From the IMG/VR virus record IMGVR_UViG_3300025767_000013, positions 6,658 to 70,657 of that record: a stretch of 64,000 nt of DNA. One strand, 5' to 3'. The DNA is from a virus. Shown piece by piece: positions 1 to 64,000 of this stretch. The notes beneath the pieces are model-generated. The model searched no databases and was not told where the DNA came from. It was given only the letters and a program-made list of their open reading frames with translations. The number at the start of each line of letters is the position of its first letter. Positions within the stretch are counted from its first letter, which is position 1. The translations under genes were made by a program, and so were the position numbers.

Positions 1-1641
1 CAAATCGTAGCAAAGGATAATAGAACGAATATCAACATTCCATTTATGAAGCAGGCGAACAAAGTAATCGCTAAAACCATAATGAGAAAATCTGATTTCA
101 AAACATCTTCACCTGAATATGAATTCGAAGCTAAAAAGAATGATGAGTTTGAATACAACGAACCATACGCATTGGGTGGTGGAATCTCTGAAGCAAACGC
201 AGTAAGTGGTGGTAAAGTTCACAAATACATTACTGGTAAAAATCTTACACTCAAAGGTAAGAAGTATTCAGATATTGAATTTGAAGTATTGGGTATTGAT
301 AACAAATCTCAGTTAGTTAAACTTAAAGTTCTATCTCCAAAGAATTTATTCGGTGAGGAAATCAATGTTCCATTCAAAACAATTAGAAGAGGACCATTTA
401 TTAAAACCAACACAAATATTAGTGAAGGTTTACTAACTGAAGGTGGGGCATACGGACATATGAATCATCCATTTGATACTGAAATCAATTTAACTTTCGG
501 ACAATTAAAAGATATTGTAAATAAAGCATTAGAAGGTAACTTAGAACTAACGAGAGAAAAAACCGATGGACAAGCATTGGCAATCTCTTGGGTAAATGGT
601 AGATTGGTTGCTGCTAGAAATAAAGGACACTTAAAGAACAAAGGAGCTGGTGCATTGGATATCAATGGGGTAGCAATGAAGTTCGCTGGTAGAGGTGAGT
701 TAGAGAAAGCTTACAACTTCGCAATGAAAGACCTTTCAAAAGCAATCTCCAAACTTTCGGAAAAACAAAGAGAGAAAATATTCAAAGGTGGGGCGTGTTT
801 TATGAATTTGGAAGTAATCTATCCAACTTCTGTTAATGTAATTCCTTACGGACAAGCACTCTTAGTATTCCACGGAACAATGGAGTATAATGAGGATGGT
901 ATTGCAATTGGTGAGAATCAAGAAGCAGCTAAAATATTGGCTGGTATGATTAAACAAATCAACGCAGATGTTCAATCCGCTTACACAATCCAAGGCCCAC
1001 CTGTAACTAAATTACCACAAAGTAAAAACCTATCCTCATTAAAAGGAAAGTATAATTCACAAATCTCAAAACTTCAATCTCAATTTAAGTTGAAGGATAG
1101 TGATGGAATCGCAGATTACCATCAAGCTTGGTGGACTGATTTTGTAACTAAGAAATCACCATCAACTTTAGATAACAAAACCTTAATGGGATTGGTTAAG
1201 AGATGGGCATTCTACGATAAATCATTTAGATTGGATAGTAAGAATATTTCAGACCCAAAAGTATTAGATTGGGCTCAAGGTATCGATAAAAATGACCACG
1301 CTAAAATAGCTAAAGATAACATCAGACCATTTGAAGATATTTTCTTAGGTGTAGGTTCAGATGTACTTTCATTTATGAGTTCAGTACTTACCGCAAATCC
1401 TAACTCAGCAGTTAGGGATATGAAGAAACGATTAGACCAAACTATCGCTGATGTTAAGAAAGGTGGAGACCCAAAGAAAGTTGCAAAACTTAAATTGGAG
1501 TTGGAAAGATTGAACGCAATCGGTGGTAAAGATAAGATTGTTCCAAACGAAGGAATCGTATTTGTGTATGGTGGAAAAACTTTCAAATTGACCGGAACCT
1601 TCGCACCATTGAACCAAATCTTAGGATTATTTTACGAATAG
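1..1641 (+). CDS. 5'-truncated multi-module protein with C-terminal ligase-like (covalent nucleotidyltransferase) domain; probable head cargo protein
   Basis: Frame is open from base 1 (QIVAKDNRTNINIPF-M46), so the true start lies upstream. C-terminal ~400 aa carries EKTDG, ARNK, NLEVI, LVFHG, EGIVF and KLTG in nucleotidyltransferase motif order. Modules are separated by ISE/LTE sites. Confidence 0.6.
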   Translation, partial: QIVAKDNRTNINIPFMKQANKVIAKTIMRKSDFKTSSPEYEFEAKKNDEFEYNEPYALGGGISEANAVSGGKVHKYITGKNLTLKGKKYSDIEFEVLGIDNKSQLVKLKVLSPKNLFGEEINVPFKTIRRGPFIKTNTNISEGLLTEGGAYGHMNHPFDTEINLTFGQLKDIVNKALEGNLELTREKTDGQALAISWVNGRLVAARNKGHLKNKGAGALDINGVAMKFAGRGELEKAYNFAMKDLSKAISKLSEKQREKIFKGGACFMNLEVIYPTSVNVIPYGQALLVFHGTMEYNEDGIAIGENQEAAKILAGMIKQINADVQSAYTIQGPPVTKLPQSKNLSSLKGKYNSQISKLQSQFKLKDSDGIADYHQAWWTDFVTKKSPSTLDNKTLMGLVKRWAFYDKSFRLDSKNISDPKVLDWAQGIDKNDHAKIAKDNIRPFEDIFLGVGSDVLSFMSSVLTANPNSAVRDMKKRLDQTIADVKKGGDPKKVAKLKLELERLNAIGGKDKIVPNEGIVFVYGGKTFKLTGTFAPLNQILGLFYE

Positions 1642-1653
1642 TAGAAAACCCAA

Positions 1654-1661
1654 TACTTATA
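1654..1661 (+). promoter_or_regulatory. putative late promoter element TACTTATA
   Basis: Variant of the A-TATTTATA motif recurring in intergenic gaps; about 25 nt before ATG 1686. Confidence 0.6.
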
Positions 1662-1685
1662 TATATAAGTATATAAAATAGGTTT

Positions 1686-2363
1686 ATGGCTGAAAAGGGA
1701 TTCAATAGAAAGTTCATGCATCCAACTCGTAGAAAGTTGGCTGATATGGTTTTCACTGGTAAATACGAAAAGAACACTCAAATAGGATTTTCCGATGCAA
1801 AAGAAGAAACCAAACGCAATGTTGGTGATATTTGGGAAGATAAGGATGGTAATGTTTGGGAACAAAAAGAGTATGGTAAAGTAAAACAATCTAAACTCAG
1901 TAATACAATGGTTGAGGTTAGAAAGTATCTTCAACAATTAAATACTTGCAAAGCAACTGATTGTGATGTAAGTGGAAGGTTCTCTAAATCAGATAAAAAA
2001 CTCATTTCAAAGACCGGTTATTGTGCTGGTTGTTTGGCTAAGAGAGAACTACAAATCAAACAAGATGGTTTATGGGAAGCATACGAACAATATAGAGTTT
2101 ACTCTAATATGGCAGCGTATGGAACTGAGGTTTTGGAAAAGTGGAATCAAGCCTTAAATGAAGTTACCAATATTCACGAATACATCAACGATGATGGTTC
2201 GATTGAAAAGTGGTCATCAAATGAGGATGTCCAAACTTTGAGAGTACAAATTGAATCCGATATTGAAAATGGTAAGAAGGAACTTACCGAAGTTATTGAA
2301 AAAAGAAACGCTGCATATGAATTGTTGAAAGACAAGAATTATGAGTTAGTTACTAAACTTTAA
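1686..2363 (+). CDS. hypothetical protein with putative Zn-finger
   Basis: 225-aa ORF; CKATDC...CAGC cysteine pairs; GDIWEDKDGNVWEQK motif; helical C-terminus. Confidence 0.75.
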   Translation: MAEKGFNRKFMHPTRRKLADMVFTGKYEKNTQIGFSDAKEETKRNVGDIWEDKDGNVWEQKEYGKVKQSKLSNTMVEVRKYLQQLNTCKATDCDVSGRFSKSDKKLISKTGYCAGCLAKRELQIKQDGLWEAYEQYRVYSNMAAYGTEVLEKWNQALNEVTNIHEYINDDGSIEKWSSNEDVQTLRVQIESDIENGKKELTEVIEKRNAAYELLKDKNYELVTKL

Positions 2364-2374
2364 TTTTAGAAACA

Positions 2375-2758
2375 ATGAAGGATAATAAGGTTTATTTAAT
2401 TTTGATTGTTATTTTAGGATTTGTTGGTTACACTATGTTCACAATGAGAGATATTAGAACCAATGTGGAATCCTTCAATCAAAAAATAGATTCTATCCAA
2501 AATGATATTGATTCAATTGCGTTAGTAAATTCGGAATTGGATAACAAGATAGAATCGTTACATTCTGAAATTGAACTTATTGATGGTGATATCAGTAGAG
2601 TTCAAAATAACATTTATACCATAAAGCAGAATACAGATGAAAAAGTTAATAATGTTGATGTTCTTACTTTTAATGAGCTTGTCGAGTTTTTCTCAAACCG
2701 TTACTCAAACAGACTCGATAGTAAGACTGGAAGTTCCGATAGTAAAGCTGGTAATTAA
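2375..2758 (+). CDS. membrane-anchored coiled-coil protein, i-spanin (Rz)-like
   Basis: N-terminal TM segment (VYLILIVILGFVGYTMF) then heptad-like coiled coil; overlaps the next ORF by 122 nt. Confidence 0.5.
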   Translation: MKDNKVYLILIVILGFVGYTMFTMRDIRTNVESFNQKIDSIQNDIDSIALVNSELDNKIESLHSEIELIDGDISRVQNNIYTIKQNTDEKVNNVDVLTFNELVEFFSNRYSNRLDSKTGSSDSKAGN

Positions 2759-3047
2759 GGATTTAGTTACCTTTGATGGTACTGTTTTGGAATTAACCGA
2801 AACAAAACGATTATTGGATTTATCTAATGATAAATTGTTATTGAAGGATGAGGTAATTGTTAACTTAAATACCAAAGTTCAGAATTTGGAAACTATCATC
2901 ACTAAAAAGGATGAACAATTTAAGTTGGAACGAGAAAAATCAGAACAACTCTTAAAAGAGTTAAAGGGGCAACGAAGAAAAACATTTTTCTATAAAGTGG
3001 GAACTTTTATAGGAGCTGGGGCACTTACCCTTTTATTAGTAAGATAA
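2637..3047 (+). CDS. secreted/membrane coiled-coil protein, possible spanin partner
   Basis: Signal peptide MKKLIMLMFLLLMSLSSFS-Q, coiled coil, C-terminal hydrophobic segment; starts inside the previous gene in another frame; no Cys. Confidence 0.5.
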   Translation: MKKLIMLMFLLLMSLSSFSQTVTQTDSIVRLEVPIVKLVIKDLVTFDGTVLELTETKRLLDLSNDKLLLKDEVIVNLNTKVQNLETIITKKDEQFKLEREKSEQLLKELKGQRRKTFFYKVGTFIGAGALTLLLVR

Positions 3048-3050
3048 TTT

Positions 3051-4634
3051 ATGGCTGAAGCTAAAAAGACATTAAAACAAATTATCGCTGAGGAATATCA
3101 GAGGTGTGCAAAAGACCCGATATACTTTATGCGAAAGTATTGTATGATTCAACATCCGGTGAGAGGAAAAATTCCCTTTCACCTTTTTCCGTTTCAAGAA
3201 GATACACTTACTCAATTCAAAGACCATCGTTACAACATCGTATTGAAATCTCGCCAAACTGGTATCTCAACACTAACCGCAGGATTCTCTTTGTGGAAAA
3301 TGTTATTCAATGATGATTACAATGTATTGGTAATTGCAACCAAACAAGAGGTAGCTAAGAACCTTGTAACGAAGGTTAGGGTGATGAACCAATACTTACC
3401 TTCTTGGTTAAAGTTAACAACCGTAGAAGATAACAAACTATCTCTGCGATACTCAAATGGTTCACAAATAAAAGCAACTTCAGCAGCTGGAGATGCCGGT
3501 CGTTCTGAAGCACTATCCCTTTTAGTATTTGATGAGGCAGCCTTCATTGATAAGATTGAAGAAATTTGGATTTCTGCACAATCTACTTTATCAACTGGTG
3601 GTTCTGCTATCGTACTATCTACGCCAAATGGTGTCGGTAACTTCTTCCACAAAACTTGGGTAGGTTCTGAAGATGGAACTAATGGATTCAATAACATCCG
3701 AATTCATTGGAGTGTTCACCCTGAAAGGGAGCAAGCATGGAGAGATGAGCAAGAGGTTCTATTAGGACCAAAAGGAGCAGCGCAGGAATGTGATTGTGAT
3801 TTTGTTTCTTCGGGTGATTCAGTTATTGACCCACAACTATTACAATTCTACAAAGATACCTATGTACAAGAACCAGTTGAAAGAGGTGGATTCGATGGTA
3901 ATCTTTGGAAATGGGAATATCCAAACTATTCAAAATCATATATGGTTGTAGCGGACGTTGCGAGGGGAGATTCTTCCGACTACTCCGCTGCGCATGTAAT
4001 TGATGTTGAGGATTCATCTCAAGTAGCAGAATATAGAGGTAAGTTGGATACAAAGGATTTTGGAAATTTCTTAGTAGCATTAGCAACCGAATACAATAAC
4101 GCATTGTTGGTGATTGAAAACGCAAATGTTGGATGGGCAGCTATTCAACAAGTAATCGATAGAAACTATTCTAATCTTTACTATATGAGTAAGGATTTGA
4201 AATATGTGGATGTGGAGAATCAATTATCAAACAAATATCGTTCTGAGGATAGGGGAATGGTGGCTGGATTCTCAACAACATCAAGAACTCGTCCTTTGAT
4301 TATCTCAAAGTTGGAAGAATATGTTAGAGAAAAATCTATCACAATCCGTTCAGTAAGAACCATTGATGAGTTGTTCACATTTATTTGGAACAATGGTAGA
4401 GCTGAAGCAATGCGAGGTTACAATGATGACCTTACAATGGCATTGGCAATCTCACTTTGGGTAAGAGATACAGCTCTTAGATTAAGACAAGAGGGGATTG
4501 ATTTAACAAAACAGGCACTTAATGGTATATCTTCATATACTTATACTGGGATATATGGTGGAAACGATATAGATGAAAACCCTTGGCAAATGAAAATTGG
4601 AGATTCCGTTGAGGACCTATCAAAATGGTTATAA
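3051..4634 (+). CDS. terL: terminase large subunit (T4 gp17-like)
   Basis: LFPFQ Q-motif, Walker A KSRQTGIST, Walker B LLVFDEAAF, motif III STPNG, RNase H-like nuclease with ADVARG, DYSA and NDDLTMA. Confidence 0.97.
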   Translation: MAEAKKTLKQIIAEEYQRCAKDPIYFMRKYCMIQHPVRGKIPFHLFPFQEDTLTQFKDHRYNIVLKSRQTGISTLTAGFSLWKMLFNDDYNVLVIATKQEVAKNLVTKVRVMNQYLPSWLKLTTVEDNKLSLRYSNGSQIKATSAAGDAGRSEALSLLVFDEAAFIDKIEEIWISAQSTLSTGGSAIVLSTPNGVGNFFHKTWVGSEDGTNGFNNIRIHWSVHPEREQAWRDEQEVLLGPKGAAQECDCDFVSSGDSVIDPQLLQFYKDTYVQEPVERGGFDGNLWKWEYPNYSKSYMVVADVARGDSSDYSAAHVIDVEDSSQVAEYRGKLDTKDFGNFLVALATEYNNALLVIENANVGWAAIQQVIDRNYSNLYYMSKDLKYVDVENQLSNKYRSEDRGMVAGFSTTSRTRPLIISKLEEYVREKSITIRSVRTIDELFTFIWNNGRAEAMRGYNDDLTMALAISLWVRDTALRLRQEGIDLTKQALNGISSYTYTGIYGGNDIDENPWQMKIGDSVEDLSKWL

Positions 4635-4647
4635 TTTGGAATTATGA

Positions 4648-4655
4648 TATTTATA
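4648..4655 (+). promoter_or_regulatory. putative late promoter element TATTTATA
   Basis: Recurrent intergenic motif, about 29 nt upstream of ATG 4684. Confidence 0.65.
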
Positions 4656-4683
4656 TAGTATAAGTAATTATTTGATTTTACAC

Positions 4684-5091
4684 ATGGAAAATTATACTTC
4701 TCAACTTTACAAAGAATTTAAGAATATCCACAAAGAGGATATTTTAGAATACGATGTGGAAAATTACTATGACTTAAAAGAATTTGTTGATTTTTTGAAT
4801 AACTTAAAAGAAGATATCAACGAAGCTGAATATCAAGGTAGAGAAGTAAAACTTAACAAACCTATGAGAGGTGATGTTAAAAAATTCAAAGTTTATGTTA
4901 AAAATGAAAAGGGAAATGTTGTGAAGGTAAACTTTGGACATGGTGGTTCTTCTGCTAAAGCAGCGGGAGAAGAAACTATGAGGATTAAGAAAGATAATCC
5001 AGACCGAAGAGCAGCATTTAGAGCTAGACATAATTGTGATAGTCCTGGTCCGAGAACCGGAGCAAGATATTGGAGTTGTAAAGCTTGGTAA
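4684..5091 (+). CDS. conserved phage hypothetical protein, probable head cargo
   Basis: ATG 4684 preferred to TTG 4672. Acidic N-terminus, then DINE-AEYQG, then basic domain ending RRAAFRARHNC...ARYWSCKAW, a motif seen in T4-like phage small proteins. Confidence 0.75.
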   Translation: MENYTSQLYKEFKNIHKEDILEYDVENYYDLKEFVDFLNNLKEDINEAEYQGREVKLNKPMRGDVKKFKVYVKNEKGNVVKVNFGHGGSSAKAAGEETMRIKKDNPDRRAAFRARHNCDSPGPRTGARYWSCKAW

Positions 5092-5120
5092 AAATAAAGG
5101 TTATAAAATAAAGAAACAAA

Positions 5121-6875
5121 ATGGCAGAACAACAAAATAGTTCATTCTTTCAGAGACTAACGAAACTCTTCTCCACCCAAGCGGTTGTAACAATCGATGC
5201 GGAAGGTAAGAGAAAGATTAAGGATGTCGATGATAGACAGCAGGGTAGTACCAACTTAATGAATTTAAGAGATAGGTACACTAAACTTCAGCGTTCATTC
5301 TATGGTGACCAAATGGCAGCCCAATCAATGGCATATCACCAAGTTCGTAGAGAATTATTTAGAGATTACGATGCTATGGATAATGACCCCATTATCTCAT
5401 CCGCATTAGATATCTACGCTGATGAATCTACTTTGAAAAATGAGTTTGGAGAAGTAGTTCAAATCAAAACACAAAACGAAAGAGTTAAAGAAATCTTAGA
5501 AAACCTTTTCTATGATATTCTTAATGTAGAGTTTAACCTTTGGGCATGGACTCGAAATATGGTGAAATATGGTGATTTCTTTTTATCATTAGAAATTCAG
5601 CCAGGCAGTGGTATCATTAATGTAAAACCACTTCCAGTTTACGAAACTGAAAGATTGGAGAATACTGATGCAAACAATCCAAACTATGTAAAGTTCAAAG
5701 TTAACCATGACCCAAATGGTAAGGGTGAGTATGAGAACTTTGAAATCGTTCACTTCCGTTTATTATCAGATACAAACTTCCTTCCTTATGGTAAGGCAAT
5801 GATTGAGAATGGTAGAAGAATTTGGAAGCAGGTTTCTTTGATGGAAGATGCGATGTTAATCCATAGAATTATGAGAGCTCCGGATAAAAGAGTTTTCAAA
5901 ATTGATATTGGTAACATACCACCGCAAGAAGTAGATAACTACATGCAGAAGATTATCAACAAAATGAAGAAAACTCCATTTGTTGACAAGAATACTGGTG
6001 ATTACAACTTAAAGTATAACATCCAAAACCTAACCGAAGATTTCTTCTTACCTGTTAGAGGTGGTGATAGTGGTACTGAGATTGATTCATTGGGTGGATT
6101 ACAATACACCGCAATTGAAGATATCGATTACCTAAAGAACAAAATGTTCGCAGCTCTTAAAATTCCAAAAGCATATTTGGGATATGATGAGAATGTAAAT
6201 GGTAAAGCAACTTTGGCAGCAGAAGATGTTAGATTTGCAAGAACGATTGAAAGAATCCAAAGAACATTAGTATCCGAACTTACTAAACTTGCTGTTGTTC
6301 ACTTAGCATCACAAGGTATTGAAGGTTCTGATATGGTTGATTTCGAATTGAATTTGGTAAATCCATCTACAATTTATGAACAAGAGAAAGTAAACCTTTG
6401 GAGTGAAAAAGTGAGATTGGTTTCTGATATTACTCAATTGAATATGATTTCAAAAGAGTGGGCATATGAGAACATCTTTAATATGAGTAAGGATGAAATC
6501 GACCATCAGAAAACAAATCTTATCAATGATATTAAGGATAGATATCGTTATCGTATGATTGAGGATGAGGGTAATGACCCTGCGGTTCAATCAGAACCAT
6601 CGGATGTTGAGAATGAGTTGGAAGAATTAAAAACCGAACTCAGTAACAAAGGTGGTAGACCAAGAGAGGGTAACACTTATGGTAAAGATAAACACCCATA
6701 TGGTAGAGACCCATTAGGAGCAAAGGAAAATCAAAAAGCACTTAAAAAAGAAGTTTCATCTGAAAAAATGGCCCATAAATTAGCCAAAGAATATGTAAAT
6801 GGAATTTCAGCAAAGAAGAGAGTAATTTCTGAAAAGAAGGACTTTTTGAATGATGACAATTTGTTAGACGATTAA
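5121..6875 (+). CDS. portal vertex protein (T4 gp20-like)
   Basis: LMEDAMLIHRIMRAPDKRVFKIDIGNIP, EDFFLPVRGGDSGTEIDSL and ALKIPKAYL are gp20 family signatures. Confidence 0.96.
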   Translation: MAEQQNSSFFQRLTKLFSTQAVVTIDAEGKRKIKDVDDRQQGSTNLMNLRDRYTKLQRSFYGDQMAAQSMAYHQVRRELFRDYDAMDNDPIISSALDIYADESTLKNEFGEVVQIKTQNERVKEILENLFYDILNVEFNLWAWTRNMVKYGDFFLSLEIQPGSGIINVKPLPVYETERLENTDANNPNYVKFKVNHDPNGKGEYENFEIVHFRLLSDTNFLPYGKAMIENGRRIWKQVSLMEDAMLIHRIMRAPDKRVFKIDIGNIPPQEVDNYMQKIINKMKKTPFVDKNTGDYNLKYNIQNLTEDFFLPVRGGDSGTEIDSLGGLQYTAIEDIDYLKNKMFAALKIPKAYLGYDENVNGKATLAAEDVRFARTIERIQRTLVSELTKLAVVHLASQGIEGSDMVDFELNLVNPSTIYEQEKVNLWSEKVRLVSDITQLNMISKEWAYENIFNMSKDEIDHQKTNLINDIKDRYRYRMIEDEGNDPAVQSEPSDVENELEELKTELSNKGGRPREGNTYGKDKHPYGRDPLGAKENQKALKKEVSSEKMAHKLAKEYVNGISAKKRVISEKKDFLNDDNLLDD

Positions 6876-6901
6876 AAAATTAATAAATAAAAATAAAGTT
6901 A

Positions 6902-6909
6902 TATTTATA
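6902..6909 (+). promoter_or_regulatory. putative late promoter element TATTTATA
   Basis: Recurrent intergenic motif upstream of ATG 6958. Confidence 0.65.
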
Positions 6910-6957
6910 TACGATAGATTTTCGTATAGGAATATATTATTATAGGATAAAAAAGTA

Positions 6958-7836
6958 ATGAAGAGGGTAAAACATTCAAAATTCAAAAATACGGGTATTC
7001 TATTTGAGCTACTTGTGAGGCAAATCACATTGGAGGTCTTAAATGGTGATACTACCGAAAAGGCGAAGAAAATTGTTAAAGAGTTCTTCTCTTCCAGCAC
7101 GGAATTGAACAAAGAACTTAGACTATATGATTTGCTTATAAAAGAAAGATACAATTCAGAATCAAGAGCTGAGAAATTCATTGATACTGTCAATGAAGCT
7201 CACGATAGAATTGACCAAAATAAACTACAAAGAGAGAAGTATAATCTTATCAAAAAGATTAACGAATCATTCAATATGGATGAGTTCTTATCTTCTCCTA
7301 TTTCGAACTATAAAGTTCTTGCATCTATCTATAAGATTTTTGAATCGAAGAGATATACCGATTATGATGTAAAGGATGTATTTAACTCAAAAATTACCCT
7401 CATTGAGAATATCACATCAAAACCATCAACATTGGTAGAAACAAAAGATTCGGCAGATAAAATTGTTGAATCATATAAAAAGCAAGACAAAGATTTAAGA
7501 TTACTTACCTATAAAATCTTAGTTGAAACTTTCAACAAAAAGTATTCTAATTTAGATGAAAATCAAAAACAACTATTAAAGCAGTATATTAACAATATTA
7601 CTAATACTACTGGATTTAAGTCTTATGTTGAAAAAGAAATCCCATCTATTGTTGCTGAATTAAATCAAATTCAAAAGCAAATCAAAGATAAAGTAACTAA
7701 AATCAAATTATCAGAAACCATTTCTGTATTAAAGAAAACCAAAATTGGTAAGGTGGTATCTGATAACCACGTTTCATCGTTGATGATTTCATACGAACTT
7801 ATAAAGGAGTTAAAGGAAAAGGTAAATGGAAAGTAA
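6958..7836 (+). CDS. hypothetical helical protein in head cluster (possible prohead core component)
   Basis: 292-aa Lys/Glu-rich ORF between portal and protease; begins KHSKFKNTGILFELL. Confidence 0.7.
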   Translation: MKRVKHSKFKNTGILFELLVRQITLEVLNGDTTEKAKKIVKEFFSSSTELNKELRLYDLLIKERYNSESRAEKFIDTVNEAHDRIDQNKLQREKYNLIKKINESFNMDEFLSSPISNYKVLASIYKIFESKRYTDYDVKDVFNSKITLIENITSKPSTLVETKDSADKIVESYKKQDKDLRLLTYKILVETFNKKYSNLDENQKQLLKQYINNITNTTGFKSYVEKEIPSIVAELNQIQKQIKDKVTKIKLSETISVLKKTKIGKVVSDNHVSSLMISYELIKELKEKVNGK

Positions 7837-8275
7837 GTTAAAGGAACTTATTGAAGATTTAATTGCTGAGATTGAACAAGAAGATTTGGAAATCGAAGAA
7901 GCAACCACTACATCCAATGTAGATGGCTACAATACTCCTAATGCTTTCAAAGATTCGGATGGAACTGATGAAGATGATGAACCTGAAAATGATTTTATAG
8001 ATAGAATCAATACATCCACTGGTTATAAAAGAGTAGACGAAAATCGTTGGCATGAATTAAGAAAAGATGAATCCTCTCCCAAAGCAAAAATTGGTAAGGG
8101 GATTTCGAATGTCAATAGACAACTTTCGGAAATCGAAACATTCCTTAGATGGTATGGTAAGATTAAAAACGAAAGTGGAATCGATAAAGACCAGTATTGG
8201 AAAAGAACACAAAAAAACTTATTCAAAATCAGAGAGAGGTTGAATAACATCGTAACATCAATTAGCAAATTATAA
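7826..8275 (+). CDS. hypothetical head-cluster protein
   Basis: 149 aa; LEIEE-ATTTSNVDGYNTPNAF motif; coiled-coil C-terminus; overlaps the previous stop. Confidence 0.7.
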   Translation: MESKLKELIEDLIAEIEQEDLEIEEATTTSNVDGYNTPNAFKDSDGTDEDDEPENDFIDRINTSTGYKRVDENRWHELRKDESSPKAKIGKGISNVNRQLSEIETFLRWYGKIKNESGIDKDQYWKRTQKNLFKIRERLNNIVTSISKL

Positions 8276-8290
8276 TTGGGAATTAGAACT

Positions 8291-9625
8291 ATGAGCATTA
8301 CCAAAGAACAATTGAAGGAAACACTTCGTAACATAATGAAAGAAGAATCTGATTATCAGACATTCTTCAAAGCAGCTTTAGAAAAAGCAGGAAAATCAAT
8401 TCCATCAATGTCTGATGATGAAAAGAAAGTATTCTTTAATAAGATTGATGCTGCTTGGGATGGTAAAGGTGAGAAGAACGAAGAGTTAACTGGAAACCAA
8501 CACAAATTGGATATTGATGGTGATGGTGAAATTGAAGCATCTGATTTAGCAGCATTAAGAGCTAAAAAAGATGAATCAGTAACCGAAGGTAAAAAAAGAT
8601 TTAATACTATGTATGGTGTTGGTAAATCGAAATATGTAGTAAACTATCACGATGGTTCAAAGAAACACAAGGATGGTAGTGATTTCTTTGATATTCAAAC
8701 TTTCAAAAATCAAAAAGACTTTGATAAATTCCAAAAAGCGCTTTTACAAAAAGGATTCATTGAAGAATCAGTAAACGAAGCAGCTAGTAGAACCGCAATG
8801 GAAATTGGTGGTTTGACTGGAATGAACAAAGATGCAATCCAAAAGTTTGTTGATACTAATGAGTTGGATATTGAAAAGGTTTTTCAATTTGTTAAAAAAG
8901 GAAAACTGTCAGATAGAATGGATTTGGTATCTGCAATTGCTGGAAAGCCAGGTAATCCTATTCAAAAGAAAATGATTAAGATGTTCGGTGAATCAGTAAA
9001 CGAAGGCGTTTCTCCAAAGGATATGGATAAAATCAAAACCGCAGTAGAAGCAGCATCTTCATTTATGGGAATTGGTTCTGAGTTAAAGAAATCTGGATTA
9101 AAGTATGTATTCGCTACATCTCCAATGCCAATTTATGTAGTTCAACCAACTCCTAATAATAGAGTTGTTATCGTAAATAAGAAATACGCATCTAAACCTG
9201 ATTTCGTTTATGGTGATACCGCAGTTGGTGTAATGGAATCTCTTACTGAAGGTAGAGCATTTATCAACGCAGCTAAGAAAGCAAAAGCTGAAGGTAAAAC
9301 CGAATTTGAATTCAATGGTAAAACCTACCCAGTAACCATCAAAGAAAATTTAACTGAAGCAAGATTAGGTAAAGTTGCTTTGTTAAAGCAAGTTGAAAAA
9401 GGTAACACATCTCAAATAGAGGGTGTAAAGATTTCTTCGGATTTGGCATTCGAATTAAGAATGTTCTTAGAAAGACCAATTATGGCAAGAAGTAGAACTG
9501 GTATCGCTATTGATAATTCACAGATGAAGGATGCACTTAAAATGATGGTGAATGCTGGAATTGAAAAAAGATTATCTGGTGGTGTTAAAGCTGAATTCAA
9601 AAAATTAATTGAAAAATACAAATAA
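8291..9625 (+). CDS. modular internal head (cargo) polyprotein
   Basis: ATG 8291 preferred to TTG 8276. Unrelated 30-80 aa modules separated by ESVTE, ESVNE, ESVNE, ESLTE and ENLTE linkers; includes EF-hand-like DIDGDGEIEASD. Confidence 0.65.
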   Translation: MSITKEQLKETLRNIMKEESDYQTFFKAALEKAGKSIPSMSDDEKKVFFNKIDAAWDGKGEKNEELTGNQHKLDIDGDGEIEASDLAALRAKKDESVTEGKKRFNTMYGVGKSKYVVNYHDGSKKHKDGSDFFDIQTFKNQKDFDKFQKALLQKGFIEESVNEAASRTAMEIGGLTGMNKDAIQKFVDTNELDIEKVFQFVKKGKLSDRMDLVSAIAGKPGNPIQKKMIKMFGESVNEGVSPKDMDKIKTAVEAASSFMGIGSELKKSGLKYVFATSPMPIYVVQPTPNNRVVIVNKKYASKPDFVYGDTAVGVMESLTEGRAFINAAKKAKAEGKTEFEFNGKTYPVTIKENLTEARLGKVALLKQVEKGNTSQIEGVKISSDLAFELRMFLERPIMARSRTGIAIDNSQMKDALKMMVNAGIEKRLSGGVKAEFKKLIEKYK

Positions 9626-9636
9626 GGAATACCAAT

Positions 9637-10224
9637 ATGAAAAGTTTAATTATAGAAACCAATTTGTTTGAAGGAAGAGTTAACGAAGATGCTTCGGGTA
9701 GAACTTTGGTGAAAGGTGTCCTTCAAAGAGCAGGTGCAGAAAACCAAAATGGTAGAGTGTACCCAAAAGGAATTTTAGAAAGAGAAGTAAACAAATATCA
9801 ACAACTCATCAAAGAAAGAAGAGCATTGGGTGAGTTAGACCATCCTGATTCTTCAGTAATCAACCTAAAGAATGTATCTCATAATATTAAAGAAGTACAT
9901 TGGGAAGGTGAAGATGTAGTTGGTACTGTTGAAATTCTTCCAACTCCATCTGGTAATATCTTAAAAGAATTATTAAGAGCAGGAATCCTATTGGGTATCT
10001 CATCAAGAGGTATGGGTTCGGTAAAACCAATGGAAGGTAACAAAGTAGTAGTTGGTGAAGATTTTGAATTAATCGGTTGGGACTTTGTTTCTAACCCATC
10101 TACACATGGTGCATTTATGACTCCAATGAACGAATCAGTAGTTAAAGGTATTGGTACTGATGTTTGTGGAGATTTTTGTAAAGCACAAGATTTAATGAGA
10201 GAAATTATAACGGAGTTAGTATAA
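9637..10224 (+). CDS. prohead core protease (T4 gp21-like)
   Basis: NQNGRVYP, ALGELDHP, VSH, GISSRGMGS and DFVSNPS are gp21 family motifs. Confidence 0.96.
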   Translation: MKSLIIETNLFEGRVNEDASGRTLVKGVLQRAGAENQNGRVYPKGILEREVNKYQQLIKERRALGELDHPDSSVINLKNVSHNIKEVHWEGEDVVGTVEILPTPSGNILKELLRAGILLGISSRGMGSVKPMEGNKVVVGEDFELIGWDFVSNPSTHGAFMTPMNESVVKGIGTDVCGDFCKAQDLMREIITELV

Positions 10225-10778
10225 TGAGCAAGAAAAATTTTGATATCTATGATTATGTGCACAACAACAAAATCACTTTTAAGGTTGATGCACCAAAAGG
10301 AACCAGTGTAACTAAAGGTTACAATGATATCCGTAAAACAAACATCAACGAAGTAAAAATTGTAGATGGTAAATTCAGTTTATCTGAATCATTGGATGCT
10401 AACCGCCCGTTGGCAACTGAAGTAAAGAAACATTTCTTAGAAATTATTTCTACTTACAAAGGATTCTCTGAACAAATGAAAAGACAATCTGATATCGTTG
10501 AGGTAGCAGAAACATTAGGTGGAGTTGTGGAAGCAGCTAAAACCTTAACTCTTTCAGAAGCTGGTGATTGGTTCGATAAAGTAACCATCAAAAGAAATAT
10601 GAGTGAGTTGGATAAAATGGATAAAGCATTTGATAAAGTAGCTGCAGAAGCTAGAGCATTGGATGAAAGGTTGCACGCATTGTATGAGGATATGGGTAAC
10701 ATCTTAGGTAGATACTATGAGATTTCCGATATTGACCCACAAACAATGAAGGAAAGATTAGGAATTAAAGGAGAATAA
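10224..10778 (+). CDS. hypothetical head-cluster protein
   Basis: 184 aa, coupled to the protease stop; helical C-terminus ending LYEDMGNILGRYYEI; INE/LSE sites. Confidence 0.7.
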   Translation: MSKKNFDIYDYVHNNKITFKVDAPKGTSVTKGYNDIRKTNINEVKIVDGKFSLSESLDANRPLATEVKKHFLEIISTYKGFSEQMKRQSDIVEVAETLGGVVEAAKTLTLSEAGDWFDKVTIKRNMSELDKMDKAFDKVAAEARALDERLHALYEDMGNILGRYYEISDIDPQTMKERLGIKGE

Positions 10779-10782
10779 TATC

Positions 10783-11298
10783 ATGCCAGCACAATCACAA
10801 CAACAACAAAAATTATTCGGATTAGCATTAGCTGTTAAGAGAGGTGAAGTTTCTCCATCAGAAGTTTCTGATGAAGTAAAAGATATCGTTGATAGAATGA
10901 GTGAAAAGGATATTGAGGATTTTGCTGGAACATCTCATAAAGGTTTACCTAAAAAGGTAGAACAACAAATGAGGGAAATGGTTAGAGAGATTATGAGAGA
11001 AAGAGTAATCTCCGAACTAAATGAAGATGGTAAGATGCAAGGTGGTGAAGATGACCCTTGTTGGAAAGGATACGAAATGGTTGGAATGAAAATGAAGGAT
11101 GGTAAAGAAGTTCCTAATTGTGTTCCAAAGAATGAATCAGTAAATGAAGGGTACTCTACCGAAGAGAAACGAATCGTTCTGATGGCAGTTAAAAAGATTG
11201 CTAAATATATGAATGTTGATATGAAAACTGCAATGGGTTATGTACTCGGAGCAGGACAGGAACTCGAAAGAGATATCGAAAGAGGAAAAATAAAATAA
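10783..11298 (+). CDS. modular small head cargo protein (DUF3008-like N-terminus)
   Basis: MPAQSQQQQKLFGLALAVKRG...DFAGTSHKGLPKKV module, PCWKGY...VPNCV module and a third module, separated by LNE and ESVNE. Confidence 0.65.
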   Translation: MPAQSQQQQKLFGLALAVKRGEVSPSEVSDEVKDIVDRMSEKDIEDFAGTSHKGLPKKVEQQMREMVREIMRERVISELNEDGKMQGGEDDPCWKGYEMVGMKMKDGKEVPNCVPKNESVNEGYSTEEKRIVLMAVKKIAKYMNVDMKTAMGYVLGAGQELERDIERGKIK

Positions 11299-11303
11299 AA
11301 AGG

Positions 11304-11328
11304 AAAGGTGGTTTATCCACCTTTTTTT
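11304..11328 (+). terminator. rho-independent terminator
   Basis: AAAGGTGG-TTTAT-CCACCTTT hairpin running into a T tract just after stop 11298. Confidence 0.85.
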
Positions 11329-11390
11329 ATGTCTCAAAAATAAAAACTAAAGAAAATCTAATATTTTTTTAGGTTTTGTAAATTTCTATA

Positions 11391-11398
11391 TATTTATT
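11391..11398 (+). promoter_or_regulatory. putative late promoter element TATTTATT for the scaffold-MCP transcript
   Basis: Motif variant downstream of the terminator, about 150 nt upstream of ATG 11549. Confidence 0.55.
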
Positions 11399-11406
11399 CG
11401 TATAAT

Positions 11407-11518
11407 AACCCACTATCTTATGTGGGTTGATTGGTTTATGAATACTAACTTTTAATGTTTAGTGACCGAACGACCAATTTACAAACTATTCTACATTGAG
11501 GTTCCTCGAATAACTTCA
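11407..11518 (+). promoter_or_regulatory. structured 5' leader (three hairpins) of the scaffold-MCP mRNA
   Basis: AACCCAC/GTGGGTT; ATTGGT/ACCAAT enclosing ACTAA/TTAGT; TGAGGTT/AACTTCA. Confidence 0.45.
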
Positions 11519-11548
11519 GCAAAAAAACTTAATAAAAGGTAAAGTAAA

Positions 11549-12697
11549 ATGGCAAATTCAAAATTGTTAAAAGAAGCAATTGCTGATGCCAAAGCTGTAA
11601 GAGAAACTGCTATCGCTAACGCTAAAATCGCATTAGAAGAAGCTTTTACTCCACGCTTACAATCTATCCTTTCTAAGAAGCTTCAAGCTGAAATGGAAGG
11701 TGAAGAGGAAGAGCCAATGGAAGAAGAGTTAGACTCAAGTGATTTGGGAGTAGGTGATAATGTTGACCCATCAGCTGAAGCAAGTGATGCTCACATCGAC
11801 TTAGGTGCAGAATCTGAAGAAGAGACTGCAGAAGTTGGTGAAGAAGATGAAGCTCTTGATGTTGTTTCTGAAGAAGAACATTCTGATGAAGAAGCAATGG
11901 AAGAGGAAGTTGACGGAGTTGGCTATGATGACCCAACTAACGCAGATGACGCTGAGATTTCTGAAGAAGAGGACATGGAAATGGACTTGGAAGAAGAAAT
12001 GGAAGAAGAAGATGAGTTAGATTTGGAATCTATCATTAGAGAACTCGAAATGGGTATGGAAGATGACGAAGAAATTTCTGAAGAGGAAATGGATTCTGAA
12101 GAAGAAGTATCTGAAGAAGAAATGCAAGATGAAGTTCCTGCAATGGAAGAAGAAGAAATGGATTCAGAAGAAGAAGTTGAAATGTCAGATGACATGGAAG
12201 CTGAAATGGAAGATGATATGGAAGATGATGAAATTGATTTGGAAGAGATTCTTAGAGAGATGGGTTACGGCGCTGAAGAAGAAGAAGTAAACGAAGAAGA
12301 GGAAGTTGCTGACAACTCTGCTGAATTAGAAGCAGAATTGGAAGAAGCTTACGCTGCTATCAAAACACTTCAATCTACTATCAACGAAGTAAACCTATTG
12401 AACGCAAAATTATTATACGCTAATAGATTGTTCAGAGCTTATAACTTAAACAACGAACAAAAAACTAAAGTTGTAGAGAACTTAGACAGAACTACATCTG
12501 TTAGAGAAGTAAAATTAGTTTACGCAACGCTTGCTGAATCAATGAACTTTACAGGTACTGAAAGAAAAACTAAGAAAGTTGTAGCTGAAGCTGCATCTAA
12601 ACCAGTTGCTTCTACCGCACCTGCAAAAGAAATTATTTCTGAAAGCACAAATGAATTGGCTAATAGATTCAAACAATTAGCTGGAATCAACAAATAA
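11549..12697 (+). CDS. prohead scaffolding/core protein (gp22 positional analogue)
   Basis: Immediately upstream of MCP; extremely acidic central region with many xxE sites; coiled-coil ends; C-terminal RFKQLAGI motif. Confidence 0.85.
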   Translation: MANSKLLKEAIADAKAVRETAIANAKIALEEAFTPRLQSILSKKLQAEMEGEEEEPMEEELDSSDLGVGDNVDPSAEASDAHIDLGAESEEETAEVGEEDEALDVVSEEEHSDEEAMEEEVDGVGYDDPTNADDAEISEEEDMEMDLEEEMEEEDELDLESIIRELEMGMEDDEEISEEEMDSEEEVSEEEMQDEVPAMEEEEMDSEEEVEMSDDMEAEMEDDMEDDEIDLEEILREMGYGAEEEEVNEEEEVADNSAELEAELEEAYAAIKTLQSTINEVNLLNAKLLYANRLFRAYNLNNEQKTKVVENLDRTTSVREVKLVYATLAESMNFTGTERKTKKVVAEAASKPVASTAPAKEIISESTNELANRFKQLAGINK

Positions 12698-12725
12698 CAA
12701 CTAACATTAAAAAAGGAAAAATAAA

Positions 12726-14345
12726 ATGGCAAATTTTGATTTATCTAAGTTAATGGAAGGCCGTAACCCACAAGCAGTAATGTTGAACGAAACTCGTCAA
12801 CTTAAAGGCAAATGGGAAGCAACTGGTCTTCTTGAAGGCTTAAACGCAAAAGAGCAAGGCGCGATGGCGGTATTGCTTGAAAACCAAGCAAAACAATTGC
12901 TTGATGAGGCAACCCAAACTGGTGTTGCTGCAAGTTCAGAAGAATGGAGTGGCGTAGCTCTTCCATTGGTAAGAAGAATCTTTGGTGAGATTGCTTCTAA
13001 AGAATTCGTTAGTGTACAACCTATGAACTTACCTTCAGGTCTTGTATTCTATCTTGATTTCAAATATGGTACTGCACAAGGTGGTAACCCTGCATTCTCT
13101 GGAAAATCACTTTTCGGTGGTACTGGAGCTGACTTAGGTTCTACTGATTCAGCAGTAAATGGTTTATATGGTGAAGGTCGTTTCGGATACTCTGCAAACG
13201 ATGTAACTTCATCTGTAGCTGTTGGTTCAATCACCTTCACTTCAGCTTCTTGGGCTGATGTAGGTTTCGATGCTTCTCTTTCTGCTTCAGTAGCAGCAGG
13301 TGAGGTTGCTAAAGCAACTTTCGCAGCTCCTGCAACTGCAGATTTAGATGGTGTTCGTTCTTTCAATGTAGCTAACGCTGCAGTTGTAACTAACTTGAAC
13401 CAATTCCACTCAGTATCTGGTACTGACTTAGTGTTGATGGTATCTGCATCTGCAGGTTTACAAACTTCTAAGGCTGGATTTGGTGTTGTTACCTATTCAG
13501 TAGTTCCTGCTGATTACGCAAGAGGTGATTTCGAAGATGGTAAAAACGCTGGTCAAATCGCTGGTAATGCTGGTTCAGTTGGTATTGATATCGACATCCC
13601 AGAAGTTGATTTGGAATTGAAATCAGAAGCTATCGTTGCTAAGACTAGAAAGTTGAAAGCAGTATGGACTCCTGAATTAGCGCAAGACCTTAACGCTTAC
13701 CACTCAATCGATGCAGAGGCTGAATTGACCTCTATGTTATCTGATTACATCTCATTGGAAATCGACTTAGAAATCCTTGATATGTTGAAGTCTAACGCAT
13801 TGACTACTGAGTACTGGTCAGCAACTATCGGTGAAGAGTACAACGCTTCAACTGGTGCATGGTCTGCAGCTGCAACTGGTATGGCATACCAAAAGAACAC
13901 TTGGTTCCAAACCCTTGGTACTAAGTTGAACAAAGTATCTAACAAAATTCACCAATTGACATTAAGAGGTGGCGCTAATTTCGTAGTTGCTTCTCCTGAT
14001 GTATGTACTATCTTGGAATCAATCCCTGGATTTACTGTATCTGCGGATAAAGATGCTTCATCTTTCGCAGCTGGTGTAACTACTGTTGGTGCTATCGCAA
14101 ACAGATACACTGTTTATAAGAACCCTTACATGACTTCTAACGAAATCTTATTAGGTTTCAGAGGTTCTAACTTCTTAGAGACTGGTGCTGTTTACGCTCC
14201 ATATGTTCCACTTATCATGACTCCATTGGTGTATGACCCAACTAACTTTACTCCTCGTAGAGGTGTAATGACTAGATACGCTAAGAAGATGGTAAGACCA
14301 GAATACTACGGACGTATCTTCGTTAAAGATTTAGCTTCTATCTAA
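12726..14345 (+). CDS. major capsid protein (T4 gp23-like)
   Basis: LLENQ, LPLVRR, VSVQPMNLPSGLVFYL, AKTRKLKAVWTPELAQDLNAYHSIDAEAEL, YAPYVPL and PRRGVMTRY. Confidence 0.98.
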   Translation: MANFDLSKLMEGRNPQAVMLNETRQLKGKWEATGLLEGLNAKEQGAMAVLLENQAKQLLDEATQTGVAASSEEWSGVALPLVRRIFGEIASKEFVSVQPMNLPSGLVFYLDFKYGTAQGGNPAFSGKSLFGGTGADLGSTDSAVNGLYGEGRFGYSANDVTSSVAVGSITFTSASWADVGFDASLSASVAAGEVAKATFAAPATADLDGVRSFNVANAAVVTNLNQFHSVSGTDLVLMVSASAGLQTSKAGFGVVTYSVVPADYARGDFEDGKNAGQIAGNAGSVGIDIDIPEVDLELKSEAIVAKTRKLKAVWTPELAQDLNAYHSIDAEAELTSMLSDYISLEIDLEILDMLKSNALTTEYWSATIGEEYNASTGAWSAAATGMAYQKNTWFQTLGTKLNKVSNKIHQLTLRGGANFVVASPDVCTILESIPGFTVSADKDASSFAAGVTTVGAIANRYTVYKNPYMTSNEILLGFRGSNFLETGAVYAPYVPLIMTPLVYDPTNFTPRRGVMTRYAKKMVRPEYYGRIFVKDLASI

Positions 14346-14366
14346 TAGTAAGTTAAACTTAATACT

Positions 14367-14397
14367 AAGAGGGGGGAGAAATCTCCCCTCTTTTTTT
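14367..14397 (+). terminator. rho-independent terminator after MCP
   Basis: GAGGGGGGA-GAAA-TCTCCCCTC stem-loop followed by T7. Confidence 0.92.
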
Positions 14398-14423
14398 ATG
14401 TCCACTTTTTTGTAATAAACTTA

Positions 14424-14431
14424 TATTTATA
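14424..14431 (+). promoter_or_regulatory. putative late promoter element TATTTATA
   Basis: Follows the MCP terminator; only 4 nt before ATG 14436. Confidence 0.6.
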
Positions 14432-14435
14432 AGGG

Positions 14436-14660
14436 ATGATGTTAAATTGGCAGAGATATTACGAACTACATAAACATTTGGGAAACATCAATGAGATTGT
14501 TGCCCAATACAATATGTATGTTTACCAAAATGAGGAACAATATGATGCCGAGTTAATAAGAAAAGCAGGAAATTCCGGATTATTCATACTTCAAGAAAAA
14601 AATGGATATGTGATTTTGCAAGAAGGAAAGCATGAATACGGACTATTACAAGAATACTAA
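14436..14660 (+). CDS. small hypothetical protein
   Basis: 74 aa; three LQE repeats at the C-terminus; stop overlaps the next start (TAATG). Confidence 0.6.
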   Translation: MMLNWQRYYELHKHLGNINEIVAQYNMYVYQNEEQYDAELIRKAGNSGLFILQEKNGYVILQEGKHEYGLLQEY

Positions 14661-15973
14661 TGAGTAACAAAAGAATATCAGAATTACAATTAGAAGTAAA
14701 CCCACAAATAAGTGATTTAATTGCACTTGCTTCAGATGGTACTTCCAAAAGAACTACATTGGGTTCAGTTCTCAACTCATCAATACCATCCACATTTGGA
14801 ACTACCACAATCAATGGTGATTTGGATGTAAACGGAAACCTTAGAGTTTCTACATTAATATCCGCATCTATTCTTTACGAAAGTGGTTCAACCATATTTG
14901 GTGACTCATTGGATGATACTCATAACTTCAATGGTGATGTAACCATTAGTGGTTCTCTTTTCATAAGTGGAACAACCGAATTGGGTGGTGATATATACCC
15001 ACAAACTCCACAAGGAGCAACATTAGGAACTCTAGAAAAACCATTCAGAGAAATCTACTTACAATCGGGTTCTATTAACATTGAATCAGATGTACCTGGT
15101 GAACCATCCGCAGTTATTTCTAATAACAACAATAACTTAGAAATATCAATTGGGGGTATGAAATTAATACAACCCGATGCATCATTCGTAGCACCAACGG
15201 GTTCATTCTCTTATTTAAGTTCAAGTTTTAATCATATTGGTACGGCAAATAGATTGGGTGATACTATAACAACGGGTTCATTAAGAGTTAGTGGTTCGAC
15301 AATTATGTTTGGTGATAATACAATGACAGGTAATACTTCATTAACAGGTAGTGTACACATTAGTGGTTCAACTAACTTAGTTGGAAATACTACTTTAGAA
15401 GGAACTACTACATTAAGTGGTAGTGTTTCCGTTACGGGTTCTATGAGTGTTACTGGTTCGGTTGATGTTAGGGGTGATTTTTACCACAAAGGAAATAAAC
15501 AATACAACTACGGACAATTCTATTCACTACAAACACAATCTGGTTCAGCAAATATTGCATACCCAATGAAGTTTGAAGTATCGGATGGTTCGGATGGTGT
15601 ATCTATTGTAAATAACGGAAGTGGATTTCCAACAAGAATTACACCTACACATTCTGGTGTATATAATATTCAATTCTCAAATCAATTGGGTAACACCGCA
15701 AATTCGGACATCACATTTGATATATGGTTCAGAATAAGTGAAGCAAATGTTCCAAACTCAAATACAAAGTTCAGTTTGATTAAATCGTTAGGTAGTGGAT
15801 TATATGCAGTAGCTGCACTAAACTTCTTAACTCAAATAAATGCTGGGCAATATGTAGAAATTATGTGGAGTTCTGCTGCATCAACTGCACGATTTGAATA
15901 TTTGGGAACACAAACAACTCCAACCAGACCAGCAACCCCATCAATCATATTGACGGTAACACAAATAGCATAA
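14660..15973 (+). CDS. fibre/decoration-like virion protein (possible head fibre) with C-terminal beta-sandwich
   Basis: N-terminal KRISEL anchor-like motif; xxSGS/TGS beta-repeats; C-terminal ITPTHSGVYNIQFS...GQYVEIMW resembles C1q/BclA-type trimer domains. Confidence 0.6.
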   Translation: MSNKRISELQLEVNPQISDLIALASDGTSKRTTLGSVLNSSIPSTFGTTTINGDLDVNGNLRVSTLISASILYESGSTIFGDSLDDTHNFNGDVTISGSLFISGTTELGGDIYPQTPQGATLGTLEKPFREIYLQSGSINIESDVPGEPSAVISNNNNNLEISIGGMKLIQPDASFVAPTGSFSYLSSSFNHIGTANRLGDTITTGSLRVSGSTIMFGDNTMTGNTSLTGSVHISGSTNLVGNTTLEGTTTLSGSVSVTGSMSVTGSVDVRGDFYHKGNKQYNYGQFYSLQTQSGSANIAYPMKFEVSDGSDGVSIVNNGSGFPTRITPTHSGVYNIQFSNQLGNTANSDITFDIWFRISEANVPNSNTKFSLIKSLGSGLYAVAALNFLTQINAGQYVEIMWSSAASTARFEYLGTQTTPTRPATPSIILTVTQIA

Positions 15974-16016
15974 TTTTAGATAATCCGATTCTAAACACTA
16001 TTCTTTTTTTTCTTAA

Positions 16017-16024
16017 TATTTATA
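16017..16024 (+). promoter_or_regulatory. putative late promoter element TATTTATA
   Basis: Recurrent motif about 30 nt upstream of ATG 16054. Confidence 0.65.
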
Positions 16025-16053
16025 GATAAGTTAAATTAAGAGAGGAATAGTAA

Positions 16054-17202
16054 ATGGCAGTAGAATACATATATCCTGGTTCATCATCATTCTCAGAAGG
16101 ACAAACTCCATTTGGAACATATGATTCGGATTCAACATTCGTATCCGATGCTCCTAAAGTTGCTCTTTGGTGTGCTAGAAGATTGGGATATCCAATCCAA
16201 AATGTAGAATTGGTAGATGAAAGTTTGTATGCTTGTTTCGAAGAAGCAACTTCTGAATACGCAGCACAAGTAAACCAATTCAATATCCGAAACAACTTAG
16301 ATGTTGTTAAGGGAAATCCACTTGGTACAAATTATAGTGGAAAGAATGTTGAGGGTTCATTCCTCCCATCTCTTATTGCTATTGTAGAAGGATATGGAAC
16401 TTTAGCCGGAGTTGGTGGAAATACTGATATCAAAAAGGGTTCAATTGATTTGGTAGCCGGAACGCAAACCTATGATTTGCAATTATTATTTGCTAGTGGT
16501 AGTGAAGCCGGTAAAAAAATCCATGTAACTAAAGTATTCCATGAAGCAACTCCTGCAATCAACAGATTCTTTGACCCTTATTCAGTAAGTGGACAGGGAA
16601 CTCTTAATTTGATTGATGAATTTGGGTTTGGTTCATTCTCACCAGCCGCACAATTTATCTTAATGCCAATTTACGAAGATTTATTAAGAATCCAAGCAAT
16701 TGAGTTCAACGATGAATTCCGTAAATCAGCACACTCTTTTAATATTGTAAATAACAAATTACAAATATTCCCAATACCAACAACAACTGGTAAATTATGG
16801 TTTGAATATTTTGTATCTGATGAATTTGTTGAAAACGAAACCATCGTAACTGATAATGTAGTTTCGGATTACGCAAATATTGGATATGATTTTATTCCAT
16901 ACGCAAATATTAATGATGTTGGTAAACAATGGATTAGAAAATATACACTTGCTCTTGCTAAGGAATTGTTAGGAGCAATTAGAGAAAAATATAGTTCAGT
17001 TCCTATTCCTGGTTCCGAAATATCATTAGATGGAGCAGCTCTAAGGTCAGAAGCTCAAACTGAAAAAGATGCTCTGATTGAACACCTCAGAGAAAACTTA
17101 GAGGAGTTGAGTAGAAAGAATCAGTTTGAGGTGAGAGCACATGAAGCAGACCACCAACAAGAAATGTTGAGAAAAGTTCCACTATTGATTTATACAGGTT
17201 AA
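16054..17202 (+). CDS. neck/head-tail adaptor protein (T4 gp13-like)
   Basis: RRLGYPIQNVEL, WIRKYTLALAKELLG-IREKY and ISLDGAALRSEA match the gp13-like pattern. Confidence 0.85.
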   Translation: MAVEYIYPGSSSFSEGQTPFGTYDSDSTFVSDAPKVALWCARRLGYPIQNVELVDESLYACFEEATSEYAAQVNQFNIRNNLDVVKGNPLGTNYSGKNVEGSFLPSLIAIVEGYGTLAGVGGNTDIKKGSIDLVAGTQTYDLQLLFASGSEAGKKIHVTKVFHEATPAINRFFDPYSVSGQGTLNLIDEFGFGSFSPAAQFILMPIYEDLLRIQAIEFNDEFRKSAHSFNIVNNKLQIFPIPTTTGKLWFEYFVSDEFVENETIVTDNVVSDYANIGYDFIPYANINDVGKQWIRKYTLALAKELLGAIREKYSSVPIPGSEISLDGAALRSEAQTEKDALIEHLRENLEELSRKNQFEVRAHEADHQQEMLRKVPLLIYTG

Positions 17203-17207
17203 GGTAA

Positions 17208-17663
17208 ATGGCAAGATTCGCATTAGATAGAGATATCAGATTCTTTGAAGGAATCTCAAGGGAGTTGGTAGATGCAGTAATTGAAACTACTGTTGTTCTA
17301 TTCAAACTTGCAATTGAGGATGTCAAAACAAATTTATACGGAGAATCCCTAAACAAATCTTATTATCAAGGAACTGAATGTTCTGCGGTTATTGATAGAG
17401 CAGATACAAGCGTTTCTTATGAAGGATTCGGACCTGATTCAGGTCAGACTGTGGAATTCCGTTTTAATCGATTCACATTAGAGGATAAAGGTTTCTACCC
17501 AGAGATTGGTGATATCATTTATCACAACGATGCATATTTCGAAATTGATAATGTAAGAGAGGACCAATTAATTGGTGGAAGAAGTGGAGAGAAATTCTCA
17601 ATCATTTGTTCAACATTTATGACGAGAAGAAGTTCTATTCAAACTGAAATGAGAGTTATTTAA
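17208..17663 (+). CDS. neck/head-closure protein (gp14-like)
   Basis: Follows gp13-like gene; NLYGES, YPEIGDII and YFEIDNV. Confidence 0.7.
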   Translation: MARFALDRDIRFFEGISRELVDAVIETTVVLFKLAIEDVKTNLYGESLNKSYYQGTECSAVIDRADTSVSYEGFGPDSGQTVEFRFNRFTLEDKGFYPEIGDIIYHNDAYFEIDNVREDQLIGGRSGEKFSIICSTFMTRRSSIQTEMRVI

Positions 17664-18727
17664 TGAATAAGAAGGAAACAAATAGAGCATTACAACGAAG
17701 TATTGATAAGGAGTTCACTAAAGGTGTAAAACTTATCGATATTGATACCACCATAGCAGAGTATATGGTGGATACTATTATTCCAGATGTGGAAGAAAAT
17801 GGTAATGCGGTTAAGGTTCCTCTTCTTTATGGAAATGCGGAAAGATGGAATAACGCAAGAAAGCAGGGGTATTTGAGAGACCAAAGGGGTAAGATTCAAA
17901 TTCCTATGGTAATGTTTAAGAGAAACTCTATTGATAGGCAAGATGGAATGGCTCAATTCAAAGATGTTAACACATTACCTGCTTACAAAAAATATTCTCA
18001 ACAAAATAGATACGAAAGGTTTTCTTTGCAAACTGGGGCTAGTAAAGCATTCGAACAATATGAGGTATCGGTGCCGGATTATGTAACGGTAACTTATGAG
18101 GTAATGATTTGGACATCATTTACCGAACATATGAACAAAATTGTGGAGGCATTCCAATATGCAACTGATAGATATTGGGGAACCGAAAAAGGATACAAAT
18201 TTAGAACTCGTATTGATTCATTTGATAATCAACAAGAAGTTGGAGAAGGTTCGGAGAGAATTATCAGAACATCATTCACAATGGTAACTAACGCATATTT
18301 GTTACCTGAAACTTACGATGATAAACCAACGGTTAAAAAATCATTTACTCCGAAAAAAGTAGTATGGGGTGTTGAGACTGATTTAAGTGGACAGATGTTC
18401 ACAAATCCTAACATCTATAACGAATACCAATCGGTAATTGATTTTGTGGCAATTAGAAGTTCTCAAAGAGCTGTATTTGTTGATGAAACTACAATGAAAC
18501 TTACAAATGTTAGAAAACCAGCATTACCTAATGAACTAATAGGTTCTTTCGATGTGAGAAATTGGTTTAGAGTTTATATAAATTCTGAATTCAAACCATC
18601 ATCAACCTACGATTATATTTTTAATGGAGCAACAAATGAAATCACATTCATATTCAATGGAACCTTGGGATTTGCATTGGATGCAAATGATGAAGTTGAT
18701 ATTGTTGGAAAATTTGAACAATTATGA
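17663..18727 (+). CDS. tail terminator/sheath stabiliser (gp15-like) with C-terminal extension
   Basis: VKVPLLYGNAERW, KIQIPM and VPDYVTVTYEVMIW resemble gp15; lies after gp13/gp14-like genes. Confidence 0.7.
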   Translation: MNKKETNRALQRSIDKEFTKGVKLIDIDTTIAEYMVDTIIPDVEENGNAVKVPLLYGNAERWNNARKQGYLRDQRGKIQIPMVMFKRNSIDRQDGMAQFKDVNTLPAYKKYSQQNRYERFSLQTGASKAFEQYEVSVPDYVTVTYEVMIWTSFTEHMNKIVEAFQYATDRYWGTEKGYKFRTRIDSFDNQQEVGEGSERIIRTSFTMVTNAYLLPETYDDKPTVKKSFTPKKVVWGVETDLSGQMFTNPNIYNEYQSVIDFVAIRSSQRAVFVDETTMKLTNVRKPALPNELIGSFDVRNWFRVYINSEFKPSSTYDYIFNGATNEITFIFNGTLGFALDANDEVDIVGKFEQL

Positions 18728-19101
18728 ATATAAAGACTCTTAAAAATATAATGAAGGAAGTGAATCAACCAAATGAGTTCATTATGGAACCAGTTGATTT
18801 AACGCATCCTTTGTATTGGATTTGGAGAACTACAACCCCATGTAGATTAAAGACATTGGATAGTAGATTATCTTCCAAAAGACATACTGATGCTAGATTT
18901 GATGTTTTTGTATGGGGTGGTTACATTGCACCAAGAGATTATAAATTCGAACAAATTGGACAGTATTTTCACATAAAATTTATTAGAGAAAATTTCCCAT
19001 CAACTATTGAAAACTCAAATGACCCAAACTTTGGTCAACCTTGGAGTTTTGAAGCTGGTGATAATGTGAAAATTGAAGGTGATTTAGAAATACTAAACTA
19101 A
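18724..19101 (+). CDS. hypothetical virion-associated protein
   Basis: 125 aa, overlaps the previous stop; beta-rich; ending GDNVKIEGDL resembles the ends of neighbouring ORFs. Confidence 0.65.
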   Translation: MNIKTLKNIMKEVNQPNEFIMEPVDLTHPLYWIWRTTTPCRLKTLDSRLSSKRHTDARFDVFVWGGYIAPRDYKFEQIGQYFHIKFIRENFPSTIENSNDPNFGQPWSFEAGDNVKIEGDLEILN

Positions 19102-19574
19102 TGGCAAGAATAAAACCAAATATTGATTTAGGTACTATTACTAAAAGACGAGATAGAGAATCTTTTAGAAATTTTGTATTGGAGGTAATTGATGATACTT
19201 TTATTTATGAGTTCACCCCAACCTCAATATCATTAGATGGTGAGTTGTTTACCATTCTATTGGGACCTGTTGATAATAGCACACCAGCCGATTCCGATTA
19301 TGCGGACTTTGGTGATATAAAGGGGTATAGATTTATTTACGAAGATTTGCAAGTTTCTGCGATAGAAGATTTTGTTGATGTATATTTATATGGAGTTAAG
19401 CAAACATCTGATAGATACGAAGTTCAAGTATTTAAGGAATCAATTAGAATTAATTCTAATTTTAGTGATGGTGATGAAATACGATTTGTATTTAATCAAT
19501 CCATAACTAGAGTTCCTGGTGATGTTGTTAGAACTGATTTTGAGATAAAAGGTAAAATTGCAGAAATATTATAA
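19101..19574 (+). CDS. hypothetical virion-associated protein
   Basis: 157 aa, coupled on both sides (TAATG); VDVYLYG...FEIKGKI. Confidence 0.65.
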   Translation: MARIKPNIDLGTITKRRDRESFRNFVLEVIDDTFIYEFTPTSISLDGELFTILLGPVDNSTPADSDYADFGDIKGYRFIYEDLQVSAIEDFVDVYLYGVKQTSDRYEVQVFKESIRINSNFSDGDEIRFVFNQSITRVPGDVVRTDFEIKGKIAEIL

Positions 19575-22500
19575 TGGCTAGATTAATTCCACAAAAGCAG
19601 ATTGAAGAAATTAATATTTTTAAGGATAGCATATCCGTTGCTAATTCTGTCTTTATTTCTGGTTCTCTTTATGTATCTCAAAGTGTTAACATTGGTAATA
19701 GCTTATTGGATAAGCAAGAGATTACCGGTTCAGTTGAAATCACTGGTTCATTAAGTGTTGATGGCAATCTTACCTTCAAAAACGCTAATAACCGATTAGA
19801 TGCAACCGCATCCTTTTCTGATGTATCATTAGATACTCAGTTATTTGCCGGTATTAGACCTGAGGATTTTGTAGCATCTGAAGCAACCATTTATGTATCC
19901 TCTACAAGAGGTAGTGATGATAATGATGGTCGTTCACCTGCATTCCCATTAAGAACAATTAAGAAAGCAGCTCAGTTAGCAACACCTGGAGATGATGGTA
20001 GATATGGATTACCAACTGGTTCCTTATTTACTGGATATAGAATTGATGTTGATACTGGTACTTACATCGAAGATAATCCAATCGAACTTCCAAGAAACAC
20101 AACTGTTTGGGGAAGTGGATTGCGTGTAACTAAGATTGTTGCTAAAAACGAAAACGAGGATTTATTTTGGGTAAACTCTGGTTGTTATCTTGCGGAGATG
20201 ACATTTGCTGGATTGAGAGTATATCCATCGGTTGATAATTCTCAGAAAGGATTCGCTATCGCATTTGCGCCAAACGCATTTATTACAACATCTCCCTACA
20301 TTCAGAACTGTTCGATGATTTCGAATCAGGAAAACTCATTCTTAGAAGCATACGAAGAGATTCCTGCTGGTGGTGGTGGTTTGAATGTGGATGGTAATAA
20401 GATTCACCCTGATTCTCCATTGGCATCAATGGTATTAGATGCATATACTCAGATTGCACCAAATGGTGTAGGTTGTCAAGTTGTTGGTAGAGGATTCATT
20501 CAGTTGGTATCTTTCTTCACCAACTTCTCCGCATACTCAGTAAAAGTATTGGATGGTGGACAGGCTGTATTACTTAACTCCAACACCTCATTTGGTGATT
20601 ATGGTATGTATGCTAGTGGTTCTCGTTTCATTACTGGTAGTGGTGGTAACACCGATGCATTCTTAAATGTACAGGATAACTATTCAATTATTGTTAATAC
20701 AATTGAAAAAGGATTATCAGCAATTCCAGCATTAGTTCCAAACGCAGCTAATGGTATTAGAGTAACTGACCCAAATATAATTGAACAATATTTCGTATCC
20801 GAAGATTCATCTGCAGATGTGGCTGAAGCGGTTAAATCCGATTTCAGATTAGTAAGTTCAATTGTTGAAAATGGAAATTCTAATGTTCCAACTCTTATTG
20901 CTAAGAGTAGTACATCTGGATACTCACCTACATCAGTTTACAATATCTCAGGCCAAACCCAATACACTTCATCGGTTAGTGCATCTGCGGAAGATGTGGC
21001 ATTGGTTGATACAAACTTTGATATCTTATTGGATATTATTGAAAGAGGAAACGCAGCAACCGCATCTTATGTTGAGATTTCAAATGTATCTCATTCGATT
21101 CAAATAAGTGATATTGAACAATATAAAGGATTGGGTTCATCTGCTACTACAATAGAGAAAGTTAGTAGTGGATTTAATACAATTATGGAAATTATATCAA
21201 CTGGTATTACAACGGTTGATATTGTGAGTAATACATCGGCTAGTTATAAAGTAACCGATACAACAATTTACGAAACTGATATCAGTTCATCGCAATCTAC
21301 AATTGATTATGTGAGTTCATCTCTTTCAATTGTTTATGATATTTTAGCAAATGGTACCGCATCGGCACCTACAATAATTCTAAGTAGTTCTATTGAGAAT
21401 CCAACAATTGAGATTCAGAATGCATACGAATTATTGATAAACAATATTCCATTTATTCAAGAGGAAACCATAGTTTACCTATCTTCTTCTTGGAGTGAAC
21501 ATCCATACAATCAAGAGACTTGTAAGAGAGATATTGGATACATTATAAGTGGTGCGGCACATGACCTTCTTTATGGTGGTAATGAGGAATCGGTAAGAAG
21601 TGGTTTATTCTACTACCTATACCCATCCAACGCAACTACATCAGAATTAGACCCAACTTTAACAGGTATCAAATACGCAAGTGGGTTAGCTCAGAATATA
21701 TTAGCTGGTAAAATTTTCTCCGATACAACGGTTGAAAATGAAAATGGATATGATGTTATCTTCCAAAACAAAGATTTTGTAATTGAAGAAACCATATTAT
21801 ATATTTCATCTTCTTGGAGTGGATTTGATTATAATGAAGCTAAGTGTAGACGAGATACTGGTTATATCTTAGACGCTGTTGCAACGGATTTAAGATATGA
21901 TGGTAATGAGAGAAGTGTAACCGCTGGTGAGTTCTATTACAAATATCCATCCCAAGCAACATCTACTCAGTTAAATCAAACAATTGATGCGATTAACTAC
22001 GCTAAGAGATTAACTGAAAAATTATTAAATAACGATACTTTTGGACAACCATCCGCATCGGTAATTGGGGCTGTTGATTTGATGAGAGAAAACCGCTCAT
22101 TGATTCAAGACGAAACTATTACATTTATCAACACACAATATCCAAACTTTGATTATAATCAAACCAAATGTAGAAGAGATGTTGGATATATCATTGATAA
22201 CATTGCAACCGATTTATTATATGGTGGTAATGAAAGAACTGAAATAGCTGGTTTATATTATTTCTTATATCCATCTATCGCTAACACTACTCAATTAACC
22301 GAAACTTTATTAGCTATTGAGTATGTTAATGGTTTAGTTGATGAGGTAATCCAATCCAATGTATTACCTACACCACAAGTTGTATTGAATGTTGATGGTA
22401 ACATTAAAGTAACCACATATAATTCAGTAACATCATCAATTTCGGCTACCGATACTGAGGTTACTTTAGTATCTCAATCATTCAATATTGTTGAAGATAT

Positions 22501-25500
22501 AATTCGTTATGGAACCGATTATATCACATCAACTATTGCTGGTAATTCTAATGATTATATTTGGACAACATCTACTCCACTTAATGTTAGTGGTAGAACT
22601 CAAATTACATCATCTGAAGTTGATTCTGAAAACTTACAAATAATTCAAAATAACTTTGGGGTTGTAACTGATATTATTGCTGGTGGGGTTGGTGCTACAC
22701 CTACATTGGTTGAGAATGTTTCTTCTTCAATAAAAGTAACATCAACAACTCAATTCACAAATGGAAGTTCGGTAGCAACATCTGCTGAAGCAGCGTTGGT
22801 TAGTGCATCAATTGCAATCGTAACTGATATTGTTCAAAACGGAACGGCATCATTACCTGATTTGGTTCAAAATACATCGGCATCAATCAAAGTAAGTGGT
22901 GAAACACAAACCACTTCAGCAATATCCGCATCTATAACTGAAGCAAACAAAGTAAGTTCTTCGTTTGAAATCGTAACCGATATTGTTGAAAATGGAGTTA
23001 GTGTAATTCCTACTATTGTATCAAACACAAATGAGAATATTAAATTCTTTAACGATAGTGTTCAATACATTTCATCATCTTATAGTGGTTCATCGGAAGA
23101 TGTAGCATTCATTTCATCTTCTATTTCTATTGTAACCGATATCATCACAAATGGTACTGGTTCTTTACCAACCATTGTTGATTACACCCAATCATTGGAT
23201 TCCGAAAATGCTATCGCAGCATACGAAATCCTTAAAAACAATATTTCATTCATTCAGGATGAAACAATAGCTTACCTTTCATCGTCTTGGTCAACCGCAT
23301 CTTATGATGAGAGTAAGTGTAGAAGAGATGTAGGGTTGATTATTAGTGGAGCAGCGGAAGATTTATTATGGGGAGCTAATTCAGCATCCGTAATGAATGG
23401 ATACTATTATTATCTATTCCCATCACAAGCACAAGGTGCACAATTGAATCAAACATTAGATGGTATATTCTACGCATCGAAGTTGGCTCAGAAGTTGGTT
23501 CAGAACATTGAGTTCGCAACCGCATCAGAAGAAAGAAGAGCAACTTGGGATTTGATTACAAACAACACCGAATTTATTAAAGAAGAAACTATCGCTTACT
23601 TATCTTCATCTTGGTCAAACTTTGACTACAATGAGGTAACTTGTAAGAGAGATGTAGGATACATTTTAGATGCAGTTAAAACTGATGTTTATTATGGTGG
23701 TAATGAAAGAACCGCTAAAGCTGGTGAGTTCTATTACTTATATCCTTCACAAGCAACTATCGGAAACGATGGTGATACTGGTGGACAATTAAACCAAACA
23801 TTGGATGGTATCCGATATGCTGGTAGAATTGCAAAAAACATTGTTCAGAGTATTGAACTTTCTTCACCATCTCAAGCAGTATTAGATGCTAAGGAATTAT
23901 TGTTTGAAAACAAAACATTTATCCAAAATGAGGTAATTGCATTTATCTCATCTTCTTGGAGTGAGTTCTCATATAACCAAACAACTTGTAAGAGAGATGT
24001 TGGTTACATCTTAGATGCCGCAATTACCGATATGGTATATGGTGGTAACGAAAGAGGTAGAATCGCAGCAGAATACTATTATCGTTATCCTTCATCGGCA
24101 ATTGTAGGTGGTGTTCCATCTTCAACACAACAAAAAGACCCAACTGTTGATGGTATCAATTACACAAACGCATTGGCTCAAAAAATTGTATTGGGTAGTG
24201 TATTTGTAGATGCGGATTCAACAAAACTTTCAATTAGAAATTCAATTGTTGAAAACAAAGCATATGTTCAACAAAATGTAATTGATTATATTAACGATAC
24301 ATACCCAACACTAAACTACAACGATAGTAAGTGTTACAGAGATATCGGATTTATCATCGATGCAGTTGTAACCGATTTGGTATATGGTGGAAATCAAAGA
24401 AGTATCAAAGCTGGTACATTCTACTACCTATTCCCATCTGAGGCAACATATTCACAATTAACCGAAACTATCAATGGTATCAACTTTGGTAGAGATTTGG
24501 TTAAGTTGGTTGTTAAGGGAGCTAAATCAATTGAAGATTCATTTGATGTAGTTGTTAAAATTATTGAGAGTGGTAGTTCAGTTGTAACCGAACAAACTAT
24601 TGGAACTGATTCAAACGGAGCACCAATCTCGACTGTTGGTATTCCTAAAAATTCATATGGTGATAATTTAGTAACAACTGTTGTTGGAACTACTATCCCT
24701 GCTGAAATTGAATTGGTTAAAAATACTGAAGCCGGAATTAAGTTAGGAAACGATGTTCAAATTACATCATCTTTATCAGCTGGAACCGATGAGATAAATA
24801 AAGTATCATCTTCTTTCAGTATTGTAACTGATATCGTAAAATATGGAATCACTCCAACATTAGAAGTTAGTGGTTCATCTGAATTTGTAACTTACTATGA
24901 GGTTGTAACATTAGAAGAGGGTAATTACTTATTTAATAAAAACCAATTATCTAAATTTGATAATGCATTTACTGAATCATTTGATGATGGTATAGTTGAC
25001 CCAGAAATTACATTAAAGCGAGGTGAACTATATACATTCTCTGTAAATTCACTTAACATTGTAAACGCTGATATAAGTGTATTAAAGCCATTCTATATAA
25101 AAACAAAAAGAACAGCTGGTACTAACGATTTATATAACGATGGTATAACTGGAAACGGAACTTCATTTGGTACTGTTACCTTTATTGTTCCTTTTGATGC
25201 ACCTGATACATTATATTATGTAAATAGTAATAATGTTTCCGCTAGTGGTATCATCAATATTGTAGATGAATTACCATTATCCGATACTCAACGATATGTA
25301 ACTATCCCATCTTTGGGTGAGGTTGAAGTTGTTACTAATAATGTTGATAATATTAAGATAAACAACATCGACCAATACACATCGGAATATACAGCATCCG
25401 CTGTACAATCGGTGGCTATTAGTTCTTCATTCGCAACAACTGTTGATATATTATTTAATGGTGTAGATAACTTACCAACTCAAATCAAAAATGTTGAAGG

Positions 25501-28500
25501 GTTGGTTAAGAAAAATAATATAGCACAATATACATCTTCAGTTGATACAACCGAAGGTTTGAGAAACACAATCAGTTCTTCATTTGATATCGTATTGGAT
25601 ATTGTTGAAAATGGTACTGGTTCAATTCCAACTATTGTTGATAACACAACCGATTTAATTAAGGTAACATCTGAAGCTCAATATGTAAGTTCAACTTCTG
25701 CTGGTAGTGATGAAATTCAATCTGTAAGTTCATCATTCGCTATCGTATTGGACATCCTTAAAAATGGTGTAGGTAGTTTACCAACTGAAATTGAAAATGT
25801 AAGTGGTAGTATTAAGAAAACTACATTCGAACAATACATTTCAGCATCATCGGCAACTCAAACTGAGATTGCTAAGGTTAGTTCTTCGGTAGCCATTGTA
25901 ACGGACATTATTTCTAATGGAGTTGATTCTCTACCTATCGTAGTAGATAATACATCAGAACTCATTAAAGTAACTACAACCGAACAATACACTGGTTCTT
26001 TGAGTGGTTCATTGGAAGATGTGGCAGCTATTTCATCATCTATCTCAATTGTAACTGATGTTATCGCAAACGGATTATTTGGATTACCTACTGTAACGGC
26101 TTATACCGCATCAGTTTCTACTCCATCTACTTTGGCAGCGTATGAAATCATAAAAGAAAATATCGATTTCATTCAAAACGAAACTATCGCTTACTTGTCA
26201 TCTTCTTGGTCTACTGCTTCATACGATGAAGCTAAGTGTAGAAGAGATGTTGGTTTAATTATTAGTGGAGCAGCTGAGGATTTATTGTTCAACTCAATAT
26301 CCGCATCGGTTGTAAATGGATACTATTACTATTTGTTCCCATCACAAGCGCAGGGTGCACAATTGAACCAAACTTTGGATGGTGTATTCTACGCAAGTAA
26401 ATTAGCACAACAATTGGTTCAGAACAACATCTTTGTAACCGCATCATCGGAAAGATTGTTGACAGCTGAATTGATTACAAATAATACTGAATTCATCCAA
26501 GAAGAAACAATCGCTTACCTATCTTCATCTTGGTCATCATTTGATTATAACGAAACAACTTGTAAGAGAGATGTGGGTTATATCTTAGATGCGGTTAAGA
26601 CTGATATCGTATATGGTGGTAATGAGAGAAGTGTTAAAGCTGGTGAATTCTATTACTTATACCCATCCGCAGCAACTGGTTCACAATTGAACCAAACATT
26701 AGATGGTATCAACTATGCTGGTAAATTAGCACAAAGAGTAATTCAGAATATTGAGTTTGTAACCGCATCTGAATTTGTAAGTGCATCTTATGACTTAATC
26801 GTAAACAACATCGATTTCGTTAAAGAAGAAACTATCGCTTACTTATCATCTTCTTGGAGTGGTTTCTCATACAATGAAACAACTTGTAAGAGAGATGTTG
26901 GATATATCTTAGATGCTGTTGCAACTGACCTTTATTATGGTGGAAATGAGAGAAGTATCACCGCTGGTGAATTCTACTACCTATATCCTTCAAACGCAAC
27001 TGGTTCTGAGTTAATCCAAACTTTAGATGGTATCAACTACGCAAGAAGATTGGCAAACGAAATCATTCAAAACAATCAGTTCGCATTAGCACCATTCAGT
27101 AGAACAAACGCTGTTGATGTATTGATTGAAAACAAACTATTCATTCAAGAGGAAGTAATTTCTTATGTATCTTCTTCTTGGAGTGGTGTGTTCTACAATG
27201 AGGATAAGTGTAAGAGAGATGTTGGATATATTTTAGATGCTGTTGCAACCGATACTTTGTATGGTGGTAACGAAAGAAGTTCTAAAGCTGGTGAGTTCTA
27301 CTACCTATATCCATCAAGAGCAACCAATGCTGGTGTTCCATCTGAGCAAAATCAATTAGATTCAACTTTAGATGGTATCACATACGCTAAGTTGGTTTCT
27401 GATAAATTATTACAAAACGAAATCTTTGTAACCGCATCAACTCAGGTTGTTGAGGTGGTTAAATTGATTACTGAAAACAAACCATTTATTCAAGCGGAAG
27501 TTATTTCTTATATTTCTTCTTCTTGGAGTAATTTTGAATATAACGAAGCAAGTTGTTCGCGTGATGTGGGTTACATCTTAGATGCAGTAGCAACTGACTT
27601 CTACTATGGTGGAAATGAAAGAAGTATCACCGCTGGTGAGTTCTATTACTTATTCCCATCAGCAGCTACGGTAAGTGGTAGTGAATCACCAAGCGTAAGT
27701 GCACAATTGTACCCAACGGTAGATGGTGTAACCTACGCACAAAGATTGACAAACAAATTGGTTAACAACATTAATTTGGTAACCGCATCTTTGGAAAGAC
27801 AAACTACATACAACTTATTGTTGGATAACAAAGAATTACTACAAAACGAAGTAATCTCATTTATGAGTTCTTCTTGGAGTGGATTTGAGTATATCGAAGC
27901 TAAGTGTAGAAGAGATGTTGGATACATCGTAGATGCTGTGGCAACGGATGTTCTTTATGGTGGTAATGAAAGAAGTATCACCGCTGGTGAGTTCTACTAT
28001 CTATACCCTTCAGAAGCAACCACTGTTCAATCTGACCAAACTATCACTGGTATCAACCACGCTGCTGGATTGGCTGATAAGATTGTTCAAAACACATTGT
28101 TGGTAAATCCTAATAGTGATTTACTTGCGAAGTATAACTTGATTTTGGACAACAAAGAATTAGTTCAGGACAATGTTATCAGATTTGTGGATATGAAATA
28201 TCCTTACTTCACTTACAATAGAGTTAAGTGTAGAAGAGATGTTGGATTTATCATTGATGCAGTAGCAACTGATTTACTATGGGGTGGTAACGAAAGAAGT
28301 ATCATCGCCGGTGATTACTATTATAGATACCCATCTGAAGCAACAACCATCCAATTGGGTGAAACAACTGAAGCTATCAGATACGCTAAGGGTATTGTTA
28401 AACAAATCTTATTAAACACCTTATTGGAAGTTCCATCGGTTAAATCAAATACTGAAAACAATATTAGATTTACCGATACAACTCAATATACCGGTTCACT

Positions 28501-31500
28501 TGCAATTAGTGGAAGTAACCTAACTGATATCAGTTCATCATTTGAATTAGTTACGGGGATAATCACATCTGGTATTTCTTCATACACACCATCAACCGCA
28601 ACATACAATCCTGCAAATGGTGATTTCACAATGACAATTGTAAGACATGGATTGGATGTTGGCGATAGTATCTATCTAAAACCTGAATCATTCACATTTA
28701 CTTGTGAAATGGATGGTAATAGAACTGAACACAAATTACCAGCAGCTGGACAACCTGCATACGATAGTAGATTAACCATTAAATCAGTAACATCAAACAC
28801 TGTAACTGTGAATGTTGGTAAATCGGGTCCAAATGTAGAGTTCAATCCAACAAACGCATCATATGACCCATCTACTGGTGATTTTGTAGTAACTGTAGCA
28901 AGTCATAGTTTAAGTGTTGGTGAAGGTGTAGTAATGGCAGCTGAATCATTCGCATTTACTTGTGATATGGATAATGACCAATCGGTTAAATCTTATCCAA
29001 GAGTAGGAATCGACCCATTTGCGGTTCGTTCAATTCCACTTACTTCGGTAACTGATACTACAATGACATTTAATGTTGGAGCATCTGGTCCAAACAAATA
29101 CTTCACACCTGTATCTGCTTCTTACAACGCATTGACTGGTGATATGATTCTGACTGTTAGTGAATCGTTTGGATTAGGAGTTGGTAGAAGTGTGGTATTA
29201 GAAAATGAATCATTCGCATTCACTTGTGATATGGATGGTAACACAACAACCCATTCTTACCCAAGAAGTGGTTCAGACCCATATGCTGAAAAATCAATTC
29301 TAATTACTTCAGTTGGTACAACATCACATACACCAACCGATGCACCTTACAACCCAACAACTGGTGTGGTAACATTAACAATCGCAAATCACGGATTCTC
29401 AAATGGTGATTATGTGAAAGTTGATGATGGTGCATTAACTTATACTTGTGTATCTGATAACAACCAAACCGAACATTCATACCCAAGAGCTGGATACGAT
29501 TATCCATCTGGTAGATGGTTGGAAATTTCTAATGTAACTACAAATACATTCGATATCAATGTAGGTTCATCATCTTACTTAGGTGAACATACTTTTGTAA
29601 CCGCATCTCTAAATGGTATTAAGAGACAGGATGGTACATTTACAATTAATGTGGGAGATGCTGGAAGTGCTTCTGGTTCAATCCATACATTCGTATCTGC
29701 ATCGGCAAATGCGGTTAAGCACGAACCTCAATCGGTTCACACTTTTGTATCTGCATCAAATGGGGCATTGAAACACTTACCACAATCTACTCACACATTT
29801 GTGAGAACTCAGAGAGATTCGGTAACTACATTGCCAATCGAAGTTAAGAACATCGAAAACTTAATAAAAGTAACTGATGCAACTCAAACTACTTCTTCTT
29901 TAAGTGGTAGTGGAGTAGAGGTTGGTATTGTTTCAGCTAGTATTGATATGATTAACGATATTATCAGATTAGGTTCTGATAACATTCCATTCGCTATCGC
30001 TAAAAACTTCCAAACTTCTGAGTTAGATACTCCTCAAAACTTAACAACTGGTAGATATGTAACCGCAAGTGGTGATTACGAAGTTGGAAATGAGTTAGCA
30101 ATTGTAACCTCATCATTCGCACAAATCAATGATGTTATTGAGAATGGATTAACTTCATTACCAACATTGGTATTGAATACAAACAACAACATTAAAGTAA
30201 CTAATGTAACTCAATACACCTCATCACTAAGTGGTTCTTCAACCGAAACTTCAAAGGTAAGTGCTAGTGTTGATATTATTGAAACAATTGTTCAAAATGG
30301 AGTAGGTTCAATTCCAACAATCGTTCAAAACAACACAAATACTTCAAACTTAATCAAAGTTGGTAATGTAGAACAATACATCTCAGCTAGTGGAGCAGAT
30401 AAGATTCAATCTAAGATTGTATCATCTTCATTCGGAATTGTGATTGATATATTGGTAAATGGAACTGGTTCCCTACCGACTATTGTTGAATACACAAATC
30501 AGGTGGATGCACCTAAGACTGTATTGGCTTACAACTTATTAAAAGAAAATATCGAATTCATTCAGAACGAAACTATATTGTTTATGAGTTCTTCTTGGAG
30601 TGGATTTGAATACAACGAAGCAAGTTGTTCGCGTGATGTAGGTTTAATTGTAAGTGGAGTAGCTGAGGATTTAATCTATAACGCTAATTCAGCATCTGTT
30701 GTAAACGGATACTATTATTACCTATTCCCATCTCAGGCAACTGGTTCACAATTAGACCAGACTGTAACTGCTATCAGATACGCAAGTAACTTAGCACAAA
30801 ATATTGTTAGAAATAGAACATATGTAACCGCATCGATTGAAGTATCTGCTTCATACGATTTGTTGATTCAAAACAAAGAATTCATTGTATCTGAATCAAT
30901 CTCATTTGTATCTTCTTCTTGGAGTGATTTCTACTACAACCAAAATACTTGTGGTAGAGATGTTAGATATATCGTAGATGCAGTAGCAACCGACCTTATT
31001 TATGGTGGAAACGAAAGAAGTGTAACCGCTGGTAAGTATTACTACGATTACCCATCATCAGCAATCGTAGGTGGCGTTCCATCTTCAACTCAACAAAAAG
31101 ACCCAACTGTAACCGCAATCAACTATGTTAAAGGATTGGTTACTGAAATTGTGGGTGGAGCTGTATTCCAAACCGCTTCAAACGAAGTTGAATACACATA
31201 CGATACAATCAGAACAAATAGAGGATTTATCCAAAATGAAGTAATTGCATTCGTAAACGCTAAGTATCCAAACTTATTCTACAACGAAGCTAGTTGTAGT
31301 AGAGATACTGGATTCATCGTTGACGCTGTTGCAACTGATTTAAGATGGGGTGGTAACCAAAGAAGTAGAGAAGCGGGTAGATTCTACTATCTATTCCCTT
31401 CTAAAGCAACTAATGTTCAATTGGGTGAAACTACCGATGCAGTAACTTACGCATCTGATTTGGTAACTGAAATTGTATTGAAGAATACTTTATCAATTCC

Positions 31501-33976
31501 ATCTGCTAGTTTGAATACTGATAATAACATCAAAGTTACATCAGCAACTCAAACATTGGGAACTGGAACAACCGATACCTATGTATTAAACACATTAAGT
31601 TCATCATTTGGATTAGTAATGGATATTGTTCTAAACGGAACGGGTTCATTACCAACAATCTCAGATTACACACAATCACTAACTGATTCGGAAATCTTAG
31701 AAGCTTATTCATTGATTAAATCAAACATTGGATTTATTCAAAGTGAATCAATCGCTTACATTTCATCTTCTTGGAGTGAGTTCGAATACAATGAGGCAAG
31801 CTGTTCTCGTGATGTTGGTTTAATTGTAAGTGGAGCAGCTGAAGATTTATTATTCGGTTCAGTATCATCATCGGTGGTTAATGGATACTACTATTACTTA
31901 TTCCCATCGGAAGCAACTGGTTCTCAATTGAATCAAACATTGGATGGTATTAGATACGCAGCTAGATTGACCAATAAGATTGTTCAAAGTGTAACTTTAG
32001 AATACCCATCAACTGAAGCATCTTCATCTTGGGAATTGATTAGAAATAACAAACAATTCATCCAAAGTGAATCAATCGCTTACATCTCATCTTCTTGGAG
32101 TTCATTCGGATACAACGAAGATACTTGTAAGAGAGATATTGGATATATCTTAGATGCAGTAGCAACGGATATCAAATATGGTGGTAACGAAAGAAGTGTA
32201 ACTGCTGGAGATTTCTATTATAGATACCCATCTAACGCAACCACTTCAGAATTGGAACCAACTACAACTGGTATCGAATACGCTGGTGATATGGCTGAGA
32301 AAGTAATTGTTAACCAATTATTCCAATCACCATCATCTGAAGGTATCGCTGGAAATGAAATATTATTGAGAAATAGAGGTTTCATCCAAAACGAAGTAAT
32401 CGCTTACATTTCTTCATCTTGGTCTCAATTTGAATACAATGAAGCAAGTTGCTCGCGTGATACTGGATATATTGTAGATGCAGTAGCAACTGACTTCTTA
32501 TACGGAGGAAACGAAAGAAGTAGAACTGCTGGTGAATACTATTACAAATTCCCATCATCCGCTACTGTTGCTGGAAGTGAATCTCCAAGCGTAAGTGCAC
32601 AATTGTATCCAACGATTGATGGTGTGAGATACGCAAGTAGAATCGCTCAAAAGTTAGTTCAAAACATTGAGTTTGTAACCGCATCAAATGAGGTATCAGC
32701 ATCTTGGAACTTATTAAGAGATAACAAAGAGTTTATCCAAAACGAAGTAATTGCATATATTTCATCTTCTTGGAGTGGTGTTACTTACAACGAAGATAAG
32801 TGTAAGAGAGATGTTGGTTATATCATTGATGCCGCAGCAACTGACCTTTACTATGGTGGACAGGAAAGAAGTGTAACCGCTGGTTCATTCTACTACTTAT
32901 TCCCATCTCGGGCAACTGTGAAAGGAACTCCATCTGAGGCAGCTCAGTTGGACCCAACAATTGATGGTGTAAGATACGCAAACGGATTATCAACAAAAGT
33001 AATTCAGAATGTTACTTTCGTAGAACCATCCGCAGAAGTATTGGTTGGTGCTGATTTATTGATTGGTAACAAACGATTCATCCAATTAGAAACTATTGAA
33101 TATCTTTCATCTTCTTGGAGTGAGTTTGAATACAATGAGGTAAGTTGTTCTCGTGATTTAGGATATATTATTGACGCTGCTCGTACTGACTTGGTTTATG
33201 GTGGTAACGAAAGAAGTATCAAAGCTGGTACATTCTACTACTATATCCCATCAGTAGCAACAACCGAACAAAAACCTCAAACTTTGGATGGTATTGATTT
33301 CGCTAAAGGAATGGCTGAGAAAGTAATTTTGAAAGACCAATTGACGAGAGCAACATTCCAAACTCAACAATCGGTTGATTATTTGAGAGCAAGTAAAAAA
33401 TACTTACAATCAATCGCTATTTCTTACACCGCTGGGGCATTCCCTGATTTTGTTTATAATGAAGAGAAATGTTATAGAGATACTGGTTTCATTGTAGATG
33501 CTATCGCAACTGACCTTCTTTACGGAGGAAACGAAAGAAGTATCAGAGCAGCGGAATCATATTACACTGGTGTGTACGGAAGTGCGGCAGTTGTAATTAC
33601 GGAACAAAAGAAAGAAACCGCTGAAACCAATAGATATTTAAGAACTCAATTCCAAAGAATTGTAAGAAACTCACCTGTTGAGGTATTTGGTTCATTGATT
33701 ATCACAACTGGACATGACTTCTCATATTCTGGTGCTGGTGTTACCTATAAAGCTTTACCTCCTAACCAAGGTGGTGCTGGTGTACCTGACCCGGATAAGG
33801 AAATCACCGAATTGGCTGGTGGTAGAGTTTACTTTACTTCTGGTAACGAACTTGGTGACTTTAGAATTGGTACCGGACTTGTAATTAATCAGGCAACTGG
33901 TACATTGCAGGGTAGAACCTTCTCTCGTTCATTATTCTCGTTAGTTACACCTTTCTCTCTCGCATTGGAAGGGTAA
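19574..33976 (+). CDS. giant repetitive virion fibre protein (4800 aa)
   Basis: N-terminal beta-helix entry IYVSSTRGSDDNDG...PLRTIKKA; 23 helical repeats with C-x-R-D-x-G...D-L-x-x-GGN-x-x-S; second ~50-aa repeat; degenerate cupredoxin; four nested beta domains; C-terminal GRVYFTSGNELGDFRIG. Confidence 0.85.
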   Translation: MARLIPQKQIEEINIFKDSISVANSVFISGSLYVSQSVNIGNSLLDKQEITGSVEITGSLSVDGNLTFKNANNRLDATASFSDVSLDTQLFAGIRPEDFVASEATIYVSSTRGSDDNDGRSPAFPLRTIKKAAQLATPGDDGRYGLPTGSLFTGYRIDVDTGTYIEDNPIELPRNTTVWGSGLRVTKIVAKNENEDLFWVNSGCYLAEMTFAGLRVYPSVDNSQKGFAIAFAPNAFITTSPYIQNCSMISNQENSFLEAYEEIPAGGGGLNVDGNKIHPDSPLASMVLDAYTQIAPNGVGCQVVGRGFIQLVSFFTNFSAYSVKVLDGGQAVLLNSNTSFGDYGMYASGSRFITGSGGNTDAFLNVQDNYSIIVNTIEKGLSAIPALVPNAANGIRVTDPNIIEQYFVSEDSSADVAEAVKSDFRLVSSIVENGNSNVPTLIAKSSTSGYSPTSVYNISGQTQYTSSVSASAEDVALVDTNFDILLDIIERGNAATASYVEISNVSHSIQISDIEQYKGLGSSATTIEKVSSGFNTIMEIISTGITTVDIVSNTSASYKVTDTTIYETDISSSQSTIDYVSSSLSIVYDILANGTASAPTIILSSSIENPTIEIQNAYELLINNIPFIQEETIVYLSSSWSEHPYNQETCKRDIGYIISGAAHDLLYGGNEESVRSGLFYYLYPSNATTSELDPTLTGIKYASGLAQNILAGKIFSDTTVENENGYDVIFQNKDFVIEETILYISSSWSGFDYNEAKCRRDTGYILDAVATDLRYDGNERSVTAGEFYYKYPSQATSTQLNQTIDAINYAKRLTEKLLNNDTFGQPSASVIGAVDLMRENRSLIQDETITFINTQYPNFDYNQTKCRRDVGYIIDNIATDLLYGGNERTEIAGLYYFLYPSIANTTQLTETLLAIEYVNGLVDEVIQSNVLPTPQVVLNVDGNIKVTTYNSVTSSISATDTEVTLVSQSFNIVEDIIRYGTDYITSTIAGNSNDYIWTTSTPLNVSGRTQITSSEVDSENLQIIQNNFGVVTDIIAGGVGATPTLVENVSSSIKVTSTTQFTNGSSVATSAEAALVSASIAIVTDIVQNGTASLPDLVQNTSASIKVSGETQTTSAISASITEANKVSSSFEIVTDIVENGVSVIPTIVSNTNENIKFFNDSVQYISSSYSGSSEDVAFISSSISIVTDIITNGTGSLPTIVDYTQSLDSENAIAAYEILKNNISFIQDETIAYLSSSWSTASYDESKCRRDVGLIISGAAEDLLWGANSASVMNGYYYYLFPSQAQGAQLNQTLDGIFYASKLAQKLVQNIEFATASEERRATWDLITNNTEFIKEETIAYLSSSWSNFDYNEVTCKRDVGYILDAVKTDVYYGGNERTAKAGEFYYLYPSQATIGNDGDTGGQLNQTLDGIRYAGRIAKNIVQSIELSSPSQAVLDAKELLFENKTFIQNEVIAFISSSWSEFSYNQTTCKRDVGYILDAAITDMVYGGNERGRIAAEYYYRYPSSAIVGGVPSSTQQKDPTVDGINYTNALAQKIVLGSVFVDADSTKLSIRNSIVENKAYVQQNVIDYINDTYPTLNYNDSKCYRDIGFIIDAVVTDLVYGGNQRSIKAGTFYYLFPSEATYSQLTETINGINFGRDLVKLVVKGAKSIEDSFDVVVKIIESGSSVVTEQTIGTDSNGAPISTVGIPKNSYGDNLVTTVVGTTIPAEIELVKNTEAGIKLGNDVQITSSLSAGTDEINKVSSSFSIVTDIVKYGITPTLEVSGSSEFVTYYEVVTLEEGNYLFNKNQLSKFDNAFTESFDDGIVDPEITLKRGELYTFSVNSLNIVNADISVLKPFYIKTKRTAGTNDLYNDGITGNGTSFGTVTFIVPFDAPDTLYYVNSNNVSASGIINIVDELPLSDTQRYVTIPSLGEVEVVTNNVDNIKINNIDQYTSEYTASAVQSVAISSSFATTVDILFNGVDNLPTQIKNVEGLVKKNNIAQYTSSVDTTEGLRNTISSSFDIVLDIVENGTGSIPTIVDNTTDLIKVTSEAQYVSSTSAGSDEIQSVSSSFAIVLDILKNGVGSLPTEIENVSGSIKKTTFEQYISASSATQTEIAKVSSSVAIVTDIISNGVDSLPIVVDNTSELIKVTTTEQYTGSLSGSLEDVAAISSSISIVTDVIANGLFGLPTVTAYTASVSTPSTLAAYEIIKENIDFIQNETIAYLSSSWSTASYDEAKCRRDVGLIISGAAEDLLFNSISASVVNGYYYYLFPSQAQGAQLNQTLDGVFYASKLAQQLVQNNIFVTASSERLLTAELITNNTEFIQEETIAYLSSSWSSFDYNETTCKRDVGYILDAVKTDIVYGGNERSVKAGEFYYLYPSAATGSQLNQTLDGINYAGKLAQRVIQNIEFVTASEFVSASYDLIVNNIDFVKEETIAYLSSSWSGFSYNETTCKRDVGYILDAVATDLYYGGNERSITAGEFYYLYPSNATGSELIQTLDGINYARRLANEIIQNNQFALAPFSRTNAVDVLIENKLFIQEEVISYVSSSWSGVFYNEDKCKRDVGYILDAVATDTLYGGNERSSKAGEFYYLYPSRATNAGVPSEQNQLDSTLDGITYAKLVSDKLLQNEIFVTASTQVVEVVKLITENKPFIQAEVISYISSSWSNFEYNEASCSRDVGYILDAVATDFYYGGNERSITAGEFYYLFPSAATVSGSESPSVSAQLYPTVDGVTYAQRLTNKLVNNINLVTASLERQTTYNLLLDNKELLQNEVISFMSSSWSGFEYIEAKCRRDVGYIVDAVATDVLYGGNERSITAGEFYYLYPSEATTVQSDQTITGINHAAGLADKIVQNTLLVNPNSDLLAKYNLILDNKELVQDNVIRFVDMKYPYFTYNRVKCRRDVGFIIDAVATDLLWGGNERSIIAGDYYYRYPSEATTIQLGETTEAIRYAKGIVKQILLNTLLEVPSVKSNTENNIRFTDTTQYTGSLAISGSNLTDISSSFELVTGIITSGISSYTPSTATYNPANGDFTMTIVRHGLDVGDSIYLKPESFTFTCEMDGNRTEHKLPAAGQPAYDSRLTIKSVTSNTVTVNVGKSGPNVEFNPTNASYDPSTGDFVVTVASHSLSVGEGVVMAAESFAFTCDMDNDQSVKSYPRVGIDPFAVRSIPLTSVTDTTMTFNVGASGPNKYFTPVSASYNALTGDMILTVSESFGLGVGRSVVLENESFAFTCDMDGNTTTHSYPRSGSDPYAEKSILITSVGTTSHTPTDAPYNPTTGVVTLTIANHGFSNGDYVKVDDGALTYTCVSDNNQTEHSYPRAGYDYPSGRWLEISNVTTNTFDINVGSSSYLGEHTFVTASLNGIKRQDGTFTINVGDAGSASGSIHTFVSASANAVKHEPQSVHTFVSASNGALKHLPQSTHTFVRTQRDSVTTLPIEVKNIENLIKVTDATQTTSSLSGSGVEVGIVSASIDMINDIIRLGSDNIPFAIAKNFQTSELDTPQNLTTGRYVTASGDYEVGNELAIVTSSFAQINDVIENGLTSLPTLVLNTNNNIKVTNVTQYTSSLSGSSTETSKVSASVDIIETIVQNGVGSIPTIVQNNTNTSNLIKVGNVEQYISASGADKIQSKIVSSSFGIVIDILVNGTGSLPTIVEYTNQVDAPKTVLAYNLLKENIEFIQNETILFMSSSWSGFEYNEASCSRDVGLIVSGVAEDLIYNANSASVVNGYYYYLFPSQATGSQLDQTVTAIRYASNLAQNIVRNRTYVTASIEVSASYDLLIQNKEFIVSESISFVSSSWSDFYYNQNTCGRDVRYIVDAVATDLIYGGNERSVTAGKYYYDYPSSAIVGGVPSSTQQKDPTVTAINYVKGLVTEIVGGAVFQTASNEVEYTYDTIRTNRGFIQNEVIAFVNAKYPNLFYNEASCSRDTGFIVDAVATDLRWGGNQRSREAGRFYYLFPSKATNVQLGETTDAVTYASDLVTEIVLKNTLSIPSASLNTDNNIKVTSATQTLGTGTTDTYVLNTLSSSFGLVMDIVLNGTGSLPTISDYTQSLTDSEILEAYSLIKSNIGFIQSESIAYISSSWSEFEYNEASCSRDVGLIVSGAAEDLLFGSVSSSVVNGYYYYLFPSEATGSQLNQTLDGIRYAARLTNKIVQSVTLEYPSTEASSSWELIRNNKQFIQSESIAYISSSWSSFGYNEDTCKRDIGYILDAVATDIKYGGNERSVTAGDFYYRYPSNATTSELEPTTTGIEYAGDMAEKVIVNQLFQSPSSEGIAGNEILLRNRGFIQNEVIAYISSSWSQFEYNEASCSRDTGYIVDAVATDFLYGGNERSRTAGEYYYKFPSSATVAGSESPSVSAQLYPTIDGVRYASRIAQKLVQNIEFVTASNEVSASWNLLRDNKEFIQNEVIAYISSSWSGVTYNEDKCKRDVGYIIDAAATDLYYGGQERSVTAGSFYYLFPSRATVKGTPSEAAQLDPTIDGVRYANGLSTKVIQNVTFVEPSAEVLVGADLLIGNKRFIQLETIEYLSSSWSEFEYNEVSCSRDLGYIIDAARTDLVYGGNERSIKAGTFYYYIPSVATTEQKPQTLDGIDFAKGMAEKVILKDQLTRATFQTQQSVDYLRASKKYLQSIAISYTAGAFPDFVYNEEKCYRDTGFIVDAIATDLLYGGNERSIRAAESYYTGVYGSAAVVITEQKKETAETNRYLRTQFQRIVRNSPVEVFGSLIITTGHDFSYSGAGVTYKALPPNQGGAGVPDPDKEITELAGGRVYFTSGNELGDFRIGTGLVINQATGTLQGRTFSRSLFSLVTPFSLALEG
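21400..33660 (+). repeat. protein-level ~100-aa repeat (FIQxE..SSSWS..YN..CxRDxG..GGNERS), 23 copies
   Basis: Counted 23 CxRD motifs in the translation; boundaries approximate. Confidence 0.85.
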
Positions 33977-33991
33977 TATCTAAAGAAGTAA

Positions 33992-33999
33992 TATTTATA
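33992..33999 (+). promoter_or_regulatory. putative late promoter element TATTTATA
   Basis: Recurrent motif 18 nt upstream of ATG 34018. Confidence 0.65.
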
Positions 34000-34017
34000 T
34001 AGGAAAAAGAAGAAATT

Positions 34018-34881
34018 ATGGCAGATGTTTTTGTACCCTTAAACGCATTTAAGTCGGTAGTAACTACTCTGACTGGAGAAGATGACCAAATTTATACTAC
34101 TCCAGCCGGAGTTTCTACTATTATGCTATCAGCTCAAATCACTAATAATAATGATTCTGAGGCTGAAAATGTAACTATTAAGTTGACATCCAATAGAGAA
34201 ATACCAGTTCCTCAAGTAGCTGATATTATCAATACTGGTAGTATGTATAGTGCTTCCGCACTTTTGGAAGAAAATTTAACATTTTTGAAAAAAGAAGTAG
34301 CAGCTTATACTCAATTTAATAATAACCTATTGGATACTCCATTTGGGTTTTCACAATCCAGATATGAGGCATATGTAGATACTGCTGTAAACGCTGCTGC
34401 ATATGATATAGCTAATGGTGGTACAATTAGAACAACAAAAGCAGCATTATCTTTTTATAATAAAAATGGTGTATCGTTAATTCCTGATGGGCAAGTAACA
34501 GCATCCAAAGATGCAATTGATTATACAAATGTATTAGCTCAGCAAATCATACTAAATGAATCAGTAACTGGTTCGACTGATGTAATAAGATTATACCAAA
34601 CAACATATACTCAATCATTCAATTATGATTTAATTGCCGAAACTGGGTCCGCAGAATTTATTTCTGAAATATTTACTGTTATATCGGATACAATTTATGA
34701 CCCAGTCAGAGAATTGCAGGAATCGATAGAATTTGTTAATAATTTTCCTATACCAATTGGGGATTCATTTTCACCAGTAGTAGCTGGTAAATTGGTATTA
34801 GAAGAAGAATTTGGATTAATTTTTTCAGGTTCTGAAAATTTGAAGGTAGTTCTATCACTTCTTGAAAGTGCAAATGAATAA
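34018..34881 (+). CDS. fibre accessory protein: small beta-sandwich with one inserted helical repeat
   Basis: Ends resemble the 110-aa protein at 47848; middle resembles one degenerate repeat of the 4800-aa protein. Confidence 0.65.
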   Translation: MADVFVPLNAFKSVVTTLTGEDDQIYTTPAGVSTIMLSAQITNNNDSEAENVTIKLTSNREIPVPQVADIINTGSMYSASALLEENLTFLKKEVAAYTQFNNNLLDTPFGFSQSRYEAYVDTAVNAAAYDIANGGTIRTTKAALSFYNKNGVSLIPDGQVTASKDAIDYTNVLAQQIILNESVTGSTDVIRLYQTTYTQSFNYDLIAETGSAEFISEIFTVISDTIYDPVRELQESIEFVNNFPIPIGDSFSPVVAGKLVLEEEFGLIFSGSENLKVVLSLLESANE

Positions 34882-34903
34882 TTATTAAGTGAATAAATCA
34901 TAA

Positions 34904-37900
34904 ATGAGTCAATTATTAAGTGGTAAGGTAAAAGTAACTCGTCCCCAAGATGTATCGGCGGATAGGTATGAGTATCTGCGATTAAATGAAGCAGAACCTA
35001 ACTTTGGTGTACCTGAAGCTGGTTTAATCGATACGGGTTCAGTTGCACTTATCGCTACTGATTATGAGGGTAATCGTTTATTTGTTACCCGAATTCAATT
35101 AGAGGAATATAGTGGTTCATTTAGTGGTTCATTTCAAGGAGATGGTTCTCAGTTAACAAATCTACCTGATACAAGTAGATTAATAAGTGGTTCAGCATCT
35201 GCTTCAATTTCACCAAATTTTGGATTCTTGGTAAATGTATCTTCATCTTTTGATGGAGATATTGATGTTAATGGTGATGTTCGAATTATTGGTGATTTAT
35301 ATGTAGATAATAGAATTGTAGCAAGAGAACTTCTTGTAGAAATTATCTCATCATCAATTATTTTCTCATCTGGTTCAAACCGATTTGGAAATACAACCGC
35401 AGATTCACAAGAACTTACTGGTTCGGTTGGTATTACTGGTTCTCTTAATGTAGATGGTAATACGAATCTAACTTATAATGTAGTTGTTGGTGAAAATTTA
35501 GATGTAAGTGGTAGTGTTAATATTGGTGGCGATTTAAGTACAAATAACATTACCGCATCATATGTATCATCTTCATTCTTTGAAGGAGATGGTAGTAGAT
35601 TATTCAACCTACCAGCTGCAGCTGAATCAACAAGAATCGTTGATGGTAATGTAACCGCATCCGTTAGTAACGAAGAAGGTTTCATAGTAATTTCAGTAGA
35701 TAGTGGTTCACAGTTTACTGGTTCATTGTTTGTAAGTGGAAATATTGAAATTAATAGTGGTTCATCCTTCTCTGGTAGTGGCGAAAACCTTTTCAATATT
35801 CCAAGAGCAGCATTAACACCTGATGCACTTTTATCATCATTTATTGTTAGTGGTTCTGTAACCGCATCGGTTGACCCTAATGAGGGATTTGTTGTAACCT
35901 CAATTGAAAGTGGTTCCACTTTTAGCGGTAGTATCTTTATGGCTAGTGGTTCATTCATTAGTTCATCTGGTAGATTATTTTTTGATATTCCCCGCTCCGC
36001 TCTTACTGAAGATGCACTTTTATCATCATTTATAGCAAGTGGTTCAGTAACTGCATCTGTATCTCCTGATAAGGGATTTGTTGTAACCTCAGTTCAAAGT
36101 GGTTCAACCTTTAGTGGTTCGATATTTTTAGCTAGTGGTTCTTATATTAGTGGTAGTGGTGAACAATTATTTGATATTCCATTCTCAGCACTTTCCGATG
36201 AAGCTCAAGCAGCGGTAGAAGCAGTATTATCTTTCCAAGCGGGAAGAATAGCAACTGGTTCTGTAACCGCATCGGTTGATGCCAATAGGGGATTTATTGT
36301 TGAATCACCAATCTATGGTTCTGAGTTTACTGGTTCATTGGAGGTAACCTCTTATGTATCGGCATCAATGTTTACTGGTAGTGGTGCGGGGTTATATGAT
36401 ATTCCTCGTTCAGCACTTACCGAAGATGCTTTACTTTCCGCATTTATTGTTAGTGGTTCAGTAACGGCATCGGTTTCACCTGATAAGGGATTCTTAGTAA
36501 CTTCTACCGCAAGTGGTTCTACATTTAGTGGTTCCGTTTTCTTGAGTAGTGGTTCATTCTTTAGTGGTTCTGGTGAAAAATTATTTAATATTCCTCGTTC
36601 AGCATTATCACCCGATGCATTAGTATCATCTTTGATAGCATCTGGTTCGGTAACAGCATCTACATCACCTGATAGGGGTTTTGTTGTAGTATCTCAAGCA
36701 AGTGGTTCTGAATTCACTGGTTCGGTTGATATAAGAGGTAATATTATAGCAACTGGAAATGTATCAGCATCAATCTTTAGTGGTAGTGGTGCTGGATTAT
36801 TTAATATTCCTAAATCAGCACTTGCTGATGAAGTATTAATTGCAACTCAAATATCAACGGGTTCAGTAACCGCATCAGTTTCTGATGTATATGGATTCAG
36901 AGTAGAATCTTTACTAAAGGGTTCTGAATTTACTGGCTCTATTGATGTTACTGGTGATATAAGATTAAACTCAGGTTCAGTTTTTGTAACCAGTGGTTCA
37001 TTCTTTAGTGGTAGTGGTGAGAAGTTATTTAACATCCCACTTTCGGCACTTGCTGAAGAAGTAGTAGCATCAACTCAAATTGCGGAAGGTGATGTATCGG
37101 CTTCGGTTGACTTTAGAGATGGATTTATTGTTAAATCCATTAAGAGTGGTTCATCATTCCAAGGAAAAGTATCAGTAACTGGTTCTTTATTCGTTAGTGG
37201 AAGTACAATCGAAATTTACTCTGGTTCATTTAGTGGTAGTGGTGCTAAATTATTTGATATTCCGAGAGCAGCATTAACACCGGATGCATTACTTACTCCA
37301 TTGATTGTAAGTGGGGCAATTACCGCATCGGTATCGCCTGATAGAGGTTTTGTTGTAGTATCGGTAAATAGTGGTTCTGAATTCACTGGTTCGGTGGATG
37401 TATTGGGAGCTGTAACCGCATCTGCATTTAGAGGTAGCGGTAGAGATTTAACCGATGTTTCGGTTACATCTATGAGTACGGGTTCCGCAACTGCTTCAGT
37501 AAGTGCGGATGGCCAATTTAATGTAACATCACCGCTTGGTACAAATATCAATGGTTCGATTACTACAACAGGTAACATTACAGCGGCCTCTTATGTAAGT
37601 GCATCTACCTTCAAAGGTAGTGGTGCTGAATTAACTGATATTGTTTCTACTGAAATTGTAAGTGGTTCGGTATCTGCTAGAGTAACCCCTGAAGATGGAT
37701 TCGTAGTAACCTCGATTGAAAGTGGTTCATTCTTCGATGGTGATGTATTCGTAAATGGAATTGTACAAGCTGGCTCTGGAAATTATTTTAGTGGTAGTGG
37801 TGAGGGATTATTTAATATCCCAAGAGCAGCACTTACCGAAGATGCTTTGGTAACATCATTTATTGCTAGTGGTTCGGTAACGGCATCTACTTCTCCAAAC

Positions 37901-40900
37901 TTTGGATTTAGAGTAGAATCAGCTGCTAGTGGTTCTCAAATTACTGGCTCACTTAGAGTAAACGATACATTACAAGTAACATCAACTGATGTTAGGGCAA
38001 TTATAGGTAAGTTTTTTAGTGGTAGTGGACAAGGTTTAACTAATATCCCCCGTTCGGCTTTAACCGAAGATGCACTTATTTCAACATTCATTGCGTCTGG
38101 TTCGGTAACCGCATCTGTTGCACCTAAAGATGGATTTGTAGTAACCTCCGTTACAAGTGGTTCTACTTTCTATGGTGAGGTTAGAGTAGCAAGTGGTTCA
38201 TCTTATAGTGGTAGTGGTGCTAAATTATTCAATATTCCAAAATCCGCAATTTCGGATTTGGACACATCTAAAATCTTTAGTGGTTCAGTTACCGCATCAA
38301 CATCTCCACAAAATGGATTTGTTGTAACTTCAACTGTTAGTGGTTCTACTTTCTATGGTGAACTTAGAGTTATTACTGGTTCATCATTCTCTGGTAGTGG
38401 TGCTAAATTATTCGATATTCCAAGAACTGCACTTACTGAAGATGCACTTCTTTCCTCATTTATAGCAAGTGGTTCAGTAACCGCATCTACATCTCCAAAT
38501 AAGGGATTTGTAGTAACATCTACCGCAAGTGGGTCAACCTTCTCAGGTTCAATCTTTCTGAGTAGTGGTTCATTCTTTAGTGGTAGTGGTGAGAAACTTT
38601 TCAATATTCCAAGAACAGCATTAACACCTGATGCTTTAGTTAGTACATTAATTGCGAGTGGTTCTGCTACCGCATCTATTTCACCTGTTGAAGGATTTGT
38701 GGTTAATACCTCATCTTCTATTGATGGTGATTTGACAGTTACGGGTAAAATTACCGCAACTGAGTTAAATGTAACATTCATTAATTCAGAAGTAATTTAC
38801 TCATCGGGTTCAAACATATTTGGTGATAGTTTAACCAATGATACTCAACAAATGACTGGTTCGGTTGAGGTAACTGGTTCATTGACTGTTGAGGGTGTAA
38901 TTACTGGAGATGGTAGTGGATTATACAATATTCCACAATCTGCACTTACTGAAGCAGCAACATTGATTGCTAGTGGAAGTGTAACCGCATCAGTTGACCC
39001 TGATGCTGGGTTTGTTGTAACTTCAGTTGATAATGGTTCAACATTTAGTGGTTCGGTTTACTTATCATCTGGTTCATTCTTCTCTGGTAGTGGTGAGAAC
39101 TTATTCAATATTCCAAGAACCGCATTTAGTGGTGATTCATTCAGAATTGCATCTGGCTCAGTAACTGCATCGGTTTCACCTGATTTTGGATTTGTGGTAG
39201 AATCGGTGGACAGTGGTTCTATCTTTAGTGGTAGTATCTACTTATCATCTGGTTCATTCTTTAGTGGTAGTGGTGAAAACCTTTTTAATATACCATTATC
39301 TGCATTATCCGAAATATCATCATTCATTGCTAGTGGTAGTGTAACCGCATCGGTTTCACCTGATTTTGGATTTGTAGTAACTTCGGTAGAAAGTGGTTCA
39401 ACTTTTAGTGGAAGTATTTTCCTAAGTAGTGGTTCATCATTCTCTGGTAGTGGCGAAAACTTATTTAACATTCCCCGTTCAGCTCTTACCCAAGACGCAC
39501 TTATTTCAACTGAAATCAAATCTGGTTCAGTAACCGCATCTGTTTCGCCTGACTTTGGATTTGTTGTAATTTCTGAAGCTAGTGGTTCTACATTTAGTGG
39601 TTCGGTAGTTGTAAGTGGTAGTGTTGATGCACAAATAGTAAGAGCAGATGAATTATCTGGTTCGTTCTCTGGTTCATTCTTTGGAGATGGTGGTGGATTA
39701 ACAAACATCCAATTAGCAAACTTATCGTTAGAGATTAGTAGAATTGCATCTGGTTCAGTTACCGCATCTACTTCACCTGATGGATTTATAGTTGAATCAA
39801 CTGAAAGTGGTTCATTTATTAGTGGTTCAGTTGAAATCACTGGTAGTTTGACAGTAATCGATGGAATCATTACCGGTGATGGTAGTGGGTTGAGAAACAT
39901 CGATATCGCTAACTTAGCAATTGATTCATCTCGTATCTTCACCGGTTCAGTAACCGCATCCGTTCAGCAAGACGGATTCTTCAGAGTTGGTGATGGCTCA
40001 GAATTTAATCCTGTTAAATCTGAATTTAGTGGTTCTGTTTTTGTATCCGAATCACTATATGTAAATCAATTTATATTTGGTGATGGTACTTACCTACAAA
40101 ATGTAACAGCAGCAGCTTCACCAAGAATCCAAAGTGGTTCGGTAACCGCATCGGTTTCACCCGTTTATGGATTCAGAGTAGAATCGGAAAAAAGTGGTTC
40201 TGAGTTCACCGGTTCGGTTAACATTAGTGGTTCTATATCAGCATCACTTTATGTGGGTGATGGTAGTGGATTATTCAATATCCCACCGGAATCTATTGAA
40301 GGACTTGAGTTATTCAAAATTAACTCTGGTTCTGGTATTGCTATTATTGACCCTGATAAGTTAGATGTTAATGTTCCAATTACCGCATCTCGATACGATG
40401 GTGATGGTTCTGGACTTTTCAATATCCCGGCGGAATCTCTTACTGACCTTAAATTAGATAGGATTGAATCTGGTTCTGCAATTGCATTGATTTCTCCTAA
40501 CAAAGGATTGGAAGTAAATGTTGATGTTAATTTATCTCAATCATTATATGTAAGTGGTGGTATATTCGTAACTGGTTCTGATGTTGTATTGGCAAGTGGT
40601 TCAACATTCATTGGTGATGGTAGTGGATTAACAAATATCAATATTGCTAATCTATCATTTGAAACTTCACTCTTACAAAGTGGTTCGGCAATTGCACAAA
40701 TTTCTCCAAACCTTGGATTTGTTATCAATGTATCATCTTCAATTAGTGGAAACTTAGATGTTACTAATCAAATTTACGCACCAATTATTCGTGGTGGTGA
40801 AATTAGCGGTTCATTATATGGTGGTTACTATGGTGAGGGTGATGCGGAAGATAGAGATATTCTTATCTATGATGCGGCCCGTTCTAAATATGTTCCTGTT

Positions 40901-43900
40901 CCTGAATCAACCCCAACAACCGCAGTTCCATTTAGTAATGTAACCGAAGTAACTATTGTTCACAACTTCGATGTAGAATACCCAATTGTTCAGGTTTATG
41001 AAACTGGTTCAAATGGAATGATTATTCCACAATCTATCGAACCAACTGATAACAATACCGTAGTTGTAACCTTTAGTGGTTTGACAAGTGGTTGGGTAGT
41101 TGTAGGTAGTGGTGGTTCTAAGATTAGTGGAGCAATTAGTGGTGATAATGTAATTGGTATCGTACCATCCGCATCAAGAGCAATCACAGCAGAAACTGCT
41201 GATGTAGCATTGAATGTACAGGGTATCGATTCGGAATCTTTAGCATTATTAAACGATTTACAAAATTTTGTAAGAAACGAACAAACCGCATCAATGACGG
41301 TGTTAAGTTCTTCTTACGCAGTAACCGCATCATTCGCATTAAATGCTGGCGCTGGTGGAGGTGGAGATATTAGTTCTGATATAACTGCATCTATGCAGGT
41401 TGGTACCGCATCTTTAGCATATTTTGCATTAACCGCATCTTACGCATTGAATGCTGGACAAGGTGGTGGAGATTTAACTTCAGACCAAACCGCATCAATG
41501 TATGTTTATTCAGCATCGTTTGCTTCAATTGCGGAATATGCATTAAACGCTTTAGATGGTGGTGGAAGTGGATTCCCATTCTCTGGTTCAGCCGAATTAA
41601 CTGGTAGTTTATTATTAACTGGTAGTTTAGGAATAACTGGTAGTGTATATATCAATACCTTAGAAAGTGGTTCATCCAATTTCGTAGTTACCTATAACGA
41701 AACAACTGGTAGATTAGAAAAAAGAGATATTGAAGCCGCTCAAGGTGCAGATGGTACTTCTGGTACCTCTGGAACAAGCGGAACTTCTGGTATAAGTGGA
41801 ACCAATGGTACTTCTGGTACTTCTGGAACAAGTGGAACTTCCGGTACATCTGGAACAAGTGGAACTTCCGGTACATCTGGAACATCTGGAACATCGGGTA
41901 CTTCTGGAACAAGCGGAACTTCTGGTTCAGATGGAACATCTGGTTCTTCTGGTTCAAGCGGAAGTAGTGGTTCATCTGGTTCGTCTGGAACTTCTGGAAC
42001 AAGTGGTACTTCTGGAACAAGCGGAACATCGGGTTCATCTGGTTCAAGCGGTAGTAGTGGTTCAAGTGGTAGTAGTGGTTCTTCTGGAACTTCTGGTTCT
42101 TCGGGCTCAAGCGGAAGTAGTGGTACTTCTGGTTCATCTGGCTCATCTGGTTCAAGCGGAAGTAGTGGTTCATCTGGCACATCCGGTTCATCTGGCTCAT
42201 CTGGTTCGTCTGGAACAAGCGGAAGTAGTGGAAGTAGTGGAACATCGGGTTCAAGCGGTTCTTCTGGAACAAGCGGAAGTAGTGGAACATCTGGGTCATC
42301 TGGAACTGCGGGTACATCAGGTTCATCTGGTTCATCTGGAACTTCGGGTACATCTGGTACTACTGGTAGAGAGGGTGGTAGATTATTTGAAGTAATTAAT
42401 GAAGATTTTAACTACGCAATAGCTGGTTACGATGATACCACATTCCCAACATTAACATTAGTAAGGGGTGAACTTTATTACTTTGATGTTAGTGGAGTTT
42501 CATCCTCACACCCATTCGCATTAAGATTATCATCTGGTAATACAAATGATATAGATGGTACAATAAATAATGACCCAACAAATGGTAATTATGGTACCAA
42601 TACACTAATACAATACAGAGTTCCTGAGGATGCTCCTAATAGTTTAGTTTATCAATGTGTTAACCACTCATCAATGATTGGTATAATTGAAATTGTAAAC
42701 AAAAATGGTACATCTGGAACTTCTGGAACCTCTGGCACAAGTGGAACTTCGGGTACATCTGGTTCAACTGGTTCTGCTGGTACATCTGGGACAAGTGGTA
42801 CATCTGGTACCTCTGGTACATCAGGTTCTTCTGGTACTTCTGGTTCATCTGGAAGTAGTGGAACTTCGGGTACATCTGGTTCATCGGGTTCAAGCGGAAC
42901 TTCTGGAAGTAGTGGTTCATCTGGCTCATCTGGTTCATCTGGTAGCAGTGGTTCTTCTGGCTCATCTGGTACATCTGGTTCATCGGGTTCAAGCGGAACT
43001 TCTGGAAGTAGTGGTTCGAATGGTTCATCAGGTTCATCTGGTACATCGGGTTCATCTGGTATAAGTGGAACCTCAGGTACCTCTGGTTCTTCTGGTACAA
43101 GTGGTGAAAGTGGTTCTTCGGGAACTTCTGGAACCTCTGGGACAAGTGGAACTTCGGGTATAGATGGAACCAGCGGAACATCTGGAACTTCGGGTACTTC
43201 TGGAACTTCAGGTTCAACAGGTTCAGCTGGAACTTCTGGAACTTCTGGAACTAGTGGTACGAGTGGAACATCTGGTGAAGCTGGTAGTAGTGGTACTTCG
43301 GGTACCTCTGGAACAAGCGGAACTTCCGGAACCTCTGGTACAAGTGGTACATCTGGCACATCGGGTACTTCTGGTACCGATGGAACTTCAGGTACAAGCG
43401 GAACATCAGGTACATCTGGTTCAACTGGAACCGCTGGTACATCTGGAACTTCTGGAACAAGTGGAACAAGCGGAACTTCTGGTTCTGATGGAACATCGGG
43501 TACTTCTGGTACAAGTGGAACTTCAGGTTCAACTGGAACCGCTGGTACTTCTGGAACAAGTGGAACAAGCGGAAGTAGTGGTAGAGATGGAACTTCGGGT
43601 ACTTCTGGTACAAGCGGAACTTCGGGTTCAACAGGAACTGCTGGTACGAGTGGAAGTAGTGGAACTTCTGGAACATCTGGTTCAGATGGAACATCAGGTT
43701 CATCTGGAACAAGTGGTTCATCTGGCTCATCTGGTACAAGTGGAACAAGCGGAAGTAGTGGTTCATCTGGAACTTCTGGAAGTAGTGGTTCTTCTGGTAC
43801 AAGCGGTTCTTCTGGCACAAGTGGAACATCTGGAACTTCGGGCTCATCTGGTTTAGATGGTACTTTATTTGGAAGTAGTGGAACTTCAGGCACCTCCGGT

Positions 43901-46111
43901 TCTTCTGGAACCTCTGGTTCATCTGGTACATCGGGCTCATCTGGTGTAGATGGTACTTTCTTCGGAACACATGGTACAAGCGGAACATCAGGTTCAACCG
44001 GTACATCTGGTTCATCGGGTCAAAGTGGAACAAGTGGTTCATCTGGAACAAGCGGAACTTCTGGTTCTTCTGGTATAGATGGAACTTATTTTGGTTCATC
44101 GGGTACTTCTGGGACAAGTGGTTCGACTGGTACTTCGGGTTCAAGCGGAACAAGCGGAACCTCTGGTTCATCCGGTGTAGATGGTACTTTCTTTGGAAGT
44201 AGTGGTTCATCTGGTACTTCTGGAACAAGTGGGGTGAGTGGAACCTCTGGTTCAACTGGTACTTCTGGAACAAGCGGTTCTTCTGGTATTGATGGGACAT
44301 TCTTTGGTTCTTCGGGTACTTCTGGTACATCGGGTGCGGGTTCTTCTGGTACATCAGGTTCTTCTGGATTTGATGGAACTTCTGGAACAAGCGGTTCTTC
44401 TGGTATTGATGGGACATTCTTTGGTTCATCTGGTACAAGCGGTACATCTGGAGCTGGAACTTCTGGGACAAGTGGTAGTAGTGGTACCAATGGTTCACAC
44501 GGAACCTCTGGTTCTTCTGGTTTAGATGGAACTTTCTTCGGTTCCTCTGGTACAAGCGGTACTTCTGGAGCAGGTTCATCGGGTACATCTGGTTCATCTG
44601 GTACATCTGGTACAAGCGGTTCATCTGGTTTAGATGGCACTTTCTTTGGAAGTTCGGGTACTTCAGGTACTTCTGGAGCTGGAACTTCTGGAACTTCGGG
44701 TTCTAATGGTTCCTCTGGTACATCTGGAACTTCTGGTTCATCTGGTTTAGATGGCACTTTCTTTGGTTCATCTGGTACTTCTGGTACTTCAGGTGCCGGA
44801 ACTTCTGGTTCATCTGGTGTAAGTGGTACAAGCGGAACCTCTGGTTCTTCAGGTTTAGACGGAACTTATTTTGGTTCTTCTGGTACATCAGGTACTTCGG
44901 GTGCTGGAACTTCTGGAACAAGTGGGATTAGTGGAGAGAGTGGTACTTCTGGTACAAGTGGAAGTAGTGGTTTAGATGGAACTTATTTTGGTTCATCTGG
45001 TACTTCGGGTACTTCTGGTGCTGGAACTTCTGGTACAAGTGGAGTTAGTGGAACATCGGGTACCTCTGGTTCTTCTGGTGTTGATGGTACACTATTCGGT
45101 TCATCTGGTACTTCTGGTACTTCAGGTGCTGGGACAAGTGGAACATCAGGTTCATCTGGAGTAGATGGTTCTAATGGTACCTCTGGTTCTTCTGGTGTGG
45201 ATGGAACTTTATTTGGTTCTTCGGGTACATCAGGTACATCAGGGGCTGGAACTTCTGGTTCATCTGGTCTAAGTGGTTCAAACGGAACTTCGGGTTCATC
45301 TGGTGTTGATGGTACTCTATTTGGTTCAAGTGGTACTTCGGGCACTTCTGGAGCAGGTTCATCGGGTACATCTGGTTCATCTGGTATTGGGACAAATGGA
45401 ACTTCGGGTTCGTCTGGTGTTGATGGTACATTATTTGGTTCTTCTGGTACTTCTGGTACATCAGGTGCTGGTTCTTCTGGTACTTCGGGTATTAGTGGCT
45501 CATTTGGAACTTCGGGTACTTCTGGTTTGGATGGAACATTCTTTGGTTCATCCGGTTCGTCTGGTGTAGATGGAACTTCTGGTTCATCTGGTATTGATGG
45601 ATTGAGTGGTACTTCTGGTACTTCGGGTTCGTCTGGAACAAGCATCACTCCAACCGGAACAACTGATAATGGTGTATTAACCTTCATCAATTCAACAGGC
45701 GGAGTTCAAGTTGAACCAAATATTACATTCGATGGTTCATTGTTGGATGTTACCGGTGCAGTTGAAGCTAGTTCTTACATCTACTCAACAAACTTCAGAG
45801 AATTGTTCTCTAATTTGGGTAGTGGTGGTTCTACAACAATCAACTTAACAACGGCTAACAACTTCCAATATACGGTTACCACAACTACAACATTTACATT
45901 CTCTAACCCACCATCGGGTCCAAGAGCATTTGGTTTCACATTCGCACTAATCAATGGTGGTTCACAAACAATCACATGGCCAGCATCAGTTAAGTGGGCT
46001 AGTGGTGTGGCACCTGCATTAACCGCAAGTGGAACGGATATTTTGGTATTCTATACTTATGATGGAGGAACCTCTTACTATGGTTTCTTATCAGCAGCAA
46101 ATATGAGTTAA
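34904..46111 (+). CDS. giant fibre protein (3735 aa) with SGS beta-repeats, collagen-like tracts and a cupredoxin-like domain
   Basis: Many SGSVTASVSP..GF.V.S..SGS.F.GS..G.G..LFNIP repeats; Gly-X-Ser tracts; HPF...YQCVNHSSM; C-terminal ITWPASVKW...GTDILVFYTYDGG fibre-tip domain. Confidence 0.85.
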   Translation: MSQLLSGKVKVTRPQDVSADRYEYLRLNEAEPNFGVPEAGLIDTGSVALIATDYEGNRLFVTRIQLEEYSGSFSGSFQGDGSQLTNLPDTSRLISGSASASISPNFGFLVNVSSSFDGDIDVNGDVRIIGDLYVDNRIVARELLVEIISSSIIFSSGSNRFGNTTADSQELTGSVGITGSLNVDGNTNLTYNVVVGENLDVSGSVNIGGDLSTNNITASYVSSSFFEGDGSRLFNLPAAAESTRIVDGNVTASVSNEEGFIVISVDSGSQFTGSLFVSGNIEINSGSSFSGSGENLFNIPRAALTPDALLSSFIVSGSVTASVDPNEGFVVTSIESGSTFSGSIFMASGSFISSSGRLFFDIPRSALTEDALLSSFIASGSVTASVSPDKGFVVTSVQSGSTFSGSIFLASGSYISGSGEQLFDIPFSALSDEAQAAVEAVLSFQAGRIATGSVTASVDANRGFIVESPIYGSEFTGSLEVTSYVSASMFTGSGAGLYDIPRSALTEDALLSAFIVSGSVTASVSPDKGFLVTSTASGSTFSGSVFLSSGSFFSGSGEKLFNIPRSALSPDALVSSLIASGSVTASTSPDRGFVVVSQASGSEFTGSVDIRGNIIATGNVSASIFSGSGAGLFNIPKSALADEVLIATQISTGSVTASVSDVYGFRVESLLKGSEFTGSIDVTGDIRLNSGSVFVTSGSFFSGSGEKLFNIPLSALAEEVVASTQIAEGDVSASVDFRDGFIVKSIKSGSSFQGKVSVTGSLFVSGSTIEIYSGSFSGSGAKLFDIPRAALTPDALLTPLIVSGAITASVSPDRGFVVVSVNSGSEFTGSVDVLGAVTASAFRGSGRDLTDVSVTSMSTGSATASVSADGQFNVTSPLGTNINGSITTTGNITAASYVSASTFKGSGAELTDIVSTEIVSGSVSARVTPEDGFVVTSIESGSFFDGDVFVNGIVQAGSGNYFSGSGEGLFNIPRAALTEDALVTSFIASGSVTASTSPNFGFRVESAASGSQITGSLRVNDTLQVTSTDVRAIIGKFFSGSGQGLTNIPRSALTEDALISTFIASGSVTASVAPKDGFVVTSVTSGSTFYGEVRVASGSSYSGSGAKLFNIPKSAISDLDTSKIFSGSVTASTSPQNGFVVTSTVSGSTFYGELRVITGSSFSGSGAKLFDIPRTALTEDALLSSFIASGSVTASTSPNKGFVVTSTASGSTFSGSIFLSSGSFFSGSGEKLFNIPRTALTPDALVSTLIASGSATASISPVEGFVVNTSSSIDGDLTVTGKITATELNVTFINSEVIYSSGSNIFGDSLTNDTQQMTGSVEVTGSLTVEGVITGDGSGLYNIPQSALTEAATLIASGSVTASVDPDAGFVVTSVDNGSTFSGSVYLSSGSFFSGSGENLFNIPRTAFSGDSFRIASGSVTASVSPDFGFVVESVDSGSIFSGSIYLSSGSFFSGSGENLFNIPLSALSEISSFIASGSVTASVSPDFGFVVTSVESGSTFSGSIFLSSGSSFSGSGENLFNIPRSALTQDALISTEIKSGSVTASVSPDFGFVVISEASGSTFSGSVVVSGSVDAQIVRADELSGSFSGSFFGDGGGLTNIQLANLSLEISRIASGSVTASTSPDGFIVESTESGSFISGSVEITGSLTVIDGIITGDGSGLRNIDIANLAIDSSRIFTGSVTASVQQDGFFRVGDGSEFNPVKSEFSGSVFVSESLYVNQFIFGDGTYLQNVTAAASPRIQSGSVTASVSPVYGFRVESEKSGSEFTGSVNISGSISASLYVGDGSGLFNIPPESIEGLELFKINSGSGIAIIDPDKLDVNVPITASRYDGDGSGLFNIPAESLTDLKLDRIESGSAIALISPNKGLEVNVDVNLSQSLYVSGGIFVTGSDVVLASGSTFIGDGSGLTNINIANLSFETSLLQSGSAIAQISPNLGFVINVSSSISGNLDVTNQIYAPIIRGGEISGSLYGGYYGEGDAEDRDILIYDAARSKYVPVPESTPTTAVPFSNVTEVTIVHNFDVEYPIVQVYETGSNGMIIPQSIEPTDNNTVVVTFSGLTSGWVVVGSGGSKISGAISGDNVIGIVPSASRAITAETADVALNVQGIDSESLALLNDLQNFVRNEQTASMTVLSSSYAVTASFALNAGAGGGGDISSDITASMQVGTASLAYFALTASYALNAGQGGGDLTSDQTASMYVYSASFASIAEYALNALDGGGSGFPFSGSAELTGSLLLTGSLGITGSVYINTLESGSSNFVVTYNETTGRLEKRDIEAAQGADGTSGTSGTSGTSGISGTNGTSGTSGTSGTSGTSGTSGTSGTSGTSGTSGTSGTSGTSGSDGTSGSSGSSGSSGSSGSSGTSGTSGTSGTSGTSGSSGSSGSSGSSGSSGSSGTSGSSGSSGSSGTSGSSGSSGSSGSSGSSGTSGSSGSSGSSGTSGSSGSSGTSGSSGSSGTSGSSGTSGSSGTAGTSGSSGSSGTSGTSGTTGREGGRLFEVINEDFNYAIAGYDDTTFPTLTLVRGELYYFDVSGVSSSHPFALRLSSGNTNDIDGTINNDPTNGNYGTNTLIQYRVPEDAPNSLVYQCVNHSSMIGIIEIVNKNGTSGTSGTSGTSGTSGTSGSTGSAGTSGTSGTSGTSGTSGSSGTSGSSGSSGTSGTSGSSGSSGTSGSSGSSGSSGSSGSSGSSGSSGTSGSSGSSGTSGSSGSNGSSGSSGTSGSSGISGTSGTSGSSGTSGESGSSGTSGTSGTSGTSGIDGTSGTSGTSGTSGTSGSTGSAGTSGTSGTSGTSGTSGEAGSSGTSGTSGTSGTSGTSGTSGTSGTSGTSGTDGTSGTSGTSGTSGSTGTAGTSGTSGTSGTSGTSGSDGTSGTSGTSGTSGSTGTAGTSGTSGTSGSSGRDGTSGTSGTSGTSGSTGTAGTSGSSGTSGTSGSDGTSGSSGTSGSSGSSGTSGTSGSSGSSGTSGSSGSSGTSGSSGTSGTSGTSGSSGLDGTLFGSSGTSGTSGSSGTSGSSGTSGSSGVDGTFFGTHGTSGTSGSTGTSGSSGQSGTSGSSGTSGTSGSSGIDGTYFGSSGTSGTSGSTGTSGSSGTSGTSGSSGVDGTFFGSSGSSGTSGTSGVSGTSGSTGTSGTSGSSGIDGTFFGSSGTSGTSGAGSSGTSGSSGFDGTSGTSGSSGIDGTFFGSSGTSGTSGAGTSGTSGSSGTNGSHGTSGSSGLDGTFFGSSGTSGTSGAGSSGTSGSSGTSGTSGSSGLDGTFFGSSGTSGTSGAGTSGTSGSNGSSGTSGTSGSSGLDGTFFGSSGTSGTSGAGTSGSSGVSGTSGTSGSSGLDGTYFGSSGTSGTSGAGTSGTSGISGESGTSGTSGSSGLDGTYFGSSGTSGTSGAGTSGTSGVSGTSGTSGSSGVDGTLFGSSGTSGTSGAGTSGTSGSSGVDGSNGTSGSSGVDGTLFGSSGTSGTSGAGTSGSSGLSGSNGTSGSSGVDGTLFGSSGTSGTSGAGSSGTSGSSGIGTNGTSGSSGVDGTLFGSSGTSGTSGAGSSGTSGISGSFGTSGTSGLDGTFFGSSGSSGVDGTSGSSGIDGLSGTSGTSGSSGTSITPTGTTDNGVLTFINSTGGVQVEPNITFDGSLLDVTGAVEASSYIYSTNFRELFSNLGSGGSTTINLTTANNFQYTVTTTTTFTFSNPPSGPRAFGFTFALINGGSQTITWPASVKWASGVAPALTASGTDILVFYTYDGGTSYYGFLSAANMS
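41744..42370 (+). repeat. collagen-like (Gly-Thr/Ser-Ser)n tract 1
   Basis: About 210 aa of GTS/GSS triplets. Confidence 0.9.
42707..45643 (+). repeat. collagen-like (Gly-Thr/Ser-Ser)n tract 2 with 16 GxDGT(F/L/Y)FG interruptions
   Basis: About 980 aa of Gly-X-Y; interruptions between about 43850 and 45550. Confidence 0.9.
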
Positions 46112-46121
46112 TAGAAAAGTT

Positions 46122-47000
46122 ATGAGTATAGCAAGAAGATTAGTATCGAGTGCGGGGGGAGGTGAAACCGAACCCTTTCAATTTACCCTAACTTTATCTG
46201 GTGGACAAGTTTACGAACTTCCATTGGTAAGTTATTTGGGATTGGAACCCAATGTCATTGTTGATTGGGGTGATGGGACAAGTGATACCTATATCACAAG
46301 TTCAACTGATGTTGGTAGATATCATACCTATTCTTCTGGTGGAACTTATCAAGTATCTGTTATTGGATTTATGCCAGGATTTAGGGTTGATAATAGTTCT
46401 TACCGATTATTATACACTTCGGTAGATAGCTGGGGAGATGTTGGTGTAAGGAGTATTAACTTTTATGGTTGTACTAATTTAACATCAATTCCCGGTGGAG
46501 CAGTTGGATTGGGAAGGGTGAGTGTATTCAACAACACTTTTAGAGGAACTGGATTAACTTCAATCCCATCTGATTTATTCCAATATTCATCAGTTGCTAC
46601 TCAGTTTGTGGATACTTTTTCATTTACTGGAATCACAACAATTCCAAATAATTTGTTTGATAATTCACCTAATGTATCAATATTCAACTCAACATTTAAT
46701 GCATGTTTATCGTTGGTAAGTGTACCAAATGAATTGTTTAGATACAACACTCAGGTTATTAACTTTTCATCGGCATTTAGAAATTGTAGAGCATTAACTA
46801 ATATACCAACATTTCAGTATAATCTTTCAGTAACAACTTTTGCTAATATATTTAATATGAGTTCTACCACAAATGGTTCATCGAATTGGGGAACTGTTGA
46901 GGCACTATGGGATAGGGAACCTGAGCCATTGGGAATAAACGCATTTAATAATTGTACTGGAATTACGAACTATGCAGTAATACCTATAAATTGGAAATAA
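46122..47000 (+). CDS. putative fibre-tip adhesin with PKD-like and BspA/DUF285-type leucine-rich repeats
   Basis: VDWGDG...HTYSSGGTYQVSV (PKD-like), then F.GT.LTSIP.DLF / FN.C.SL.SVP.ELF repeats; directly after the fibre gene. Confidence 0.7.
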   Translation: MSIARRLVSSAGGGETEPFQFTLTLSGGQVYELPLVSYLGLEPNVIVDWGDGTSDTYITSSTDVGRYHTYSSGGTYQVSVIGFMPGFRVDNSSYRLLYTSVDSWGDVGVRSINFYGCTNLTSIPGGAVGLGRVSVFNNTFRGTGLTSIPSDLFQYSSVATQFVDTFSFTGITTIPNNLFDNSPNVSIFNSTFNACLSLVSVPNELFRYNTQVINFSSAFRNCRALTNIPTFQYNLSVTTFANIFNMSSTTNGSSNWGTVEALWDREPEPLGINAFNNCTGITNYAVIPINWK

Positions 47001-47012
47001 GGAGATAGAGTT

Positions 47013-47465
47013 ATGTATATAAAAATAAAAGATGGAATTATAACATACCCCTATACGATTGGGGAGTTAAAATCAGAAAATCCAAATGTAAGTTTTCCTC
47101 AAGCTATCACTAATGAAGTTTTGGAAAACTTTGGTGTTTATCCAGTAGAATCGGTTGAAGTAACTGATGATTACACAAAAAATATAGTGGAAGGAACTCC
47201 AACACTATCTGGTTCGGTATATATTCAAACTTGGAATATAACCGATGCAACTGAAGAAGAAATTAATATTAAAATTGCAGAAAAGTGGTTGGAAGTTAGA
47301 GATATGAGAGATTCTTTATTATCTCAATCCGATTGGACTCAATTCCAAGATTCACCAATTAGTGGTTCCACTTTAACTGAATGGCAAACATATAGACAAT
47401 CATTACGAGATATAACATCTCAATCAAATCCATTCGATTTAGTTTGGCCTTCCAAACCAATGTAG
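47013..47465 (+). CDS. tail fibre assembly chaperone
   Basis: VRDMRDSLLSQSDWTQ...WQTYRQSLRDIT...WPSKP is the typical phage tail assembly chaperone C-terminus. Confidence 0.85.
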   Translation: MYIKIKDGIITYPYTIGELKSENPNVSFPQAITNEVLENFGVYPVESVEVTDDYTKNIVEGTPTLSGSVYIQTWNITDATEEEINIKIAEKWLEVRDMRDSLLSQSDWTQFQDSPISGSTLTEWQTYRQSLRDITSQSNPFDLVWPSKPM

Positions 47466-47482
47466 TAAACAAAATTTGTTTA

Positions 47483-47490
47483 TATTTATA
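47483..47490 (+). promoter_or_regulatory. putative late promoter element TATTTATA
   Basis: Recurrent motif 25 nt upstream of ATG 47516. Confidence 0.65.
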
Positions 47491-47515
47491 CCTATAAAGA
47501 ATGGAATAGATTACA

Positions 47516-47836
47516 ATGAGAATAGACCAACCCAGTTTTTCCGGCTCAATTACACAAGCTCCTTCGGCATATGCGGACTTAAGTGGTTCGTTTACGGGGA
47601 GTTTTACTGGGTCATTTAAGGGTGATATTTCGGTAGATACAGCAGAGTTTACTAACCTAAGTGTAAGAGATTCTCTTGCAATTGGTTATGAGAAAGATGT
47701 AAATACCGAATATGTAATTGTTGCTAGTGGTTCTATTTCTATTAGTGGTTCCGTTGATTTACAAGGTGGTGGATATAATGTAGATGGGGTAAATGTGTTA
47801 GATTCAGCAATCGCATTTGCAATTGCATTAGGATAA
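47516..47836 (+). CDS. short fibre-like virion protein
   Basis: SGSFTGSFTGSF repeats; ends SAIAFAIALG. Confidence 0.7.
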   Translation: MRIDQPSFSGSITQAPSAYADLSGSFTGSFTGSFKGDISVDTAEFTNLSVRDSLAIGYEKDVNTEYVIVASGSISISGSVDLQGGGYNVDGVNVLDSAIAFAIALG

Positions 47837-47847
47837 AAAGATAAGAT

Positions 47848-48180
47848 ATGGCAAATACATTCAAAAATAGTATAAAAGGACCAGCTGGAACAGCTGGTTT
47901 AGTGGCTTATACCTGTCCTGCCGCAACTTCAGCAACGGTGATTGGTGTAAATGTAGCAAATATTGTAGCACAAAATATCCAAGTAGATGTTCAGATTACT
48001 GATAATTCTGCTTCGGTAACAAAATATTTAGTGAAGGGTGCAACCCTTCCTCAAGGTTCATCAACGATTTTAGTTGGTGGTGACCAAAAAGTGGTATTGG
48101 AAGCAAACGATTCTATTACTGTAAAATCATCGGTGAACGCATCGGTAGATATTGTGGTATCGGTATTAGAAATTACATAA
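47848..48180 (+). CDS. small fibre accessory beta-sandwich protein
   Basis: MANTFKN...YTCPAATSATVIG...KVVLEANDSI...SVLEIT, a type common next to fibre genes. Confidence 0.7.
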   Translation: MANTFKNSIKGPAGTAGLVAYTCPAATSATVIGVNVANIVAQNIQVDVQITDNSASVTKYLVKGATLPQGSSTILVGGDQKVVLEANDSITVKSSVNASVDIVVSVLEIT

Positions 48181-48192
48181 AGATAGAGATTA

Positions 48193-51100
48193 ATGGAATA
48201 TAAAGGTAAGAATCCGAATGGTATAAATCAGATTAGCCAAAGTTTACTATCGATTGATGTAAATGGGGTTGAACAAGCACAGGTATCGTTAACATCAGTA
48301 GATATTAATACAAATCTATCTGTTGCTGATGGGGTATCCGCTAATACCTATACCGGTTCTGCTTTTAGCGGTTCATTTATTGGGGATGGTTCTGAGTTAA
48401 TCAATATTCCTTTCGAAGGATTAACTCCAGATGCACAATCCAAAATCGAAAGTGGAGCTGGGACTGCTCGTATTTCAAACGATAAACTTTCAATCAATGT
48501 AAATACCGATGTAACTGGTTCAATTTTAGCAACTGGGACAGTATCGGCATCTTTCTTAGCAGGAGATGGTTCTCAAATTACAAACATATCAGCAACTTCA
48601 ATTGGTGATATTGATAAGTTAAAATCAGGTTCAGCTCAAGCGGTTATCTCACCCAATAGAGGTTTAGAGGTTAATACCGGAGTTGTAATCGAAAAATATT
48701 TAGGAGTTAGTGGTTCAGCGGTAATTGGTTCAAACGCATCCGTTGGTGGTGATTTGAATGTAGCTGGTAAGATTACATCAACCGAACTCCACACAACATA
48801 CATTTCATCATCAGTAATATTCTCATCTGGTTCAAACAAATTTGGTGACCAAGCTTCTGATTCACATCAGTTCACTGGTTCGGTTTACATCAAAGATGAG
48901 TTAAGAATCCCAGCATACGCATCTGACCCTGCTGGCGGAGAAACTGGTGATATCTATTACAACACTGTAGATACAAATATATATCGTTACACCGGTACCC
49001 AATGGTTACAAGCTGCTGGTACCGCTGGTACTTCTGGTACATCGGGAACTTCTGGAACAGGTGGTTCATCTGGTACATCTGGTACGAGTGGTGTGAGTGG
49101 AACTTCTGGAACAAGCGGAACATCAGGTACTTCTGGAACTTCTGGAACAACTGGTTCAGCTGGTACTTCGGGTTCGTCTGGAACCGCTGGTACATCTGGA
49201 ACAACAGGTAGTGGTGGTACTTCTGGTTCTTCTGGAACAAGTGGAAGTGGGGGAACATCTGGTACTTCTGGAACATCTGGTACCTCTGGAACAAGTGGTG
49301 AAAGAGGAACATCAGGTACCTCAGGGACAAGTGGAACATCTGGTACTTCGGGTACAAGCGGAAGTGGTGGTACATCTGGTTCGTCTGGTGTAGGTTCATC
49401 TGGTACTTCTGGTACAAGCGGAAGTGGGGGAACTTCTGGAACTGGTGGTACTTCTGGTACCTCAGCAACTTCTGGAACCTCAGGAACATCTGGTTCATCT
49501 TCAACCGCTGGTAGTGGTGGTACATCAGGTTCATCTGGTACAACTGGTTCGTTTGGTACATCTGGTTCATCTGGGACAAGTGGTACGAGAGGAACGGCTG
49601 GTAGTGGTGGTACATCTGGTACCTCTGGAACATCGGGTACTTCTGGTAGAGATGGTGCAGTAGGTGATGGTGGTTCTTCGGGTACAACAGGTTCGGCTGG
49701 TACATCTGGAACCTCTGGAACAAGTGGTGAGAAAGGAACATCGGGTTCACCGGGTACATCTGGTAGTTCTGGAACAAGTGGAACAAGTGGTAGTGGTGGT
49801 ACTTCTGGTACAAACTCAACTGCTGGTACGGGTGGTACATCGGGCTCATCTGGTACTTCTGGTACATCGGGTACATCGGCAACATCTGGTAGTGGGGGTA
49901 CATCGGGTACATCGGCAACCGCAGGTAGTGGTGGTACCGCTGGTACCTCTGGAACAAGTGGAACAAGCGGTTCTTCTGGAACCACTGGTTCGGCTGGAAC
50001 TTCCGGTACCTCTGGAACTTCTGGAACAAGCGGAACATCGGGAACTTCTGGTGTAGATGGAATTCAAGGTTCTCAGGGTACTTCTGGTTCACCTGGAACA
50101 TCTGGTTCTTCTGGTTCTTCTGGTACTTCTGGGACAGCTGGTAGTGGTGGTTCATCTGGAACATCGGGTTCAGGTGGAACAAGCGGAAGTGGTGGTTCAT
50201 CTGGAACCACGGGGACAGCTGGTAGTGGTGGAACATCTGGTAGTGGAGGTTCTTCTGGAACATCGGGTTCATCTGGTACAAGCGGTAGTGGTGGAACATC
50301 TGGTAGTGGAGGTTCATCTGGAACATCGGGTTCAGCTGGTACAAGTGGATTACTATCCTTAACAGGTACAACTAATAATGGTGTAATTACCTTAAATGGA
50401 ACTGCACCAAACGCAACCGTTGAAAGTAACCTTCTTTTTGATGGAACAACTTTAACGGTAAATGGTAACCTAAGTGTTACTGGAACAACAACTACTGTCA
50501 ATACGGAAACTATCCTATTGGCTGATAATATTATTACTCTTAATTCAAACTTTACAACTGGTACTCCAACTGAGAATGCTGGTATTGAAGTATTAAGGGG
50601 TGGTTCAGCAACTCGTCAATTCTATTGGAACGAATCTGCGGCTAAGTGGTATTCGGATACCGATTTCGAAGCAAATGGAAGTATATATGCACAAAACGCA
50701 TATATTGATGATTACATTTATCATAATGGTGATACTAATACTTACATTCGGTTTGTAGCAGCTGATGATTTCCAAATTGTAGTTGGTGGTAGACAGGCTC
50801 TACGAATGGATGAGGGAACTGACCCGGATAGATTAAGATTTGTAACCGATTCCGATTGGACTGATTCGTCTGGTAATTGGAATATGTCTGGTAATGTAAC
50901 CATTGGTGGAACTATTGATACTGGTCAAGGTGCTACTGAGGTTTACTTAATGGACCAGAATGTTCGTACAACCGATTCTCCAACATTTGCTGGATTGACA
51001 GTTGGTGGAATTTCTGTTAGCCCATCAACTTATTTTAGATTATTAAGTGGTGGTACGGGTGCTAGTATCGATACCTATACTGATAACGGATTCAGAACTT

Positions 51101-54100
51101 TAGGATATAGTGGATATTCTTCAATCTTATGGTCAACTAATGCTGGTGGTTCTACTGGAACTGTCCAAATGGAGTTTGAATACAATACTCCATCTCGTGG
51201 ATTTAAGATTAGAAACAAAACTGATAATACCACATGGTCTTCAGTTGGTTGGGTAGTAATGACTACCTCAAATCAAGGACATATTAGTGGTACTGTTTGG
51301 CATTCGAATAATGATGGTGCTGGTTCTGGGTTGGATGCTGACCTATGGGATGGTTATCAATTCTCTAATTACTTAAACCAAGCGGTTAGAACTTCGGATT
51401 CTCCAACATTTGTTCGTTTAACTTTATCACAAGCAACTGGAACAGCTCCTTTAACTGTATCATCTACAACATTGGTATCAAACCTTAACGCTGATTTATT
51501 GGATAATCAACAAGGAACATACTACGACCATAGAAGATATACTGATTCTAGCAACTACTTAGGTGGTTATTATGTAAGTGGTGGAACTGAAAAACCAAAC
51601 AACACTGTATTTGGAGCTGGTAAGTTAAAACTTGCAATGCTTAGTGGTGGTAACTTAGGATTTGGTGGACCTTGGAATGATGTATTGTGGATGTCATCTT
51701 ATAATGGTAGTGATGTAAAACGGAGTTCGGCATTAGTATTCAATAAATATGATAATACAAGCGTTTGGATTGCAAAACAAAACTTCGATTCAGCAACTTG
51801 GGGTACTGGTTACCTTCTATGGAACTCTGGTAACGATGGAGCGGGTTCTGGATTAGATGCTGACCTTTGGGATGGTTATCAATTCTCGGATTACTTAAAT
51901 CAGGCGGTTAGAACAACTGATAATGTAACATTCAATGATGTAAATGTTAGTGGTGATATAAAAATGAATGGTTCGGATTCCTACATATGGATGCCGAATA
52001 ACAATTCATACTCAACTGGATTCTATGACCCAGTTAGTGGTTTAGTTCCGATTCAAGTAAATGGACCATCTGATGGTATTTACATTGGTAATAACGCTTG
52101 GTGGAGTTATAACACCGCTAATAACAACAACTACAATGAAAACATCAGATTATTCGCTGCTGCAAATGGTGTATCCGTAATTGCATTTAGAGCTAGTGGA
52201 ACTGGTGGACAACCATCTAACTCAATATTGGGTTACTCTGATAGATTTGAAATCAGACAGGGTTCTCAATGGCAGCAAAGAAACTACGCTAACTATGTGG
52301 AAGCATATGGTGATTTTAGAGCTCCAATATTTAGAGATTCAAATAATACTGGATATTATGTAGACCCTAACTCTACATCAAATATGTACCGAGTTCAAGT
52401 TAATGAGTACATAATTGCAGCTAATGGAAATGGTAGAATTATTTTAGGTGGTAATTTCCATATTGATTCATTCAATGGAAACGATATCTATGTAAACTAT
52501 TATAATAATGCTAGATTTAGAGTATGGAATGGTTCATCATCTGAACGATTTAGAGTAGATACTGATGGTATTGTTTACGCTTTCCAAGAATTAAGAACCC
52601 CAATCTTATATGATTATAATGATACCACTTATCGTTTCGATGGTAATGGCACATCAGTATTAAACTATTCAAAACTCAGAAACGCATACGATTGGGAAGA
52701 GAGAAGATTTACCAATCCACAAGGTGGAACATTTACAACATCAACATCTTCAATAACTGGAGCAATTAGATTATTCTTACCGGCTGATAGAAGAAGGTCT
52801 AACACTATGTTAAGAATGACCGTTAAAGTGTATGAATACAACACTGGTAATTCTCATACATTCAATGTTGGTGGATATAACTACTATACAGGTCAATGGT
52901 ACAATGTATTTGCAACTCAATTAACCGATAGTGGTAAGGGTGCATTAATTGTTAGATTTGGTGATGATGGAAGTAGACAATGGATTACAATTGGTGAGGC
53001 TGGAACTACTTGGACATACCCACAGGTACATATTACCGATGTAGAAGTTGGATATAGTGGGTTCTCATCAAATTGGGGACAAGATTGGGTAGTTAATTTT
53101 GGTGGTATACCTGGTGGAGAAAACTCATCAAGAACCGCATCATTAGTTCTTACCTCAAATAACGCATCAAGTAACACTGCGGATGTTTATGGTGGAAATG
53201 CTTACTTCTCTCGGTACTATGATAGAGATAATACTGGATACTATGTAGACCCAGCATCTACATCATTAATGTATGATGTTAGAGCATACAATAGATTGTA
53301 TATTGGTTCAAGTACAAGTAACTTAAACATAAACTATGACCAGATTTGGAGACCTGATGGTGGACAAATTCACATTGGTTATAGTGCGGCTAACAACATT
53401 CAATTAAACAATGGTGGTGGATATACTTACTCTTTAACTTCATTGAGAGCACCTATATTCTACAACTATTCAAACACTGGTTATTATGCAGATTTTGATA
53501 GTACTGGAACTTCTATTAATATAGCCGGTTCAGTAAACGCAGCAACATATAACAAACCGGGTTTATTAGTAAACGCATCTGGTACTTCATCTTCTGGTGG
53601 AGCATTGGGTATTCAGCAAGTAACATCCGAAGGTTGGACTGGTATCTTTGTAGATTTCGAACCATACACTGGATGGGGATTATGGCATGATAATCCAAAT
53701 AACTATTTCTCATTCACTGCTGAAGCTTCAACTGGACAAATTCGTTCATTCACTGTTCCATCTCGTCAAAGTGGTAATAGAACAGCGTATGAGAAATTTA
53801 GAGTTGACCAGAATAGTGGTGATGTAATCATTGGTAGAGATGGTTATGCACAGTCATCATTTAGAGCACCTATATTCTATGATACTGATACTTCATATTA
53901 TGTAGACCCTAATGGTACAACAAATATTAGATACTTAAAAGTTAATACAACTGGTACATCATCTGGAACAAGAGCATTAACTATTAAATCCGATGGACAG
54001 GGTGAAATCAACTTTGGTTCATACCCAGCATCTTGGTCTTCGGCATTACAAATTCAAAATAATAACAATACTGATTTTATTTGGATTTCCCCATTGGATG

Positions 54101-57100
54101 ATGGATACAATGCTAGATTTAGAACTGGTGGTACTGGATTGGATTTCTATACCGATGGTGGTAATAACACTGGAACTTATTCTGGATTCATAGGGTCTGG
54201 ATATGTTCAGGGTATTGATTCTATCAGAGGACCAATCTTCTACGATTCAAACGATACAACATATCGTGTTGACCCTAATGGAGATTCTCGTATATGGCAG
54301 TTGGGTATTGGATATGGTTTACCTGGAAAAAGATTAGATGTAATTGGTGACCACGGAACCTCTGCTATGAGGGTTCAATTACCTGCTTCAAACAATGGTG
54401 CGGGAACTGGTATTGTACAATTACAAATGTGGACATCTGAACCAGGTAACACTTGGGATTGGGGTGGATTTGGATATAATGTTGATAACGCATATAACGG
54501 AAACACCAACACATACTACTTTGGTAGACCAAATACCAACTTTGGACAGGCCTACATGAGATTCTCCACTGCGGGACATACATATTTCTATAACACAAAT
54601 ACTTCTGGTACTCGTTCTACGAATATGGAGATGTATTCAAGCGGATACATTTATGTGAACAATTACCTACAAGCTGGAAACTCATTAAGAGCACCAATTT
54701 TCTATGATTCGGATAATACTGGTTATTATGGAAATTTCGCAGGTACTTCTAGAATAAGTTCATTAGAAACTATTGACCGGGTTGTTATTGGTGGTACATT
54801 TGACTACAACGCATACAATCAGGTAGGTTCTACGAGATTACATTTCGGTGGTGGTAACTCAGATGCAAATGGCAACTACTACATTGGTACAAACTTAGAA
54901 AACTATGGTGGTAACTACGCCAAATTAGATTTAAGATGGCATACTGGTATCCGTATGGGTGCACAAGCTGGATATGGTGGTATCAGAATGTACAACAATG
55001 AGGATTTATCAACAATGCTATTCTCAGTTGGTAGAAGTTCTGAAGATGTTGAAGTTACTTACAACCTAAGAGTTGGTGGGGAAAAAGCAATCAACTATCG
55101 AAATATGCATGTTGGTTCATTTACCAACTTAGCAACGGCAGAAGATTGGGTAGTTAGTACTGGTTCTAACAACGCAGCATTGGGTGGTGGATTTGGACAA
55201 AATGGTGATGGTAACTCAGTAATTCAAGACTTTGACCCGTGGGGTAGACCTTCATTGGTTTGGAGAACATTAGGAAACGATACCTCATCAAACGCAGATG
55301 GTGGTTGGAACAAAGGAATATCTAACTTAGATGGTAATAAATCATATATGTATGTGGTTTATGTGAAGAGAGATTCTTCATCTACGAATGGTACTTATTA
55401 TTTTGGATGTAGTGGTGGTGAAACACTTAACATGAGTGGTTCTACAAATGGTAACCCATACTTCCATGCATTTGGTATCGGTTCACTTCCGCAAGGAGTT
55501 TGGTGTGTTGCTGTTGGATATGTATTTGCAAACAATCACCCATCTACTGGTTCAACTGGTAGAGGTGGTGTTTGGCGATTGGATACTGGTGATAAAATTT
55601 CAGGTTCTACTGATTACAAAATGCGGTACACTGGTACAAGAGGTCAAACACATAGAACTTACTTATACTACTCAACTGACCCAGCAGCTCACTTAAAATG
55701 GTGGGGGCCTGGTGTATATGAAATCAATGGTAACGAACCTAACTTAGGTGAACTTTCTGGTGGAGTTGTAGTAGAAGGTGGACAAAACATTAACGGACAA
55801 TTAACTGTTCAGGGTAATGTATTCGCTGATGTGTATTATGATAGAAATAACACATCTTACTACGGTGATTTCGCATCTACTTCATATGTAAATGATTGGA
55901 GAGCAAATATTGTTTACGATAGAGAAGATACTGGATACTACTTCGGTAGTGGAGCTGGTGATACTCGAGTTAGAACTTTATCAACAACAGGTCAGATTTT
56001 TATTGAAAATGGTGACCCAACAATTTACTTTAGAGATAATAACCATCGTTCTGCGATGATTCACGTTAACTCTAACATATTCTATGTATTAAGAGGAACA
56101 GGTAACAACTCAACTTCTTGGGGAACTTACAATGGTTATTGGCCATTGGAAATCAACCTCAATAACAACGATGCTACATTTGGTGGTAATGTAACCGCAA
56201 TCTACTCAATGTATGCAGAGACATACTATGATAGAAACGATAGTGGATATTATGTAAATCCTGCTGGATTCTCTAACTTTGGACAATCTAATGGACCTGT
56301 TATGCAGATAACCAAAACGGGTTCTGCACCAGGAAATAATATGACGATGCTTGTACGGAATCAGTATGGTAACCACTCTTGGGGTATTACCGCTGAATTT
56401 AGAGTAGAAGCTAGTGGTGGTGGAGATAGACCATCTATTTTATTCTCATCTGGATACAATAGTAGAACTTGGTCTGTTGGATATGGATATAACGATGATA
56501 ACTTCCGTATCAACACAAACCACGGACATAGAAACGGAAGTTGGGGTTCAACCAGAATGTTGATTGACACTGGTTCAACAACATATTTCTACGATACAAT
56601 CCGATTCCCATTTGCATATGACCAAAACAATACTGGTTACTATATGGATATGGATGGTACATCCCGTACAAACTATATCGTAGGTAACCGAATAAAATTA
56701 GTTAACAATGTTAACAACGAACCTCGTTGGGATTTCTCCGCATATGTAGTTGAAGCACAACATTGGTATGGTAACTACTCAACTCAAACAATGTATTTGG
56801 GTGAAAGTAATGTGGTATATATGCCGGATATCCGACCATACATTATGTATGATAGGAATGATACTGGATACTATATGGACCCTAATAGTACATCCAGAAC
56901 CGCATATACCTTATCAAATGATACTCGTATCATTAACGATTTGTATTTGGACCAACAATATGGTTCTCAGACAGTAGGTGTTTACTCATCATATAGATTG
57001 CAAGGTGTATTTGCAATGGGTAGCTCTTATATGTTACCAAAAGCTGGTACATCTACTGGTAACCTTTATGGTATGGCTTGGTCACACCCTAATGCAGGTG

Positions 57101-58869
57101 GTGTAGCAGCTAACTTGAATGACCACGGTTTATTGATTATCAATAATGGTGGATTCCGAGCAGCTATTTCATCTAGAATTGTAGCATCTTCTGATGTTAG
57201 GGGTACTTTATTCTATGATTATAATGATACTGGATACTATGTAGACCCTAACTCTCAACACGGAACAAATATCAATGGTCTTACTGATAGAAGTAGGGCT
57301 ATGACTGGTCTTTCGGGTAGATACTCATATATGAGACCTCAAATTACAGGTAATACCAGCTATTGGACTGGTAATTTTGGTTGGGGCTCATATACTTTCA
57401 ACGAAATGTTGGGATGGGGTTCTGGTTTCATTGATAGCTGGGGTTCAACTGGTGCACAAAATAGACCTGGTGATACATCTCACCACGTAGGTATCCAAAC
57501 ATTCCACTGGTCAAGCGGAAGTAACGCTTATGGGTGGCAGATGATTGGTGGTGTAAACGAAAACTTATGGTGGAGATATTCTTGGAACTCTCCATCTGGT
57601 TGGTATAAGATTGCGATGTATGGTAACAACTCATCAACAAGTTCGTTCTACGCAACTATTTACTATGATTCAAACAACACCGGATATTATTCAGACCCGA
57701 ATGGTGGTTCTCGTCTAAACGAAATTTACTTAGACCAGGGTTACAACTACGGATGGTGGAGAAACTACAACTCAACGGGTCTTTATAACCAAACTTGGGG
57801 TAGAGGTATTTGGGCAGCTGAAGCTGGTGGTAACTCATATGGTAACTACACAACTTATGATAGTGGTAGAAACGGCTGGGCTGGTTGGGGTATCGGTTCT
57901 CGTTATGTATTCATGTCAACAAATGGAGATAATGTAGGTGTACATGATAACTCCAGAGGTTGGGTATGGTACATGAGTGGTGCTGAAATGAATATGTATT
58001 ATGCTGGTAGCCGCCGGATGGTTACTGTTAGTTATGGTGTATATGTTGATAACTCTTTACGAATTGGTGGAGATGCAAGAGCACCAATCTTCTATGACCA
58101 AAACGATACAGGGTACTATTTAGACCCTAACTCAACATCGAACAATGCACTTCGTATGAGAGGTGGAGCATTATTTGGACCAAACTCATCATGGGGTAGA
58201 TATTTGTATGTTGGTGGAAATGGTAATGTATCAAGTGAGGCTTGTGTTGCAGCTACGAATGGTAACCTACACTTAGATGCACGTTCTGGATATAGTACAT
58301 ACATAAACTGGTATGTGGGTGGAACAACCTATATCAATGGTACTTTGCAGGTTAACTTTATGTATGATAGAGATAACACTGGGTACTATTGGGATGGTAA
58401 CAGCACTTCTAGAATGTATAGAACAAACTATGATTATGTTTATTCTTACAACTGGATTTACGCACAAAGTGATATTATCGCATACTACTCCGATGAAAGA
58501 TTAAAAACTAAGTTGGGTAACATTGAGAATGCATTGGATAAAATCACCAAATTAAATGGATTCTACTATGTTAATAACGATTTAGCAAAATCAGTTGGAT
58601 ATACAAATGAGAAGCAACAAGTCGGTTTATCGGCACAAGAAGTTCAAAGCATACTTCCTGAAGTTGTAACGATTGCACCATTCGATACATTGTTCGATGA
58701 GAATGAACAACCAATCGGTTCTAAATCTGGCGAAAACTACTTAACTGTAAACTACGATAAGATTGTTCCATTGTTGGTTGAGGGTATTAAAGAGCAAAAC
58801 GAATTAATTAAATCACAACAACAACAAATTGATGAGTTGAAAGAGATGATTAAATCGTTAATGAAATAA
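48193..58869 (+). CDS. long tail fibre (3558 aa) with C-terminal intramolecular chaperone (peptidase S74-like)
   Basis: YYSDERLK...I.NAL.KI..LNG...GLSAQEV...LPEVV...VNYDKIVPLLVEGIKE plus terminal coiled coil; collagen-like tract; about 16 (R.PI)FYD..(N/D)TGYY.DP spacer repeats. Confidence 0.9.
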   Translation: MEYKGKNPNGINQISQSLLSIDVNGVEQAQVSLTSVDINTNLSVADGVSANTYTGSAFSGSFIGDGSELINIPFEGLTPDAQSKIESGAGTARISNDKLSINVNTDVTGSILATGTVSASFLAGDGSQITNISATSIGDIDKLKSGSAQAVISPNRGLEVNTGVVIEKYLGVSGSAVIGSNASVGGDLNVAGKITSTELHTTYISSSVIFSSGSNKFGDQASDSHQFTGSVYIKDELRIPAYASDPAGGETGDIYYNTVDTNIYRYTGTQWLQAAGTAGTSGTSGTSGTGGSSGTSGTSGVSGTSGTSGTSGTSGTSGTTGSAGTSGSSGTAGTSGTTGSGGTSGSSGTSGSGGTSGTSGTSGTSGTSGERGTSGTSGTSGTSGTSGTSGSGGTSGSSGVGSSGTSGTSGSGGTSGTGGTSGTSATSGTSGTSGSSSTAGSGGTSGSSGTTGSFGTSGSSGTSGTRGTAGSGGTSGTSGTSGTSGRDGAVGDGGSSGTTGSAGTSGTSGTSGEKGTSGSPGTSGSSGTSGTSGSGGTSGTNSTAGTGGTSGSSGTSGTSGTSATSGSGGTSGTSATAGSGGTAGTSGTSGTSGSSGTTGSAGTSGTSGTSGTSGTSGTSGVDGIQGSQGTSGSPGTSGSSGSSGTSGTAGSGGSSGTSGSGGTSGSGGSSGTTGTAGSGGTSGSGGSSGTSGSSGTSGSGGTSGSGGSSGTSGSAGTSGLLSLTGTTNNGVITLNGTAPNATVESNLLFDGTTLTVNGNLSVTGTTTTVNTETILLADNIITLNSNFTTGTPTENAGIEVLRGGSATRQFYWNESAAKWYSDTDFEANGSIYAQNAYIDDYIYHNGDTNTYIRFVAADDFQIVVGGRQALRMDEGTDPDRLRFVTDSDWTDSSGNWNMSGNVTIGGTIDTGQGATEVYLMDQNVRTTDSPTFAGLTVGGISVSPSTYFRLLSGGTGASIDTYTDNGFRTLGYSGYSSILWSTNAGGSTGTVQMEFEYNTPSRGFKIRNKTDNTTWSSVGWVVMTTSNQGHISGTVWHSNNDGAGSGLDADLWDGYQFSNYLNQAVRTSDSPTFVRLTLSQATGTAPLTVSSTTLVSNLNADLLDNQQGTYYDHRRYTDSSNYLGGYYVSGGTEKPNNTVFGAGKLKLAMLSGGNLGFGGPWNDVLWMSSYNGSDVKRSSALVFNKYDNTSVWIAKQNFDSATWGTGYLLWNSGNDGAGSGLDADLWDGYQFSDYLNQAVRTTDNVTFNDVNVSGDIKMNGSDSYIWMPNNNSYSTGFYDPVSGLVPIQVNGPSDGIYIGNNAWWSYNTANNNNYNENIRLFAAANGVSVIAFRASGTGGQPSNSILGYSDRFEIRQGSQWQQRNYANYVEAYGDFRAPIFRDSNNTGYYVDPNSTSNMYRVQVNEYIIAANGNGRIILGGNFHIDSFNGNDIYVNYYNNARFRVWNGSSSERFRVDTDGIVYAFQELRTPILYDYNDTTYRFDGNGTSVLNYSKLRNAYDWEERRFTNPQGGTFTTSTSSITGAIRLFLPADRRRSNTMLRMTVKVYEYNTGNSHTFNVGGYNYYTGQWYNVFATQLTDSGKGALIVRFGDDGSRQWITIGEAGTTWTYPQVHITDVEVGYSGFSSNWGQDWVVNFGGIPGGENSSRTASLVLTSNNASSNTADVYGGNAYFSRYYDRDNTGYYVDPASTSLMYDVRAYNRLYIGSSTSNLNINYDQIWRPDGGQIHIGYSAANNIQLNNGGGYTYSLTSLRAPIFYNYSNTGYYADFDSTGTSINIAGSVNAATYNKPGLLVNASGTSSSGGALGIQQVTSEGWTGIFVDFEPYTGWGLWHDNPNNYFSFTAEASTGQIRSFTVPSRQSGNRTAYEKFRVDQNSGDVIIGRDGYAQSSFRAPIFYDTDTSYYVDPNGTTNIRYLKVNTTGTSSGTRALTIKSDGQGEINFGSYPASWSSALQIQNNNNTDFIWISPLDDGYNARFRTGGTGLDFYTDGGNNTGTYSGFIGSGYVQGIDSIRGPIFYDSNDTTYRVDPNGDSRIWQLGIGYGLPGKRLDVIGDHGTSAMRVQLPASNNGAGTGIVQLQMWTSEPGNTWDWGGFGYNVDNAYNGNTNTYYFGRPNTNFGQAYMRFSTAGHTYFYNTNTSGTRSTNMEMYSSGYIYVNNYLQAGNSLRAPIFYDSDNTGYYGNFAGTSRISSLETIDRVVIGGTFDYNAYNQVGSTRLHFGGGNSDANGNYYIGTNLENYGGNYAKLDLRWHTGIRMGAQAGYGGIRMYNNEDLSTMLFSVGRSSEDVEVTYNLRVGGEKAINYRNMHVGSFTNLATAEDWVVSTGSNNAALGGGFGQNGDGNSVIQDFDPWGRPSLVWRTLGNDTSSNADGGWNKGISNLDGNKSYMYVVYVKRDSSSTNGTYYFGCSGGETLNMSGSTNGNPYFHAFGIGSLPQGVWCVAVGYVFANNHPSTGSTGRGGVWRLDTGDKISGSTDYKMRYTGTRGQTHRTYLYYSTDPAAHLKWWGPGVYEINGNEPNLGELSGGVVVEGGQNINGQLTVQGNVFADVYYDRNNTSYYGDFASTSYVNDWRANIVYDREDTGYYFGSGAGDTRVRTLSTTGQIFIENGDPTIYFRDNNHRSAMIHVNSNIFYVLRGTGNNSTSWGTYNGYWPLEINLNNNDATFGGNVTAIYSMYAETYYDRNDSGYYVNPAGFSNFGQSNGPVMQITKTGSAPGNNMTMLVRNQYGNHSWGITAEFRVEASGGGDRPSILFSSGYNSRTWSVGYGYNDDNFRINTNHGHRNGSWGSTRMLIDTGSTTYFYDTIRFPFAYDQNNTGYYMDMDGTSRTNYIVGNRIKLVNNVNNEPRWDFSAYVVEAQHWYGNYSTQTMYLGESNVVYMPDIRPYIMYDRNDTGYYMDPNSTSRTAYTLSNDTRIINDLYLDQQYGSQTVGVYSSYRLQGVFAMGSSYMLPKAGTSTGNLYGMAWSHPNAGGVAANLNDHGLLIINNGGFRAAISSRIVASSDVRGTLFYDYNDTGYYVDPNSQHGTNINGLTDRSRAMTGLSGRYSYMRPQITGNTSYWTGNFGWGSYTFNEMLGWGSGFIDSWGSTGAQNRPGDTSHHVGIQTFHWSSGSNAYGWQMIGGVNENLWWRYSWNSPSGWYKIAMYGNNSSTSSFYATIYYDSNNTGYYSDPNGGSRLNEIYLDQGYNYGWWRNYNSTGLYNQTWGRGIWAAEAGGNSYGNYTTYDSGRNGWAGWGIGSRYVFMSTNGDNVGVHDNSRGWVWYMSGAEMNMYYAGSRRMVTVSYGVYVDNSLRIGGDARAPIFYDQNDTGYYLDPNSTSNNALRMRGGALFGPNSSWGRYLYVGGNGNVSSEACVAATNGNLHLDARSGYSTYINWYVGGTTYINGTLQVNFMYDRDNTGYYWDGNSTSRMYRTNYDYVYSYNWIYAQSDIIAYYSDERLKTKLGNIENALDKITKLNGFYYVNNDLAKSVGYTNEKQQVGLSAQEVQSILPEVVTIAPFDTLFDENEQPIGSKSGENYLTVNYDKIVPLLVEGIKEQNELIKSQQQQIDELKEMIKSLMK
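49018..50349 (+). repeat. collagen-like (Gly-X-Ser/Gly/Ala)n tract 3
   Basis: About 440 aa of GTS/GSS/GSG/GTA triplets. Confidence 0.9.
51310..51915 (+). repeat. internal duplication NDGAGSGLDADLWDGYQFSxYLNQAVRT (starts about 51310 and 51832)
   Basis: Two near-identical 28-aa segments with synonymous DNA divergence. Confidence 0.8.
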
Positions 58870-58934
58870 ATGTGATATTTATTTATAATACTTAAAAGAA
58901 AAAATCTAAAATTATCTTTTGGGGATTTTCTTTA

Positions 58935-58942
58935 TATTTATA
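58935..58942 (+). promoter_or_regulatory. putative late promoter element TATTTATA (second copy at 58880-58887)
   Basis: Two copies in the gap before the sheath gene. Confidence 0.65.
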
Positions 58943-58991
58943 TGTGTATTTGATATTTTAGTCAAAAAAAACTTATTGGAGAAAAAATAAT

Positions 58992-61301
58992 ATGGCAGAA
59001 AGAATTGTATCACCTGGAGTATTCACAAGAGAAAATGACCTTTCATTCTTGGCTCAGGGAATCGGAGAAATAGGAGCAGCAATCGTAGGACCTTTCAAAA
59101 AAGGACCAGCATTCGTTCCAACAATCATTAGAACACAATCTGAATTTGAGGACAAATTTGGAACACCTGATGGAACTTACTATACGGAGTATGCAGTACA
59201 AAACTATCTTAGAGAAGCTGGTACTGTTACTGTTGTTAGAGTAATGAATGTAGGTGGTTACTCTCAAGTAACACCAATTGGTATCGCAGTTTCTGGTTCT
59301 ACTGGTTATAAATTAGTATCAACTCTACATTCAACCGCAGCTGGTGATGAAGAAGTTGGTTTTGGTGCATTCACCATTACCGATGGAACTGCTTCTGGTT
59401 CGTTTGTTGTTAGTGGTAGTGGAATTGGTGAAGTATCTTCATCTATCAAACCAGCTGACAATAATGATGTAGCTGATGTATTTGGTGAATCACCATTTGG
59501 TTCTAAGCACGGATATGTTTATTCATTCTTTGAGAATGTAGCATCTCAATCAGTAGCTGACCACGATGATACAAATGGTTGGGGATTAGATGTTTCAGCT
59601 GTTGCACTTGCAACTCAAGAATTCGGTGATGCATCTTACGCAACTACTCCATATGTAAAATCACAACTTATCTCTAACGAAAGATTTGATTTGTTCCGTT
59701 TCCACACTTTAGGATATGGTAACAATGAGAACACTAGATTTAAGGTTTCAATCTCCAATGTAAAAGCAGCAGGTGAAGATGGTGGTACTGACTACTCAAC
59801 TTTCTCTGTAACAATTCGTTCATTCGCTGATACTGATAAAAGAAAATCAGTATTGGAAACATTTAATAATGTAAACTTAGACCCATCATCTCCAAACTTT
59901 ATCGCTAGAAGAATCGGTGATAGATATTTAACTATCGATTCAAATGGTAAAATTACTGAAAATGGTGATTGGGTAAATAACTCAAAATATGTAAGAGTAG
60001 AAGTTGTAGCACAGGGACAATATCCTGTATCAGCAGCACCTTTCGCTCATGGAGCATACACTAACCCAATTTATGTAGGTGGAACTGAAACTTTAGTACC
60101 AGCTGTTGTTTATCAAACAGCATCTTCTGGTAATACTGCTGGTTCTCCAATCTACTACGCTGGTTTCGATTTCGAAACCGCTGGTGTTAAATTGGATAAC
60201 GCTAACTATTTGGCACCACTTCCTAACAACGCATCTACTGGTTCAAATGTGGACTTCGGATTTGATTCTCAACTTTCTTACGAAATGAGTGGTTCAGATT
60301 CTTCTGATATGGTTAAGAGACAATTCTCATTAGCATTCCAAAGTGGATTCGATGGACAATCTCCAGCAATTAGAATCGCTAAAGCTGGTGATAACGATTG
60401 GGGAGTAGCAAATACGCAAGGATTCAATTGTTCTTCAGCAACCGCTAGTGGTTCAGTAGCATACACTAAAGCATTAAACGCAATTTCTAATCCTGATGAG
60501 TGGGATATCAATATGTTGGTAACTCCAGGTATCGTAAGAAGCTTACACCCATCAGTAACTACAAAAGCAATTGATATTGTTGAAGATAGACAAGATGCAT
60601 TCTACATCGCTGATTTCAACGATTTCGATGATACAATCGCTGAGGCAACCACACAGGCAACCGCAGTTGATTCAAACTACGCAGCAACTTATTACCCTTG
60701 GGTTAAGACAGTTGATACGAACACTAACAAATTAGTAACTGTTCCACCATCAGTATTGATGCCAGCTGTATTCGCAGCAAATGACGCTATCGCAGCTGAA
60801 TGGTTCGCACCTGCTGGTTTGAATAGAGGTGGTATCGTAGGAGCAGTTTCGGTTCTTAATAGATTGACACACTCTGAAAGAGATACTTTATACGAAAACA
60901 AAGTAAACCCAATCGCAGCATTCCCTGGACAAGGTATTGTGGCATTCGGACAGAAAACATTGCAAGATAAATCATCAGCATTGGATAGAATCAATGTAAG
61001 AAGATTGTTAATCACTGTTAAGAAGTTCGTAGCATCTACTTCTAGATTCTTAGTGTTCGAACAAAACACCGCTCAGACAAGAGGTAAATTCATCAATACC
61101 GTACAACCTTACTTAGAGGGTATCCAACAAAGACAAGGTTTATACGCATTCAAAGTGGTAATGGATGAAACCAATAACACACCGGATGTAGTTGATAGAA
61201 ACATTTTAGCTGGACAGATTTTCCTACAACCAACTAAGACCGCTGAATTCATCGTAATTGATTTCAACATCTTACCAACTGGAGCATCGTTCTCAGCATA
61301 A
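58992..61301 (+). CDS. contractile tail sheath protein (gp18-like)
   Basis: VSPGVFTRENDLS, YAATYYPWV, WFAPAGLNRG, GQKTL...SALDRINVRRL and FKVVMDETNNTPDVVDRN. Confidence 0.97.
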   Translation: MAERIVSPGVFTRENDLSFLAQGIGEIGAAIVGPFKKGPAFVPTIIRTQSEFEDKFGTPDGTYYTEYAVQNYLREAGTVTVVRVMNVGGYSQVTPIGIAVSGSTGYKLVSTLHSTAAGDEEVGFGAFTITDGTASGSFVVSGSGIGEVSSSIKPADNNDVADVFGESPFGSKHGYVYSFFENVASQSVADHDDTNGWGLDVSAVALATQEFGDASYATTPYVKSQLISNERFDLFRFHTLGYGNNENTRFKVSISNVKAAGEDGGTDYSTFSVTIRSFADTDKRKSVLETFNNVNLDPSSPNFIARRIGDRYLTIDSNGKITENGDWVNNSKYVRVEVVAQGQYPVSAAPFAHGAYTNPIYVGGTETLVPAVVYQTASSGNTAGSPIYYAGFDFETAGVKLDNANYLAPLPNNASTGSNVDFGFDSQLSYEMSGSDSSDMVKRQFSLAFQSGFDGQSPAIRIAKAGDNDWGVANTQGFNCSSATASGSVAYTKALNAISNPDEWDINMLVTPGIVRSLHPSVTTKAIDIVEDRQDAFYIADFNDFDDTIAEATTQATAVDSNYAATYYPWVKTVDTNTNKLVTVPPSVLMPAVFAANDAIAAEWFAPAGLNRGGIVGAVSVLNRLTHSERDTLYENKVNPIAAFPGQGIVAFGQKTLQDKSSALDRINVRRLLITVKKFVASTSRFLVFEQNTAQTRGKFINTVQPYLEGIQQRQGLYAFKVVMDETNNTPDVVDRNILAGQIFLQPTKTAEFIVIDFNILPTGASFSA

Positions 61302-61321
61302 TTAAAAATAACAAAAACTAA

Positions 61322-61329
61322 TATTTATT
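61322..61329 (+). promoter_or_regulatory. putative late promoter element TATTTATT
   Basis: Motif variant 25 nt upstream of tube ATG 61355. Confidence 0.55.
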
Positions 61330-61354
61330 AGTATATAAAGGAGAAAATAACAAA

Positions 61355-61843
61355 ATGGCAGAAGTATTAGAATTTAACGAAATGTTCTTCACCAACTTCG
61401 AACCGAAGATGAAGAATCGCTATATTATGGAGATTGATGGTATTCAATCTTACTTAATCAAAACAGCGGCAAGACCATCTATCAATTTCGAAACTGTGAA
61501 GTTAGACCACATCAACACTTACCGCAAATTGCAAGGTAAGGGTGAGTGGCAGGATATCACAATCACATTGTATGACCCGATTGTTCCTTCTGGAGCACAA
61601 CAGGTTATGGAATGGGTGAGATTGGGATACGAATCTTTAACTGGTAGAAAGGGCTACGCTGATTTCTACAAAAAGGATATCGATTTCTATATGTTAGGTC
61701 CTGTTGGTGATAAGATTGAGCAATGGAAGTTAAAGGGTGCATTCATTGCATCGGCTAACTTTAGTGATTTAGATTTCTCCTCTAATGACCCTGCTGAAAT
61801 TGAATTAACTTTAGCATACGATTACGCTATTTTGGAATTCTAA
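61355..61843 (+). CDS. tail tube protein (gp19-like)
   Basis: Directly after sheath; EPKMKNRY, GKGEWQDITITLYDPI, EQWKLKGAF and IELTLAYD. Confidence 0.92.
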   Translation: MAEVLEFNEMFFTNFEPKMKNRYIMEIDGIQSYLIKTAARPSINFETVKLDHINTYRKLQGKGEWQDITITLYDPIVPSGAQQVMEWVRLGYESLTGRKGYADFYKKDIDFYMLGPVGDKIEQWKLKGAFIASANFSDLDFSSNDPAEIELTLAYDYAILEF

Positions 61844-61872
61844 AATACAATCAATTTATTATATTTGAAAAG

Positions 61873-61902
61873 AAGGTTCTCTATGTGAGAACCTTTTTTT
61901 TT
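61873..61902 (+). terminator. rho-independent terminator after tail tube
   Basis: AAGGTTCTC-TATGT-GAGAACCTT stem-loop running into a T tract. Confidence 0.9.
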
Positions 61903-61920
61903 AACTTTTTTATTTTGATA

Positions 61921-61928
61921 TACTTATA
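61921..61928 (+). promoter_or_regulatory. putative late promoter element TACTTATA
   Basis: Follows the terminator; 24 nt upstream of ATG 61953. Confidence 0.65.
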
Positions 61929-61952
61929 TATACAAACAAATAAAGGTTTATT

Positions 61953-62726
61953 ATGAGCGATACAAAGTTCGATTTTCCAACGGAAATCATTGATTTACCA
62001 TCTAAGGGGTTGGTATATCCAGAAGGACATCCCCTAAGAAAAGGTAATATCGAAATTAAATACATGACTGCAAGAGAAGAAGATATCTTAGCTTCTCAAT
62101 CCTTAATCAAAAAGGGTGTAGTTTTAGACAAACTCTTCGAATCGGTAGTGGTAGAACCAAATGTAAACATCAACGATATTTTCATTGGTGATAAAAACGC
62201 AATTCTTTTGGCAACGAGAGTATTGGGTTATGGTGCAGATTACCAAGTAGAGATAACCGACCCATTTACATTAGAACCTCAGCAAGTAGTTGTTGATTTA
62301 TCCAAAGTTAAAACTAAAGATTTCAACGAAGCTTCGTTAAATGGTGAAAACCGATACAAATTCAAACTTCCTAAATCTGGAAAAGAGTTGGAATTTAAGT
62401 TACTAACGCATGGTGATGAGGCTGAAATTACCAAAGAAACCCAAGCGTTAGAAAGATTATACAAAGGTAAGAGTGAGAAATCATTTGATGTAACCACTCG
62501 TTTGAAATATATGATTCAATCGGTAGATGGAAACTCTGATAGAGGATTCATCACCAAATGGGTTCAGAATGAATTCCTTGCATTAGATACTAAAGCATTC
62601 CGAAAATATGTAAAAGAACTAAGCCCTGATATGGATTTAACATTTGAATTCACATCAGAATTAACTGGTGAGACGGAGGCACTTGATATCCCATTTGGGA
62701 TTAGCTTTTTTTACCCTACCGAGTGA
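61953..62726 (+). CDS. T4 gp26-like hub/tail assembly chaperone (lambda gpG positional analogue)
   Basis: IDLPSKG, IKYMTAREEDIL, GDKNAILLATR and terminal IPFGISFFYP resemble gp26-like proteins; between tube and tape measure. Confidence 0.8.
   Translation: MSDTKFDFPTEIIDLPSKGLVYPEGHPLRKGNIEIKYMTAREEDILASQSLIKKGVVLDKLFESVVVEPNVNINDIFIGDKNAILLATRVLGYGADYQVEITDPFTLEPQQVVVDLSKVKTKDFNEASLNGENRYKFKLPKSGKELEFKLLTHGDEAEITKETQALERLYKGKSEKSFDVTTRLKYMIQSVDGNSDRGFITKWVQNEFLALDTKAFRKYVKELSPDMDLTFEFTSELTGETEALDIPFGISFFYPTE
62703..62714 (+). promoter_or_regulatory. putative programmed ribosomal frameshift site AGC TTT TTT TAC (+1 or -2)
   Basis: T7 run at 62706-62712 joins the gp26-like frame to the overlapping downstream frame. 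Confidence 0.6.
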
Positions 62727-62919
62727 TTACTCGATACAACTTCATAACCAAATTTGGGAAATGCTCAACTTTGGTAATGGGTTTACTTGGAGAGATGTTT
62801 ACTTTATGCCAATCCAATGGAGAAAATTCTACTTCAAAAAGTTGGTTGACTTAAAGAAAAAGGAATCCGAAGAATATAAAAAGATGGAACAAAAATCAAA
62901 AGTGAAGGTTAGACGATAA
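62707..62919 (+). CDS. gp51-like small domain, probably expressed as a frameshift extension (gpGT analogue)
   Basis: FFTLPSDYSIQLHNQIWEM...FTWRDVYFMPIQWRKFY; GTG 62668 gives an implausible N-terminus and the first ATG (62761) lies well inside the domain. Confidence 0.6.
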   Translation, partial: FFTLPSDYSIQLHNQIWEMLNFGNGFTWRDVYFMPIQWRKFYFKKLVDLKKKESEEYKKMEQKSKVKVRR

Positions 62920-62941
62920 TCTTCACTTTTTTTATATCTTA

Positions 62942-62949
62942 TATTTATA
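62942..62949 (+). promoter_or_regulatory. putative late promoter element TATTTATA
   Basis: Recurrent motif upstream of ATG 62959/62974. Confidence 0.6.
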
Positions 62950-62973
62950 GATGTATAAATGGGAATATTCACT

Positions 62974-63186
62974 ATGAAAAAAGAAACCGTAAACGAAGGA
63001 TTATTTTCCGCAGCCAAAAGATTCTCTGATGCATTCTTTGATGGTTTATCAAAAAACGCATCTAATAGAATGTTAGATAAGGCAAAAAAAGCAGGTGTTC
63101 CGAAGGAATTAACCGATGTAATGGAAAAAATCCAAAAGGATAAAGATGAATTAGATGCTATTTTAGCTAAGATATCTAAAAAATAA
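62974..63186 (+). CDS. small hypothetical protein with N-terminal VNE site
   Basis: MKKETVNE-GLFS...; helical; alternative start at 62959. Confidence 0.6.
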   Translation: MKKETVNEGLFSAAKRFSDAFFDGLSKNASNRMLDKAKKAGVPKELTDVMEKIQKDKDELDAILAKISKK

Positions 63187-63195
63187 TAAATCTAT

Positions 63196-64000
63196 ATGGC
63201 TGATGATTTAAGAGGTAGGCTGGAAATCTTGAAAGAGATTGAGGTAGCTCAAAAGCGTTTAGAACGAATTGAGCAATCTCAAAACATGCTTATTGAAGAA
63301 AAAATCAAAGCCACTGTTAGGCAAAAGCAAGAAATAAAAAATCTAGCTAATGAACTTAGACAGGTAAATTTAGAAAGAATCAAAGGATTTGCTTCAGAAG
63401 AATCATCTCTAAAATCAATGGGTTCTATCTATGATGAGTTAGTTAAAAAAGATAGAGATAGAATATTATCCCAATTAAAAGCAGAAGGATTAACTGCAAA
63501 ACAAGAAGCAGCTATAAGTAGAGCTGCTGAAATTAATAGAGAATTGGCCCAATTAAGTAGAGAAGATACTTTACAACAAGCCGCTTTATTATCAGAATAC
63601 GATATGCAGAAGCGTGTATTGGCTAGTATAAGTGATGAAAATCAACATATAGTTGAAAATCTAACCCAACAAAATACATTAGCTAAAACTCAATCTCAAC
63701 TCACCAACAAACAAAAAGATTTTTTACAAAAACAAAAAGATGTTTATGATGGTATAAAAGATACCATTGGTGGAATATTAGAAACCGCATCATTACTTAC
63801 ATCAACTTTTGGTGGGGTATTGGGTGGAGCTTTAATTGGAGCTGGTGTTGCTGGTAAAAAATTATTAGAAACATCAAGACAATTAGGTGGTTCGTTATTA
63901 TCATCATCAAATATATCCACAACTTTATTTGGGACAGTATTTGAAGATGCTGTTGGAACAACTAAATCACTTTCAAAGGAATTTGGAGGATTAAACGATG
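63196..64000 (+). CDS. probable tape measure protein, N-terminal part (3'-truncated)
   Basis: Absent from the ORF track because it has no stop in the window. Reads MADDLRGRLEILKEIEVAQKRLERIEQ...; long coiled coil, then Gly/Ala hydrophobic stretch GGVLGGALIGAGVAG; follows tube and chaperone pair. Confidence 0.7.
   Translation, partial: MADDLRGRLEILKEIEVAQKRLERIEQSQNMLIEEKIKATVRQKQEIKNLANELRQVNLERIKGFASEESSLKSMGSIYDELVKKDRDRILSQLKAEGLTAKQEAAISRAAEINRELAQLSREDTLQQAALLSEYDMQKRVLASISDENQHIVENLTQQNTLAKTQSQLTNKQKDFLQKQKDVYDGIKDTIGGILETASLLTSTFGGVLGGALIGAGVAGKKLLETSRQLGGSLLSSSNISTTLFGTVFEDAVGTTKSLSKEFGGLND

Follow-up and report, generated by a model that had tools for sequence, protein, structure and literature searches.

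The closest described counterparts of the enzyme considered here are the TibC/AAH autotransporter heptosyltransferases (BAHT), reportedly described with TibA/AIDA-I of E. coli by Lu et al. in Cell Host Microbe in 2014. A collagen-like counterpart is BclA, in which G-P-T triplets carry rhamnose/anthrose oligosaccharides on Thr acceptors. According to the account in PMC4358343, TibC acts on Ser rather than Thr at the sites QN-S-GG and NT-S-AA, and its activity requires the sugar-binding residue Arg-286. PMC9614988 cites work on the O-glycosylated collagen-like region of BclA from the Bacillus anthracis exosporium, and describes Mimivirus L230 as an enzyme that hydroxylates Lys and adds glucose, and giant viruses as having collagen-like proteins and clade-specific sugar clusters. 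Among phages, mycobacteriophages encode glycosyltransferases that modify their own virion proteins (Freeman et al. 2023); capsid and tail-tube subunits carry the glycans at their C-termini, as summarised in PMC12619734.

The DNA analysed here (the window, a 64,000-nucleotide stretch of a viral contig) is the structural module of a T4-like jumbo phage. It encodes a T4-type terminase, portal, protease, gp23 capsid, gp15-like protein, sheath, tube, baseplate and fibre chaperone as well as three giant ORFs of 4800, 3735 and 3558 aa (p4800, p3735 and p3558), and this gene map, giants and chaperone included, is as the initial annotation described it. That annotation had also read the tripeptide [ST][GAS]S as one convergent, virion-wide sequon for a phage-encoded O-glycosyltransferase, and had predicted such an enzyme and sugar-nucleotide genes elsewhere in the genome. 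The enzyme and sugar genes are indeed present; the single sequon is not supported. The new finding of the analysis is a sugar cassette flanked by a fibre gene and the terminase, lying directly upstream of the window and just outside it (locus L001, contig bases 33-8298). It encodes a 592-aa GT4 and methyltransferase protein (33-1811; Pfam Glycos_transf_1 and Methyltransf_24 domains), a 382-aa TibC/Aah-family protein O-heptosyltransferase, hereafter BAHT (1802-2950; PDB and NCBIfam matches), an HldE-II-like protein (2947-3336; NCBIfam best match HldE domain II, E 3.8e-28) and an HldE-I-like kinase (3329-4081; NCBIfam best match HldE domain I, E 1.8e-35). The final cassette gene reaches into the window, and the part coding for the C-terminal region of its 1263-aa product occupies positions 1-1641 (plus strand, like all window features below); this product bears a nucleotidyltransferase domain at its N-terminal end (searches of Pfam, NCBIfam and PDB; synteny in related loci). 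The remaining cassette genes lie upstream of the window.

Homology of BAHT to TibC is full length, with matches to the TibC structures 4RAP/4RB4 over residues 42-374 (E 1.4e-49) and to NCBIfam TIGR04414, 'autotransporter strand-loop-strand O-heptosyltransferase', at 268.9 bits (equivalog cut-off 200). By the TibC key-residue list given in PMC4358343, 121/121 members of the BAHT clade retain equivalents of the catalytic Asp-110, the donor contacts Thr-226, Lys-230 and Trp-305 and all four iron-finger Cys. The stereoselectivity residue Pro-300 is replaced by Gly, so the donor sugar may differ. Further differences from TibC/AAH are that BAHT is encoded inside a virion gene block with no autotransporter partner and that its counterparts in other phage lineages are fusions with GT/methyltransferase domains. 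The known chemistry is Ser-specific and the HldE-like neighbours imply an ADP-heptose supply. Other observations also count against serine heptosylation by this enzyme: the Arg-286 equivalent is not conserved in the clade (S 49, L 42, K 13, G 6, others), the HldE-like proteins fall short of their equivalog cut-offs (98 vs 181.5 and 122.6 vs 345), and GmhA and GmhB were not found in the complete relative G001, the distant BAHT-bearing phage G002 or Microcystis phage Mel-JY01. Across IMG/VR, 180 stretches encode a BAHT relative; best matches of the ORFs of 81 loci were to the GT/MT protein (70), the 1263-aa protein (72), terminase (69) and portal (61), and the position of the cassette beside terminase is mostly conserved in related contigs.

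Counts of [ST][GAS]S were compared with 400 shuffles per protein within 20-aa windows, and n/400 below is the number of shuffles reaching the observed count. Enrichment was found in the short fibre p437 (14660-15973; 14 vs 4.6, 0/400), p287 (34018-34881; 6 vs 0.8, 0/400), the small beta-rich fibre-associated protein p106 (47516-47836, assigned from sequence and motif count; 6 vs 1.4, 1/400), the sheath (gene 58992-61301, PHROG and Pfam matches; 10 vs 3.5, 1/400) and p4800 (19574-33976; 112 vs 33.5, 0/400), and was modest in p3735 (gene 34904-46111; 270 vs 229.5, 0/400). None was detected in the gp23-type major capsid protein (12726-14345, Pfam Gp23 E 1.6e-75; 4 vs 2.8, 109/400, with no [ST]GS), the neck/adaptor protein (16054-17202, PHROG head-tail adaptor Ad2; 2 vs 1.1, 125/400), the tail-fibre assembly chaperone (47013-47465, Pfam Phage_tail_APC E 1.8e-17; 2 vs 0.5, 34/400, with just two [ST]GS sites), p3558 (gene 48193-58869; 56 vs 70.3, 397/400), or the tube and internal proteins. 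The motif had been described as spread across virion proteins and saturating all three giants; this is borne out for the first group only, to a modest degree in p3735. Its rarity in the remaining 31 contig ORFs is likewise real (8 pooled) but matches the expectation from composition (11.9 in whole-protein shuffles), so there is no avoidance. In the seven smaller virion proteins [ST]GS is the sole carrier of enrichment (31 vs 4.2; [ST]AS 9 vs 3.8, [ST]SS 4 vs 5.1, [ST]GT 2 vs 3.5), and [ST]SS and [ST]AS contribute little outside p4800. Motif codons are varied, placing the signal at the protein level.

The degenerate pattern is not one recognition sequon but a merger of three sequence habits. 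The first consists of proline-free G-T-S/G-S-S collagen triplets in two giant fibres. The tracts of p3735 (aa 2281-3580, 41744-45643; Pfam Collagen E 2.1e-110) hold 1029 residues in G-X-Y runs, with G-T-S 165 times and G-S-S 98 times and no proline, while those of p3558 (aa 276-721, 49018-50355; Pfam Collagen and Peptidase_S74), which also carries a C-terminal S74 intramolecular chaperone, hold 70 and 17 respectively. Motif matches inside G-X-Y tracts number 105/270 in p3735 and 28/56 in p3558, and the reverse pattern S[GAS][ST] exceeds the forward one in both (373 vs 270 and 114 vs 56). The second habit is the occupation of conserved positions in internally duplicated repeat units of p4800 and its paralogue p287. 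The former comprises an N-terminal [ST]GS shaft and two internal repeat families, one of about 20 copies of a ~115-aa unit (YLSSSWS...C.RD.GY...YGGNERS) and one with a ~50-aa unit (VSSSFxIVxDI..NGxGSLPT); no Pfam family scored above cut-off in it. At least 61 of its 112 matches fall at fixed positions of these repeats, as had been noted from the sequence. The argument from unrelated folds is weakened: blastp identifies p287 as paralogous to a single repeat unit of p4800 (E 6e-7), and the shaft of p437 is similar to the N-terminus of p4800 (E 1e-3).

The third habit is a turn, strand-[ST]-G-S-strand, whose Gly and Ser are invariant; it occurs in fibre shafts (p437, p106 and the N-terminal parts of the giants) and in the variable insertion of the sheath. 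After an N-terminal anchor, p437 has a shaft rich in beta structure and built of x-h-[ST]-G-S-h repeats, which show a hexapeptide period at aa 220-275; its tip (aa 283-437) is C1q-like and matches annotated C1q or cerebellin roll folds. There is also a weak bactofilin-type match. Among 120 homologues, [ST]GS occurs 1549 times vs 184 and [ST]GT 92 vs 167, S136-G137-S138 and G181-S182 are invariant, and the slot after Gly is filled by S 715, N 292, D 180 and T 91. p106 has six h-[ST]-G-S-h sites, and its G001 orthologue 6 vs 0.6. All 10 sheath sites lie within the variable insertion (aa 91-490, 59262-60461) and none in the conserved C-terminal core. Around 58 of the sites, hydrophobic residues alternate at -3, -1, +1 and +3, with frequencies of 0.45-0.57 against a background of 0.33. 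Fibrous and beta-helical T4 proteins (gp5, gp10, gp12, wac, hoc) contain no [ST]GS, indicating that fibres do not generally carry the motif.

G001 confines enrichment to its structural block (13/65 ORFs there vs 1/248 elsewhere). The turn motif is independent of BAHT. In the complete relative G007, which has no such transferase, enrichment and Ser specificity are undiminished ([ST]GS 148 vs 52.0; [ST]GT 46 vs 46.3). Flavobacterium phage immuto, also without BAHT, is enriched too, its 373-aa fibre having 12 [ST]GS vs 1 [ST]GT. Meanwhile, BAHT-bearing G002 has no sheath (1 vs 0.6) or virion-wide enrichment, only a collagen-like giant and one 556-aa protein being enriched. The [ST]GS turn is thus read as primarily structural and as not owing its existence to BAHT, although it may serve as a secondary strand-loop-strand acceptor.

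The best reading, which we hold at roughly even chances, is that of three habits together with BAHT-mediated serine heptosylation of the giant fibres. The cassette would raise the supply of an ADP-heptose-type donor late in infection, and a BAHT ring would add heptose to giant-fibre serines before or during assembly. Within the G-T-S/G-S-S tracts, chiefly those of p3735, the Ser at position Y is the main proposed acceptor; its T-S-G context may be likened to the N-S-G and T-S-A sites modified by TibC in TibA. Extension or capping of the sugar may fall to the GT4/methyltransferase protein, and the resulting coat would stiffen or stabilise a proline-free collagen helix and mask or diversify the fibre surface.

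We infer the link between enzyme and fibre from their co-occurrence and from gene position. G-T-S/G-S-S tracts are present in the BAHT-bearing window contig, G001, G002, Mel-JY01, L076 and LR756501, and absent from the entire genome of BAHT-lacking G007 and from the structural regions of LR756508, immuto, T4 and P-HM1. A DNA pattern representing five G-T-S-like triplets was also run against IMG/VR; among the matches listed, 15 large or multi-match contigs were picked by the author with BAHT status unseen, and 12 were examined. All 12 encode G-T-S/G-S-S ORFs and, among these listed matches, 7/12 have BAHT above cut-off, vs 0/7 comparison records picked for other reasons (Fisher p 0.016). The BAHT ORFs of these contigs are 394-1462 aa long and mostly fusions, and so come from other lineages. 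Shared ancestry or habitat could explain part of the co-occurrence. Several results run against the preferred reading: one 84%-complete contig has G-T-S collagen without BAHT (the other four negatives are fragments), LR756504 has BAHT with no collagen tract within 20 kb, a tract lies within 10 kb of BAHT in only 5/80 loci, and in the window phage the distance is 40-60 kb. Furthermore, the known BAHT substrates described in PMC4358343 are beta-helical autotransporter passengers, not collagen helices, whereas the substrate proposed here is a fibre and possibly a collagen-like helix.

A rather unlikely alternative, though the strongest, is that all three habits reflect what the folds demand (as collagen triplets, cores of the repeat units and tight beta turns), that the virion is unglycosylated and that BAHT acts elsewhere, on an autotransporter or surface protein of the host, on host LPS or on a phage protein outside the virion. 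In agreement with this, G007 and the immuto fibre show [ST]GS enrichment with a Ser-over-Thr bias, the G002 sheath is unenriched, the flanks look like beta strands, and the slot after Gly also takes N and D, which cannot be O-glycosylated. However, G007 and immuto are not sugar-free controls, the former having a different sugar island of ~21 kb at the cassette's location and the latter four GT matches at 50-59 kb, and a pure fold requirement sits poorly with the T4 proteins that lack the motif. Nor was an autotransporter-like gene noticed among the contig's 41 ORFs; in most related loci BAHT lies in the late structural block, on the same strand, between giant fibre plus chaperone and terminase, and its frequency in the G-T-S/G-S-S contigs compares with 4/50,697 phage genomes.

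Somewhat less probable still is that the turns of the shafts and sheath insertion are the true BAHT acceptors and the collagen tracts bystanders. The curated family name and the TibA data, as described, point to Ser in short loops between short beta-solenoid strands, but the G-S-h context is unlike the two TibA sites described ([NT]-S-[GA]). In 120 close sheath homologues the third-position Ser is near-invariant (S137 and S435, each 121/121) while position 1 alternates between S and T, which fits a Ser-only enzyme. Six sheath [ST]GS sites were followed at similar divergence: 3 are kept in BAHT-bearing Mel-JY01 (51% identical) and 4/6 in a second BAHT bearer, vs 1 in G007 (58% identical) and 0 in LR756508, both lacking BAHT; the numbers are very small, yet this retention leans toward turn sites also being targets, contrary to the preferred reading. 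In Mel-JY01 the gene of the p437 homologue (13 vs 2.2) immediately precedes the BAHT fusion gene; in relatives, the giant fibre encoded just upstream of the cassette is enriched, and 44/80 loci have at least one enriched ORF. Equal enrichment without BAHT in G007 and immuto, and its near absence in G002, speak against these turns as the acceptors. Finally, a single convergent [ST][GAS]S sequon on capsid, sheath, neck and fibres, with one phage modifier coating the whole particle, would suit the presence of a protein O-glycosyltransferase with donor-synthesis genes and the structural-block enrichment of G001, but is very improbable with capsid and neck unenriched, [ST]SS and [ST]AS minor outside p4800, the reverse pattern stronger in the collagen fibres, partly paralogous carriers and a motif that does not track the enzyme in G007, immuto or G002.

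Heptosylation of the giant fibres would resemble the mycobacteriophage case, as summarised, in that a phage's own glycosyltransferases modify its virion, as is proposed here; the window phage differs in enzyme family and sugar, in a capsid and tube without motif enrichment or a Ser/Thr tail, and probably, given the proposed use of heptose, in host type. With BclA it would share a prokaryotic collagen-like G-X-Y filament with O-linked sugars, here proposed, on hydroxyl residues at the outer surface; the triplets differ in being proline-free G-T-S/G-S-S, and the candidate sugar is heptose. L230 belongs to another enzyme family and a eukaryotic virus. As described for Mimivirus, collagen-like surface proteins and the enzyme and sugar pathway that would glycosylate them here are both virus-encoded, and, as in giant viruses, the sugar gene sets vary among related viruses.

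The contig is 70,657 bp long, with the window forming its bases 6658-70657, and carries nearly all of its genes on one strand. It encodes the structural module of a T4-like myovirus, recognised by Pfam matches to the Gp23, Portal_T4, sheath, gp19 tube, gp15, S77 protease and T4 baseplate families. Genes in the window specify the large terminase, a gp20-type portal, an S77 prohead protease, a gp23-type capsid protein, a neck adaptor, a gp15-like protein, the sheath, a gp19-type tube and a baseplate protein, and among them lie three giant ORFs of 4800, 3735 and 3558 aa (p4800, p3735 and p3558) and a fibre assembly chaperone. Close relatives in IMG/VR are complete at ~238-271 kb, indicating that the contig is a jumbo phage fragment. 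Between the protease and the scaffold region (window 10783-11298) there is a 171-aa protein with a DUF3008 match (E 3.1e-15), and the stretch of the cultured Microcystis phage Mel-JY01 that corresponds to its place has an annotated ribosomal protein S21 gene. LR756508, an uncultured phage of 484 kb, has two sheath paralogues ~1 kb apart (L084 16512-18986 and 20001-22475) with 29% and 45% identity to the sheath of the window.

The initial annotation proposed that the tripeptide [ST][GAS]S is enriched across the exterior of the virion, where it would form a single convergent sequon for a phage-encoded O-glycosyltransferase. The motif was counted in all 41 ORFs of the contig against whole-protein shuffles and against shuffles inside 10-, 20- and 40-aa windows. 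With 20-aa windows, observed exceeded expected counts in p437 (14 vs 4.6), p287 (6 vs 0.8) and p106 (6 vs 1.4), all named by length in residues, in the sheath (10 vs 3.5), in p4800 (112 vs 33.5) and, modestly, in p3735 (270 vs 229.5). By the same measure no enrichment was detected in the capsid protein (4 vs 2.8, a number reached by 109/400 shuffles), the neck (2 vs 1.1), the chaperone (2 vs 0.5) or p3558 (56 vs 70.3), and the tail tube contained no match at all. Enrichment was thus borne out for fibres and the sheath insertion but not for the capsid and neck. The other 31 ORFs gave a pooled 8 vs 11.9, low counts that are a consequence of composition. Varied codons at the motif exclude an origin in DNA-level repeats. 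Active avoidance of the motif in enzymes was suggested by pooled homologues (for example terminase, 1 vs 22.6), but these relatives are non-independent, and the rest of the genome of G001, a complete relative, gave 22 vs 26.3, which rules it out. An apparently strong depletion of [ST]NS over the whole contig (2 vs 35.1, whole-protein shuffles) was weaker in G001 and in a second complete relative, G007, and can mostly be put down to the composition of the giant proteins when such shuffles are used.

The tripeptide splits into three sequence habits, namely a turn motif (strand-[ST]-G-S-strand), collagen-like triplets and the internal repeats of p4800. In the smaller virion proteins the signal is carried by [ST]GS only (31 vs 4.2), with no excess of [ST]SS (4 vs 5.1) or [ST]GT (2 vs 3.5). 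Hydrophobic residues alternate at positions -3, -1, +1 and +3 around 58 [ST]GS sites (0.45-0.57 vs 0.33 background), a pattern that reads as the signature of strand, tight turn and strand, and p437 has a clean hexapeptide period at aa 220-275. Among 120 p437 homologues [ST]GS is found 1549 times vs 184 expected and [ST]GT 92 vs 167, with the slot after Gly also occupied by Asn and Asp; close homologues of the sheath (120 sequences) have a near-invariant Ser at the third position, with position 1 alternating between Ser and Thr.

The second habit belongs to p3735 and p3558, which contain proline-free G-T-S (165 and 70) and G-S-S (98 and 17) triplets. Both proteins match Pfam Collagen (E 2.1e-110 and 1.7e-30) and have 1029 and 411 residues in runs of six or more G-X-Y triplets, although the tracts are atypical for collagen in having almost no proline, Thr or Ser at X and Ser at Y. 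The reverse of the [ST][GAS]S pattern is more enriched in these giants, so the tripeptide there appears to be a by-product of the triplet repeat. In p4800, at least 61 of the 112 matches recur at set positions within two families of internal repeats. Since p287 is a paralogue of one p4800 repeat unit and the shaft of p437 resembles the p4800 N-terminus, the carriers are not all of unrelated folds. Taken with the lack of enrichment in capsid and neck, this leaves no single convergent virion-wide sequon.

Two of these proteins have further features. p4800 (window 19574-33976) contains ~20 copies of a ~115-aa unit with no matching Pfam family and the pattern SSSWS...Y(N/D)E..C.RD.GY..DA...D..YGGNERS...G.(F/Y)YY.(Y/F)PS, and at aa 3000-3400 four FTFTCEMDGN-type units with HTFVSAS repeats. 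The C-terminal domain of p437 (aa 283-437, window 15506-15973) has matches in freshwater phages (Limnohabitans phages, spring-water metagenome phages and Acinetobacter phage phiAC-1), some of them annotated as a C1q-like or cerebellin roll fold, and is likely to be a trimeric receptor-binding tip exchanged among unrelated phages.

The predicted protein O-glycosyltransferase and its donor genes were found when the search was extended to the contig beyond the window, directly beside the virion genes. The 6.6 kb immediately before the window contain genes for a GT4-type glycosyltransferase-methyltransferase fusion (L001:33-1811; 592 aa, cut by the contig start, 720-727 aa in relatives), a separate 382-aa TibC/Aah-family protein O-heptosyltransferase, or BAHT (L001:1802-2950), a 129-aa protein with HldE domain II as best match, a 250-aa PfkB kinase with HldE domain I as best match, and a 1263-aa protein with a nucleotidyltransferase domain. 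In a PDB sequence search the fusion protein had no match, and matches to the 1263-aa protein were confined to the nucleotidyltransferase domain at its N-terminus. The 382-aa protein scored 268.9 bits against TIGR04414, the curated NCBIfam equivalog for autotransporter strand-loop-strand O-heptosyltransferases (cut-off 200), covering model positions 12-373 of 374, and aligned with the TibC structures 4RB4/4RAP at E 1.4e-49 (query 42-374 on chain 41-379). By homology it is a member of the TibC/Aah family.

In TibC, as described in its structural account (PMC4358343), Asp-110 is the catalytic base, Thr-226, Lys-230 and Trp-305 contact the donor, and four Cys residues form an iron finger. All four of the former are identical in the 382-aa protein, and Cys-339, 342, 358 and 370 are all aligned; both sets are invariant in 121/121 clade sequences. 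The region of the beta-hairpin thumb can be aligned, although it lacks 3 residues and has Tyr-Met in place of Phe-265/Val-266. The sugar-binding Arg-286 is not kept in this alignment, which is possibly shifted there: the phage protein has Lys, the clade S/L/K/G, and an Arg lies six residues downstream. The TibC stereoselectivity residue is replaced by Gly and, together with the unconserved Arg-286 position, this means that the exact donor may differ. The predicted activity is transfer of heptose from ADP-heptose to Ser. The HldE-like proteins score under their equivalog cut-offs (rfaE domain I 122.6 vs 345, domain II 98.1 vs 181.5), so the substrate sugar is a prediction of the same kind. Neither GmhA nor GmhB turned up in G001, Mel-JY01 or G002 (a distant BAHT-bearing phage), which argues against a complete phage-encoded heptose pathway; some steps of donor synthesis would fall to the host.

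The distribution of the turn motif was compared with that of the enzyme. In G001, which encodes BAHT, the structural block (65 ORFs) has 396 [ST]GS vs 111.5 expected and the other 248 ORFs 35 vs 30.2, with 13/65 ORFs individually enriched inside the block and 1/248 outside. That single ORF (G001 224873-227383) encodes a Ser-rich protein of 836 aa in which VSSSxQI and TGSINS are repeated, probably a further fibre whose gene lies outside the main module. No motif enrichment was seen in the structural regions of T4, P-HM1, HTVC008M and LR756508, and the fibrous and beta-helical proteins of T4 have no [ST]GS, so this is not a general property of phage fibres. Nor does it follow BAHT: G007, a complete 238-kb relative without the enzyme (terminase 72% and sheath ~55-58% identical), keeps a Ser-specific enrichment ([ST]GS 148 vs 52.0, [ST]GT 46 vs 46.3), Flavobacterium phage immuto, also without it, is enriched in its sheath (7 vs 1.2) and one fibre (12 vs 1.2), and G002 has the enzyme and a sheath that is not enriched. 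These three phages decouple the turn motif from the enzyme and, together with the Asn and Asp found after Gly in the p437 family, they suggest that the [ST]GS turn is mainly structural. One small signal runs counter to the decoupling: at similar divergence, relatives with BAHT retain 4 and 3 of the six [ST]GS sites of the sheath, and relatives without it 1 and 0. BAHT-lacking relatives carry other glycosyltransferase sets, which precludes a clean contrast of the turn motif with and without BAHT; four glycosyltransferase matches cluster in immuto and G007 has its own sugar island, hence neither is a sugar-free control.

The G007 island (~21 kb at ~160.8-181.9 kb; L193, L194) occupies the slot upstream of the 1263-aa homologue and terminase, in synteny with the stretch immediately preceding window 1-1641. 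It encodes three GT7N/7C+Laminin_G_3 paralogues, a GT2-like protein, Methyltransf_24, three NAD epimerase/dehydratases, a dTDP-4-dehydrorhamnose 3,5-epimerase, two radical SAM enzymes, a TPP E1/transketolase-like pair, a HAD phosphatase and a GDSL enzyme. From its gene content and position, the slot looks like a swappable glyco-cassette.

The collagen-like tracts track the enzyme more closely. G-T-S/G-S-S tracts are present in the contig, G001, G002, Mel-JY01, the locus L076 and the megaphage LR756501, all with BAHT; there are none anywhere in G007 and none in the examined regions of LR756508, immuto, T4 and P-HM1. For the converse, IMG/VR was scanned with a DNA pattern for five G-T-S-like triplets, which matched at least 120 stretches; from 80 listed matches, 15 large or multi-match contigs were picked blind to BAHT status and 12 were analysed. 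All 12 encode G-T-S/G-S-S ORFs and 7/12 have BAHT above cut-off, including the only contig rated 100% complete, while the five negatives comprise four fragments 17-42% complete and one contig 84% complete. BAHT was present in 0/7 records fetched for other reasons (Fisher p 0.016), a comparison in which the contigs were self-chosen among the matches listed and to which shared ancestry or habitat may contribute. The BAHT ORFs of the positive contigs are 394-1462 aa and mostly fusions, placing them in other lineages. A collagen tract lies within 10 kb of BAHT at only 5/80 loci. The substrates known for the BAHT family are beta helices. TibC leaves Thr unmodified, and two TibA sites, N-S-G and T-S-A, are given in the same account (PMC4358343); the Ser of a G-T-S-G tract has the context T-S-G.

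The initial annotation was therefore right in spirit and wrong in form. Beyond the identity of the enzyme, the best-supported reading is that Ser residues of the giant fibres would be O-heptosylated, most likely at the proline-free collagen tracts, and that the [ST]GS turns, a structural feature, may serve as secondary acceptors. A bolder and rather doubtful possibility is that a widespread group of aquatic jumbo phages builds and hyper-heptosylates giant proline-free (G-T-S/G-S-S)n fibres at Ser using a captured autotransporter heptosyltransferase fed by HldE-like genes, and that the slot between the fibre genes and terminase is a swappable virion glyco-cassette, holding BAHT/heptose genes here and, in G007, a deoxy-sugar pathway plus three GT7+lectin-domain enzymes. 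On fibres that are much alike, the sugar coat would then vary from one related phage to another, in the manner of bacterial O-antigen variation. If the genome-wide link between the enzyme and this unusual collagen is genuine, it would explain how a proline-free collagen-like helix is stabilised, offer a candidate mechanism for fibre-surface variation and add to the substrates known for BAHT enzymes. Mel-JY01, a cultured BAHT-bearing relative, makes the hypothesis directly testable.

To our knowledge, the BAHT family is known only from bacterial adhesin glycosylation, and phage virion self-glycosylation has so far been documented mainly in mycobacteriophages; BclA is reportedly a further parallel for the arrangement described here. 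TibC/TibA is a parallel for the phage enzyme (PMC4358343), but its cognate substrate, a beta-helical autotransporter, has no counterpart here: no autotransporter family was detected among the ORFs of the contig, and the enzyme gene lies among genes for fibre, chaperone, sugar and packaging functions. Mimivirus L230 and its collagen-like proteins form another parallel (PMC9614988). Mycobacteriophage virions have glycan acceptor tails at the capsid and tail-tube C-termini, as summarised in PMC12619734; in contrast, the capsid C-terminus encoded in the window has no Ser/Thr-rich tail and the tube lacks the motif.

An enzyme family of bacterial adhesin glycosylation is now placed among the virion structural genes of an abundant group of uncultured phages. 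A BAHT relative is encoded in 180 IMG/VR stretches with largely shared neighbouring genes, and at E <= 1e-20 the enzyme has 3,422 matches among database proteins. Among deposited phage genomes it is found in only 4/50,697, one being Mel-JY01, which is syntenic with the contig. Searches of the main text of openly accessible papers found no report tying the BAHT family to phages and none on Mel-JY01. LR756501 encodes BAHT together with a glycosyltransferase/methyltransferase homologue and a 695-aa Ser/Thr/Gly-rich ORF. In the clade of the contig BAHT is a separate protein of 380-385 aa; in other lineages (Mel-JY01, G002, LR756501 and the genomes G008-G019) it forms one domain of fusion proteins 675-1462 aa long, for example at Mel-JY01 L002 4747-8430, G002 98624-101356 and LR756501 L100 18759-20975. 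The Mel-JY01 fusion has an additional GT1 match and is annotated as an FkbM methyltransferase.
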